NCBI RefSeq assembly: GCF_000315625.1 | Contig: NW_005434655.1 | Span: 529,089-593,088, forward strand | DNA length: 64,000 nucleotides | Reading direction: 5' to 3' | DNA from: Guillardia theta CCMP2712 | Taxonomy: Eukaryota > Protista > Cryptophyta | In this document: positions 1 through 64,000 of the stretch, in pieces | Layout: the number at the start of each line of letters is the position of its first letter | How positions within the stretch are numbered: position 1 is the first letter of the stretch | The notes under the pieces: generated by a model | What the model saw: only the letters and a program-made list of their open reading frames with translations | What the model was told of the DNA's origin: nothing | The model's database searches: none | Position numbers and translations under genes: made by a program

Positions 1-108
1 CCCCCACACCCCCCTCCCTGGTCAAGGGACCGACGCGACACGGGGGGGGGGGAGGTTTTTTATCTTTCACCCCCCCCAAGGGGGGGAGTAAAAAATCCCC
101 CCCCGCGG

Positions 109-718
109 GAGAAGAGCAGTCAGAGAGGGGGTAGGGGTGAGTAGAGGGGTAGGCAGATGTTGGAGAGAGGAGGGCGAAGGGGTGGGTGGAGGGTCGGCAG
201 GACCCGATCTGCATGCCCATCTCAGCGCTCAGGGCGGCAAGCAAGGGTTGCAGAATTTAGAGGGGGAGATTTTTGTGTTCATTCAAGCATTGCAGTGCAG
301 ACGCCTGCTGGTGAAGCCTGGGACAGCAGTTGCTTGAAGCGTCGTGATGTAGGAAAGGAGCAGAGGGTGTGTCGAGTAAACTTTTTCTACCCAGCCTTAC
401 ATCTCTTCGAACAGAGCCTCGCTCAGTCCGTTGTAGCCATCCGCTATTTCTATCAGCTGCAGTGAATGCTGTCCCTCAGACCAAGTGCCACTGCTTCGTA
501 TGATCTGCGCTCCTCTTCCACCACGCTCACAAAAGCTAACTCCCGGCAAATCAACACATTCGTCGGGCATTTCCTCAACACCTTGCTTGCCGCCCTGAGC
601 GCTGAGATGGGCATGCAGATCGGGTCCTCCCGACCCTCCACCCACCCCTTCGCCCTCCTCTCTCCAACACCTGCCTACCCCTCTACTCACCCCTACCCCC
701 TCTCTGACTGCTCTTCTC
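109..718. repeat. Long inverted repeat (~140-bp arms at ~109-250 and ~576-718, ~325-bp unique spacer); foldback/MITE-like
   Basis: Arm 1 gagaagagcagtcagagagggggtagggg...gcggcaagcaagg is the near-perfect reverse complement of ccttgcttgccgcc...cccctctctgactgctcttctc. The ORFs 137+ and 397- start with the same peptide. No target-site duplication seen. Confidence 0.9.
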
Positions 719-1183
719 CGTCCTCCCCGACCCTGACTCTCACCCCCTACCCCAAAGCTTTATGATCTCTCCACCACCACTCCCGTCCCTCCCTCGTCCC
801 TCCACCCCGACCCCCTTCGATGCTCGTCTACCCCCAGGCGCTTCGCCACCCCCACCCTCAGTTTCCCCCGCGTAGGGGTAAAAAAAAGAAGCAAAAAAGA
901 TCAAAGAAAGAAAGACTAAAAAAGATTAAAAAAAGGGACACGGCTTGGCGGGAGAATGGCCAGGGCCAGGGGAGACGCAGGGCGAACGAGGAGCAGGAGG
1001 AGCAGGGGGAAGTCAACGTTTCGCGACAGACGGTAATACGCCAACTGAGCGCTTTGCCGAGGTCAAAGAGTAACCGAGGAGAAGCGTGAAGGAGACGGGA
1101 GAGAGAGAGAGGAAGACGGAGGGAGGGCCACAGGGCCATGCTTGTCTCAGGTGCGCGCACGTCGAGCCGTCGAGGGTAGAGCG

Positions 1184-1884
1184 ATGAGCGACCACCCCAA
1201 GCGCGCAGAGTCTGTGACCGTCACTCCCAAGCGAGCAGGTGACGGGGCAAGAGTGTACGACGTGCAGCTCGACCTCACCATCATCGAGCCGCTGTTCCAC
1301 ATGCGACAGGAGGACGCCGCCAAGTTTCTGGTGAGCTCATGGTCGCCCCAGCGACTGCATGCGCTTGCGCTCAATGAGTGTCGCAGGGCATCTCCTTGAC
1401 GAGCCTCAAGAAGGCCTGTCGTATGCTCGGCATACAGCGATGGCCCTACGCTCGCCTGAGGAACGAGCGAGCGGGGGACTACTCTCGCCACATGAGCGGC
1501 GGCAGCGGCAATGGCGACAGCATGAGCGGCGACGGCGGGAGCCCAAGCGATGAAAACGGGCTAGACGAGGAAGCGGGAGCGACGAGTAGCAGCAGCAGGC
1601 TGCCCGACCAGCAGAACGCACACGCAGACCCTCCTGGGTCATCGTCAAGCTCGCAAGAAGCTCAGGCCGCCATGGCACACCCGAGCGGAGCGGAGGGGAG
1701 CAGCACATACATGTCGTCAAGCAGCAGGACCCCTCCCAGGCCGGGAGCCGACGGGAAGAGCAGCTCGCAAAGCCGGGGCGAGTCAGGGTCAGGGTCGCGG
1801 GAGTCAGCCGCTGAGTCCTCGCAATCGATCGATGCGAACTGGCTCGAGTGGTACTTGGCAGGCGAAGAACAAGAGTCACTGTGA
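1184..1884 (+). CDS. RWP-RK domain transcription factor, 2 exons (1184-1330, 1387-1884)
   Basis: Spliced product reads LFHMRQEDAAKFL|GISLTSLKKACRMLGIQRWPY, the RWP-RK consensus. 56-bp GT-AG intron 1331-1386. Confidence 0.92.
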
Positions 1885-2498
1885 AAGTAATCAAACACGA
1901 TAGAGTTGGATGCACAAGTCGCGCCATTGTAATGTTGTGTACATACAATCTGCACAAATCAGCTCAAATCCCCTCCTCGCCCGACCCCTCCTCCTGTCTG
2001 CCTATCGTCTCGACCTCACTGTTGCTCCTCTGTGTGGTCGCCCCTTCCAGCCAAGGCTTGGAGTCGTCCGCTGGTTGTGCTCTTACTCGCTCGCTTGCTA
2101 AGAGCTGCAGCCGTCCTTGCCACTGTGCCAGCGACGAGCATCAACCCGCTCATGCTCAGTCTGATCTGCCTTGCAGCAAGCACGGCTCCATCTAGGCGGC
2201 CCTCCTCCCGCTTAGAGTCCTGCTTCTGATCTCGTCTCGGGCTCATGCCGCTTTCTTCTCTTGTACCCATCCCCGCACGTCCTGTGGCCTCGCCTCTGAG
2301 CAGCCTCGCTCCCTCGTCCTCTGCCCCTGTCACTTGAGACGGCCTCCGCCCGTCATGCAGCATGCACGCACTCCCGTGAAGCCTCCTCCCCCTTTGATCC
2401 AGTACTGACGCCCCCGTCCGCCTCGTCTCCGCTCACTTGCCTCCTCTTGCCTCCTCCCCGGCCGCATGGCTCGACTCCCCCTCCCCCCCCCCCCCCTT

Positions 2499-3062
2499 NN
2501 NNNNNNNNNNNNNNNNNNNNNNNNNNNNNNNNNNNNNNNNNNNNNNNNNNNNNNNNNNNNNNNNNNNNNNNNNNNNNNNNNNNNNNNNNNNNNNNNNNNN
2601 NNNNNNNNNNNNNNNNNNNNNNNNNNNNNNNNNNNNNNNNNNNNNNNNNNNNNNNNNNNNNNNNNNNNNNNNNNNNNNNNNNNNNNNNNNNNNNNNNNNN
2701 NNNNNNNNNNNNNNNNNNNNNNNNNNNNNNNNNNNNNNNNNNNNNNNNNNNNNNNNNNNNNNNNNNNNNNNNNNNNNNNNNNNNNNNNNNNNNNNNNNNN
2801 NNNNNNNNNNNNNNNNNNNNNNNNNNNNNNNNNNNNNNNNNNNNNNNNNNNNNNNNNNNNNNNNNNNNNNNNNNNNNNNNNNNNNNNNNNNNNNNNNNNN
2901 NNNNNNNNNNNNNNNNNNNNNNNNNNNNNNNNNNNNNNNNNNNNNNNNNNNNNNNNNNNNNNNNNNNNNNNNNNNNNNNNNNNNNNNNNNNNNNNNNNNN
3001 NNNNNNNNNNNNNNNNNNNNNNNNNNNNNNNNNNNNNNNNNNNNNNNNNNNNNNNNNNNNNN
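2499..3062. other. Assembly gap (N run)
   Basis: Run of N. Confidence 1.
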
Positions 3063-5959
3063 TTGACGAGCCTTCCCCTCGATCCTCCTTCTCTCCGCTC
3101 TCCTCGCTGCTCTCCGGTCGTTCTCCGACCTTGTCGTCGCGTTTCCCAGCACTGGCCAAGCCTCCTGATCCTGCAGCTAACGCCCCCTCCTCGCTGCTGG
3201 TGTGCGGCCTGTCCGTCGACCATCAGCTACCATCGCGTCTTCGCTTACAAGCATCCTGTGCAGGAGCAGGGAAAGGCAGGAGAGCTCTCGAGGGTGGGGT
3301 GGTGTGAGGGGAAAGAAGGGGGTGCATCCTCCTCCCGACAAAGGATGTCGCTACGGACTCACCCCACCCCTGACAGACCCATCACCCCTACCCTCCTGGT
3401 CCCAGCACCTTACCCCCTCACTTCCCACATGCCACCACCCACCCACCCCTGCTCCTCCCCGGCCCCTTGCACCGCCCCTTTTCTCAATCGGAAAGATTCT
3501 CCAACCCCCACCCCCCACCCCCTCCGCTCACCCCTCCCTACCCCTTCTCCCTTCCATCGCTTTCCCCTTGTCCCTCCCTCCCCCCTCCCTCCGCCCCCTA
3601 CCTGCCCCCGCCCCCCCTACCGTGATGTCGTAGCCTCGGCTCTCCCCTGCCCGGTCTTGCCCTGGTCTTGTTCCCTGCCCTCGGAGGCTCCTCGCCCTCG
3701 ACCGGAGGCTCAGTATGCAGGCGTTTGCTGCCCTAGCGCGAGTCGCGTTTGCTTCGCCCTGAGGGAGGTGTCTTGCCGCTGCTGCCTCCTCCTCCGATGC
3801 TCCCAGCCGGCGTCTCAAGCTCCGTGCTTACCTTCTGCATGCCTGACGCCCTGCCTGCTTCGCCACAGCGCCAAGCGGAGGCCTTCCCTGGAGGCGTAGG
3901 GTCGCCTGCTTGTCGCGAGGGGCGGGGGTGTTTGGTTTGGTTCGAGATTCTAGCTTCCGCCTCCTGCAAAGGACATGCTCCCATGCGCGCGCGTGAGGCG
4001 AGGAGAAGGCACTGCTCCTCATGCTTCCTGCATGTCTGTCAGGTCAGGGCAAGAGGAAGCAGGATGCACCAGCAGCCACGGGACGAGGTCAGCCAAGGAT
4101 GGCTCGACGCCTGCGCGCGTATCGCACACTGAGAGCCACATGGCGGGGGCCACATGCTCCTGCTGCTCGTCGATGAGTGGGATGATGAAGCACATGCTTG
4201 CGCGCGGTCAGTCAGAGGCCTCAGTGCCATCATGCTCGGGCGAGTCGTCCCTTTCTCCGCAGGCTTCCAACCCTCTCCATGCCGACGCAAGCAGGAGCAC
4301 GTCGCCCCTCTCAGCGACATGCTTCCCCACATGTCTGTTCTCGCGCCATTCATACTTCTGATACCTCCAAGCAGCTGTCAGTGGGCGCTTCCATTTGCAG
4401 AGTGATCGCAGAGCAGGTGAGCATCTCACAAGAGACACAGGGTGTGAGGCTCATGACTTCATTCCGTTCTTCAATACAACTAGCATAGAATATCTTCCCC
4501 TGCCGATCACTCCCGCCGCCTCTCCTCCCCCCCTCCTCCAATGAAGCCTCTCCTGTCGTTTCTTGAGAGTCCCGGAGCCTTGATCCCTATTCCCCTTGCT
4601 TCCGCATCCCGAAGCAACAGCCGCCACTCTCTCCCGCATGTCAGTCAGACAAGCTGAGCCCGCAGGTCCTCGGGCTCAAGCGTCCAGCAATCCTAGACTT
4701 CAACTCAATCGTACACTATCCTTGCACTGTCCTTGCTCCCCTCGTCTCCGCTCCTGCTCTCTGCCTTTCCATCGACACCTGTTGTTTCCCTCGAAGAGGA
4801 TCACAAGCCCGGCACACTTCTCCCTTCCTCGCTGAAGCCTCTCATCATCTCTTCCGGTCATCCGGCACACATCACTTTCTCTCGCACTCCCGACCTCAAG
4901 CACTCCACGTCTCTCCATGCTATCGAGATGACCATGCGGCCTTGGCTGTCCGACATCGTCGTGCACATCCATGACCTGCCCCAAAGTACACGCTCCTGGG
5001 CTTCCTTGTATGTAGATCTCAAATGAAAAAATACTATCGCCTTTCTCCTTTCCCCTTCGCGCTCCCAACAATCACTCGACACTCATCCCAACCAAAACAG
5101 CTCCGACACACTCAAGCCTCTCCGCACTGCCTACCATGCGTCAGATATGACAGGAGCTGATCTACGTGCATCCGCAGGGTGTGGCTGCAGCTTCAGACGC
5201 TGCTCGCTCTCATACACGGCTGCTCACACTTCTCCTCTACCTCTAAACGCAAACAATTCTCCCCCGCTCCGAGCTTCACGCAACATGGGCATGAGCACAG
5301 AGCACATCAGAGGAGGAGGAAGGAGGGTGGAGGCTTGAGCAAGGCATGCAGAGAAGAGTCAGGCGCTCTGTGCTTGAGAGGCAAACAGCCCTCCCACATG
5401 TAGCAGCAGCAGCAGCAGCATCAGAGGAGCAGAGCATGCCAAGCAGCGAGTTGCAAGTTGCTGGATCCCCTGTGCAGAATTATGTTCCCCCGCTCTCCAC
5501 CCCTAGGGGTATATACCTACCCTACTAGAGGTGGTACACATAAAGCGTATGGCCTCACAAGTACGGGTACAGGTACAGGTACCACCCCCACGAGACCGAT
5601 GGGAGCCGTCTAGCCGAAATGTGCCTCCCTGTGGTCTCCCCGGGGCATATCACGAAAACTTGCCCCCGAGGGCTGCAGGGGTCAGGGGGTCAGACCTCTA
5701 GGGTTTTGCATTAGAGCCTCAGTCGAGACTTCGTAGACCTTATTCCCATTTTAGGGTTATGTCCATCTATTTCTCACCCCCACCTACTCTGACATGATGC
5801 CTCCGGCGCAATCAGGCACCCTTGCCATGACTCAGAGGAAGGGCGCTTAGGAAATGGAAGGGTCACCACCAGGTGGTGGTGACGGGGGAAGGGAAGGGGG
5901 TACTGGCATATCATTGTATGGGGGCCCGGCGAGACGGGGGGGGTGGAAGGCTGTAAGAA

Positions 5960-6170
5960 ACACCGGTGTGTTTGACTGATACACTGGTATATGGGGTAGG
6001 GTGAACCACCCGGACCCCGTCATGTGACCACTGGGGTAGGGACCGGTGTGTTCGATACCGAGTTCTCAGAGGTCGTGAAAGGGGTAGGGGGACACCGGTG
6101 TGTTTGACTGATAGACTGGTACATGGGGTAGGGTGGACCACCGACCCCATCATGTGACACCGGGGTACTG
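5960..6170. repeat. Imperfect direct repeat, ~133-bp period
   Basis: acaccggtgtgtttgactgata(c/g)actggta(t/c)atggggtagggtg...catgtgac at ~5960 and ~6093, with a partial third copy at ~6041. Confidence 0.85.
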
Positions 6171-6335
6171 GATAGTACCGGTATTTTTGATACCAAGTCC
6201 TGGTTATGAAGGGGGTAGCCGCTGTGGGCTTCGAGGGGTGGGTCATGGGGAGGGGTCCGAACGGAGGGTTTAAAGGGGGGTGGAGGGGTGGGGTAAAGTT
6301 CCAAAACGGAGAGTTGAAAGTTTGAAAGTTGATTT

Positions 6336-6522
6336 TGATTGGAAAATGATTGCAAAAGTATACGGTTACGACCGTTTCTGATACGTGCAACGGTACGAAA
6401 CGGGGAGTTTTGATTGGAAAATGATTATTGTTTCAAAAAGTTGATTGGAAAATGATTACTGCAAACTTTCGTTGATTGGAAAATGATTACTCCAAAAATT
6501 TGTTGATTGGAAATTGATGATT
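6336..6522. repeat. Five copies of TGATTGGAAA(A/T)TGAT (CCAAT on - strand), four at exact 31-bp spacing
   Basis: TGATTGG starts at 6336, 6411, 6442, 6473 and 6504. Confidence 0.9.
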
Positions 6523-7860
6523 GCCCGACGGTGACTGTACGGGCCCAGCCGACCGGCGGTCCGCGCGCCCGGCGGCCTGCCGGGCCCACCGGCGGTTATG
6601 TGACTGAGTCCGGCCACGCTGACGGTCGGGCCCGGCCCGGCCCGGGGCCCGCCGGGCTGGCCCGGGCGAGGCTGGCCTTCAAGTTACTCAAAGTGAAGTT
6701 AAACCAACGCCGGGCCTCAGCCGCTGAGCCGCTCGGAGCCCGCGCGGCACTGACTCCAGGGCCGGAGTCCCGGAGTCCGGGACTCGGACGCCCGGCCCGG
6801 CGGAGTCGCCGCGGACCGTGGCTCCGAGTCACTGAAAGCGAGCCTCTCCTCCGACCTTTCTGTAAGGCTCGAGTCTTACCCGTGGCACCGTCACGAGTCA
6901 GTCGGACCGTCTCGGTATCGGATCCCGGACGGCGGCTCCGGGAGCCGTCCGACGGGGAGTCCCCGGCCGCGGAGCCTTCCGGCGGGACCGGGCCGGGAGC
7001 CTCCGGCGAAGCCTCCGACTCCGGGCTCCGAGGTCCGACTCGTGACGTTCTCGCCGTGTGGCCCAGTGTGGCCCCGGCGGGTGTGCCGCGGTGCAGTGAC
7101 GGTGCGACCGTTCCGACAGGCACGGTCGGTCAGGGTCAAGCCTCCGGTCCTCGACTCTCCTGATGGTCCTTGTACTGATTCAAGTTTGACTAATTTTGAG
7201 TACTACCTAGAAGTTGAACTTGAACAGCCCGCCGCCGGAGTACGGTCGCCACTGCAACAAGGGACGCCCTACCCCCCGAGCCCCGCCTTGTGGGCCCGAA
7301 CGGTCGCAAAACGACTGGTGGGTCCTCAACTGAAAAGATGCACTTTCGGACGATGTGTCACATGGGAGGGTGGGTAGGGGGCTGCAACAAGGGACGGATC
7401 GCATCGGAATGGATTTCCGTGGGGGGCAATTTGTCTTCCTTCATTCTGTCAAAGCCAAAAATATTCGGTATCTCTATTGGGAATGATTCGAGAGTTCTGC
7501 CAATATTGACAAAGCGATTTGGTGACCTTGGTATTTCTGTTAGGACCTTTACCGAAATTGTACATTTGGTTCACCTCATTTTCCCGCCTCTAATTGCGAT
7601 CCCCACAGCAGCTCTCCCCTCCTTCTCCATCTGTCCGACTTGCTCGTTTCGTTTCTTCTCATCATATCTCTCTCTTTCTCCCTCTATATTCCTTGTACTG
7701 ATTCTCGCCTGCTCCATTCCCAGGGGTTCTGTCCTTCGAAGTTCTTGAAGTTGTCGAAATGACCTCTTACAGTCCGAATTAACAGACCCATCACGTGCTA
7801 ACTATCCCCATCTTTGAACCAGCAATATCTTGTATTGTCTATTGTATTCATCTTTCCTCG

Positions 7861-10012
7861 ATGAAACCCATCACTTCCTGGAAGGTTTTGCTCATCCAAC
7901 TGTTGCTTTTGGGACTTTGCAATGATACCTTTGCCTTCGGAAGCAGTTTGTCGATTACGACTGGTTTCCTTCATCCTTCACGTTTGGGTCTGAGAACAAG
8001 AAAGGATACGAGATCCGATGCTGCCAAGTTTATGTCTCAGTCGTGTAAGATACTATCTAAGATGAATGTTCCGAACCTGCAAATGATATCTGAAAAACAA
8101 CACAAGATCGGCATCCAAAACCTTGCCTCGACGATGTTTGCTGTTCAAGATAGAATTCTTACCTTCGGGGTGAGTCAGTCAAGTCAGGAGTCACCAATCG
8201 AAGAGTTGAAAGAGCAGTCAGTGCAGTATGAGAATTCAAAGCCATCAAAGACGGTCATTGTAGGTGTTGGTCCTGCTGGGCTCGCCACAGCAATCATGCT
8301 TGCAAGGTGACGTTGATCTGATCGCTCTCAACCTTACCTTTCCTGCTCAGACGTGGATGGTCCAACATCACTATCTTTGACAAGCTGCCTCGCCCTCCGC
8401 TGTCAGGCTCACAAGAATGGGGAGACCCAGAAAGGTCGTACAACATCGGATTGGACATCAAGGGTCAAAACGCACTCAAGACTCTGGAGGTGTGGGACCG
8501 AGTTGAGCAGCATTGTGCTGATGTAAAGGGGAGGATGGACTGGATCCCCGGCAGCAAAAATCCGCAGCGGGTTGATTTCATTCAAAAGTTTGGATACTCG
8601 ATCAAAGTGATTCAGCGAGACTGTCTGGCGGGTTGCTTGTTGGAAGAGATCCAGGACAAGTATGCTGACAAGATCTCCGTCCATTACAACGTTGAGTGTC
8701 AACAAGTGCAATGGAGCAAAAATGGTCATGCTCGGCTGACCATGTTGGACAAGACTTCAGTAGATCGAGGTTCTGAAACTCTGTGATGCCTGACCCGCCA
8801 TTGCTAACCATTCCTCGTGTACAGGCATCTTTGAGATCGAAACCCCTTTTCTAGTCGGTGCTGATGGAGCCAATTCAGCAGTCCGCAGTAATCTGGTCGA
8901 GTCTTCAAAGTTTGACCACGGAGAAGAGGTCGAGTATGTCAAGTATGAAGACGACAACGAAAGAGTCTATAAGACTATCTCCCTCGAGATCCCCGAGAAT
9001 TTTAGAGACGACCTTGATTATAGTGCAGTCTGCTTGGACGACATCATCATAGATGCATTGCCTCTGAAAGGACGTCGAGCCATCGCAGTAGTTTTGTTTC
9101 GGCCCAACAACCAGGTTGATGAAAAAATCGTTGCAGTGTGAAAGGCACTGACCTTGATCTTCAGAAAATTTTACAGGCGAAGACAGGGAAGGAAGTGCAT
9201 GATCTTTTCGCGAGTTACTTCCCAATGTTCTTGCCCTTCCTCACAGCCGAATCCTGTGACGCGTTTGCGCGCAAGCCAGTCCACAAGCTTCCAACCTTTC
9301 AGGTTGATGTTTTCTCTTGACTTGTATGAGCTGACAGGGTTCTATAGCACTGCGGGCCAGTCATCCATAGGAGCAACACTACTGTCATGCTGGGAGATGC
9401 CATTCACACAGTCAAGCCCTTCTTTGGCTTTGGAATCAACACTGCTCTCGACGACATCTTCTGGCTCGATCGGTGCCTGGACTCTCCGACCTTGAGACAG
9501 AGTCTGGTCCGGTTCTCTGAGAAACGAGGGCACGAGGCTGTTGCTATCGTCGAAATATCTCGGGCCTTGGACCGTCCTGGTCTTACGGGGTTGTGCAACT
9601 TCTTCTTGCCGATGCTGCTGGACAAGCTCTTCGAGGACCTGCTTCCTGGCGTGTTCGCCCCGAATCTTCTCACGTACCTGCGTGCTCCGGGAGTGAGGTG
9701 AGAGAGGCTATGGGGAGCTGAAGCAAGACTTTGACTGAATGCTCCTGCAGTTTCTGCGAAGCTAGAGTCCGGAAACGGATGGACCATGCTGCACAGTTGT
9801 CGTTGGTGACAGCACAGGCGAGAGCCAAGAAGGGAGACGATGACAGAGCCTTATGGATGTGGCAGGTTGCATGGGGAGCCTACGCGGCCAAGACTTATTC
9901 TCATCTCCTCGCGCTCAAGTCCCTGACGTCGCATGGATTCATGATGAAGTTTGCTTCGGCTTTCTTTATCTCTATGCAGGTAGCATTGTTTGTTGCGAAA
10001 CAAACGTTATGA
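7861..10012 (+). CDS. FAD-dependent monooxygenase, kynurenine 3-monooxygenase-like, with bipartite plastid-type presequence; multi-exon
   Basis: Motifs VGVGPAGLATA (GxGxxG), ERSYNIGL, LVGADGANSAVR and LGDAIHTVKPFFGFGIN. N-terminal hydrophobic signal ends TFA-F. Short GT-AG introns (e.g. 8307-8350). Confidence 0.85.
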
Positions 10013-10439
10013 CATCTCTGAAGGCCGTTCATACGTGGATGGTGTCGACGACTCTCTGAGGATACAACCGCGTCAGTCTGACGACGCGACGATAACCGAC
10101 GGGCTGAGAGACTCAAGCCGGGTTAAGTGTGATAATATCTAGCGTGATGGAAGTGTGTTCGATTGTATTTCTAGTAGATGAAGATGAAATAAGTACAATT
10201 ATTCTACCCACTCCCTTTGTTGGTGCTCCCTTTTCCTGTTACACGTTCCGACATTGAAAACCTTCGAAAGACAACCATCGCTCCTTCTTAGTAGCAAATT
10301 TGTTTTAAGTTTTTCCCCCGACATCGTGCCACACATGGAAGGCAATCGAATCTCGATACTTTTACTTCCCTCACCGCTCATATGTTTTCCTTCATATATC
10401 TACATATCTACACGAGATAATCTGTGCTGCCAGCTCCCC

Positions 10440-13376
10440 TCAAGCCTTGTAGCTTCCAAACTCTGCATTCCATGCCAGCAAGTCCTACATTAGGTATCAG
10501 CCGTGCAGGAGTACAAGGGCAAGGGGGTTGGGTTGGTGAGGATTGAAGAGAAAGTAGCGCCTTACCTTGAGTAGCTTAGAGGAGACGCTGGGCCGAGTCT
10601 TGTCCGCTGCTTCTCTCAGGTCTTGAAGATTGATCCCACGAACTGAAGACTCGTTGACCTGCCGAGGAAGTCAGCTGAGTTCAGCTGGAGGTCAGCTTAT
10701 GAAGCCCCCTCGTCCCCCCCCCCGTGACATCCCTTTGCTTTCCTCGTTTCCCTCTGCACTTAGAGCTTGCCTCCTACCTTCTCGATCCCTCCCCGCAAGT
10801 CGCGGATGGGCCCCATGGCAGCATCCTTGCACATGGCGGTGATGTCGCTGCCGGTGAAGCCTTTAGTGGCTTCGGCTACCAGCTGGAACTCCCGATCGTT
10901 CAGACTGACTTTCTGACCCTGCGACAGGACCCGAGGGCCTCAGTGACAGCCTGACCTAGCACGAGACACCTTGAACAGGGACTTGATCAGCTGGAGACGA
11001 GCTGGAGTATCCGGGAGGGGATGAAGAGCCGCTTCGTGAAGCGACGGATCACAGCGTCGTCCAATTCCTAGTGCGAGGACGGTCACTGAGTGAGGATGGA
11101 ATAGGCGAGGGATGTAGTGAAGTGGAGGGGCAGGGGAGGGAGCAAGACCACAGCAAGGCGATGGAGGGGGAGGAAGGTGAAGGAGACGGGACGACAGGAT
11201 CTTCATACCTGCGGTCTATTGGTAGCCCCGATCACCACAACGCGAGAGTCCTTGCTCTGCGGAGCACAACCGGTTGAGGTAGAGAAGGGAAAACGAAGGA
11301 GCAAGAAAAGAATGGGGAAGGAGGGATAGTGGAATGATAAGGAGCAAGGCAGGAGGGCATTGGGAGGAGGAGGCGTGATGCATGCTAGACTGCAGAGGGG
11401 CACAAACTTACCGTCCCCAGCCCGTCGAACTGAACGAGAAATTCGGTCTTGAGCCGTCTACACATTGTCGTCATTAGGGGAGAGGGGGGACGGGGGGTTG
11501 GGGGGTTGCCTGCTGGAATCTTGCTCCTGAGCTGATCTCGAAGTCAGGAGAGAATCGACTTCGTCCATGAAGATCACACTTGGCTGTGGGGGAACGAGCA
11601 GAGCAGGTCAGAAAGTGGCGGGGGGGTGTTGAGAACTCCTGGACCTGCAGCTGGTCCGCCAGCGCAAACAAAGCTCTAACCATCTTCTCGGACTCTCCCA
11701 CCCACTGCGACTGAGTGAGGCAGACGAAAGCAGCCGAGAACAAGCAGCTGCGGTCACCTTTGATGTCAATGAAGAGGCAGAGAGGTTGAAGAAAGTGCAC
11801 TTGCACTCCGTTGCAACTGCTTTGGCCTGTACAGACTTGAGCGCAGGGCTTCAAAAGGCTTCTAACCTAAGCCCCTCGCTACATTGTCTCTATCATCATT
11901 GACATCCCCTAAAGCTAGTATCGTTTTCTTATTCTCAATCATCGTCATCATCTTCATCGTCATCAACTCCACCCTCGCTATCTCCATCTCATCAGCTACC
12001 AGCAAAGTCTTGCCATTGCCTGGAGGCCCAAACAGGAGGATCCCTGCGAAAGAGTGAGAGAGGACGGTGGGTTCCTATTCCGTCACCCCGAGGAGGCGAC
12101 CGGATGCCAGTGAAGAGGTCAGGACGGAGGGAGGGCAGGATGATCGCTTCCTTGAGCGCTTCCTTCGCCTCCTTCAGACCCGAGATGGTTTCGAACGAAA
12201 CTCCAGGTGCCTGATCCACGACCTCATCGAGGATGTTCAGCGCCTGCGGGGCCCTCGACAGTCATTTGCTGCCTTCCACAAGGCAGGGGAGGAGCAACCA
12301 GCTTTCGGTCGATCCCCTTAAGGCTGCCGATGTTGTACTTGGACTGGGCCTTGTTGCTCGTTGCCGTCGCTCCCTCTGACCCGAGCTTCGGACCTCCCGT
12401 TTCCGTTGCCTGCAAGACGGTGAGGCAGGGATGGAGGAGCGAAGTTCCTACGGCTGGCTCTCTCCGCTCCTTGTCCTGCATCGCTCTGCTGCCTCGTCAC
12501 TCAAATTGCAGGAAGAAGAAGAGGAGGGAGAGGAGGGGTTGGAGGGGGAAGAGTATCACCTGCCGTTCTCGCATCGCTGAACTGATGCATAAGTGCAAGC
12601 ATCCACAGACCGCTGCTTGCTCACATTTTGCGTTGGCTTAGACGTTTCCCATAACCAACCTAACCAAGATCCAGTCTGCTTATCCGATGATGAAGCAGCT
12701 TCAAACCCCTTCGCTCCTGCTCCTGCTCTTGCTCTTGCTCCAGCCGCTGTTGCTGTTGCTGTTGCTGTTGCTGTTCCCACTCCTGCTCCTGCTGCTTTTT
12801 CTTGAAGAATCCGCTTCTCACACTCATCGAATCGCTTGCGAGCAAGGGCGATGACGGTTGCAATCTCCTTGTCCTCTTCCTTGGACTTCACTTGGCTTCT
12901 GTCATGTCATTCAGCGGTACAAGAACCTTTCAAACTACAACGATGTTGTCTCAGCACCACCATTTCACACATAATCAGTCCATGATGTGCCTCTAACTTC
13001 CGTCAAGTTACTATTGGTATCTGCTAGCTAGAGTTCTACAGACTGCTGATTGACAGATTGACGTTTCCAGGGCAGCGGAGGAGAAGAAAAGTAGCGGAAA
13101 GGAGCTGGACAACATAGAGCCGTATAGTAGGTACGAGTATACAGGGAGGAGTAGCCTAGGGATGGAAGGAGAGGGAAGGGCGAGCAAACGAGCGCAATCG
13201 CCGGCGAAAAAGGTGCAAGGGACACGGAGGAAGAGAGAAAAGGAGAAGGAGTTGGAGCACCTGGCAGCCGTGAGTGCTTTGACTATCCTCGAGTACTCCT
13301 CCGCTGCCTTGAGAGGCTCCTTCTCCTCCATCCTCCCAGCTGCTGCTACGGCGACTCGCATTGCCGCCACCGCCAT
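10440..13376 (-). CDS. SPAST: Spastin-like microtubule-severing AAA ATPase with MIT-like N-terminus; multi-exon
   Basis: Exons give ILPSLRPDLFTGIRSPPRG, LLFGPPGNGKTLL (Walker A), WVGESEKMVRALF, VIFMDEVDSLL (Walker B), RLKTEFLVQFDGL, VIGATNRPQ and AWNAEFGSYKA*. Confidence 0.9.
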
Positions 13377-13669
13377 TGTCGGGGGATAAGGGGGATGAGG
13401 GGGATGATGGATAATGCGGGGATGAGGGCCAGCATCTATTTTGAGGTATCATGGCTGCGACAACCTGAGCAGGGGGAGGAGGAGAAGCAGCAGGGGGAGG
13501 AGGAGAAGCAGAAGGGGGAGGAGCAGGAGGATCATGAAGGCCTCGATGCGGCATGCGCTATGGGGAGGAACGGAATCATGATGGGCATGACGCGGATGTT
13601 GCTGCAGGGTTGACGCAGTTCCAAGGCTGTCGACCGAGCTAGCGAGAAGGAGGACAGCACTCCAATACG

Positions 13670-15769
13670 ATGAGCAGCAGCGATAAACGGTCAAGCGCGG
13701 AGTATGCGCCGGTTGAGGAAGATGAGGGCGATGGGAACCAGGAGGACACATCGACTCCTTTCTCCCGCTTGTCCCGCCTCTGGGACTGGGACATTGTTTC
13801 CCCCAGGCCTCATTTGGGGGCCTCGGCATCAGACGAAGAAGAAAACGAGAAGAAGGCGCTCAAGAAGAGGTCCCACTCAGACTGGGACAACCACATCTCT
13901 CTCCTGGACTCCGCTGGAGTTGCGTCAGAGATCGATGCCGTGGGAGGGTTCTACACACACAGGAGCTACCAGTCCCTCCTCGACGACCCCAACCATCTCA
14001 CCTTCCGCTCGCATGCTTCCAAGGGTGAGGACACAGGCCGAGTCTCGCAGCCCTCGGAGTACTCGAGCATCTACTACACCCCCGATGATCAGGATGCAGA
14101 CTTTCTCACCGTAGACTGGGCCTACTACGCCGAGAAGGACAGGGAGAGGAAGCGCAAGGTGGAGAAACTGAACCAGGAGCTACCTGAGGGTCAGCAGGTC
14201 CTGGCTAGGGCATGGGATGGGCTGCAGACGTGGATCGCCCTGCTGCTAATCGGCTTCTTCACTGGAGCCGTCGCGGCAGTGGTGGGGATAGGGGTGGACC
14301 TGTTCACTGACTTGAGGTTCGGGTTCTGCGAGGGGAGGGGGTTCTGGATAAGCAGGGAAATGTGCTGTAAGGAGGTTAGGGTGGGGGCAGCGTGCGAGAA
14401 CTGGAGGGACTGGCACTCGATGCTGAGCAACGTGAGCAGCGGGGGGAGGAGGTGGATCGAGTTCGGGAGCTACTCGCTCGTATCGGTCCTCCAGGCCTCC
14501 TTTGCTGCCTGGTTGTGCGTGACTTTTGCTCCTTATGCGGTAAGGAGAAGTAGAAGTGAAGGGGGGGCGGGGAAGGAAGGGAGGAGAAGGAAGACGATGA
14601 GAATGAGGAGGAGGAGGAGGTGGTGGTCGTGGTGGTTTTGCCGCGTTTTCATCGAAATTCTGAGAGTTTGTCGCAGGCAGGAAGCGGGATCAGTGAGATC
14701 AAAGTGGTGCTGGGAGGGTTTGTGATCAAGAAGCTTCTCGGGGGTTGGACTCTGATCGTCAAGAGCATGGGCTTGATGCTGGCGGTCGGGGCGGGGATGA
14801 TGGTGGGCAAGGAAGGACCGTGCGTGCACTTGGGATGCTGCATGGCCAACCTGATCTCTCGTCTATTCTCAAAGTACCGGGGAAATGAGGTTCGAACATG
14901 CCCCTCCCCTTGGGTGCTGTGGCCTCTTCCTCCTTCGTCTCTCTTCATCCTTCGTCTCTTCCCCTCTTCTTCCTTCTTCCTCCTCCCTTCCCTCCTTCTT
15001 CCCTCCTCCTTCCTCCCCTCCTCCTCAATTCTAATCGTAAGGTCAGGGGAAGAAGCGCGAGCTCATGTCGAGTGCGGCAGCAGCGGGAGTTGCAGTTGCG
15101 TTCGGGGCTCCGGTAGGAGGCGTCCTCTTCTCGCTGGAGGAGGTGAGATCCGCTTGCTGACCTCCACCGGGACTGACGAGAGGGCAGGTGTCGAGCTACT
15201 TCCCTCCTCACATCATGTGGCGATCAATCTTCTGCGCCATAGTGAGCCGCCCCCTTCCTCTTCCTCCTCCCTTCTCGTTGTCGTTCTCGTCCTTGTCCTC
15301 GCACCCTCCCCCTCCCCCCCCTCCCCCTCCCCCCCCTCCCCCTCCTCCTTTTCTCGCCTGTGCTGACTCGAGGGCAGGTGGCAGCCATGAGTCTGAACCA
15401 GCTCTATCCTCTTCCCTTCGGAAAGCACGTCATGTTTGAAGTCACCTTCCATCACGAGTGGCAGCTGCTCGAGGTCTCTCCTCCTCCTCCTCCTCCTCCT
15501 CCTTGTTTCCCTTCCCTCGTTGGTCCGCTCGCTCTCTTCTTTGCCGTCTTCTTGCATTTAATCCTCCTGCTCCTCCTGCTCCTCCTCCTCCTCCTCCTGC
15601 TCCAACATGTTTCCTGATTGAGCTACCAGATCGTTCCCTTCGCTCTTGTTGGAGCTCTTGGCGGGCTGATTGGAGCATTCTTCGTGCGCTGTAATACGCA
15701 GATATGTGCAGCACGGAAAACATCAGCGATAAAGAGGTTGGAAGAGAGTTGATATGGTGGTGGTGGTGG

Positions 15770-15812
<43 letters not shown>

Positions 15813-17372
15813 ATCGAGGTGGATGTGCAGGGGTAAAGAGGAGGATATGAGAAGTAGTGGGAGCGAGGAGGGAGAAGGAGGGTTCGAGGATGGAGGAATA
15901 TGAAGATCTAAACAACAATAGATGAGAGTGCATGTGGAATTTCGATGACGTGAATGCACAGGTGGCCCATCACGGAGACAGCTTTCGTGTGTTTGCTCAC
16001 AAGCGCCATCGACTATCCTGTTGTCTACTTGCAGGTTATGTTGTTGAATGATACTTTCCGCCTTTCTCATCACTCCTTCTCCTTCATCTCTCCCTCTCCC
16101 TCTCCCTCTCCCTCACTCCCTCATCTCATTCGGTTTTCCTTCTGCACTTTGCTCTGATCGAGATCTTTTGTTTCTATCTTCTCACCCTATCTGGCAGGGT
16201 AGCAACATTTCTCTGCTCCATACCTTGTTCAGTGACTGTAGGAGAATGTCGGGCGCACATGAAATATGCAGGTATCTATCTCCTCCTCCTCCTCCTCCTC
16301 CTCCTAACTCGTTGCTCATTCCTCGTTGCTCGTTCCTTTTCCTCCTCCTTCTCCCCCTCCTGCTCCTGTTTCCTGAACACAATCTGTTGCAGCCTTCCAA
16401 ATGCCGTCAGCATCGTCATCGCCCTCATGCTCTGTGCTGCTATCAAGCTCATTCTTACACTCTTCACCCTGGGGCTCAAGGTATTAAACAGCTTCCCCCT
16501 GCTCCATCTGTCTCCTCCTGCTCCATCTGTCTCCTCCTGCTCCATCTGTCTCCTCCTGCTCCATCTGTCTCCTCCTCACCTCCTCTCTCCTCCTCTTCTT
16601 TTCCTCTCTTACTCTGATACTTCCAGATACCCGGCGGAATCTTCGTGCCTTCCCTCACGATTGGTGTGTCGACTCGACCAATCGCCTCTATTCTCCTCCC
16701 CGCCCCCCCCCTCCCTCCTCCTCNNNNNNNNNNNNNNNNNNNNNNNNNNNNNNNNNNNNNNNNNNNNNNNNNNNNNNNNNNNNNNNNNNNNNNNNNNNNN
16801 NNNNNNNNNNNNNNNNNNNNNNNCTCAATTTATGGAACGAAGTCCCAACCTCGTCTTTCACACTGCTCCCATCGCCAGCGTCGTCGAGACTCGGTTCCTC
16901 TCCTCTTCCCTCCCTCCCTCCCTCCCTCCCTCCCTCCTTCCCTCCTTCCTTCCCTCCCTCCCTCCCTCCCTCCCTCCCTCCCTCCCTCCCCGCTTTAGTC
17001 CTCGTCCTCCTTTAATCACTCTCGTCCTCCTCTTTCTCTGCTCGCTTTCTCTCAATATCTCGGCAGGTCCGTGGCCTGGGGCTTCGCTACCTCCTGGTGA
17101 CGGAGGGGGGGAGGCTGGTCGGCATCATCAAGAAGAAGGACCTGCTGGAGCACATGGAGTACCATCGCAAGCTCACGTCAGCTCCTCCCTCCTCTCGCTC
17201 CTCTTCAAGATTCCCTTTCTATCCTCCTGCTGCATTGCTCCCAATTCCTTTCTCCTCCTGTCTCCTGTACCACTTTCTCCTCCTCTGTTCAACCAACATG
17301 CTCGCGATCTTCTCCTTCGCCCCTCAGAGTATCTCAAGTGACGGCGAGTGTTTGCAGGAAGCTGAGGACTGA
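13670..17372 (+). CDS. CLC chloride/proton exchanger (ClC-3/4/5/Gef1-like) with C-terminal CBS domain; interrupted by a gap
   Basis: [28 protein letters not shown]|[12 protein letters not shown], and CBS segment [23 protein letters not shown]. Gating and proton glutamates are both present. Confidence 0.93.
15764..15812. repeat. Intronic (GGT)n/(GAT)n microsatellite
   Basis: Direct reading. Confidence 0.95.
16501..16577. repeat. Intronic 19-bp minisatellite (GCTCCATCTGTCTCCTCCT) x4
   Basis: Direct reading. Confidence 0.9.
16724..16823. other. Assembly gap (100 N)
   Basis: Run of N inside the CLC gene. Confidence 1.
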
Positions 17373-17485
17373 GGAGAGCAGCTGAGAAGTGCGTGTTCAT
17401 CATGTAGATTACTTGTTTACTTGTACAGAGAGCCATCCAACTCCTGCTGTCTCGTCTGTTTTTCCCTCCTCCCTCCTCCACGTTC

Positions 17486-19710
<2,225 letters not shown>

Positions 19711-19884
19711 ATGGAAACTCTTGGAACCAACGGAAACTCTCTGCTACTTAGCTCGCTTCTTCTATCTCGCTTCTGCTCTCCTTCTCTTCTCTCCTCAACG
19801 CGCTCCTCCCAGGTACAGAAAAATTCCCAGGAATTCCTCCAGAACTTTCTAATCCCTCGGAACCCTCATCCCCGCGCAAACAAA

Positions 19885-20830
19885 CATCTTGACCGGGCCC
19901 GCCCCGCTCAGCCTGTCCGGCCCGGGTGGCCGCGGCCATGGCACTCACCACTGAAGGGTTCTGCACGTTTCAAATTTTTGTTTGAAGTTGTTGGCCTATT
20001 TTTCAAATATTAGAGTTTTTCCAGAGACCAAAGCGCACCCCTATTCATGGGGAGGTTCATTAGGTACCACCTACCCTATACTTCAACGTCTTTTTCTATT
20101 AGAAATAACCGGTGTGAAAATGATCCCACCCCTCCATGTTCAAGCTGAGATCCAAGATCTGACCCTCAATTCTTGTTACTCCCACCCCCCTGCCAATTTT
20201 GTGCCCCAAACTTAAATATATTTTATGATGCACTACCCCACCTGGGTGAAGTGGGGTTTCTACTCACGACTACCCATAGTAGGATTGCTGGTTACCCCCA
20301 CCTACAAAATCAACCAACATTTCTATTAGACTACCCCATCTTCGATAGCCAATACCCGGTTCATCAAAAAATCACACTCGCTTGTGGGTGTCCTTGCAAG
20401 CTGGTACCCCTGTCCATTCAATTTACAATGTTTTAAAAATTATAAAGCGAAGACGCTTCACCCGGTGGTATGCGATGCTTCTCAGGGAAAGCATACCGGT
20501 GGTTTAGAGTCGAATTCCTACGCTCATTTTTTAAAATTCCTTGTACAGTGTCAAACCCCCAACCCTTGGTGACCCCCCACCCTAGGAATCAGCTCCACCC
20601 CTCAGGCAATATGACTACCTCCAGGTTGTAGATGCATCTCAAACTACCCTACCCCCTTCCATCGTGCCTCTCAACCCCACCCCCACTCATCCCCGCCATT
20701 CTGTCTATCCCTACCACCCATGATGGTCGGATGTGCCATCACCCCACACTCATTACGATCTTGATGTACCCACCCCCTGCAAAACTTCGGCCGCTAACCC
20801 ACCCGTTTGGGACATCTTGGTGGACCCCTA
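19885..20830. promoter_or_regulatory. Intergenic motif island B: short GC module, TTTCAAA/TTTGAAGTT linker, TACCCC-rich tract
   Basis: ccgggcccgccccg...ccggcccggg at ~19893-19935, then repeated TACCC(C) up to the + strand gene start. Confidence 0.5.
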
Positions 20831-20858
20831 CCGTGAAACTTGCTACGCTCTCGCAGCC

Positions 20859-21683
20859 ATGGCGTGTCCTCTGCCTGGAGTGGGCTTTGCGCTTCTATTG
20901 CTTCTCCCCATCATGATCCCCATGGTGTACTCCGCTTCTACCCCGTCTCCGTCGTTTCCTCTGTCCTCCTCCTTTGTAACTGTATCATCTTCTTCCTTTT
21001 CATCCGTTTCCAACACCCAGTCTGGTTCCGATGTGCGGTCTTCGACTGCCACTATGGGTTTTGTTGCTTTCTCGCATGGTCTTCCTACCTTGGGACACAG
21101 CATGTGGGGAGAGGCAAAATGTATCAAAACAGCATCATGCAAAGTCAAAGCCAGCAGGCTTACGGTCGAGGGCAATTCTGGCTTGAGGAAGCTGAGAGCT
21201 GAATCGGCAATGAGTGCAACCGAGCCTGACGTCCTTGCAGAGGTAAGTCTGTATCTCAATGTCTTACCTATGTTTGTGCATCTTTTGCACTCACGATGCT
21301 GGATAGGTAAAGATCAGAGCTGAGAAGGCAAGATTCACCTCCAGAGCTACTAAGCTCCTGGGAAAACCTGTTCTTTCAGACTGGAAGGAGGGTGTACACT
21401 TCGTCAATGCTGACAAGGACTGCAAGTTTAACTTCATGGAGATGGTAGTTGTACGAGGCAAGTATGCACGAGTACAGATGGGCCCAAACGAAGATGGGAT
21501 GTTTGCTGTTGAAACAATGAATGGTGAACAACGATCCGGTTTTGGATGTGAATGTTGACATTTGTTCTGGTGACAGGTGAAATGGGCAGTTCGGGGGTTA
21601 GGAGGCTTGGACCAACAATTATTGGGCGAATAGTGGACATGTCCTATCTGGACGATGCCTTCAATTACTACGAGATAAGCTGA
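20859..21683 (+). CDS. Hypothetical protein with signal peptide and Ser-rich transit-like region, 3 exons
   Basis: Open reading after removing GT-AG introns 21243-21306 and ~21523-21576, ending DDAFNYYEIS*. No family recognised. Confidence 0.7.
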
Positions 21684-22482
21684 ATGAGCTATCTCAAGGT
21701 TTCGTTTTTCTTCTTCCATTATTTGTTTGTATTAAAGCTGTTGATTTCTTGAAATCCATGGAGAGCTTCTACTGCAAGGCTTCAGCGAGTTATCGTACAT
21801 GTAGAATGAGGAGGCTCTGATGGAGGCTCCGTAGCTGGCCATGTAGAACATTCAAACAAAAAGCTGAAAATTCCTTGGTTGGAAGATTCTGAAGGGTCCA
21901 AGTATAAAGATAGTGATTGGCTTTGTTGCATTACACATGATTGATCTCAATTTCCGCACTAGGTACAAAACCCAGACTGCACAGGCACGCACATTTGAAA
22001 TTTCAGTAGGTAGCCTCTATTGCAAAGGGTGCGAGTGTATAGTATGCAAACATCTGGTTCGCCGATACTTCCAGATGAGAATGGCTTGTCAATGCAAACA
22101 AAATTCTCCAGTGGGCTACTCCACCTTCACGAGCCCAGGCCAAAACCATGAGGTTAGACTTTCGTGAAGCCAGGAAAAAACACCACCCTTGTCAGAGAGA
22201 TGCTTCATTTCAATGGGTTGTCGTTGTATTCTACACATACAACATATTCATACAACAGTCAAGGAGTGACTGATTAATACTATGACCAATAGTTTACAGA
22301 CTGTACATTAGAATGCTACTCGCAAGGATTCAACCTGCAACAACCACACAAGTCAGTCCGCTGCATATTGAAATGTTTCGGATGGGATATCACGATAAAG
22401 TTGTAAGGATTTAAGCGATGACAACTCATCAGCAAGTTGCGACACAAGCATCAGAATTGACCCTTCAGCTCTTAACATTTTG

Positions 22483-22745
22483 TCAAGAACGTCGGAACTC
22501 GCTCTCCACAGCTCTCAATCTTGGAGTGCAGTCGTGCATGCGTGCGGCTGCGGAAAGGTACCCGCACACACTTCCTAGCACCCGTTCTTCACACAGCCAA
22601 ACACAAATATCTTCGAAGAGATAGAATGAGACAACAAATGGCAGGAAAATAGTTATCAAAAGGGCGAGTAAGCACCATACACGACAAGTCCACTGGATAT
22701 ATCCCGAGGTTGTCCCGTATCGGAACAACCAGGATATCTTAACTG
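22483..22745 (-). CDS. Possible exon of a hypothetical membrane protein (model unresolved)
   Basis: Hydrophobic helix VWCLLALLITIFLPFVVSFYLF follows a CAG acceptor. Other exons could not be joined confidently. Confidence 0.3.
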
Positions 22746-22949
22746 CATGCACAAACATGCAGAGCCATAGAGACATTGCATGGTACAGGGGCTCACGCAC
22801 ATGTCAGCTTACATTGCCATCAAGTCGTCGGCATCGGCGTCGCCCGCCTCACGTGCGGTGGATCGGGTGAAAAGGGAGTGGGGTGGGGGACGAGAGTCGA
22901 TGGGGTGGGTGTTCCAGGTTATTCGGACGGGTCATTTTCAGCCCTGAAG

Positions 22950-23500
22950 AGGTCATAACAAGGGGGTACGAGTTGCAAGTTGAGTTGAAACCACGATAGC
23001 TGGTAGACCACAATGATACTCCAGAAGTTCCATGATCGATCGAGAAGTTTGGAAAATGTTATGTTAAACTTTTAATATATTGAGAATATTTTCAATTTAC
23101 GAAATTATTTCAAGCTGCGCGTGTGAACGAAACTACCCCCACCCACATGAACAGGAATACCCCCAGCAAGTGCTAATCTGCGGGGTAGTTCCCCTCCATC
23201 CACCGGGTCCTGACGAAGATTTCCCCAGAACGAACTACGGGTAGTGATCATGAGAATGTCCTGAGACCTGGTCCTCTTGGATGACCCCTATTTTCGATAA
23301 TCTACCCCTACTTCAGCGTCAGTTGTGAGATCATCAAACTATGGTATCAAGGCCATCAATTTTACTATCAATACACAGGGAAATTTTATCTACTAACATA
23401 CCTTGAGAAAATTCAACCACAGATTATCACCCTTGAATGCAGAGCACCCCACCAAATCGGTTGACCACCCCAAATATACTACCCCTACCCCCTAGAATGC
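22950..23500. promoter_or_regulatory. Intergenic motif island C: TACCCC-rich tract, no obvious GC module
   Basis: CAAGTTGAGTTGAAA, an AT-rich stretch, then repeated CTACCCC/ATACCCC words. Confidence 0.4.
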
Positions 23501-24440
23501 TTCTGGTTGACCAAAGTTTGTTGACATGTTCCCGCCTTCCATGCTCGAACCGCATCCCCCTCCCTCCCCCCTCTCTTGCTGAACCTGTCCTCCCCTTTTC
23601 TTCTCCTTCCTATCCGGCTCTTGATACCTCCTGCTGCTGGTCTCGTTCTAGATCTCTCCGCCTATTTCTCTTCTGGCTCCTCCGCTCCCTTCCCCACAAC
23701 ATGCCCCTCATGACTAGTCTTCATCCCCGTCCAGAGCTGTTCTCGTCCTTGAAACCCGCACTGTCCCGTGTCCTGTGATTTATTCCGTGAAACATTTTTA
23801 TGTCCTTGGCTGAAAATTCAAGCTTGTTTGCTTGATGCCGAGATGGACCCTTCCTGTGTTCTTCGAACTTTTGTTCCCTATTCTCCTGTCCCGGCTTCTT
23901 GACACTAGTGTGGTGCCTCTTCTGCAACTGCTTTTCTCTTCCTGCTTCACTCCACCAAATCTACTCGAAAATGTCAAAAAGCATATTCCTGCATGCATTT
24001 GTGTAGATTTCATGAAGAGGAAGAGAGTCGAAAATTGATGAATCGCGAACTACTTTGTTTATACCTTCTATTCCCCCGTCCTTATCTGTGTATTTTTGCG
24101 ACAGAGAATTACCAATCCAAAAAAAGCTCTTATCAGTCGACTTGTATCTCTGCGCTCAGCATTCATCTTTTATCACATTCTGATGACTGATTCATTGTTT
24201 CTTCCAGCATTTGAAGCTGCCTGGCTGCTTGGCTCCTTGACCTTGTCTTCGCGGCAAGGTGCTTCTATTCGAAAGTTGGTCTAACTGTGTCTTGTCAACA
24301 TCTCTTCAGCTACGATTAATCAAATATACACCCGCGAGCCATCTTCAACTGGCAGCAAATATCGGAAGTGCAGTGTAGAGTCCAGTTGTTCTCACTCGGT
24401 GTTATCTTCGAAGAATACACCGAGAAAGGAAGATAGAGCT

Positions 24441-25996
24441 ATGGCTGCCCTAAAATTCAAGGAGATCGGCAATGCGCGTTACAAGGAAGGGAAATATGCA
24501 GAGGCGATCGAGGCCTATGGTAGTGCCATTGACGAAGATCCGACGAATTGCACCTACTACAGTAACAGGGCTGCAGCGTATCTCATGCTCAAAAAATATG
24601 ATGAGGCATTGAACGATTGCAAAAAGATCAGTGAATTGGACCCTTCGTTCACAAAAGCATACACACGCGCTTCAAAGTGTTACAGTCAACGAGGGATGAT
24701 TATGGAAGCCAAGGCTGTCTTGAGCGATCGCTTGAAAGAGGATGAAAGCAATGAAGAGATCTTGAAAGAATTGGAAGTGTTGAAACAGGTTGAAAATGAC
24801 CTGCACCTCGCTCAAGAACACCTCAACAAAGATGACTACGACCGGGCCAGTTACTATGTGGAACGTGTCCAGTCTCACTGTACAGATTCGTCACATGTAT
24901 TGCGCATGAGAGCCGACTTATTGATTGGTCGCAAGAAGTATGAAGATGCTGCAAGCATCTGCTGGGCTCTTCTTGCAAAGAACCGGCTGGACCCAGACTT
25001 GCTTTTCTTGCGAGGTAAGGCGCTTATGTACAGTGGGTCGACAGATCAAGCGATGAAGCATTTAGAAGAAGCTCTACGTGTTGATCCGGATCACTCGAGA
25101 GCGAAGCAGCTGAGGAAATCTTTCAAGGAAATGGAAAAGTTAAAGAACTCTGGCAACGACTTCTTCAAGGAAGGCAAATGCAATGAAGCGATCAAGCTTT
25201 ATACCGAGGCAATGGAGCTAGACCCAAAGAACGCGAACTATAATAGTACGCTCCTCTGCAATCGAGCAGCAGCAAAAATGCGGCAACGAAAGTTCAAAGA
25301 AGCCTTGGAGGATTGCAATGAAGCACTCCAACTTAACGAAACATATGTCAAAGCTGTGACAAGAAAAGCCGAATGCTTGTTGCAGATGGAGGAATACGAA
25401 GATGCAGTCCGTGAATGGGAGAAAGCGACAAATATGGACTCAGAGAATCGTGAATACAAGGCAAAGCTTAGAGAAGCTAAGCTGGAATTGAAGAAATCCA
25501 AGCGCAAGAATTATTACAAGATCTTGGAGGTAACTAAAGATGCAGACGAGTCGGAAATCAAGAGAGCATATAAGAAGATGGCACTCAAATTCCATCCCGA
25601 TAAATGGAACAACGCAACAGACGAGGAGAAAGAGGATGCCGAGAAGCAGTTTAAGGAGATCGGCGAAGCATATTCGGTTCTCACCGACCCACAGAAACGG
25701 AGGAGATACGATGCCGGCCAGGTATGCAAGGGCGTTGTAATGACTGCATGGGCTCACACACCGATTGCGCAGGACATTGAAGAGCTAGATGGAGGAGGAG
25801 GAGGATTCCACTCAGACATTGATCCCAATCAGGTTAATGCATTTGCTCTCTCACGAATACTTGCTGATGCAAGAAAACGCAGATCTTTGAGATGTTCATG
25901 GGTGGCGGGATGGGCGGGATGGGCGGGATGGGCGGGATGGGCGGGATGGGCGGGATGGGCGGCGGACCAGGGATGAGATTTTCCTTCAGGGGATAG
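24441..25996 (+). CDS. DNAJC7: DnaJ subfamily C member 7 (TPR + J domain) co-chaperone; 5' end may extend upstream
   Basis: Multiple TPRs ([30 protein letters not shown]), [13 protein letters not shown] motif, and a GGM-repeat tail after two short introns. Confidence 0.95.
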
Positions 25997-26059
25997 CAGC
26001 GGAAGATGTGTAAGTACTCGCCTGATGCTGTAATTACTTAGTAGTACGTTCCACTCACA

Positions 26060-27430
26060 GACTTGAAACTCAACAAATGTAATCAGTGACCGTACCGTAC
26101 CGTCGCCGCCGTACTGAGTAACACACGGCGGCCCCGGGCCGGGCCGGGTGTGATACCGCGGCGCGACAGTGCCTGGCCTGGCCCCCGGAGTCACTCACTA
26201 CGGTACCCCGGCCAGCCTCGGAGTAACCATGAACCTTACAAGTTAGCCTAGTAGTACTAACTTCCGATGGTCAAGCACAGCGGCGACTCCGTGACCACGC
26301 CAGCTGAGTACGGTACGGTCACCGTAGTACGGTCACGGGTAGTGACACCGTGACCGTCGGTGACCGGGGCCCGGGCCGCCGGCGCGGCACACTGACAGCC
26401 GGGAGCACGGGGGTGGCCGCGGGCAGGGCCCGCGGGCCGGCCGCCCCGGCCGGGCGCCGGGCACCCGGCCGGACTTTTCAACTTGTAAAAATATTTTAAA
26501 GGTAATTTTTAGAAACATTGCGCTTAATAACTATTTTTAGCTCAAACATTGTTATCTCAAGCTCATCTCGCTGGAAAGATCCGACCTTGGCTCTGTTGGC
26601 AGAGGAACTTCTAGCGGGATAATTGCAAGAACTTTTCCGGAATTTGAGGGCCCCATCAAAACTGGAAGGTTCAGTTTTACATCAAAAGTTCAGACGTTTC
26701 GATGAACAATTTCGTAAAAGTCTACTATAAGTTCTATGTGCTTCACAGAGAATCACCCGGCGAGCTGCGACCCATAGTTTATAATAGTATTATATTCGAT
26801 CAAAGGTGGGTGGAGGGTGGGGTAGGTGATGGAGCGGAGTGGTAGGGTGGTTCAGAATGTATCAAAACTGAAAGGGTAGGGTGGGGTAGCGGTGTGGGTC
26901 GAACAATCTTTCATCCCGGGGGTTCAGCTTCTGTAAGGGCCTCAAGTACCCCTTCTATGACAGGAATATTCAAGGGTACTTTTGGGTCAATAGCTTGTTT
27001 CAGTGCAGAGGGTAGGGTTGAACTCGACTGGGGTAGAACTTCGCTGGATCAATAAAGATTGGGGTGGGTCCTTGATGGTGGAGGTCGCATAAAGGGTATA
27101 CCCATCAATCAACCCTGCCCATGGGGGGTAGGGGTACCCTAGTTTCGGTCGAGGGGGTGGTTTACACTTGAGATGGTCTCATGTGGGTGGCTGTCGGTCA
27201 GTCTGGTGGGGTGTGTAAACGAAGGGGTTCTTGATGTGGGGTGGGTCATCAAGAAGGACGGGTTGGATAGGAAAAAGGTGGGGTCCGCACGTTGTAATGC
27301 AGAGGGATTCGCTGATATTCGATGGGTAGGGTGGTAAAGAAACAGGGGGTAATTGAATGGAATTTGAAGTGAGGGGGTGGGGTTGCAAGGTAGGGGTGGA
27401 GTAATCAGGCGAGAATGATGGGGAAATGGT
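26060..27430. promoter_or_regulatory. Intergenic motif island D: GC module (~26085-26475), AT linker, GGGTA-rich tract (~26810-27400)
   Basis: Dense CCGTAC/GTACGG, CCGTGAC, GAGTCAC and GGCCGGG words, TTTTCAACTTG, then many GGGTA(G). Confidence 0.55.
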
Positions 27431-27906
27431 TTGGTGGGGAGTCCACAGCGTGGAGAACAGAAGACAAGAAGACTATGGGAGAGGAGCTGATAGATCATTG
27501 CTACGAACAAAGAAGCTTGTTGTGTGGCATGTAGTCTGGTGAATCTTTAGAGTGGAACAAAGATATGGAAACTTCTCCATCGTCGTAAGGGGTTGGAGTT
27601 AGTAGCTCATACATCATACACTCCAGGGTGTGATGATGTGTGATGATAGGCGAGGTAGCTCAGGTTTGATTACACCGGATGTCTTCATTTCATCTAAATA
27701 GTTTGTGTCATTTATGTGCAGAGCGCAAAGTGTTTGATATGATTGTGAGCCAAATACCATGTTACGGCTGCTCCATTGATGATTGACAGCTCCTCCTCCC
27801 TGTTACGCGAGCAGAATGCAATTCATCTTTCAATTGCTCATGTCTTTTTTTTAGATGAGGGTTCCTACCAGTTCTGGCGTATCGAGAGTGGTTGACTGCT
27901 CTCGAT

Positions 27907-29880
27907 ATGCAAACGACTTCAATCAAGGCTGATTGTGCTCAGGGATCCAACATGGACGAGGTTGAGCAGCGAGAAGCTGAAAGATCCTTTGCACATGGCC
28001 GAGCACAGCATCCCAGTCCCCCTTCATTAGTGATCATGCGACAGGCTGTCAAACGAGGCACATGGCTGCCGGGACTGAATGCTGTGCTGAACGGAAGCCC
28101 TTCTCAATGTGACTGGTGCATCTCACGCCTTGGCAATAGCAGCTTCGTTCGTCGTCGTCGTCGGAGCAGCAGTCCACTGTCTATGGAGGGGGGTATCAGG
28201 TCCAGCAAGATACAGCCGCGAGTTTTGGAGGGTGTAGGGTTATTGATTATTGCTTGTTTCCAAATGCTTTCTCAATTCTTCAAGAGTTATTGCTCTTCAA
28301 TTCTGATGATTGCTGTATTCCTATCCACTACATCGGCTGATAGTGGACTTCGAAGCTCTGAATCTAGATGTGAGCGCGGGGGGGTCCCCCATGTTTCTAG
28401 CGTGGTTGGAATGCACAGTCGAGGAAGATTGTACCCCTCTAATGATCCAAGAACGAGCAGGCTGAAAGAGTTGAATGTCGGTGACGACGCGAATTGCAGC
28501 TCATGGAAAGACATCAGGATGCAGTTCAACAGAGCGATGGCGCAGCTGCAGAGCAACGCGCATCAGCCCTCTGCTAAAGAAACAGCGAAAGAGCTCAACT
28601 GCTGGCTCATGCACCTACTGTCACAACCCGACGCCAATATGAACTCGCACGAACGGAAGGCTTTGCTCCTAAACTTGAAAAGAATCTCACAGCTGCAAAA
28701 AGAGAATCTGCGACTGAAGCTCGAGCATGCCACGAGGTCCGAAGCTCCTATTGTCAACAGCGCGAGTCAAAATTATCCTGTTCGGAAGGAGCTCGCGCCT
28801 TCGCAGAGGACAGATCGGTGTGTTGTGCAGACTGAGTTGTCAAAGCCCGGAGCCACAGTTCGCAGGAACAGCGCTGCTCAGAGCTACGCCTTTCATCGGC
28901 CAGGCGCGCGGTCGTCGGCACCGCAGGGCTCTGTGGGTACAGCACCCTCTCCTTTCCCTCCAGGGCAGCAAGTTTCACGCAATCAGATCTGCAACAAGTT
29001 AGGGGCGTCTAATGTCATCTGTGAACAGCGAGATGCCGGAGGTCAAAGTACTGGCACAAATGGGGAGCTGGGTGCAGCTTTGCGGCAGCTGGATCAGATG
29101 CGAGAGCTGAACCGCCAGCTGGCACATGAAGTGTCGGCACTTGTGAACGAAAACCTCCGCCTAAAGTCAGTGCTGCATCAGGTAAGAGAGTAGAAGGAAG
29201 GCCGTTATCGTCAAGACCTGACAGCTCGTTTCTCCAGGCTCAGTCGTCATTGCTTGAGGCAGCGGTTGCACAGGTTTCTCCTATGGAGGTCGCGGCGGAG
29301 AGAGCGGTACCAGATGTTGTGAAAGCAGCAGCAACCCTGCTCCACGACCGGAATGGTCCTGTGCTACAGGGTGGAACGGATCCACTCGAGAGGGGTTTAG
29401 TGATGGCGTCGGCTGCACTGTTGAAGCGCACTGGCCTGCACGTCGGGGACAGAGTCCAACTCAAGAGGAACTTGTCAAGAGATCGGCTGGGGACAAGCGT
29501 CAACTCTACTGGGGTGATGGGTCATGTGCTGCCTGCTGGTGGTCTGTTGACGCCTGCTGCAGGGGGCGTTTCTTGGTGTGCTGATCGGGGAGGCTGGGGA
29601 GGAGGATGCAACTGTTTACCTCCACATGGATGACAACCAGGTACGTCGATCAGCTGCGGTTGTCGTCTGGTGACGGCTGGTCAGGTCCGCCAGTTCAGCT
29701 TGTCGGAGATCGACCTCCCTCAACCGCCGGAGAGCACTACTCCAGCTGAGGTCAGTCGCACAGCACGGGGCCAGCAGTGTTAACTCTTGCGAACAGGGAG
29801 GGTCGGACGACCTGCTGGATTGCAAGGTGACAGAAAGCAACTCAGAGGAGCAGAGCACGTTGCAAGGTCCGCCGCTCTAG
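27907..29880 (+). CDS. Hypothetical protein: TM segment, coiled coils, possible SH3/KOW-like C-terminal module; multi-exon
   Basis: 433-codon first ORF with heptads (LQKENLRLKLE, LVNENLRLKSVL). Downstream exons join in frame through GT-AG introns to a TAG at 29878-29880. Confidence 0.65.
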
Positions 29881-30279
29881 CAGGACATGTGGATATGGCA
29901 ATGAAGGATCTTAGTGGGATATTAGCAAGGGTATGCAAGAGGAAAGAGGAGGGGGGGGGGCGGGAGGAGGAGGAGGAGGACGGATTCTCGGTTTTATTGT
30001 CAAAACTTCCGCTCTCCGTTGGCCGAGAAGCATGCGACTACATTGTAGCCGGGGTTCTCCGTTCGCTGGCCGGGGGCTCCGCGAGCGCTCGAGGCGTCCC
30101 TGGCAGGAAGGGGAGAGATTCAATGCCAGAGGCGCACGCGGAAGCATCAAAAGATTTATTGAAGAAAGCAGAGGGGAGGCGAGGTGGGCTAGAGCAGCAG
30201 AATGGTCTTACCCCTGGTTGCCCGACTTGGCAGCGTTGGCGGCAGCCTGTGCGGCTTTTGCCTCGAGCTCCATCTTCCT

Positions 30280-33200
30280 CTACTGCCTCGTCACTGCGAG
30301 GAGGAGGAGGAGGAGGAGGAGACTGACCTGGGGAGCTGAAGCTATCAGAGCATGAAGAGCTGCTTGTCTGTCCTGCGGCCAATCCGACATGGACTCCTGT
30401 ACCTGCAGCAGGAGGCGTCATGGGGGGCGGGGGGGAAAGAGCCTGGGGAGAGGAAACAGGAAAGAGAGGGGACGAGAGGGAGGGAGCGAGTTCGGCGTAC
30501 CTTAACCCCGAAATTTTGTTGGAACTGCATGAAGATCTCATGGAAGAACAAGACCTCGTCCACCTGCTGGTCGTTAACTCCTCCAGCAGCAGGCAAGGCG
30601 ATGACTTTACATCGTCGATGGGGGTGATGTACTCGTCGTCATCGTCCTCATCGTCGGGGAACAGATCCTCCCACGCGCATCCTCCCTCCCGAAAGTTGTA
30701 CAGCTTCATCAACACCTAGAGAGCAGGAAGAGGAGGAGGAAGTTAGGGCAGCAACTGTCATGGTACAGTCTCGCTCACTGAGTCCATATCCGCTCCTTCC
30801 TTGAACTCGTCCTCCTCGTCATCAACATCGAGCACGCCGTCATCCTGTCACGCCCTGTCACCCTCCTTCCATTCCCCTCCCCTTCCTCCTCCACGCACAT
30901 CGTCATCCTCCTCGTCATCGTCACCCTGTCGGTTCGCAATCTCCTCCTTGAGCTTCTTGTTGTTGGCAAGATCCTGCCGCAAGAAGTGAGCGACAGCTGC
31001 ACAGGGGGGAGGAGGAAGAGCGAGATAGCAGCAGGGAGAAGTGGGGAAGGGGGGGGGGGGGGGTAAAGGAGAGCAGCAGGAGAGGAGGAGAGGAGGAGAG
31101 GAGGGAGCAGCAGCAGTGGGAGGGAAGAAGGAGGGAGGAGAAGATGTGTTCACCTCCTGCAGCTCTAAGATCGCCCGGAGGATGTGCGAGAGGCCGCCCG
31201 ACACGGAGGGAGGCATATTGGGCACGGGGACCTTGAGGATTGACGTCAAGCCGAGGATGCAGACTTTCTGATCATGAAGCCCCTTGAAGTGACTCCTGCG
31301 ATCTTGGTCAGATCCTTACCGTCATCGACCCCCTGCCTCCTGCCTCCTGCCTCCTGCCTCCTGCCTCCTGCCTCCTGCCTCCTGCCTCCTGCCTCCTGCC
31401 TCCTGCCTCCTGCCTCCTGCCTCCTGCCTCCTGCCTCACTTGATCGGTCTTTCGTCCCCTTCCTTCTTTTCTTCCAAAGCTGAGATCGCCGAGAGCCTGG
31501 TGGAGGCCAAGTGAGTTGATGACGACATGGAGGAGAACGCGAAGGGAGACAGGTGACCGAGAGAAGTTCAGGGATAGACAAGGGGGGGGGGAGGGGGAGG
31601 AGGGGGGGAGGGGGACAAGAGTGTTCACCATGCATGGAACACGTTCACAATGGTCCCCTGCTGCTCCAACGCCGTTAAAGTTCCTTCTGCATTGTAGAAG
31701 AGACAATTGGCTATCATCTTGAACAATTCGGTGCGGCAATACGCTCTTGACGCAGGGTTGGACAGCAATCTGACACAATCACGGTTAGCATGAGTCCTGA
31801 GTGGCAGGGGAAGAAAGAGAGACCAAGGGAGAGGAACAAAGAGTTGGCGCAAGGGAGAGGAGGAAGGAGAACGGGGTTCGAAGATGAGGAGGCAGGGTAG
31901 AGGATGAGAACGAGAGTGAGGAGAGAGAAGGAGCAGGGAAGGAGAGGAGGAGGAGGAGGAGGAGAGACAGGAGGGGAGACAGGAGGGGAGGAGAGTGGAC
32001 CTCTGGCAGCTGAGCTGGAGCAGAGGAGGGATGTAGGAGTCGATGGCTCCCTTGCAGTTGAGGATGAGGCTCTCAGAAAGCTTGCAGGCCTCGACGAGGT
32101 CACGCTCCGACGAGTCCTCGTGCTGCATAACCTTGTCGATCATGCGGTAGACCGTCAGCGGGTGCTCCGGGTTGGAGAGAAAGACGGTGGTGCTCCTGGA
32201 GATGTAGTTGTCGAGGGGGAGGTTGATGTTGGAGAGGTAGTCGAAGGCCCAGTCGAAGAAGGACTTGGTGAGGAGGGGGAAGAGGGACCAGACGCCCTCG
32301 GAGATGGTGGGGCTGTAGTAGGTCAGGTAAGTCAGGATCTCAAGGAACTCTTCCATGAACTCCATGTACACGTAGTCCCCCGTCGAGTCGGGCGACAGCA
32401 CCTTGGCAAGCAGGGGCACCAGGTTGGGCTCGAGCGAGTGGTACAGCTCGGGAGTTTTCTTGATGGAGTCGAGCAGGGTCTTGATCGCCGAGCAGCACTG
32501 GGACGCAGCGATCGCCGCGTCGTCCTCCCCCTCCCCCTCCGACGACGTAAGGCGGAGGAAGTGCTCCGAGAGCCTCTGGCAGAGCTGTTGCGCGTAGGGG
32601 GCCATCTCGTCCTCGAAGCACTCGATGAGGATCTCGAGGCTTGCTATCAGCTCGTCGCTCCCCACCTCGTCGATGAGGCCGAACAGCTTGTCCAGCAGCT
32701 GCGGCAGGAACCCTGAGAGCAGCGGCAGGACTCCCGTCCTCGCTGCCCCCTCGTCCATGTCGTAGATGAAGAGCCTCAGCGCGATGGCTGCCTGGAAGCG
32801 GACCGGAAGCTCAGCGTCCTGTAGCATGTTGATGATCTCCCCCAGCACACTTTGGAAGCAGCTCGGGTCCTTGAGGATCGTGTCCACGTACTGCGAGAGC
32901 GTCCAGGCAGCTCGGCTCCTCAGGTGCCCCTTGCTGGACTTCAGCTCGGGGATCGCGTACTTGACCAGCATGTCCCTCACGTGCCCCTCATACTGCGCCG
33001 CCATCTTCTGCTCCTGCAAGGCCCCGGCCAGCGATCCGATGCAGTACAGGGCCCCGTCCTTGAGCCGCGCGTTCCCTCCACCCTCAGCGTAGCTCTTCAT
33101 GTGGCTGATGCAGAACTCGATGGTGGGGATGAGCGTCGTCTTGGTCCTCTTCTTGCAGAGGTTCACGACGAGCGAACAAGCGACGGAGCGCTGGCTGGAG

Positions 33201-34866
33201 TAGTCCTCCAGGAAGTCATACGTCTTGCGGATGAACTCCTGAGGGTCGCTCGTCCAGAGCTCCTCGTCCTCCTCGTCGAAGCAAATCATGGGGAACAGCA
33301 CGTGCGAGATCAGCGCCATGCAGTTGGGCTTGAGGAGCTTCCAGGTGATGGCCAGCGTAATGGCGATGTCGATGAAGTGAAGGCCCTCGACCACCAGCGA
33401 CTCGGGGAGGAAGACGCCGTCCGCCTTCTTCGCCAGCAGCTGCATGAAGAGCTGCAGGAAGCGGTTTGCAAGCTCGTTGTGGAACGCCTGCGACAGCTGG
33501 ACTTCCCCAGCTCTGTTCGCCCCGAACTGCTTCTCAGCTACCTTGGGGCTGCCGTACTTCTCGAAGAGCCGATGGAGGATCTTGGCTGACCATCTCTTGC
33601 ACTTCCAGAACACGAGCTTGTTCAGCTCATCCTTGTCAGCGTTGGGTCCTCCCTGAGCCTGCGGGGGGACCGGGGCCTCGATCACCCGGTACAGCAGCGA
33701 CATCCACTCGACGAACCGACCGTAGTCTTGGAGGTAGAGGGGCACAGACTGGTGGACGCACGACCACAGGGACTTGATGATCACCTTCTGCATCTCCGCC
33801 GTCTTCTCATCCCCAGCATGTGACGACAGCGTCGCCTCCATGAGCGCTGGCAGCCGGGGAAAGGCCTTGGACATGATCTCGTTCAGCGGCTGCTCGCGCT
33901 TGTCGTGTGCCTTATATTCGTAGTTCTTCGTCAGCACCCTGAGGGCATAGAGGGCGCCCAGGATGTGCTCGGGAGGGATGGCGGGGTCAAGTCTTGCGGT
34001 GACCTCGTCCAAGAAGTTTGGCATCTTCTCGGGAAAGTCGTTGGACGCGATTCTCCTCAAGCTCTCGGTGATGACACCTCTGCAGGACAGTGAGGAGACA
34101 CCAAGAGGAGAAGAGAGGAGAGGGAAGGAGGGTACACAGCACGGCATGACCGGGCGAGGCGAGGTCGGAGGGAAGGAGCGGAAGGAGAGAAGAAGTGGAG
34201 GGCAAGTGGAGGAAGAGAGTAGAAAGGGGCATGCAGCTCTACCTGCACCGATGATCTGCCATCACGATCGCTTCTAGAATATTCTGACGGATGAAGTTCC
34301 TTTCATCGTCTGGGATCACCCAATTGCAGCCCTGCAAGAATGCGCAAGATCAAAGACGAGCAAGGGGAAGGAGCAGCCTCCTCCTCCCCCTCCTCCTCCC
34401 CCTCCTCCCTCCTCCTCCCCCTCCCTCCTCCTCCTCCCCCTCCTCCTCCTCCTCCTCTTCCCCCCTCCTCCCCCCCTCACCTGCTCCTCCGTGGGTGTCG
34501 TCCTGTCCCAGTGCTTGTTGACCTGCGGCTTCTTCAGCGCTAAGAGATCGACACACACCCGCTCCCCCCTCCCTCCTTTGCAGCCCTGGGACGTACCAGG
34601 TTCTTGAAGTAGATGATCCCCGCCTGCTTGATCTCGATGGAGACCTCGTTGCTGTTCACCACTCGAAACAAGGATGAGATGTACCCCGGGGTCCCCTCAA
34701 AGTTCTGCCCAGGCACAAGAGTCAACGCGGACCTCTACCAACAGAACTACAGGTTTGGAATGAGTGGGGGAGGGGATACCTTCAACAACGCTTCCGCAGC
34801 CTCCCTCTCCTTCTGGTTCGGACTCAGGGTGGCGGCAAGCGCTGAGTAAATGGCCTGAAGATCCAT
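30280..34866 (-). CDS. IPO7: Importin-7/8 family (Nmd5/Sxm1/SAD2) nuclear transport receptor; multi-exon
   Basis: IBN_N start MDLQAIYSALAATLSPNQKEREAAEALLK..IKQAGIIYFKNLV, FWKCKRWSAKILHRLFEKYGSP, ELWTSDPQEFIRK, GHLRSRAAW, and an acidic C-terminus. Confidence 0.93.
31332..31437. repeat. Intronic heptamer tandem repeat (CCTGCCT)n
   Basis: Direct reading. Confidence 0.95.
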
Positions 34867-35279
34867 CTCCGCTCCTTCCTTTGAGAGGCTCTCCTGCAGC
34901 AACCCACGTCATCCGTGACATAAACATACTTCGGCGACATTTCGCAAAGTGACAGCGGTAACAGTGTTGTGTGCTCAACGGGAACAACAACAGCACGCAA
35001 TTCCACACATCTGTCTCACTTCAATTCTCCTGTCCTCCTAGCTGACTCAGTTTTCATGCTCAGATCCTCGTCATGGTCTTCATTCACTACTACTTAGCCT
35101 AGTCCTCAATCCAGCTCAACGATTCTTCTTCACTGACAAGATCAACCGTGACTGATGGAGTTCTTCCTCCTCGTTGAAGACTCTCCTCTCATTCAATCAG
35201 CTCTTCCTCCTCCTTCCTGCTCCCTCCATCCCGCCCTCCCGCCCTCCCGCCCCACACCGCAAGTCCTCATAGTCTTGTG

Positions 35280-36050
35280 CATGTACCCAAGACCGGCAAG
35301 GGGATCAGCATTGGATGGGGTGAGGGTAGTACCTCTGTGGGACTAATCCATGGGGGTGGGGTAGTCTATTTCAAAGGGGTGATCGTCAAAACTTTGTGTG
35401 AAAAGTAGGGGTAAAATCAAAGAAAATGAGGGGTAGTGAAAAAGATTCAGGGGTGATAAAGGATAGTGGGTGGGTATGTTAGTGGGTACAGATACGCGAA
35501 CTACCCCCCTTTCCGTAAGGTTTACCATAGTGGTGGGGTGATAATACAGGCTGAGAGGGGGGTGGTAGGATGGGGGTGAGGGGTGCACGTGAAGAATATC
35601 ATTTTACTTATCGAGTTGCATTTCCAGTCTGCCTCAGCATCTTGGATTCTCAAATTATGAAGACAGCAATATTCAAATACGCGACACTCATTGAATGAAA
35701 CTTCCCTGTCTACCTCCGACATGACGGCGGCGCGGGCCCGTTGGCTTTCCGTCACCTTGAACAAGTCACTCCACCGTCATCACCGTGACCGCCGGCTCCG
35801 TGAGGGCCCAATGAGTCAGTAATAGTCACACTCTGAGTGAAGTCACAGTGATCGGACGGGCCCGTCCGTCACTGACTCAGTGAGAGTCACAGTCCGGAGC
35901 TCGCACTGTCACGGCGCCAGGGCCGCTTGAGTCAGTGAAAACCGCCGGCAACTTGAAAGTTTACTCAGTGACGGTACTACGGCGGCAAGTTTTGAAGACT
36001 TGTTGCTGACTGAGCCTCGGAGCTCCAGCGGCACCGATCTTGAGGCAGCG
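35280..36050. promoter_or_regulatory. Intergenic motif island E: GGGTA-rich tract (~35320-35580), AT linker, GC/GAGTCA palindromic module (~35720-36050)
   Basis: Same vocabulary as the other islands, in mirror orientation towards the - strand importin start. Confidence 0.55.
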
Positions 36051-36064
36051 GACTCTCCGATGGC

Positions 36065-38939
36065 TCATGCATGAGCTCTGTTGATATTTCTATCGATGAC
36101 TCGGAGGCTCCCGTTGGCTCCTAGATCCACAGCAGATGCCGAGAACCTTCTGGCATGGAACGCATTCTTGCTGGAGACTCTGCTGGTCTCGCTTCCTCCG
36201 TTCACCCTACCAACCGTCGCTCTCCTTTGGCTGCCATTCACCTTCATGTCCACCTCTTGCGTCAGGAACTCGTCGAAGCTGTTCGCTCGCTTCAGGGCAT
36301 CCACCAGCACCAAACCTGCTCAGCTCGCCTCACTCCGACAGCCCCCGCAAGCTTGTCAACACACCTGGCATGACAGCTCGGGTCGCCGGTGGAGCAACGG
36401 CCCCGTACTTACCAACATGATGATACCGACTTGACCCATCGGCCATTGACACTGTGACTCGCTCCCTCTCATCTCTCCCGTCTCCTGCATGCTCCTTCTT
36501 GTCCTTGGGGCGGCTCTTCGATGCCTGCATCGACCCGTTCATCCCTCCCAGCAAGTAGTCGAGCACTTGGTTGGGGTCGTCGCCCTGTAGGACAAGTGAG
36601 GACAGCAGCCAAGAGTCCACGAGAGGAGGAGGACGTGGAGGATGGAGACAAACTGATGCAGGAGCTTACTCTCAGGTATTTCATCGATGGGACGCGCTTG
36701 ACTCTCTGCACCTTGCCGTTGCTGCCCCCTTGCTTCTGACCTTCACTTGTCGACTCGTCTGCATCAAATCCCCATCAACTCTCACATCCGCAGGACTTCC
36801 TCTCCTCACCTGAGCCTCCAGCTGGTCTCTCGAGCGAAGAGAGCCGGCAGATCATCGTCTTGATGTCGTTCACTGAGTGCTCGAGACGGTCCAGGCGAGT
36901 CTGCGTGTCCTCCATGTGCTCGCCGACCCGCATGAACTCTTCCCGAGAGATCTTCCCGTCCCCGTCCACGTCCATCTTGTCGAGCACGTAGTTCATCTTG
37001 AATTCAGGGATTCCCAATTCCGAGAGCGCAATCCTCGCTTCGTCGAGGTCCAGCACTCCGTCTCGGTTCACGTCTTGGGCATAGAACACTTCTGAGAGCA
37101 TGGCAGTTCCTTTCGACGAGAAGCCCCAGGAGTTGATGATTCTTGCGCTGTTCTCAGCAATGAGCTCCAGTCGCTTCAGCGTCAGCATAATCGCCAGCGT
37201 CTCGTAGCTCTGAGTCTCATGCATCGCGTTGGCCAGCACTCTCTGGGAGTATCGCTTCAGTTCCTCTCGCATGATCTCTTGGAACTGATCGCTGCCAAAC
37301 TCCTTCTGCGTGTTGCACAGCCTGCCATTCTCCGTCAGGACCTCGAAGTCTTCCTCGAGGATGTGAATCGGCGAAGATGTCGGCAGCTTCTTGAGCCCTT
37401 TCTGAAACTCCTCGTAGTTGAGGCCTCCCGACCCGTCCGAGTCAAGTCGCTCGTACGTCTCGCTGATCCTCGACGTCAGGTCCTTCTCCGACACGAAGTG
37501 AGACAAGTGAGCTGTGAGCGGATCTAAAACTCCGCACGCCCTCCTTGCCTTCTTCTTCCTGTCCTCCTCCTCCGCCTTTTCCGTCTGGATGGCTTCTTTT
37601 CCTGCTTGGAGCGAGGAGATGAACTCATCCAGCAGAACCGCCACCACCACGTTGATCAAGAAGACGCCAGCCAGCAGAGCGTAGGAAACAAAGAAAGTCG
37701 CCACCCACATATCTCGGCTCGTTGTAACAGTCCCATCATCAAGCAGCGAACGCGAGACTGCAGAAGCCCAGCTGTAAGAGAAAGTCAGCAAGAGGTTGTT
37801 GAGGGCGAGGGCAAAGGAGCAGCCAGTACCTGTCCCCTGTCATCACTTGAATCATCTGCCACACGTGATTCAATCATCAAACATTCCATTCCCAAGCACG
37901 CCATAGAGCGACGTACCGTGAAGAGAGAGGAGGTAAAGTTGCCGAAGTACTCAGGGCTCCTTTCGTGGAAGAGGTGAGTGCCAAGAGCAGACCAGATGGA
38001 AGTCACGAGGAGCAGGATGGCCATGCTGTTTGCAACAGGAATCAGCGCAGAGATCAGCGCTGTGATGATGCGGTTCAAGGAACGAAACTTGCGAAACAAG
38101 CGAGCCACGCGGAAGACTCGTATGAGTCGAAGAGGTTGCAGTGAGGGAAGTCCAGGGGCGAACACGACGGTCAGAGAGACTGTCACAATCACAAGATCTA
38201 GAATGTTCCATGCATCCTGGTAGAAAGCTTTGAAGAAGTGGGCTGACCGTGAAAACAAGTTGACGGCAAGCTCGAAAGTGAAAATGCTGGTGAAGACAAT
38301 GTCCAACAAGTCGAACATCGCAGCAGCACTCGTGCCATCGGCAGGCAGCACTTGCGCCTCCCACACGTCAATTGCAAAGCAGGCAATGAGAACTGTGGCA
38401 AAGAAGGTCTGGCTATGCATGGACTCATAGAGCCTCAAGACTTTTGCTCTGAAACGAGACAGCTGGCTGCCGGCGTACTCGATTTCTCTTCTTGCTTTCT
38501 CTTGTACGATCTTTGCAGCCTGACACTGCTTCTGAAGATCGTTGAGCCACATGTCAAATTCTTCTGGATCTGGACGGCAAACGTAGGTTCTTCCGCTGTT
38601 GTGACCATCCTTGGTGGTCTGGATGATGAGCGCTTTTTTCACCGTGTCGTCCCCCTTCTCCAGCGTCGACTCCGTCAGGATATCAGCGATCTCGTGCAGA
38701 GGGATCTCATCAGATACGATCTTCGAGTCCTGCTTTGCGAAAAAGAGCGTGTCCGCTGTCAGCACCGCCTTCACCTTGTGCCAGGTGATCGTCGATGACA
38801 CTCGCTTCCTATCGAGAAACCCGAACCGCAGAAGACCATCTACCGGGAGCTCGAGCCCGCTCTTCTCTTGTACTGGCGCAGAATATAGATCCGGCTGATT
38901 CGACTTGTGCAAGCTCTGAAGGATGATGGCAGCGGCCAT
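36065..38939 (-). CDS. Single-domain (1x6TM) voltage-gated cation channel with N-terminal PH domain and C-terminal EF hands
   Basis: PH-like FGFLDRK..WHKVKAVLTADTLFF..FDMWLNDLQ. S4 LRLIRVFRVARLFRKFRSL. Spliced pore FGNFTSSLFT|MIQVMTGD|SWASAVSR. S6 FLINVVVAVLLDEF. EF loops DSDGSGGLNYEEF, DVNRDGVLDLDEA and DVDGDGKISREEF. Confidence 0.9.
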
Positions 38940-39349
38940 GGCAGTAGCCCTGCAAGACGAAATCAGCACTCATCCAAAGAATTCCAACATCAAGTGTCTT
39001 CAAGAGCTCTCATGAATCCTACATCTAGTGTAAGGAGGCTTCAACTCATTGATTCAATACTTTGCATGTTTGATTTTGCTATGCACAATCGTTCTTGCAT
39101 GTTCGATGATTGATCTATCTCTGACTACCACCAGAAGCCGATGGATCAACCCGACGACAATGATTCTGAACACCTTCACGTCGAAGTCATCGAGGGCGAC
39201 CCTCGACTCTCAAGGCTATCTATCATCTTCTTCTCGCATCCTCTTCCTTGATCATAACATCGCGCCATGCTTCCAACTCCTCGTCGTCACTGCCATGGCT
39301 CCTCCTCTTCCCTAGTGTCACTGCCATGATGTCGCCTGCAGTGTCAGAC

Positions 39350-39850
39350 GAGGCGGTAGACCCGGTGACTACCCCCATTGACAAAATCGTATTGCCCCGA
39401 CCCTGGAAAGGGGGGTGGTCGACCCTAATAGTAAACTTCCGAGTCCCGGCCTGAGTCCGTCTGACCTCCCACCCCTACCTCCCCTCTCACCGCTGACCAC
39501 CCTGACCCACCCACTTTACAAATTGGATGGGGGTAGGACATTGACCCTCGGACTCGGACGGCACCCGATCAATGACAGTGACCACCCCCACCCTCTTTAT
39601 CCATGCATGGAAGTACCCCTCTCCCTGATGTGGAAGTTGACAAAATACTTAACTACCGTACTAACCTCCAGTACTACCCCTCCCCCCCGCCCCCCCCCTT
39701 CCCTCGCTGAGGTGTCACTACAGGCCCAGTCATACGGTCATCAAATTGACTAATTTGTCATGAGGCGGGCGTGCCAGTACGTTTTTACCCAGTCAGTTCC
39801 GGGCACTCCCCGGGCGGCCCGGCCCCCATCATCGCAGTTCAAACCTGCCA
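39350..39850. promoter_or_regulatory. Intergenic motif island F: TACCCC-rich tract plus short GC module
   Basis: CTACCCC, GTACCCC, CTGAGTCC and ccccgggcggcccggcccc. Abuts the outer breakpoint of the inverted duplication. Confidence 0.45.
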
Positions 39851-39880
39851 GTGCGCGGAAGATCGGATGATCGGATGTCT

Positions 39881-40524
39881 CGTTGACAGGGTAGGGCGAT
39901 GGGGAAAGAAGACTCGGAGGTCTTGCAAAGCTCCAGGCTATTGAAGTCAGCCATCATGCATAGAACCTCCCTTGCCATGCTAGCGAGCGGCAGGACGCAG
40001 GCTGACAAGGTGGAGCGACGCATCGCTGCTCTGACTTTGAGCCACCCGTCGGCACACAACCCCGTGAGCCCGACCCTCCCACAGACTCGTCGGACGGGAG
40101 GGGCTGACAGGAGCATGGCAGGTATGCAGCGTTGCGTTTCGATCGAAGCTCGGCCTGGACGTGTATCACGGTAGAGGAGGTGAGCAGCCGTTGATGTCGC
40201 CCTCTGCCTGACGCTCATGGGGACCTGCAAGAGGCCGGAGACAACCAGCACACCGCAGAGGTGATGATGTCGTTTATTTCTCCTCTCTCGATCTCCTCTC
40301 CCTCTTCCTCTCTCCCTCTTTCCCTCCCTCCCTCACTCTCATCCTCTCTGTCTCCTACAGTACAAGACCGCCGAGTGGACGCGGCCGAGCTCAGCCATGC
40401 ACTTGTCCAGGCCTCAGGTGGATGACGCGGCGTGACGCTGCCCGAGGGCCTGACGGGTGAGCAGAAGCAGGAGGCTCGAGCAGCCATCGAAGCAGCGCAG
40501 CTCGCCCTAGGCCATCCCATCTGA
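39881..40524 (+). pseudogene. Orphan duplicate of the 3' exons of the 42553-45472 gene
   Basis: Copy begins mid-exon (..KLTG) and has no upstream exons. Confidence 0.7.
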
Positions 40525-40570
40525 CCCCTTGTCTGAGCCCCAGCTGTCGGACCCTGCATGTTCTCCTCCT

Positions 40571-41011
40571 CTACTTGAAGCAGATACACACCGACGGGGA
40601 GCAATCGTCTCCTGTGCAGTTGAGATACCAGCTCAACCACCCTTGGTCGATGTCCGGCTGCTCGTCCGCCCGCATGCTGCTGCTGCCCACCAGCAGTCTG
40701 TGTCTGCTCTCCTGCTCTTCCGCGTCTGGGGCCGGGGAGCTTGTAGTCCCTTCCGCCTCTCCTCCCGCCCGGCCGGCCTTCTTGTACGGCCATCGCCTGA
40801 CGCCGAGCCGTCGGCAGCTCGCCTTGAAGGTCGTGAGGCTGATGCCTACAGCCTTTGCTGCCTGCGGCTGCGGGAGATGAAACAACGACTCGAGCCGACG
40901 TCGGTCGAGATGCACGTCCGTAGCTCGATGCAAGGAGAAGCAGGTCCTGGGACGAGGGGCGATGGTGACTGCAGGGAGGGGAAGCGCGAGAGGAAGAGGA
41001 GGAGCCGCCAT
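40571..41011 (-). CDS. RWP-RK domain transcription factor (intronless, left copy)
   Basis: LFHLPQPQAAKAVGISLTTFKASCRRLGVRRWPYKK. Confidence 0.9.
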   Translation of the reverse strand: MAAPPLPLALPLPAVTIAPRPRTCFSLHRATDVHLDRRRLESLFHLPQPQAAKAVGISLTTFKASCRRLGVRRWPYKKAGRAGGEAEGTTSSPAPDAEEQESRHRLLVGSSSMRADEQPDIDQGWLSWYLNCTGDDCSPSVCICFK

Positions 41012-42065
41012 GGCGACACGCAACTGTGTAGGGCAGGGCCTTCGGAGCTTGTGGTGAGGTGTAGCAGCTGGCGGCGAGGAAGGAGGAAGGGGAGGGGAGG
41101 AGGAGGGAGGAAGGACAGCGGGATCATGGGTTGCTATTAGGAGGCAGCCAGGGAGAGCAGCTGCGGATGGCGGGGACGATGTTGTGGAAGGAGGGACGAC
41201 GGATAGAAATGTGGAGGGAGGGGAATCCTTTCCTCCGATTGGAGGAAAGTCCCTATACCCCACCCCGTAGGGTATACTGGTCTAGGGGGACAAATAAGGG
41301 TGGTAGACGAGAACTCTCCTCAAGGCATGATAGGTTTTCATTCCCAAGGCTATATAAGTGGTTTATTATCCAGTGCTCACGGACCATCGCCACGACTCAC
41401 GTGACCCCTCTAACTCGAGTAAAGCCACTGAAATCAGGTCTTTTGCCCTCATCATGGCATTGGAGCACGTCGCCCTAAAACACTTGTTACCAACAGCCTA
41501 GCCACATGGAGCCCACGTGTACGGAACAAGAGGAGTAGCAGTACCATTGTTGGAGTATCTGATCATGATGGGAGGAGAGAGTCACCTGACTTACTTAAAG
41601 TTATTGTTATAGGAAAGTACGAGTGGTACCCACTTGAAGAACTTTCTATGAGCTGCTTTACTCGAAGGTATGTCAGCAGTCACTCCCCAATACCACCACG
41701 GTAAAGTACGGTATACCCGTGACCCCCAAGTTCAGGGCCTGCCCCGTGATTTATTAGACCCGGAGGAGAGTTTTCGTCTACCACCCCTGCTTCCCTCAGA
41801 AAAACTTCTCATCCTCCGGGGTGGGGTGCATTTGGTGTTCCCCCACTCGGGGAAGGGTTCCCCCGCTGTTCTCCCTTGATCAGTCGCTCCTCCTCCTCTA
41901 ACAACATCGTCCCCGCCCTCGACACATCAACAAACCCTCTTGAAATTATCTCTGCCCCTAATCTACCCTGCGCCCTCCTCCCTTCACCTTCCTCCTTCCA
42001 AGCCGCCAGCTGCTACACCTCACCACAAGCTCCGAAGGCCCTGCCCTACACACTTGCGTATCGCC

Positions 42066-42506
42066 ATGGCGGCTCCTCCTCCTCCTCTCGCGCCTCCCCT
42101 CCCTGCAGTCACCATCGCCCCTCGTCCCAGGACCTGCTTCTCCTTGCATCGAGCTACGGACGTGCATCTCGACCGACGTCGGCTCGAGTCGTTGTTTCAT
42201 CTCCCGCAGCCGCAGGCAGCACAGGCTGTAGGCATCAGCCTCACGACCTTCAAGGCGAGCTGCCGACGGCTCGGCGTCAGGCGATGGCCGTACAAGAAGG
42301 CCGGCCGGCCGGGAGGAGAGGCGGAAGGGACTACAAGCTCCCCGGCCCCAGACGCGGAGGAGCAGGAGAGCAGACAACGACTGCTGGTGGGCAGCAGCAG
42401 CATGCGGGCGGACGAGCAGCCGGACATCGACCAAGGGTGGTTGAGCTGGTATCTCAACTGCACAGGAGACGATTGCTCCCCGTCGGTGTGTATCTGCTTC
42501 AAGTAG
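42066..42506 (+). CDS. RWP-RK domain transcription factor (intronless, right copy)
   Basis: LFHLPQPQAAQAVGISLTTFKASCRRLGVRRWPYKK. Confidence 0.9.
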   Translation: MAAPPPPLAPPLPAVTIAPRPRTCFSLHRATDVHLDRRRLESLFHLPQPQAAQAVGISLTTFKASCRRLGVRRWPYKKAGRPGGEAEGTTSSPAPDAEEQESRQRLLVGSSSMRADEQPDIDQGWLSWYLNCTGDDCSPSVCICFK

Positions 42507-42552
42507 AGGAGGAGAACATGCAGGGTCCGACAGCCAGGGCTCAGACAAGGGG

Positions 42553-45472
42553 TCAGATGGGATGGCCTAGGGCGAGCTGCGCTGCTTCGATGGCTGCTCG
42601 AGCCTCCTGCTTCTGCTCACCCGTCAGGCCCTCGGGCAGCGTCACGCCGCGTCATCCACCTGAGGCCTGGACAAGTGCATGGCTGAGCTCGGCCGCGTCC
42701 ACTCGGCGGTCTTGTACTGTAGGAGACAGAGAGCATGAGAGTGAGGGAGAGAAGGAGGGAGGGAGGGAGGGAGGGAGGGAGAGAGGAAGAGGGAGAGGAG
42801 ATCGAGAGAGGAGAAATAAACGACATCATCACCTCTGCGGTGTGCTGGTTGTCTCCGGCCTCTTGCAGGTCCCCATGAGCGTCAGGCAGAGGGCGACATC
42901 AACGGCTGCTCACCTCCTCTACCGTGATACACGTCCAGGCCGAGCTTCGATCGAAACGCAACGCTGCATACCTGCCATGCTCCTGTCAGCCCCTCCCGTC
43001 CGACGAGTCAGTGGGAGGGTCGGGCTCACGGGGTTGTGTGCCGACGGGTGGCTCAAAGTCAGAGCAGCGATGCGTCGCTCCACCTTGTCAGCCTGCGTCC
43101 TGCCGCTCGCTAGCATGGCAAGGGAGGTTCTATGCATGATGGCTGACTTCAATAGCCTGGAGCTTTGCAAGGGTCAGCAACCTCGGAGTCTTCCTTCCCC
43201 ATCGCCCTACCCTGTCAACTTTGTTCTTTCCTTCACTCTCAGCCGGCAGATCGTGTCCAGCGCATGAGCCTCGATGGTCCCGATGGCGGAGTAGCGATCC
43301 AATCGAGAGGTCAGCGTGCTTGAGAGCTTGTCTGGGGCAGGCTCAGCAGGCGAGCTGGGGGCTTGCAGGAGAGGGTCTGAAAGCTCCGAAGCCGTGTCTT
43401 GAAGGAGGTCTGAGGTGACGGGACGAGAGGTGGAGTTGTCTTTCTCCATGCAGAAGGTGCTGGCCTTGATGGCTTGTTGCATGTCTTGCTCAAGGGAGTC
43501 GTAGGAAAGAAGAAACTCATCCCCCTCTGCCGTCTTGTCGCTCAGCAGGCTGAGAGAGTTGGGGGGCATTCGAGCAGTCAGTAAGACCACGACTTGCGAG
43601 AACCACCACGACCCGTCTCTCGCCACCAAGAAGTCAATCACGTATTTCTTGGGGAGAAGCTTAGGGTATTTCTGCTTGCTGTTTCCTTCCTTGTCTCTGC
43701 GAAAGGGAAATACGTGTAGAGCAAAGTCTATCAAGTCTCGAAACTTCGCCTTCTGTTCGCTCCATGCTGAAGTCTGTACTCGATGAACAGTGGTGGCTCT
43801 TCCACTCGCTCGCGTCCCCTTGAGATTGGAACTCTCGCAAAAGAAGCCGTTCAAGGGGGAGCTGGGCTTTGCTACCTCGTTTGTGTTTCGTATGATAAAG
43901 TGAGGGTTTTCATGCTCTTTCCCGCACTCGAGAACGAAGCGATTGATACCGGCGTGCGACCCTTGCGGTCGGATGTACATCTGCCATAGCGTGAAACCAG
44001 ACCCCGAGCTGTCAAGAAGAGAAGTGCGGAGGGCCTCATCGTTTAGCAGCGGGCGAACATCACAGCCATTGCTGGCACTGGTGGATCGGCGAACCACATA
44101 CAAGGGTTCATTCTCCTGCGACGTTATCACCGTCAGGAGCAGACAGACAGCACATGCATGATGGCACGACCTTCAAGCGGTAGGGCTTCCTGACAGAGAG
44201 CTCTGCTATTCTCTTTCTCCGACGCCTGCTCAGCCATTCTGCTGCTGACTTCTTGTTGACGCTCGTGCGACAAACGAACCCATCCGAGTCCGTGTAGAAC
44301 CCCCACAAGCGAATCCCTCCGACGTTGGACATGAGGATGGAGTCGGGGATGGGAAGCTGCAGACGAGGTTCTAGCCGATACCCTCCATCTGATCCCTGCC
44401 TGTTATTATCGACGTTACAGATGGTAAAACACTTCCAGAATGCTGTTCCAGGCATCGGGCCCAACTTCTCTTGGTCTTCGGTGAAACGACCTTCACTGAA
44501 AACGATTGACTTCATCTCATTGCTCTTCTGATTCTCGTGTGAGTGACAGACCGCTTCATTGAGTTTCGCATATGCCGACAACTTCTTCTTCTTCTTTGCG
44601 GTGAAGGCTGTAAGAGAAGCTATGGTAGTGTCGAGTTGAGGACTAGGAGCAAATACGAGAGTCAAAAGAAGAGATAGCAAGCAGGTGATGACTTACGTTT
44701 GCTCATCGACGACTTTCTCAACGACTCTCTTTGAGTGATGGTCCTTCATGTCGATCTGAATATCACCAATGAAATCTTCACTCGCCTTGGTGACTGTAGA
44801 GCTCAACATCGGCCGCTCCCACCGCTTGGCCTTGGATTCATCGAGCGCAGAATCAAACGGTAGCATGGAGCCGTTTGTCATCACCATCCCCCCATCCTTT
44901 CTCTTGGTGGTCACATGCCGCGGGCTCTCCCTCTCTTCAGTTCCAAACCAGAGGCCCTGCTGCACCCAAGCACTGGGTCCACTCGTCTTGTACGTAGTGG
45001 CTTCCTTGGAGAGCTCGAGAGCTTTCTTGGCATCCCATTCTTTGATCTTTTCTTTCTCGACGTAGGGGATGGGAGGGTAGTTCTGATCCTTGACAATCAT
45101 CTGAATCGCTCGCTCGAGCACGCGGAGTTGTTTATCGTCGTCATTACCCAAAGCTTCGGTCAGCTGTGCTTGCAGGCGTGCTAGATGCTGTTTGTCCATC
45201 CCCAAGATCTGAAGTTGATTGAGCAACTTTCCAAGCTTCATGTTCTCCATGGAAGCTAATCTTGCCACGAGATTCCTGTCGTTCCCGTCCTCTTTGAACC
45301 TTGCTTCCCCAGATGCCGACTGGCCTCTCGGAGAGGTGGCAAGCGGACCTCGAGCACCTTCCTCAGCAGCCGCTGCCAGAAGTTTCGGAGGCAGTTGATT
45401 GCTGGACTGTTTGGACTGTTTGGAAGCCCCAAAGCCATCGGAGAGGTCAAGCTGTTTGGCGCTCTTAGACAT
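42553..45472 (-). CDS. Large hypothetical protein, multi-exon
   Basis: Consecutive long ORFs (259, 190 and 307 aa) separated by short GT-AG introns. Small 3' exons join in frame to ..AQLALGHPI*. No family recognised. Confidence 0.7.
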
Positions 45473-45823
45473 GGCCGAGCAAAGGTACTGTTGCAGCTGA
45501 GAGCTTGGGAGGAGGTCGAGCTAGTGGGCAACTTGACCGCTCAAGACCCTTCGCACGTGTCCATCCTCATCACAGCACACAATCAAGCGCCAGTCGCCGC
45601 CTCCATCAGCCTCAAGCAGCGACGCTTGCCGTATGTTTGCTGCTGCATTCAGTTGGGCCGCAAGCCTGGAGGGGTGGGTCCATGCAGGGAGTTTGACGGG
45701 TGGGACATCTTCGGGCCTACAACGGATTGGTACCTCCGGTCTACCAACATCCGCTCAATTAGACCCGATCGGCCGGGCCGCCGGGTAACCGGCCGGGCCA
45801 CCGGAGACAAACGTAGTGATGCG

Positions 45824-47740
45824 ATGGCACCGAGGAGGTCCGTGAGACTATTTCGGATGGCGATGGCGGAGGAAGACGGGAAGATGGCGCTGGAGGAGAT
45901 GCGGAGGAGGAGCTTCACAGCATGGTAAGAGAAGGAGAGAAGTGATAGAAAAACAAGTGCTGAGACCAAGTGAGGGAAAAAGATCCCATGAGGAAGAGAA
46001 ACGCATGATGGGAGATTGAGCTTGTATTAGTTTCTGTGATGGGATATCAGATCATGTTAAGTTAGTTTGACCTCGTTGAGACTTGTGTTTAACAAGATAC
46101 CTCGGGTCAGTGACGAAACGAGACTGTAGGTGGTATCTTCTAGCAACTGCTTCTTCATGCTGTGGTATCGTACTGGGCATGATTTACGTGGATCTCGATC
46201 AAGTTCAACGTTCTAAAACGCGTATTTGGCTTTTTCTTGGTTCGATCTTTTTCAGTTTTACACAAATTGAACGATCATACCTGAACATGAATCCTTTTAA
46301 TCAGGAAAGGACCTCTTGCAAATCCTCATCATCACAATGTCTGTGGTATCAATCTTTGCGCTGTTTGTCTACTACGAAGGCGAAGTGCGCAAAAAGAAGC
46401 TCAGGTAGTTGGCATCAAGTTATCATGTTGTTTTCCTGAGCGAGGATGGTCAGAGGGATGCACATCTCGAAGGATCTTGGATACTTCTCCAGGCTCTCTC
46501 GAGCAGGTAGAGCGGACGAGATGCATGCTGCCCATGTCTGATCCTTAGGATCAGGTCTCAGCAGTGCTTTCTACACAGAAATTTTCATACAGCTCATCAT
46601 GCCATGGCCGATTCTGAACTCGGAGTTTCATATCTGGTCTCCGACATCTCAAAAGTATTTGAGGTATGGACTGCAAGCTCATCTGTGCGCTGTGTACAAG
46701 AAACAACGGTTCATGAGCATTGTAGGTACAACCTGAATGACTTCATGGTCCTTGCGATGTTTGTGCGAATGTATATGATCGCATTTTGTTGGTTTTTGGA
46801 CCATACTTTCATGTCCCCAACATGTCTTTTGCTGAGTAAAATCAGCAACGTGAAGGTCAGGCACAGCTCCACTTGATGTTCAAAACTGACAAAGAGCTTC
46901 AGATGAGCTTTGTGAATGTGCTCAAGTATCTTCTCTGCTATGACTTGATGTTCCTCGTATACCTCTGGGTCGCTAGCATCATCTTTTTCTCTTTTTCTCT
47001 CTACATCCTGGATCGGAGTGATCAGAGCTTCGGAGCGCCGTCCTCGTTCTCACAGCATTTCAGCTTCGCTGTCCTTCAAATGACTCTTACAAGAACTGAG
47101 GCCTTACAGCTACAAACTGACATGGCTAGAGTCTTCTCCTACCTGATATCTGCTGTTGGTCTTGCCCTCCTTGTCTTGACAGTCAATGCTTTCCGAATCC
47201 TCCTCAAGCTGCAGCCCAATGACGCTCAGTTCCTCGAGTCGTTCGAGCTCGATCGTGCTGGGCAGCGGCTGAGAAAGTCTGCTACCCTTTTCATTGAAAG
47301 TTTCTACATGCGATCATCGCTCTACAAGTCTAACGGTCGAGTCATCACGAAAACGATCTCGACGGCTCCGGAGAGGAAAGTGACCTATCGGGTATCATCA
47401 ACTTTGCCCACCTCTCCTGCTGCGCTGTTGACCCTGTGGTGACTTGCAGGACTTGTCCTGGGCGCAGGGTGAGGCACCAGCTGGGAATATTTTTGATGAC
47501 AGCAACTTGATGAGGAGGATGCAGGAGTTCAGGTCCTGTAGAGACGAGGTACCGAGGCCCTTGGTGTATGTGCGGGAAGCTGAACCCTGTTGGCAGGTGG
47601 ACCGGCGGAAGGATCAGATGAGGAAGAAAAGGATGATGGTAGCCTCGGCGTTGCTGTCGCGCTCAGAGAAACTTGGGGAGCATGTGGACACACTCCGACG
47701 GCGCATCACGAGATTGAGCAGGTCTCGTCATCATGGCTGA
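45824..47740 (+). CDS. SK/IK (KCa2/3)-type channel homologue with degenerate selectivity filter; ends approximate
   Basis: EIFIQLIMPWP (S3), NDFMVLAMFVRMYMI (S4), LLSKISNVK|MSFVNVLKYLL (S45), SLYILDR, S6 SAVGLALLVLTV, CaM-binding-like RLRKSATLFIESFY, and a C-terminal coiled coil. Confidence 0.75.
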
Positions 47741-47944
47741 AGAGTCTCTTACAAGTCGAGTCAAGGAAGGTCTAGCACACTTGCACAAGTCAAGGGACAG
47801 TGCGCTGGAAAAGAATATGTATTCTATGGATGTGGATTATTTTTCTAGCAGCACGTCAGCTGCTGATTATTGTCTTTCGGTCTTCATTTCTTGGGCAAAA
47901 CTTTCCTCCTCGGAGGAACCGGCACCGCATCCGGAGCGTTGGCT

Positions 47945-49791
47945 TCAGGGTTGTCTATCGCAAGGTTTTAGCCGTTCAGCAAGGCAGGGGCTGGAACAGC
48001 TGACCTTGATCGTCGGGCTTGTTTGAGCTCTCCGATCTATCGCTGATCTCGGAGGCCACATCGGACGAGGGAGCTTTCTTGACCTCCTACCAATAGCATG
48101 AGCTCCTGCCCCGTCGACGAATCGATCGACCTTGGGAGTATCTTTCCGATCCTCGTCCGGCTTCTCATTCTTCTCCATCTTCTACATGATCGTAAGCAGT
48201 GCCAACTCGATTGAAGCACCGACCTTGGAAGGAGCAGGAGGCGCGGTTTGTGTTGTGTCCTACCAAGATCTCTCAGTCTCAGATCGCTCTGGCATGTACC
48301 TGGCCCGGCCCGGACCTCATCGGCAGCTGGAAGTTCAAAGGTGAGGTCTTCAAGGTACTTGGGGTCTGGGTCCTGCGGAATCCCATTCGTTAAGGAGAAG
48401 CAATCGTTGCTGAAAAAGTACATCGGATGGCTCAAGCTGAACGGCCTCCTTCGGCCAACCATCGGACCATCGCCCCTGCCAGAGGATCAGTGATCAACCT
48501 CAGAGGGAGAGGTAGAGGCTAGCCTGTACTCTGCTTCCGTCAGCAAAGCAATAGAGCCCCATGCCTTGACAGGTTCATGGCGTCAGGGACCATACGATAA
48601 CTTTCCTTTCCTCACCTTCTGGCGTCCCTCCTGTCATATCGCCGAAGTATTGGTCGCCGTTGGGATACTTCCTGATACATCTGGAATGAAAGTTTTTGGC
48701 ATCACTCTCCCCCCGAGGCAGAAAGGAGATTAGACGAACCTTCCCGTCCCATCCGACTTTCCGCTCTTAAACTCTCCTTTCAATTTGTTCCCGTTGGCTG
48801 CAATAAACAATCCTGACGCAGGTTTCAGACATAGGCAGTGACTTCAATAGTTCTCACCCTCGCCAGAGGCCACGCCATCGGAGAAGTTTCCTTGAGTTTG
48901 ACATCATCCCCAATCAAAACTCTTCTTATCTCCACCTGTGTGCGCGGCCCCGTTCTTGTATGTACACTTTCCCTGTCATCAGGCTTTAGATCGACTGCAT
49001 CGTTTGAATCCAGAATGACTCACAAGTCCATGTGGCTTCCCATCCATCCACTCGCCCTCATACACGTCCCCACTGTACCAACGTCAGTTTAGCCCTGCCA
49101 GCAACAGACAGACTTTGCGGTCTTCATCCGGCCCTTTCCATGTCGACGCCCCTTCAACACAAACAAGAGATTTCAAAATAACAAAATCGAAGCAGGTTGC
49201 AGAGTTTACAGCTCGAAACTCTCCCTCATATTCGAGTTGATCTGCTATGACCTCCTTTCCTTCTCGCAAGAAATCACGAAAGCCTATCAAAACAAACTTG
49301 ACAAACCTTGTCCATCAGGTTCTCCCCTCATGAATTCACCCTCATATGAAATATCTCCTTCACGCACACAGTCAGGATTCAGCGGTTCAACATAGGCCAA
49401 TCACACCGAAGGCAACTCTCAGAACAAACTTCCCTTTGCCTTCAGGCTCCTGCCGAGAAGATCGTCAGGACAGTCCCCTGACGTAAGGACAAGACAACCC
49501 CTTTGAAGAAACTTCCAGTGTAGGAACTGTCCTTCGTGTAAAGGGAACCTGCGACGACATGACCTCCTCCCTTACGAAACCTTACAGGGGCACCTTTCCC
49601 ATGAAACTGGCCGGACCGCCATTCTCCCTCATAGCGCCTCCCATCCTCCCACTCACACTTGCCACTCCCCTGTCACACCGCGTCAACGACAGGCTGCAAA
49701 GCGACCCTCTTCGTACATGCGGGACTTCTTTCTTCGTCTCTCCGACATACTCGCCGCCATCCGCGAGCCGCACGCTTGTCTCTGACGACAT
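47945..49791 (-). CDS. MORN-repeat protein, many small exons; 3' end approximate
   Basis: Repeated ADGGEYVGE, SYEGEFMRGEPDGQG, EYEGEF, GDVYEGEWMDGKPHG, NGNKLKGEFKSGKSDGTG and YPNGDQYFGDM motifs. Confidence 0.8.
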
Positions 49792-50461
49792 GAGAGAGGT
49801 TGAGGGACCTGAGCAACTCAGTCAATCTTCCTACCACAAACTACTCCCACGTAATTGCCGGGCCTTGCGATCCTCCTCCCTCCCTCTCTTCTTCCTTATC
49901 TTCCTCCTCCCCACCTTCCTCACCCTAGTCCCTCTTATCCCTTCTTCTCTTCTCTCTTTCCCAAGTTTCATACCATGTGCTGCCCCCTCCCTCCCTCCCT
50001 CCACCCCCTCCCCCGTGTCTCGCTCGCCCTCGCTCGTCTCTCCAGCCTCATTCCCGCCAAACTTCAAAAAACGGATCACTTCACCAGCAGCCCCGCTCTC
50101 TCAGGTAGAAGGTAAGGGGCACCCTCTTATATCATATTAGCATAATACTTAAATATCTCCTGTAGTGTATGGGGGGTAATATGACGCTCAGAAGGGGGAG
50201 CGGGTAGGTAGCTGGCAAGGGGAGTTAGCGCCCAGTAGAATCCGAACCCCGGGGACATGCGGCGAAGAGCGTTCGCCATGCTGATAGAGAGGGGGGGCAG
50301 AGAGAAGGAGACAGCAGGCGGGAGAGTGATGGAGATGCAGAAGTAGGTTAGAGGGAGCAACGGAGAGGAGGAGATGTACTTTCTGGGAACACAAGGCAGT
50401 GAGCAATAAAAGGGCGGGAAGGCTGTGCTGTTTGTGTTGAGCTTTGTAGTCCGAGTTCGAC

Positions 50462-51560
50462 ATGGCACAACAAGAGTTCTCCCCATGCTCGGACTGTGGG
50501 ACGTTGCCTTGCAAGAGACCCAAGAGAGTGTTGGACGACTGCTGCTCGTGCTCGGGGGAAGTTTGTGGGGACCCAGCATGCCCTGCGATCGAGTTGATCA
50601 CTTGCGAAGCTTGCAACAGAGGAGACAACGAAATGCAGCTGATCCTGTGTGACGGCTGCGATCATGCATGCCACCTGGCTTGCATGGATCCGCCCGTAGG
50701 TTTTGTGCCGGAAACGTGGTTTTGCCGCCGGTGCTTATCAGCATCGTTGAAACTGCATGATTCCAGGGACCGGAGGATAGGAGGCCAAGGTGATTGCACA
50801 ATCATTCTTGACCCAGCGTCAACTATGACCCTGACTTTTGGTATTGAAGCACTTTGTAAATCCGTAAATGATTTCTACAGACAAGGTGATGCGATCGGGC
50901 GAATTCTGCTGCCGTTCTAAACTTGAGTGGTTGACGATGCTATCAGACATCTCCTGGCAATCAGGAAGTTTTCCACAGCCCTCAGAGATTTTCAAGAGCG
51001 CAATCATGAACATTAGCCACCATGATCACGAGTCGAGCCCCAGGGGGCTGAGTTGCAAGTGCAAGAGGAGTCGATGCATGAAGAAGTAAGCTGCTGCCAG
51101 CGGCTACAGGTTCACGAGGTAGACTCTGACTCCCCGGACCTTTACAGGTACTGCGAATGCTTTCAGAACAGCTCTGCCTGCACATCTAGATGCACGTGCA
51201 ATGACTGCGGGAACACCATCTCGGAGAGGATGCGGAAGCCTGGGACCTTCCAAGTCCGCGCTTCCTCCACCTCCCCGACCAACGCCCCAGAGCCCGATGT
51301 AGAGGTTGTGCATGTCGCACCCAAGACGTGAGGCCTTGCCGATGACGGTTTCTCTGGTGTGACTTGCTAGCAGGGTCAAGCCATCGAGCTACAGCAGGTG
51401 GAGGCTGGAGAATCAACTCAAGGAGAGGGATAGGTCGCCGCTGCCGCACGAGCTGCCAAGGGAGGTTCAGCTACTTGCAGCAGAGGCTTACACTCGGCAA
51501 CAAGCCTTGCAGCATCAGAGCCTCGGCGGCAGGATGTCGAATCGATCTTCTCTTCCTTGA
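50462..51560 (+). CDS. PHD finger + single CRC (tesmin/TSO1/LIN54 CXC) domain protein
   Basis: PHD CEACNRGDNEMQLILCDGCDHACHLACMDPP..WFCRRC and spliced CRC CKCKRSRCMKK|YCECFQNSSACTSRCTCNDCGN. Confidence 0.85.
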
Positions 51561-51589
51561 CCCACGGCCACTGTCAGACTCACTTGAAT

Positions 51590-52780
51590 GTCGACACTCA
51601 GTCACTGTGAAAGCCGCCAGTGCCCCCGAATTGAAAAGTTTCTGTCACAGCACTGTTAGCATGCAACACTCAGTGACTGATTTCGGAAGTTCTGGCAGCC
51701 GCTGAGCCGCTGAGCATCAGACCCTTGCCAAGTTGAAAGGCTTAGTTTAAGTTACCGTGACTCAGTGATCAGTGTAGTATTTAGTAGATAAAATCCTTCA
51801 GGTCACAAGTTTTCGGTCCGATCCCGCCGCCCACTGCGCTCTGACGACCTGGCAGGCGAGTCCGCCGTCAACTGACGGTTCCGATTCGGAAGAGCTGAGC
51901 CCCGCCGGGGCCGGGGCCCGGCGCCGCCACACTGCACTTTGCGGCCGGGCCGGCCCGGCCGGGGCCGGGCGGACTGCACGCGCCGTGACTAGGGCGCGCC
52001 GGGGCCGGGCCGCTGGCAGTGCCCAGCCGCCGCTCCCCGGGCCGCACGCGGAACTTCGGAAGTTCCGAATGGTTCGAGCCGCGCCCGGCCCGCCGGCGCC
52101 GAGTCGGAACTCGGAAGCCTTTCGGCCAATGAATCGTCACCGGGCCCACGCGCGGCCGCATGTCACATGGCCCGGCCCCGCTCAAGCCGCGTGACTCGGA
52201 ACTCTTGGCCGAAAGAAATGCACCTATTGCCCTCATCCCCGCTTTTACCTCCTTCAAAAGCTGGCGAAAAAACATTTGACCGGCAATTTGACCGGTAGGG
52301 GTGGGACGTTATTCCCATTGAAACATTGCCATCATTGGAGTCTGGAATCATCTGCAACCCATAAGATGACACCACCCCTAGTTCTCTCTGTCTTCTTGGG
52401 GTGTGATTCTCATTGGGGTGGTGCGGTGGAAGTCTGGAAGGTGTGTGGTAAAGAGAGGCTGCTGACATATAATCGAACCTTCTGGAGTATTCTAAGACCC
52501 TCCGTCCGATGGTTACTAGGGTACCCCACCCTATTCATTCTAGGGTTACCCCATACCACCCCAGTTGCAAATGATCAGAAAGTCTTCAAACCGCACCTCT
52601 CGATTTGCCGGGGGTATTAAAGCATCGGTCACCACCCCTACCCCCAATTGGCCGGGACTCTTTATTCCTAATGAATGATCACCCCTTCCTGGCATAGGTT
52701 TAGTACCCACTGAATGGGAACACTGGATTACTACCCCTGCCGATCACCTACCCTAACATACCCCCACCCCTGTCTCATCC
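51590..52780. promoter_or_regulatory. Intergenic motif island I: ACTCAGTGA/GC module (~51590-52200), then TACCCC-rich tract (~52370-52770)
   Basis: cactcagtcactg, cactcagtgactg, ccgtgactcagtga, caagttgaaa and ggccggcccggccgggg, then repeated TACCC(C). Confidence 0.55.
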
Positions 52781-53015
52781 TCTAGAGTCGTCCCTCTTCG
52801 TCCCTTCCAAAGTTCCATCCTGCCTCTATTGGTCAGCTTTGTCATTCTGCTTGCCCCTTCGCTTCGGTGATCTTGGTGACACGCTCTTCTTCAAAGCAAC
52901 CCTCAACCCCTCTGCTGTTGCAAAGTCAAAGGAAGCTGTTTCTTTTCAATTTTCCTACAGACTCAAGGGTTCCTGAGTCTCACTTGGTTTTTCGACCCTG
53001 TACATACTTTGCTTA

Positions 53016-54035
53016 ATGTGTGTGATGTCACCCATTTACTCTGAGAGATCTATAGAAGAGGGGATGAGCCAGGCGAAAGCTGTGTTACAGAACCCTGCTC
53101 TGAGATTTCATAGATCGGCATTATTGCACTTCGAAAGAACGAATGGATCGGATTCTTCCGGCATCTATCCTCCAAACCGAAGAATTCTTGTGAGAGCATG
53201 GAAGCGGAAAAGACCTGGGTTCAGAAGCACTCTCAAGAAGAAATCCTCGCACCTTCAAAACGTTCTTGCTATCACAACCTCCAAGAACAAAGAAGATTTG
53301 CTGGCTTCGTTCAAGAAGTTTCTACAGAAAAGGAAGACCAGGCGCTCAAAATCGCATAGAACGAAGAAGCCTTGTCACAAGTCAGGAAATCAAGATGAGT
53401 ATTTTGGGGATAACGAGTTGAACGGATATCTCAGCGAGACTGAATCCGTTTCCATGTAGAGTCTTTGATGTCAATTATGTATGATTGCTGTACAGACAGT
53501 ATTTGCCAGTTGCGTGAATTTTCCAATAAACCGAAGTGTTCGACAAAACCTGCTCTTACAGAACACTCGGCATAAAAACAAGACAGTTTATTGGAGAGAT
53601 TTCCAAACAACTATAATCTACAATACTCAATTGCAACTGTGGAAGAAAGAAAGAGGTGAAAGAATAACTGAGGGCCTTCGATGCAAGATTTCTCAAATGT
53701 CTCGCGCGATATGGCACACGTCTAAATGTAGAAGTTAGGAGACGATCTTTCTCCTGGCTTGCGATATTCGGGTGCACCAAGGGTTCCTTTGATGAACTGG
53801 GTATAGCCCGCAGAGTGACAAGACCCCCTATGGTAGTCTAATTAGTCACACTGCACGTAACAAGAGCGGTTTCATACTTGTGCCACCCCTGTGAGCCCGG
53901 CGAAGAACGCTCTTTACATGTCTTGTTCTGTCCATATGCACCCTGCAATTTGTAGAACAGCGATGGCGACTCCGGTTTCCCAAGAGGGTACCACATCTGC
54001 AGATGTTTGTCAGTAATTCCCAATATCTCGACAAT
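53016..54035 (+). pseudogene. Degenerate reading frame, basic N-part plus possible PHD/zinc-knuckle (PZP-like) relic
   Basis: Fragments ACDIRVHQG, PYG, YLCHPCE, LFCP, SDG and YHICRCLSVIP occur in PZP order but are broken by stops and frameshifts. Confidence 0.3.
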
Positions 54036-54729
54036 GAAAGACAGATATGGTTGAGGGATAGTTAATCTTCGAACACGAAACGATATGTTAAAATCTCAAA
54101 AAATGTTCAAATCTCAAAAAATTATGTTCAAATCTGCTGCAATCTTGCGATTGTATCTCGCTTCCATTTTGTTCTTGTACAGCCTTGCAGATTAGAAATA
54201 AAACCATCAGCATTGAAATGTGTTGTATGCATCTAGCTTCAACTCTGAAAATGATTGACAAAACTTTCATTTTTGTTCAACCAAATGAATTCACCTAGAA
54301 ATTGAAGGGAATTCGTGAGGGAGAGATCAGCCAAGATAATTTGTCTGACCAACAAGAAAAAGTGTGCTACAATCATTCCCTTTGCACGTTGCAGCGACAA
54401 CACTAACAGCATGACCTAAACATCGAGATGGCAGCTTTCTCACAGTCCATTTAGCATTTCAATCGATTGCTGATTTGAATCTCAACCTTCAACCCTTATC
54501 GCATCCATCAAAGCATGTCTGTCTGCCTCTTCACCTCGCTCTACAACCAATTTTTCATCTCAACTAGTTTTTTAAAAAGACTACCACAGTGGTAGTCTTG
54601 TTAACTTGAGTAATATATTCTGTACAAATCATTTGTTCACACCAGTACAAACAAGAACCAAAAGGTGATAACAAAAAAGGTAACAATATAGTAAAACATG
54701 AACATGGCTGACAGACCAAAACAATTTCT

Positions 54730-54803
54730 CGCTCCCGGCAGGGCTCGAACCTGCGACCTAACGGTTAACAGCCGTTCGCTCTGACCGACTGAGCTACGGA
54801 AGC
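54730..54803 (-). tRNA. trnN-GTT: tRNA-Asn (anticodon GTT), intronless
   Basis: - strand reads GCTTCCGTAGCTCAGTCGGTCAGAGCGAACGGCTGTTAACCGTTAGGTCGCAGGTTCGAGCCCTGCCGGGAGCG. Full cloverleaf, A/B boxes, and TTTT shortly downstream. Confidence 0.97.
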
Positions 54804-55128
54804 ACGTCTTGTGCTCTGTAACCAGAGCTTATATCGAACCTCATCCCCACACTGACCCTGGGGGTTGTCCAGGTTGGTGAGTCAGGGAGTCATGGCGTAT
54901 GCAGGGAAGGGAAGGGAAGGGAGGGAGGGAGGAAGAGAAGGGAGAAGTAGGTAGGAGGGAGAGGAGGGTTGAGAACCAGAAAGGGAAAGCAAAAGCACCA
55001 GAAGAGGGAGAAAACGAGAGAGCAAGTGGGCAAGCACGGGATAGACTGTGCTTGAGCGATCGTTAGTAAGGAACAAGAATACTGCATAACTCGAATGACA
55101 TTGTAATGCTCAACAGATTTGATCCACG

Positions 55129-57064
55129 ATGGGATGGAAGACTTCTTCCTCCCTGGTTCTCGCTGTATATGCTGGTCTGCAGATACCAGAGCATCTTTGA
55201 GAGTTCTGATCCTCCCTGACAGGTGTACTACTGTTCATCAGTCAGAGAGACAAACGAGCGAGTTTTGATCAACCGGAGGCTGTAAACAGGTCAGATTTTG
55301 CTTCCCTTCGAGACTTCCCTTTGTTTGAAGTTCAGTCGCTCTTGGGTCATACCTAGGAACGGCAGGATCAGTTTGCTGTCTTTGCAAGGGCAGCAGCAAG
55401 GATATAACGATCTCAAGCTCCTCACAGACGCTAGGGACTCGCAGGTATGGCTCGATCCTCAAACATCCCCTGACCTGACGCGACGTGCTTTTTCCTTCAG
55501 AGGCAGGACGAGCAGGCGGCGAAGGAGCGAAGGATGGCGCTGCTGAAGAAGGCCGGGGTGACGGGGAGGGGGAGGGAGCAGAAAGGTGACGTAGAGGGGG
55601 GCAGCATGAGTCTACCCCTCCTAACATGCCACAGACGGAGTAGACCTTGGCCTCCTTAAACAAGCCGTGAAGGAGCAGAACTACGAGTCTTCCGCACAGA
55701 CCAAGGGGTGATAGGAAGAGGGGGGAAGGGGGGGGAGGGGAGGGGAGGGGAGGAGGGAAAGGGGAGGGGAGGACAGTGAGAAGTGGGAGGTAGTGATGGT
55801 GAAGCCTTGTGACGTAGCTGTGAAGGTTCACGAGGGATCTGCTTGCTGCCTCGCGAGCCCAGGCTTCCAAGGAGCAGAAGGGGATGCAGTTCAAGGGGAA
55901 CGTTCCTATCCAGCAGGAGCTGCGGAAGATACTGGGCGATCAAGTGAGCATGCAGGCGGGAGAGGAAGGAGCTGAGATTCCTGTCTGCTTCAGTTTGTTT
56001 CAGGCTCGTACCATAAAGCTTCTATTGGTTCAAGTCCAGCACAAGATCAGCAGACCTCGATCAGCCTGAGCGGTCCAGCACGGAAGGCGCCGCAGGTAGA
56101 GAAGTTGAGATGCTGCTGGGAAGATGACAGGGAAGCAGTTTTTAAGCTTGAAGGACGAGAAGAAGTTGGTTTCAGAGCTGACAAGTGGGTCGCAAGGTTG
56201 GAAGCCTCTGATTTCTCTTTCTATTTCTCATGCTCTCTCTCCTGCTCTTGCTTCCTTTGAATATGTCAAAGTTCCATTCTCTTATCTGATGTTGGCGCAT
56301 CAGACTCTGCGATCAAGTCGATCGAGAATGCTGCTCGCGTCCCGCATGCCAGGAGGAACGGACTCGCTCTCGACGATGAGAAGAATCTTGTGGGCTACCT
56401 CGACTCGTCAGCTGCAGGTGGGAGGTTGGCAGCAACCGGCTGTGATCACAGTCATACCCTTGCTACTTCCTTCGCCTTGCGTCTGTTATGATACCCCTCA
56501 ACGAGTAGACGACCACCATTACCGCTCCCTCCTCCATCGGCTGCATCAAAGGAGACATCTCATGCACCAAAGGTGCCATACATGTCTTCCTCCTCCTCCT
56601 CTCCCTCCTGACAAGTCGCAGGCGACATGCCCTGGAGTCTCCTGCTGTGCGTAGCTGCCATGCGCTCCCCGCAGTGAGCTGACTTTCTGTAGGACGAACA
56701 TACTGGCAAGCATCATATGAAATCATGTTGGGACTCCTTCCCTTCCCTTCCTTGCCCCTTCCGCTCACCTTCCCATTCCCTTCCCCCTTCTCCTGCTCCT
56801 TCCCTTTACTCTCCCTGCCCCTGCACTTTTTCATCCTTTGCCGACAATCTCTTTCCCTCCTTTCCTGTTCCACGTCCATCCCTCCTTCCCGCTTCCTTTC
56901 ACCACTACCACCACCTCCTCCCCTTTCCCTCTGCAACATTCATGGACTTACTATCATATGTTTCAGATATGAACTACTGGAAGTGGGCGAGGGGGAAGCG
57001 GCTTAAGAAAGAGCTGTCGGGTGTAGTTGACAACGTTCTCAAAGACCTGCAGCATAGAAAGTGA
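55129..57064 (+). CDS. Hypothetical protein with N-terminal signal/anchor, many small exons
   Basis: MGWKTSSSLVLAVYAG|VLLFISQRD.. can be spliced through GT-AG introns. Last exon reads MNYWKWARGKRLKKELSGVVDNVLKDLQHRK*. Confidence 0.55.
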
Positions 57065-57204
57065 AAGTGAAGTGAAAGTGAAAGCTTCTTGTTTATTCTC
57101 CTCCTCCCCCTCCAGTTTCACCTCCTCCAGTTTCACCTCCTCCTCCTCCTCCTCCTCCTCCTCCTCCTCCTCCTCCTCCTCCTCCTCCTCCTCCTCCTCC
57201 TCAT

Positions 57205-60200
57205 CTACACTTCTTCGCTGCTCGAATCCAGCAGCCGACCGACCACGAACTTGTGCATAGACATGGCAAGCTCCTTCCACTCGGAGCTGCTACCCGAGTA
57301 CGAGGAGGAGGAGGCGGCAGCCACTCCCACCTGAGCAGCGGAGTCAAGAAGGAGCGGAGACGAGAGACAAGATAAAGCATGCTATGAGAGAGTCAACAAG
57401 CATGAAGGGGAAGAGAGGGGGAGGGAGAAGGAAGAAGATGGAGGAGAAGTGGGGAGGAAGAGGAGAAGAAGCAAGGATGTGTAGTGGTCAACACCTCCGT
57501 TGGAATCTCCAATGGAAGACTCTCGTGCTGATGACTTGCAAGGGAACACGCAGGCTGATCGTTCATGTGACTAGCCGACGAACACATACCCCCTCCTCCT
57601 CCCCTTCCCTCCCCTTCCCTCCCCTTCCCTCCCCTTCCCTCCCCTTCCCTCCCCTTCCCTCCCCTTCCCTCCCCTTCCCTTCCCTTACTCCCTGCCTGTC
57701 CTCTGCCCTCCCATTCCTCCCCTGACTCCTATCCACACCTGCATCATCACTTGAAACATTCTGTTGGGTCCCGCAAATCCTTGAGTCCCCTCGTCATCAA
57801 TCTAACGCGCCAGCATCAGAAGCGAAGCAGTAGAGCGAAGCAGAGGAGGAAAAGGAGGAGGAAAAGGAGGGGAGAGGAGGGTAGGGGAGCGGAGCGGAGG
57901 TAAATGACAAGATCACAATGATTTTCTCACCGCCGCAGTAGAGAAACGAGTCGCAGGGGTGGAGGGCGATGGTGTTGATAGGACAGGGCAAAGAGATGGC
58001 GGCTAAGGAAGAACCTGAAGGAGACAACAATCAGGAGAGGGACGAAGAAGATCGAGAAAGAGAAATACGGAGAAGCAAGAAAAAGTTGAATATGCAAGGA
58101 AACAGCTGCACGCATTTAGAGGCAGAGGCAGAGAAAGCGGCAGCGGCAGCGGCAGGAGGGAGCGGGGAGGTTGCATTCCTGCCCGACATCTCAAAACCTA
58201 CCAGTGGGGATATGGAAAATCCTGACAGTCTTATCGAGAGAGGAGGAGCACACGCGAGCTTCGCATCCTCCTGCCCCGACCACCACTGAAGTGACGGGCA
58301 ACGTGTGCTGTGACCAGGTGACGGAAGGAGACGGGAGAGCGGAGGAGACGGCAGAGTAGTCCAGGAGGTTACCCATGCTCCATGCACGTACCTGGTGCTT
58401 GTTACCAGTCCTCCTCCTCCTCCACCACCACCACTGATCCTTGTTCCCCTGCTTGTCGTGCATGCCGTCGCTTGCGTGGTTGGAGTAGCGGTTTTCGCTG
58501 CCTCCTTCGTTTCCTAGTATTTTATTGAGGCGGGTTTGTAGGCTTTATCCTCGTCCTCCTTTGTTTGCTCCGGTTTGCCTTTCTTTTTCAGTCAATACAG
58601 TCTGATTTTCCTAAATCGCGAAACTTTCATCATTGTGGGCTGCACTGCGTCATCACCATGGAATAATATGTGTAGCCACGGTTACAAGAGACTCAGTCGT
58701 TGCATCATGTCATGTGCTGCCTGGAAAATGACATTTAATGATATCTGTAAGATTTCATTCATATTTAGTATCATTGAAGGCCTGAATTCTCCATCACCCC
58801 AAATACAGTCACCGTACCCTGAGAACTGCAGTGAGTAGCCTTGTTGAAGATTCCCGCAGGCAGACTCTCCAGCTTGTTGTTGTAAAGATTTATCTGCACA
58901 AGCTGGCTCGAGAGCTCGTCGAACACCCCTGCAGGCAGACTCTCCAGCTTGTGTCGGAAAGAAATAGCCAAATCAAGATTGAGAGCCTGTCGAAGATCCC
59001 TGCAGCAGACTCTCCAGCTTGTTGTTGGAAAGAAATAGCCAAATCAAGNNNNNNNNNNNNNNNNNNNNNNNNNNNNNNNNNNNNNNNNNNNNNNNNNNNN
59101 NNNNNNNNNNNNNNNNNNNNNNNNNNNNNNNNNNNNNNNNNNNNNNNNTACCCCCCTCCGCCCTCCTCCCCACCCCCTTCCCCTTCCCCTTCCTACCCTT
59201 CCCCTTCCTCAAATGTTCCATCCATCCTCTTTCTCTCCGACCCACCCTCCCCTTCCCCCCTCCCGTCCTCGACATCGCCGACGATCCCATTGCCCCTCCT
59301 CTTCTCTCTGTATACCAGAGCGTCCTCAGAGGCAGTGAGGATGAACGAACTGTCGTCAGTGAAGGCGATCGAAGTGACTGCATCGATGTCAGTCGACACT
59401 CTTTCTGCTCCTCTCATGTTGACTGCTGTCAAATTCTTCCGCAATGATGCCCTCTCCGCTCTGCCCTGCCCTGCCCTGCCCTGCCCTGCCCTGCCCTGCC
59501 CTGCCCTGCCCTGCCCTGCCCTTCTTTCTCTCCCTCGTCTCGCCACTGTCTTCAGTTCGTCTCCTTTCCTCTTCCTCTCTCAAAGCAGTTTCACCTGATC
59601 TGTAATGAGCCTCCCACGTTCGAATCAGAGCTCCTCCGCACACCTGTAAACTTCCTTCACAACTCTCCTCCTCCTCCTCCCTTGTCTCCCATCCCACCAT
59701 TCCCCTCTCCCCACCCTGTTCTCTCCCTTCCTCCCCTTCTTCCCCCTCTTCCTCGTCCTCTGCACAGCATGAAATAAAACTTTCCTCCCACAAGTAAACT
59801 CTTCCAGTCTCGGCTCCAGCGAGAATGTAGCTTCCTGCTGCACATCAGGTACCCGTGAAAAGATAAAAGAACGCTCCTCACCGTCGGCATTGGCTGCGAT
59901 CGAGCAAACCTTCTCGGGAAGAGACATCTTCGCGTGCGGCTGCAGAATCGGAAGGAGCAGAGGGGGCAGGAGTGGGAGGGAGGAATGGAAATCAGTGCCA
60001 GCGGCCAACTAAGAAAGAGACAGAACACAAGTGATAGAGGAGAAAGTTGTAGAGAAGGAGGACTGGAAGAAACAATGGAGCGAAACTTCTAGCAGGAGGA
60101 GGAAGAAGGAGAAAGGAGGAGAAAGGAGGAGACACTTAAGGTAATAAGAGGCTTCCAGGTGAAGAGACCAAACTGACGAGCAATGAGACAGGAAATGCAA

Positions 60201-60520
60201 CAAGAGGATCAGGACGAGAAGGGAGCAGGACGAGGAGAGCAGCAGCATCAGCAGCAGCAGCAGCAGCAGCAGCAAGCAGCAGCAAGCAGGCAGGAAAAGA
60301 ATACCTGGTCCTTTCTCCAGTTGAAGACATGCAACGTTGGTTTGTTTGCAAGGGGCACAGCAAAGAAATCCCTTCCCACAGTAGCTACCGCATCCTTGGA
60401 AGCAGGAGACGCTGGACGATAGGACACGATCGTCGTTGCCGTGATAAGCTCCCACATGTTCATGGTAGAATCATCCCCTCCTCCACTCAGCACAACCTCC
60501 TGCAGTGCTGGTAACGGCAT
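57205..60520 (-). CDS. WDR18: WD40 protein WDR18/Ipi3 (Rix1 complex); multi-exon, spans a gap
   Basis: LHVFNWRKDQ, SYILAGAETGRVYLWE, LIRTWEAHYR, SIAFTDDSSFILTASEDAL and WSQHTLPVTSVVVGAGGCEARVCSSSLDKTVRIF. Confidence 0.88.
57600..57685. repeat. Intronic (CCCCTTCCCT)n tract
   Basis: Direct reading. Confidence 0.9.
58771..59048 (-). pseudogene. Leucine-rich-repeat fragment (about three ~72-bp units, frameshifted) inside a WDR18 intron
   Basis: LFLSNNKLESL, HKLESLPAGVFDELSSQ and INLYNNKLESLPAGIFNK. Tandem gcagactctccagcttgt units abut the gap. Confidence 0.75.
59049..59148. other. Assembly gap (100 N)
   Basis: Run of N. Confidence 1.
59462..59521. repeat. Intronic (TGCCC)n pentamer repeat
   Basis: Direct reading. 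Confidence 0.95.
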
Positions 60521-60989
60521 CCTCCTTGGACCTTGCCGGCCTCTACCAGCCAAGGGATAGGATCCTTGTGGAGGGCAGGAGGGAGGGGGGAGGGGGGGCT
60601 AGGATGGAGTTCCAACTTGATGTTTCTTGTCTTCTTTGGGCAGATGACTCTCAATGTTCCGTTGTTACCTTGCTACTGGTTTGTGATCTAGTCGACGTGA
60701 AAATTCTGCTGATTTTGCGGATTCTTCCTGAAGAGCAAATTCAGCAGATTTTTCATATTTCCTCGTCCTCGTCCTCGTCCTCCTCGTCCTCGTCCTTCTC
60801 CTCGTGCTCCTCGTGCTCCCCCCCCCCCCCCCCTCCTCCTCCTCAGCTTCGATTAAGTCTAGTCCATCCCTTCATGCTCCTTTCCTCTTTCGCTCCTCTC
60901 CTCCCTCCCTTCATCCTTCAGACATTTTCCCACTGCATCCATTCGCACGTGAAAATCGATGAGCGGGGATGAGGGCTATACCTCTACTC

Positions 60990-61950
60990 GAAGACTCCGG
61001 GACTCTCGCCGCCGCCGGCGCCCCGGCGCCGAGCCGCCCTCCGAGGCTCGGCCGCCCGGCGGCCCGGCTCGGAGCCCCGGAGGCCGAGTCTTATAGCAAG
61101 TTCGGAACTGATGATCAGGCATTTACTCAAAATTAGTAGGGTTTACTAAAGTTAAGTCATCATGGCAGATAGCCGCGGCCTGAACTTGGAATGAGACTCG
61201 GAGGCTCCGACGCATCAGTGTAGTACCGGCCGGGCATCACTCCGACTGGCAGGCTGTGACCGCCGCCGACCATGACTGCACCCACGATGATGCGGCAGCG
61301 AAGGACAGGGAGGCCTTGGGCTGACGAAAGATCCTGGTGAACCGGATGCGTCACGTTTGCAAGTCGGATCAGAACCTGGTTTCGGATCAGAACCCCGCGC
61401 CGGGCCCGGCGCCGGGCCCGGGCCGGTGGCCGGGCTACACGGTGTTACTGCTAGTACACGCCGCCGACCGGGAGTCTTTCAAAGCATCGGAAGCCGGGCG
61501 GGCCTGGAAGTTTCCGCCCAACTACCCCCATTTGAAGACCCTTACCCCACCAATTTGTTCCCTGATCATTATCACCCTACAATAGTTAGTCAAATATACC
61601 CGTCTAGTAACAGATTAGAGTACCCCTACCCGTCAATAATATAGATCTGTTACAGGCCACCCCACCTCCAATTTCCCTAATTACGGCGTCGATTACCCCC
61701 ACCCCACATCAAAATCTTTGCACCCCCTCATTCTCTCGTTTGAATCACCACCCCACCCGTACACACATCCCTGACCCACCCTTACCTTGTGAAAAAGTTT
61801 GTACCCCACTTTTGAACATATAAAATACCCTCACTGATACCTCCACCCACCCGTGTCATCCATTTAGGACCCTACCATAGTTGGCCCTACCCCCGTTTAT
61901 CAAATGAAACCCTACCCCCAAGTCCCAACAGATATGTACCCCAACCCATA
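60990..61950. promoter_or_regulatory. Intergenic motif island J: GC module (~60995-61505), then TACCCC-rich tract (~61520-61945)
   Basis: cgccgggcccggcgccgggcccgggccgg and GAGTC/GACTC words, then dense TACCCC up to the + strand gene. Confidence 0.55.
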
Positions 61951-62055
61951 TCTCACCATTTCTACCTCCTCCATGCGGTGGCAGCAGGCGCAGCCTATGG
62001 CGGAGGCTACGAGGACTGTGAGGTTAACAGAGAGCCCTGAGTTCGCAATCTGAAC

Positions 62056-63813
62056 ATGAGCAACATGGTTGTTTCATCCACCGCCATCCTCGCAAGAAGA
62101 CTTCCCACCTACGATAACAGCAAGAAGAATGACAGTCAGGGGAAGCACAAGCATCGCAAGCAACATGGCACTTCGCATCCAGTTCTGCTCGATGTCGTGG
62201 ATGAGGAGAGGATGCAGGGCAAGGAGTGGGAATGGGAAAAATCTGGGGAATATGGCAGGAGAGCGATGCAGTGCGGCGAAAATCTGTCGAAAACACTGCA
62301 TTTTTTTGGAATCTCCAATCCACTTGACGTGAGTTTATGTTTGACAAAGTTCCGATGATGATATGACGTTTGGCATCGGACAGATCATCTGGAGCCATGC
62401 AACAAACAGTTCTGCCAAGCTTGAAAGGGCTCTCAGCAAAGGAAGCAGCGTCATGTTCCTTGAAGCCGATGTTAACTGGGGTAGCTGCGGATCTTTGAAG
62501 GACATAGCAGTCATGGCGCATCCGCCGAGCAGAACGTCTGATTTGACCTTCCAGGAATTTTGTAATCCATTTGGAATTCTTTTGTTTTCCCTTTGAGATG
62601 ACTCAGCATGCTCAGGTCTACGAGTTGTGGAGCACAATCGAGTTTGTCCCCACAATGCTCGGGTCGGGGTCAAGTTCGACTTCAAGGTTCGTTTCCCTCC
62701 TTTTCGCGAGCGCTTCTGGCCTGATGCGGCACCCGACCAGGATCCGAGATGCATAGTTCCTTGTTTAACGTTCCTTAGAGAGCTCGCTGGAAGCAACGAG
62801 AGCATTGGGTTTCCAGTGAGTGCTTCCTCTCCCTCCAGTTCAACAGGTTGATGATTGAACCCTCCAAGGTATTCTTAAACGCCGATGTCTGGATGGGCCC
62901 AGGAGGGAAAGTGCCGCAGATCCAGCCATCAGGTGAATCCTCTGGCAAGAGGATGCAAGGTCTCTGACACAGCTGGCTAGAGTTCTTCGCAGCTTGTTTT
63001 GACATCTACCCCGCCGGCACTCTCAGCCCGGTGAGTAGCTGGGGCAGTCGATCCTTATCAGTGACGAGGACGAAGGGCTGGACCTGCTGGCTGAAGTTTC
63101 AAGGGCCGAGTGATGCGGTGAGCCCAAGACTCCTCCTGCTCTCTGGCTCCATCTCATCAGCTCCTGTAGGCCTCCAGGCTCCTGGACCCCATGGTACTCC
63201 AAGGATACGAGTTGGACCACATCGACGATGCCCTCCGCACTCTACCTCGGGGCGTCGGGCATGTTACGTTCCCTGTGCACTGCACCATGGCGCGAGTAGG
63301 GCACGATGCGATCATCAAGCTGCTAGAGGTTGTCGGTGAAAGGGTGCGCACAGGGGTTGCTGAGCTGGTGCCGCAGGCTGATGAGAGGTTCACACTGACC
63401 GTATGGGGCGAAGCGATGGCAGGAGATGATGAGTGGATGTTCAAGACGCCAGAGCTGCAAGGTAGGGGAAGCAAATGCTGCGAAGCTGTGCAGTCGCCGA
63501 AGCTCACGCGCCTCAGGTCGGATTTTCCGGGATTGTGCGAAACCAGGAATCTTATCCTACGGCTTGACTTTGGCTCCTCTCTTGTTTCAGAGGGCGACGA
63601 GGTAGCGTGCAGTAGAGGCTCTCGTGGGTGCTGAGAGGATGGCAGGTCGCTGGCTCTTACGGCCTTCGGAGGGGCGTTCGGGCTGAAGACCCTGTCAGGG
63701 TAGGAGCAAGGCTGTTCGAGGAAGGCTCGGGTGACTCTTGTTCAGGAAAGCAGTCACAGACACCCAGCAAGTCAACGAGGAGAACGAACGCCCAGATGGT
63801 ACCGATATGCTGA
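62056..63813 (+). CDS. FAM151: FAM151/menorin family protein (PLC-like phosphodiesterase fold); ends approximate
   Basis: IIWSHATNS, MFLEADV, VMAHPPSRTSDLTFQE, GVKFDFK, FLNADVWMGPGG, TLSP, VTFPV and TLTVW. Confidence 0.88.
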
Positions 63814-64000
63814 GGAGCGAGTGAGAGAACTCGGCGAGTCGTTTTGTAAATATGTCAATAGACACAAGATCTTGCAGCTACTTTTTGTACGCGAGGTTGA
63901 ATTGAATGGCTAAGGAGTCGGGATGGTAGTCAGCTGGATTCCTGGTATAGACGCTACTGAGATAGTAGCTTTCTGCATCGCACTGCAAGGTTTCAGCTGA

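Follow-up and report, generated by a model that had tools for sequence, protein, structure and literature searches.

Strand-coherent C-tracts and palindrome-rich GC modules recur in the intergenic DNA of the cryptophyte Guillardia theta

The intergenic nuclear DNA of the cryptophyte Guillardia theta CCMP2712 carries recurring C-tracts, arrays of 150-900 bp in which 5-17 copies of the heptamer C-Y-A-C-C-C-Y lie nearly all on one strand, and GC modules, blocks of 50-600 bp and 70% G+C with GGCCCGG-type words and short palindromes. We read these, at a probability of roughly 0.5, as two independent and mostly single-copy kinds of intergenic cis-sequence, promoter or leader C-tracts and GC modules, that form no composite unit. 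Cryptophyte cells carry four genomes, and the DNA under study (the window) is a 64-kb stretch of the nuclear one. A second sample of 200 kb was taken from another G. theta contig (C1), giving a 264-kb sample in which 31 C-tracts (about one per 8-9 kb) and 22 GC modules (about one per 12 kb) were called; alignment and four-run counts used 23 of the tracts, and genome-wide searches covered the 87-Mb genome. Both kinds recur in the window and on C1 far above composition-matched expectation, and the view of a sequence-only reading of the window, that intergenic islands of C-rich and GC-rich words recur, holds genome-wide. Two gaps in the window (16724-16823 and 59049-59148) lie outside all islands and are spanned by no statistic, although a C-tract may be cut by the second, since a TACCCC word and a C-rich run (59149-59210) begin directly after it.

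Sense and antisense words numbered 235 and 15 in the 31 C-tracts (94% on one strand), in agreement with the proposal that TACCCC words keep to a single strand. The window as a whole holds 46 TACCCC words on the + strand and 30 on the - strand, with about 18 per strand estimated from base composition. These words had also been described as scarce in genes, and ACCCC/GGGGT counts per 250 bp of the window were indeed 0-1 in gene bodies and 4-8, on a single strand, in the named islands. Relative to a first-order Markov model built from these same tracts, TACCCC was observed 96 times versus 24.0 +/- 4.6 expected (z 15.6) and CTACCC reached z 16.8; GACCCC and AACCCC occurred at the expected frequency, and CCCCCC was rarer than expected. 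The base preceding ACCCC was T or C in 198 cases and A or G in 37, and C was preferred after ACCC (share 0.61), for a consensus of C-Y-A-C-C-C-[C/T]. Words are spaced about 30 bp apart, mostly 20-80 bp, and a triple-motif pattern matched seven times versus none in 100 shuffles. The tracts contain 36% C and 15% G at a CpG o/e of 0.46, and AT content climbs directly upstream of them. Four C-runs with loops of <=7 nt were found in 11 of 23 tracts, and with loops of <=12 nt in 17 of 23 (raw counts). ATG and AG were no rarer in the tracts than low G content explains, and the tracts thus bear no specific leader mark.

The skewed tract composition, the four-run structures that half of the tracts could form, and GC module cores that resemble decayed runs of GGCCC/CCGGG pentamers would suit neutral by-products of drift, slippage or biased repair, without function, in spacers that tolerate C- or G-runs and (GGCCC)n-like DNA. 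Such an origin is unlikely, given the specific base before ACCCC, the shortage of CCCCCC, the lack of internal tandem structure in all C-tracts except that of island A, and the location of tracts at gene 5' sides described below.

Two C-tracts on the + strand lie outside the range of the earlier islands, one at 644-848, of which a 56-nt stretch recurs inverted at 128-183, and one at 3361-3540. Island A comprises C-tract A (5506-6290, - strand, with GGGGTA words on the + strand and a 79-nt tandem duplication), a segment on the + strand at 6296-6527, and GC module A (6541-7074), with 42 module words and 33-37 CpG per 250 bp. In island B a mini group of GC words (19893-19925) precedes C-tract B (20037-20940, +), the longest, with 17 ACCCC words. 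C-tract C (23135-23487, +) lies upstream of a TPR-DnaJ gene (Pfam match at 24399-25976) and is mirrored by a short G-word group on the - strand (22880-22970), left of an AT-rich centre (23000-23120); there is no GC module here. GC module D (26130-26469; fold z-score -4.72) directly follows the TPR-DnaJ gene at its 3' end, and C-tract D (26819-27393, -) is reversed, its G-rich strand being the + strand, on which the genes at either side lie. The mirror image claimed for the importin gene on the - strand (ATG at about 34866) was borne out, with C-tract E (35317-35580, -) upstream of the gene and a GC/GTCAC/ACTCAGTGA module at 35734-35945 (fold z-score -2.17). Tract F (39371-39676, +) is weak, with 5 words, and adjoins the left side of an inverted duplication, the sole large inverted pair in the window, whose 1.2 kb arms (39882-41110 and 41967-43219) are a gene-fragment duplication. 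Island G, previously placed at 41.25-41.85 kb, is the spacer between these arms (41111-41966) with few tract words. A mini GC module follows at 45655-45801. Further along, a block of GTCAC and ACTCAGTGA words (51560-51800) lies left of GC module I (51905-52174; fold z-score -1.54) and C-tract I (52374-52906, +), and GC module J (60997-61500) is followed by C-tract J (61523-61938, +). The ORFs adjoining C-tracts A, B, I and J had no Pfam match, and the ATGs that had been named as gene starts for B, I and J carry a weak coding signal and remain candidates. Rfam and tRNA scans of the window found no known RNA gene in any island, their only match being tRNA-Asn at 54729-54804, outside all islands.

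GGCCCGG was present in 20 of the 22 GC modules (49-fold enriched), and words around the modules include GTCAC, ACTCAGTGA, ACCGTAC and CCGGAGTC. Near modules, ACTCAGTGA was 21.7-fold and CCGTGAC 9.9-fold enriched, and these words of the proposed module vocabulary stand; TGAGTC (1.9-fold) and AACTTGAA (3.8-fold, 5 cases) were weak. Short inverted repeats numbered 58 at the modules versus 9.3 +/- 4.1 in shuffles. CpG was at expectation in the modules (o/e 1.00) and at 0.73 in the rest of the sequence, a mild contrast. The modules showed no 5' bias by flank GC skew (11 of 22), by flank counts (12 versus 7) or in divergent and convergent spacers (4 of 17 versus 2 of 16); they occupy spacers whatever the gene orientation. 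On the same three counts, GC modules were rejected as vertebrate-type CpG islands at gene starts.

The sequence-only reading had joined GC module, AT linker, C-tract and gene start into one polarised unit punctuating the genome as a boundary, replication origin or super-promoter. Module and tract do stand in this order in E, I, J and, with its mini module, B; in the 264-kb sample 9 tracts have the module on their upstream side and 3 on their downstream side, and AT content rises directly upstream of tracts. A composite of this kind is nevertheless quite improbable, because a module lies within 1 kb of 12 of the 31 tracts and is lacking at the other 19, the modules lack 5' bias, and CCCGGG at 300-330 bp from CTACCCC gave 270 matches upstream and 299 downstream genome-wide; on these results a single fixed order ending at an ATG does not hold. 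Within the window, moreover, island D runs in reverse, island C lacks a module, island G separates the arms of a duplication and island A includes the end of a repeat. Co-occurrence of tracts and modules, in no fixed order, is about double that under uniform random placement, probably because both classes live in spacers. What survives of the proposed cis-system is the clustering of sites, a fair reading since the words form motifs beyond composition and C-tracts lie on the 5' side, and not the single polarised arrangement.

The islands are mostly single-copy DNA. GC module I and C-tract J matched only themselves in the 87-Mb genome, and no cross-alignment was found among the 23 C-tracts and 22 GC modules or between these and 330 kb of other sequence, consistent with the claim that the islands do not align mutually. 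The exception is the 'AT linker' of island A (6296-6527), a stretch that forms the end of a dispersed repeat and contains five subterminal TTGATTGGAAAATGATT units spaced 31 bp. At least 38 genome matches of this segment were found (76-100% identity, about two dozen at >=93%), many of them paired in inverted orientation at distances of 0.8-3 kb. A search for arms found neither a pair flanking island A nor a left arm within the window; C-tract A may be repeat-internal, given that it lies inward of the repeat end. These matches, together with a few tract-bearing sequences identical at two loci among the matches listed, would fit an origin of the islands from mobile elements, as insertions or as decayed copies. 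That origin is very unlikely for the islands at large: the genome holds no second copy of module I or tract J, the islands yield no mutual alignment, the 100 matches listed for each genome-wide pattern are almost all distinct in sequence, and the only large inverted pair in the window is the gene-fragment duplication. The earlier judgement that the islands are not a transposon family thus stands, apart from this part of island A.

C-tracts are located at the 5' side of genes, according to three independent tests with small samples and gene strands taken from our own crude models. The GC skew of the flanks diverged around 24 of 30 C-tracts (p 0.014), the sense-strand skew of confident coding sequence being +0.059; C-tracts were present in 4 of 17 divergent versus 0 of 16 convergent spacers (p 0.10); and in Pfam-anchored Ras-family genes a C-tract was found in 8 of 16 5' flanks versus 0 of 11 3' flanks (p 0.008). 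The periodic Markov model used for gene strand was correct on 17 of 17 Ras exons and weak on many genes of the window. Orientation of the tracts to the nearest gene is a tendency only, with no single test significant: 12 tracts versus 5 were oriented toward the nearest gene, YAG-ATG-ORF signals were found 9 times downstream versus 3 times in mirror orientation, and a genome-wide coding-word proxy gave 838 versus 766. In the Ras 5' flanks 2 tracts were sense and 6 antisense, none closer to the exon than 0.9 kb, and C-tract D and a tract at 183193 on C1 face gene 3' ends.

C-tracts are absent from mature mRNA. In ten RNA-type contig runs the word share of 19960-20858 (C-tract B) was 0.00, as opposed to 1.00 in a run from 2011 taken as genomic DNA, and depth over C-tract E was zero in runs X8 and X9, in contrast to depths of up to 560 over the importin exons. 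As G. theta adds a spliced leader to mRNAs, in at least 21% of genes and with mostly 0-10 nt between acceptor and ATG (PMC5619915), part of a C-tract may be transcribed as an outron and then discarded. An RNA-level role would take this further, with transcription from the AT-rich segment, a C-rich outron removed by trans-splicing beside the ATG, and the motif as the outron or trans-splicing signal. Besides the published figures, the 94% strand coherence suits a strand-specific process; in B and C the tract end carries a YAG 1-2 nt upstream of the ATG, and in J one precedes the named ATG by about 40 nt; the excess of YAG-ATG-ORF signals points the same way; and the importin contig terminates at a CAG some 28 nt upstream of its ATG, with low-depth pieces further upstream at 34996-35173 (X8) and 35147-35430 (X6). 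Such a role is possible but doubtful: no read bearing a spliced leader was seen, the low-depth pieces may stem from infrequent upstream initiation or from carried-over DNA, the genome-wide proxy is nearly even, D and other tracts are reversed, and AG/ATG depletion does not exceed composition. In our preferred reading of C-tracts and GC modules as two separate kinds of cis-sequence, C-tracts would be promoter-side or leader regulatory arrays in spacers faced by gene 5' ends, acting as clustered sites for a sequence-specific factor that may serve roughly a third of genes, with part of the tract possibly removed as outron. Protein binding and the promoter or leader role are what we infer from the motif and its location.

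Several known systems resemble these elements in part. Homotypic transcription-factor site clusters also hold many copies of one short motif within a few hundred bp beside genes, and C-tracts share with promoter-side clusters a motif beyond local composition and a 5' location; such clusters are usually of mixed orientation, whereas 235 of the 250 C-tract words lie on one strand. Plant telo-boxes (AAACCCTA) with site II motifs are likewise short, telomere-related C-rich words enriched at the gene start side, and telo-boxes show an orientation bias. They occur in one or few copies, in contrast to 5-17 copies of C-Y-A-C-C-C-Y over hundreds of bp, and ACCCTA, although 24.6-fold enriched in C-tracts, accounts for only 30 of 333 ACCC sites, so that the telo-box core is not the G. 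theta motif. On the plant side TCP and TRB-type proteins bind these elements. Vertebrate CACCC/GT boxes in CpG islands (Sp/KLF sites) also set CACCC-type words beside a GC-rich block with CpG at expectation, but the bulk G. theta genome is mildly CpG-poor, the modules lack 5' bias, and the tracts are CpG-poor with strand-biased words. Vertebrate origin G-rich repeated elements and G4 near promoters share oriented G-run clusters by GC-rich islands, although most G. theta words are too distant from one another for compact quadruplexes. Finally, outrons and polypyrimidine tracts of kinetoplastids, nematodes and G. theta itself (PMC5619915) resemble C-tracts in being pyrimidine-rich on the sense strand before an acceptor, in C-tracts a candidate one, and an ATG, and in being absent from mature mRNA; the acceptor tracts described are tens of nt long, and the G. 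theta arrays span hundreds of bp with a specific heptamer.

The literature searched gave no published description of C-tracts or GC modules, nor any account of how nuclear promoters or leaders are organised in cryptophytes. The composite order first proposed is corrected here to no genome rule, some of its islands being a repeat end or a duplication spacer. A tentative further possibility is that C-tracts serve as a strand-specific signal that is read co- or post-transcriptionally, either an outron element marking spliced-leader genes or a code for promoter direction; if true, this would be a cryptophyte cis-code for trans-splicing or promoter polarity, undescribed in any lineage. About one gene in three is marked on its start side by the CYACCCY heptamer, with the words nearly always confined to a single strand, and the heptamer can be used with existing histone-mark maps and spliced-leader reads and to refine 5' gene models. 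To our knowledge G. theta still lacks expression tools, for which the heptamer is a possible building block.

ACCCC words are concentrated in one-stranded arrays, here called C-tracts and defined as at least four same-strand words separated by gaps of no more than 150 bp. By this definition the window has 11 tracts and a 200 kb sample of a second Guillardia theta contig (C1) has 20, or ~1 per 8.5 kb. The window carries 46 TACCCC words on its + strand and 30 on its - strand, compared with a base-composition estimate of ~18 per strand, and 250-bp bins hold 0-1 ACCCC/GGGGT words in gene bodies but 4-8, on a single strand only, in tracts. Inside tracts the sense words outnumber the antisense words by 235 to 15. 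The base 5′ of ACCCC is usually T (96) or C (102) and rarely G (18) or A (19). Copies fit the consensus C-Y-A-C-C-C-[C/T] and are spaced a median of 31.5 bp apart. When a first-order Markov model built on tract sequence sets the expectation, TACCCC and CTACCC are strongly over-represented (z 15.6 and 16.8) and CCCCCC is depleted (51 vs 109 expected), and a triple-motif pattern has seven matches in the window and none across 100 shuffles. The CpG observed/expected ratio is 0.46 in tracts vs 0.73 in the remaining sequence. TATA-like words were discarded as a tract marker, being enriched on both flanks and so uninformative. Two 56-nt C-tract stretches at 128-183 (-) and 644-699 (+) are inverted copies with a single mismatch and may reflect a further inverted duplication where the window begins.

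Besides the window and the C1 sample, the sequence read comprised 22 Ras-family exon loci of ~3.2 kb each; whole-genome evidence consists of pattern counts and one repeat search of the assembly (87,145,349 bp, 669 contigs), in which the window is C19:529089-593088. The importin ORF of the window matches GUITHDRAFT_56057 of Guillardia theta CCMP2712 at 100% identity, and introns are short (52-75 nt, GT..AG). The window contains N runs at 2499-3062, 16724-16823 and 59049-59148, none of which lies within an island (the intergenic blocks lettered A to J), and no statistic crosses them. Directly after the last gap come a TACCCC word and C-rich sequence (59149-59210); the gap may have severed a tract, and owing to this possible truncation the sequence was excluded from the tract set. 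A 71-bp tandem repeat (3 copies, 58832-59048) extends into the same gap.

The second class consists of GC-rich, palindrome-rich modules, of which there are 22 in 264 kb (~1 per 12 kb). GGCCCGG/CCGGGCC is present in 20 of the 22 and is 49-fold enriched, while ACCGTAC and CCGGAGTC are each present in 10. Among the module words proposed by the sequence-only reading, ACTCAGTGA (21.7-fold, p 1e-9) and CCGTGAC (9.9-fold) were borne out, and TGAGTC and AACTTGAA proved weak (1.9-fold and 3.8-fold, the latter on 5 cases). Modules contain six times as many short inverted repeats as shuffled sequence (58 vs 9.3 ± 4.1), and folding of whole modules is only sometimes superior to that of shuffles (z -1.5, -4.7 and -2.2). 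Modules are 70.6% G+C with a CpG observed/expected ratio of 1.00, compared with 0.73 in the remaining sequence. Rfam and tRNA scans found no family or tRNA within any island; the sole Rfam or ARAGORN match in the window is a tRNA-Asn (GTT) at 54729-54804 (-). The modules are best read as CpG-replete, palindrome-rich spacer blocks.

The two classes had been described as one polarised unit in the fixed order GC module, AT linker, TACCCC tract and ATG. A module lies within 1 kb of 12 of the 31 tracts where uniform random placement predicts 6.0 (p 0.013), a null that is generous since tracts and modules are both restricted to spacers, and in the sampled pairs the module lies 5′ of the tract on the C-strand in nine cases and 3′ of it in three. 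This order is lost genome-wide: CCCGGG followed 300-330 bp on by CTACCCC has 270 matches and the opposite order 299 (reversed-pattern controls, 157 and 114). Moreover, island D (26.1-27.4 kb) is inverted and island C (23.0-23.5 kb) has no module. Tracts and modules are independent neighbours rather than a single unit, and a fixed-order system is quite improbable; the observation of recurring islands was largely right, and its interpretation as a single system was not.

Gene strands were assigned with our own three-periodic Markov model rather than the published annotation. This model gave the correct strand and frame for 17/17 Pfam-anchored Ras exons, and at the working threshold its 35 real segments compare with 21 false calls on the reversed sequence of the window. 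A codon-usage gene caller that missed known genes was discarded, as were nearest-long-ORF orientation tests, which were too noisy (16 vs 14 and similar). Three tests agree that tracts lie toward the 5′ ends of genes. They occur in 4 of 17 divergent strand-switch spacers and in none of 16 convergent ones; flank GC skew diverges at 24 of 30 tracts (p 0.014), averaging +0.133 as compared with +0.004 at random positions, and the sense strand of confident coding sequence has a skew of +0.059; and in the Ras family a tract is present in 8/16 5′ flanks vs 0/11 3′ flanks (p 0.008). Modules have no such 5′ bias, either in the skew test (11/22) or in the gene ends that they face (5′ end 12 vs 3′ end 7).

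The pointing of the C-strand toward the gene served is only a tendency. Segments downstream of tracts are on the same strand in 12 cases vs 5 on the opposite strand, a YAG-ATG-ORF signal follows tract orientation by 9 vs 3, and genome-wide a coding-sense word at +470-500 of the tract motif is found 838 vs 766 times. The tracts in Ras 5′ flanks are sense in two cases vs antisense in six; none of them is nearer than 0.9 kb, and they may be those of neighbouring genes. Well-supported tracts that conform are those of islands C (TPR-DnaJ gene) and E (importin; 35.3-36.05 kb) and those at C1 80404 and C1 197691, which adjoin ORFs of 979 and 2342 codons, while the tracts of island D and at C1 183193 aim at gene 3′ ends. 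In the window and C1, ORFs beside many tracts, including those of islands A (~5.5-7.4 kb), B (19.9-20.8 kb), I (51.6-52.8 kb) and J (61.0-61.95 kb), have a weak coding signal in our model, and Pfam gave no match among ten ORFs flanking these four islands. Possible reasons are that the genes flanked by tracts form a lineage-specific or low-complexity class, or that they have been mis-called.

In ten RNA-type contig runs the linker and tract of island B (19960-20858) had a word share of 0.00, whereas 43-59% of the surrounding 5.9 kb was present in nine of them (20% in run X17); the share was 1.00 in a 2011 run taken as genomic DNA. Read depth, examined on 34300-40299, was zero over the tract and module of island E in runs X8 and X9 and reached 560 in the importin exons. 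On this evidence from islands B and E, mature mRNA lacks the tracts. In G. theta at least 21% of mRNAs receive a trans-spliced 17-nt leader, in most cases 0-10 nt ahead of the ATG (PMC5619915), so absence from mRNA does not show that transcription skips the tracts, which could be outrons, leader stretches removed by trans-splicing. Importin RNA contigs end at 34895 (X6) and 34835 (X8), and the end of the longest, at 34894-34895, is a CAG ~28 nt 5′ of the ATG (~34866), which fits a spliced-leader acceptor, although leader letters were not seen there. Low-depth pieces lie further upstream at 34996-35173 (X8) and 35147-35430 (X6). Avoidance of ATG or AG in tracts, sought as a leader signature, did not exceed what low G content gives, and the spliced-leader gene sequence had no match in the DNA sampled. 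That tracts are almost entirely one-stranded yet not built as tandem repeats speaks for a strand-specific process and leaves room for the outron reading, which we consider rather unlikely; that tracts and modules are a neutral by-product also appears unlikely, and somewhat more so. Two other features of the window are a gene at 36775-38969 (-) encoding a PH domain, a voltage-gated-like ion-transport domain and an EF-hand pair, with low depth in one run only, and a perfect (CCTGCCT)x15 microsatellite at 31332-31437, near the 3′ end of the importin gene.

Module I and tract J matched only themselves across the genome, and tracts and modules aligned neither mutually nor to the other 330 kb, barring 18-45 nt of GGCCC-type low complexity. 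For most islands, the earlier view that they do not make up a transposon family is thus upheld, and a mobile-element origin of the islands is very improbable. The AT linker of island A (6296-6527) departs from this in not being single-copy island DNA. It matches the genome at 38 places, some two dozen of these at 93-100% identity and many forming inverted pairs with 0.8-3 kb between, and it bears five subterminal TTGATTGGAAAATGATT units at 31-bp spacing. It is the end of a dispersed repeat that looks like a mobile element of foldback or MITE type, and the inner side of this end is where tract A is located. Island G (41.25-41.85 kb) is the 856-bp spacer of a 1.2 kb inverted duplication (arms 39882-41110 and 41967-43219, 97-99% complementary), whose left arm adjoins island F (39.35-39.85 kb). 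This duplication, which could alternatively be an assembly artefact, copies the 3′ portion of a - strand gene with high expression; RNA contigs on the left arm run on into 43212-43241 (-), which identifies the right arm as the gene that is transcribed. An RNA junction from 39930 to 43212 on the other strand, considered as an inversion or trans-splicing, is accounted for by the duplication.

A metagenome scan with the triple motif returned 120 contigs; the two inspected were poly-C low complexity, unlike the tracts, and no cross-species inference was drawn from these matches. Histone-mark maps of G. theta CCMP2712 that could be compared with these features are available in a 2025 preprint (bioRxiv 10.1101/2025.03.17.643675). 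We found no description of the tracts or modules in the full-text literature on G. theta or cryptophyte promoters, motifs, TSS or TACCCC. We favour, at a probability of about 0.5, two independent classes of intergenic cis-sequence in which the tracts, arrays of a specific heptamer, would act on the promoter side or in the leader. The features resemble a known kind, the motif arrays of promoters or leaders together with GC islands.
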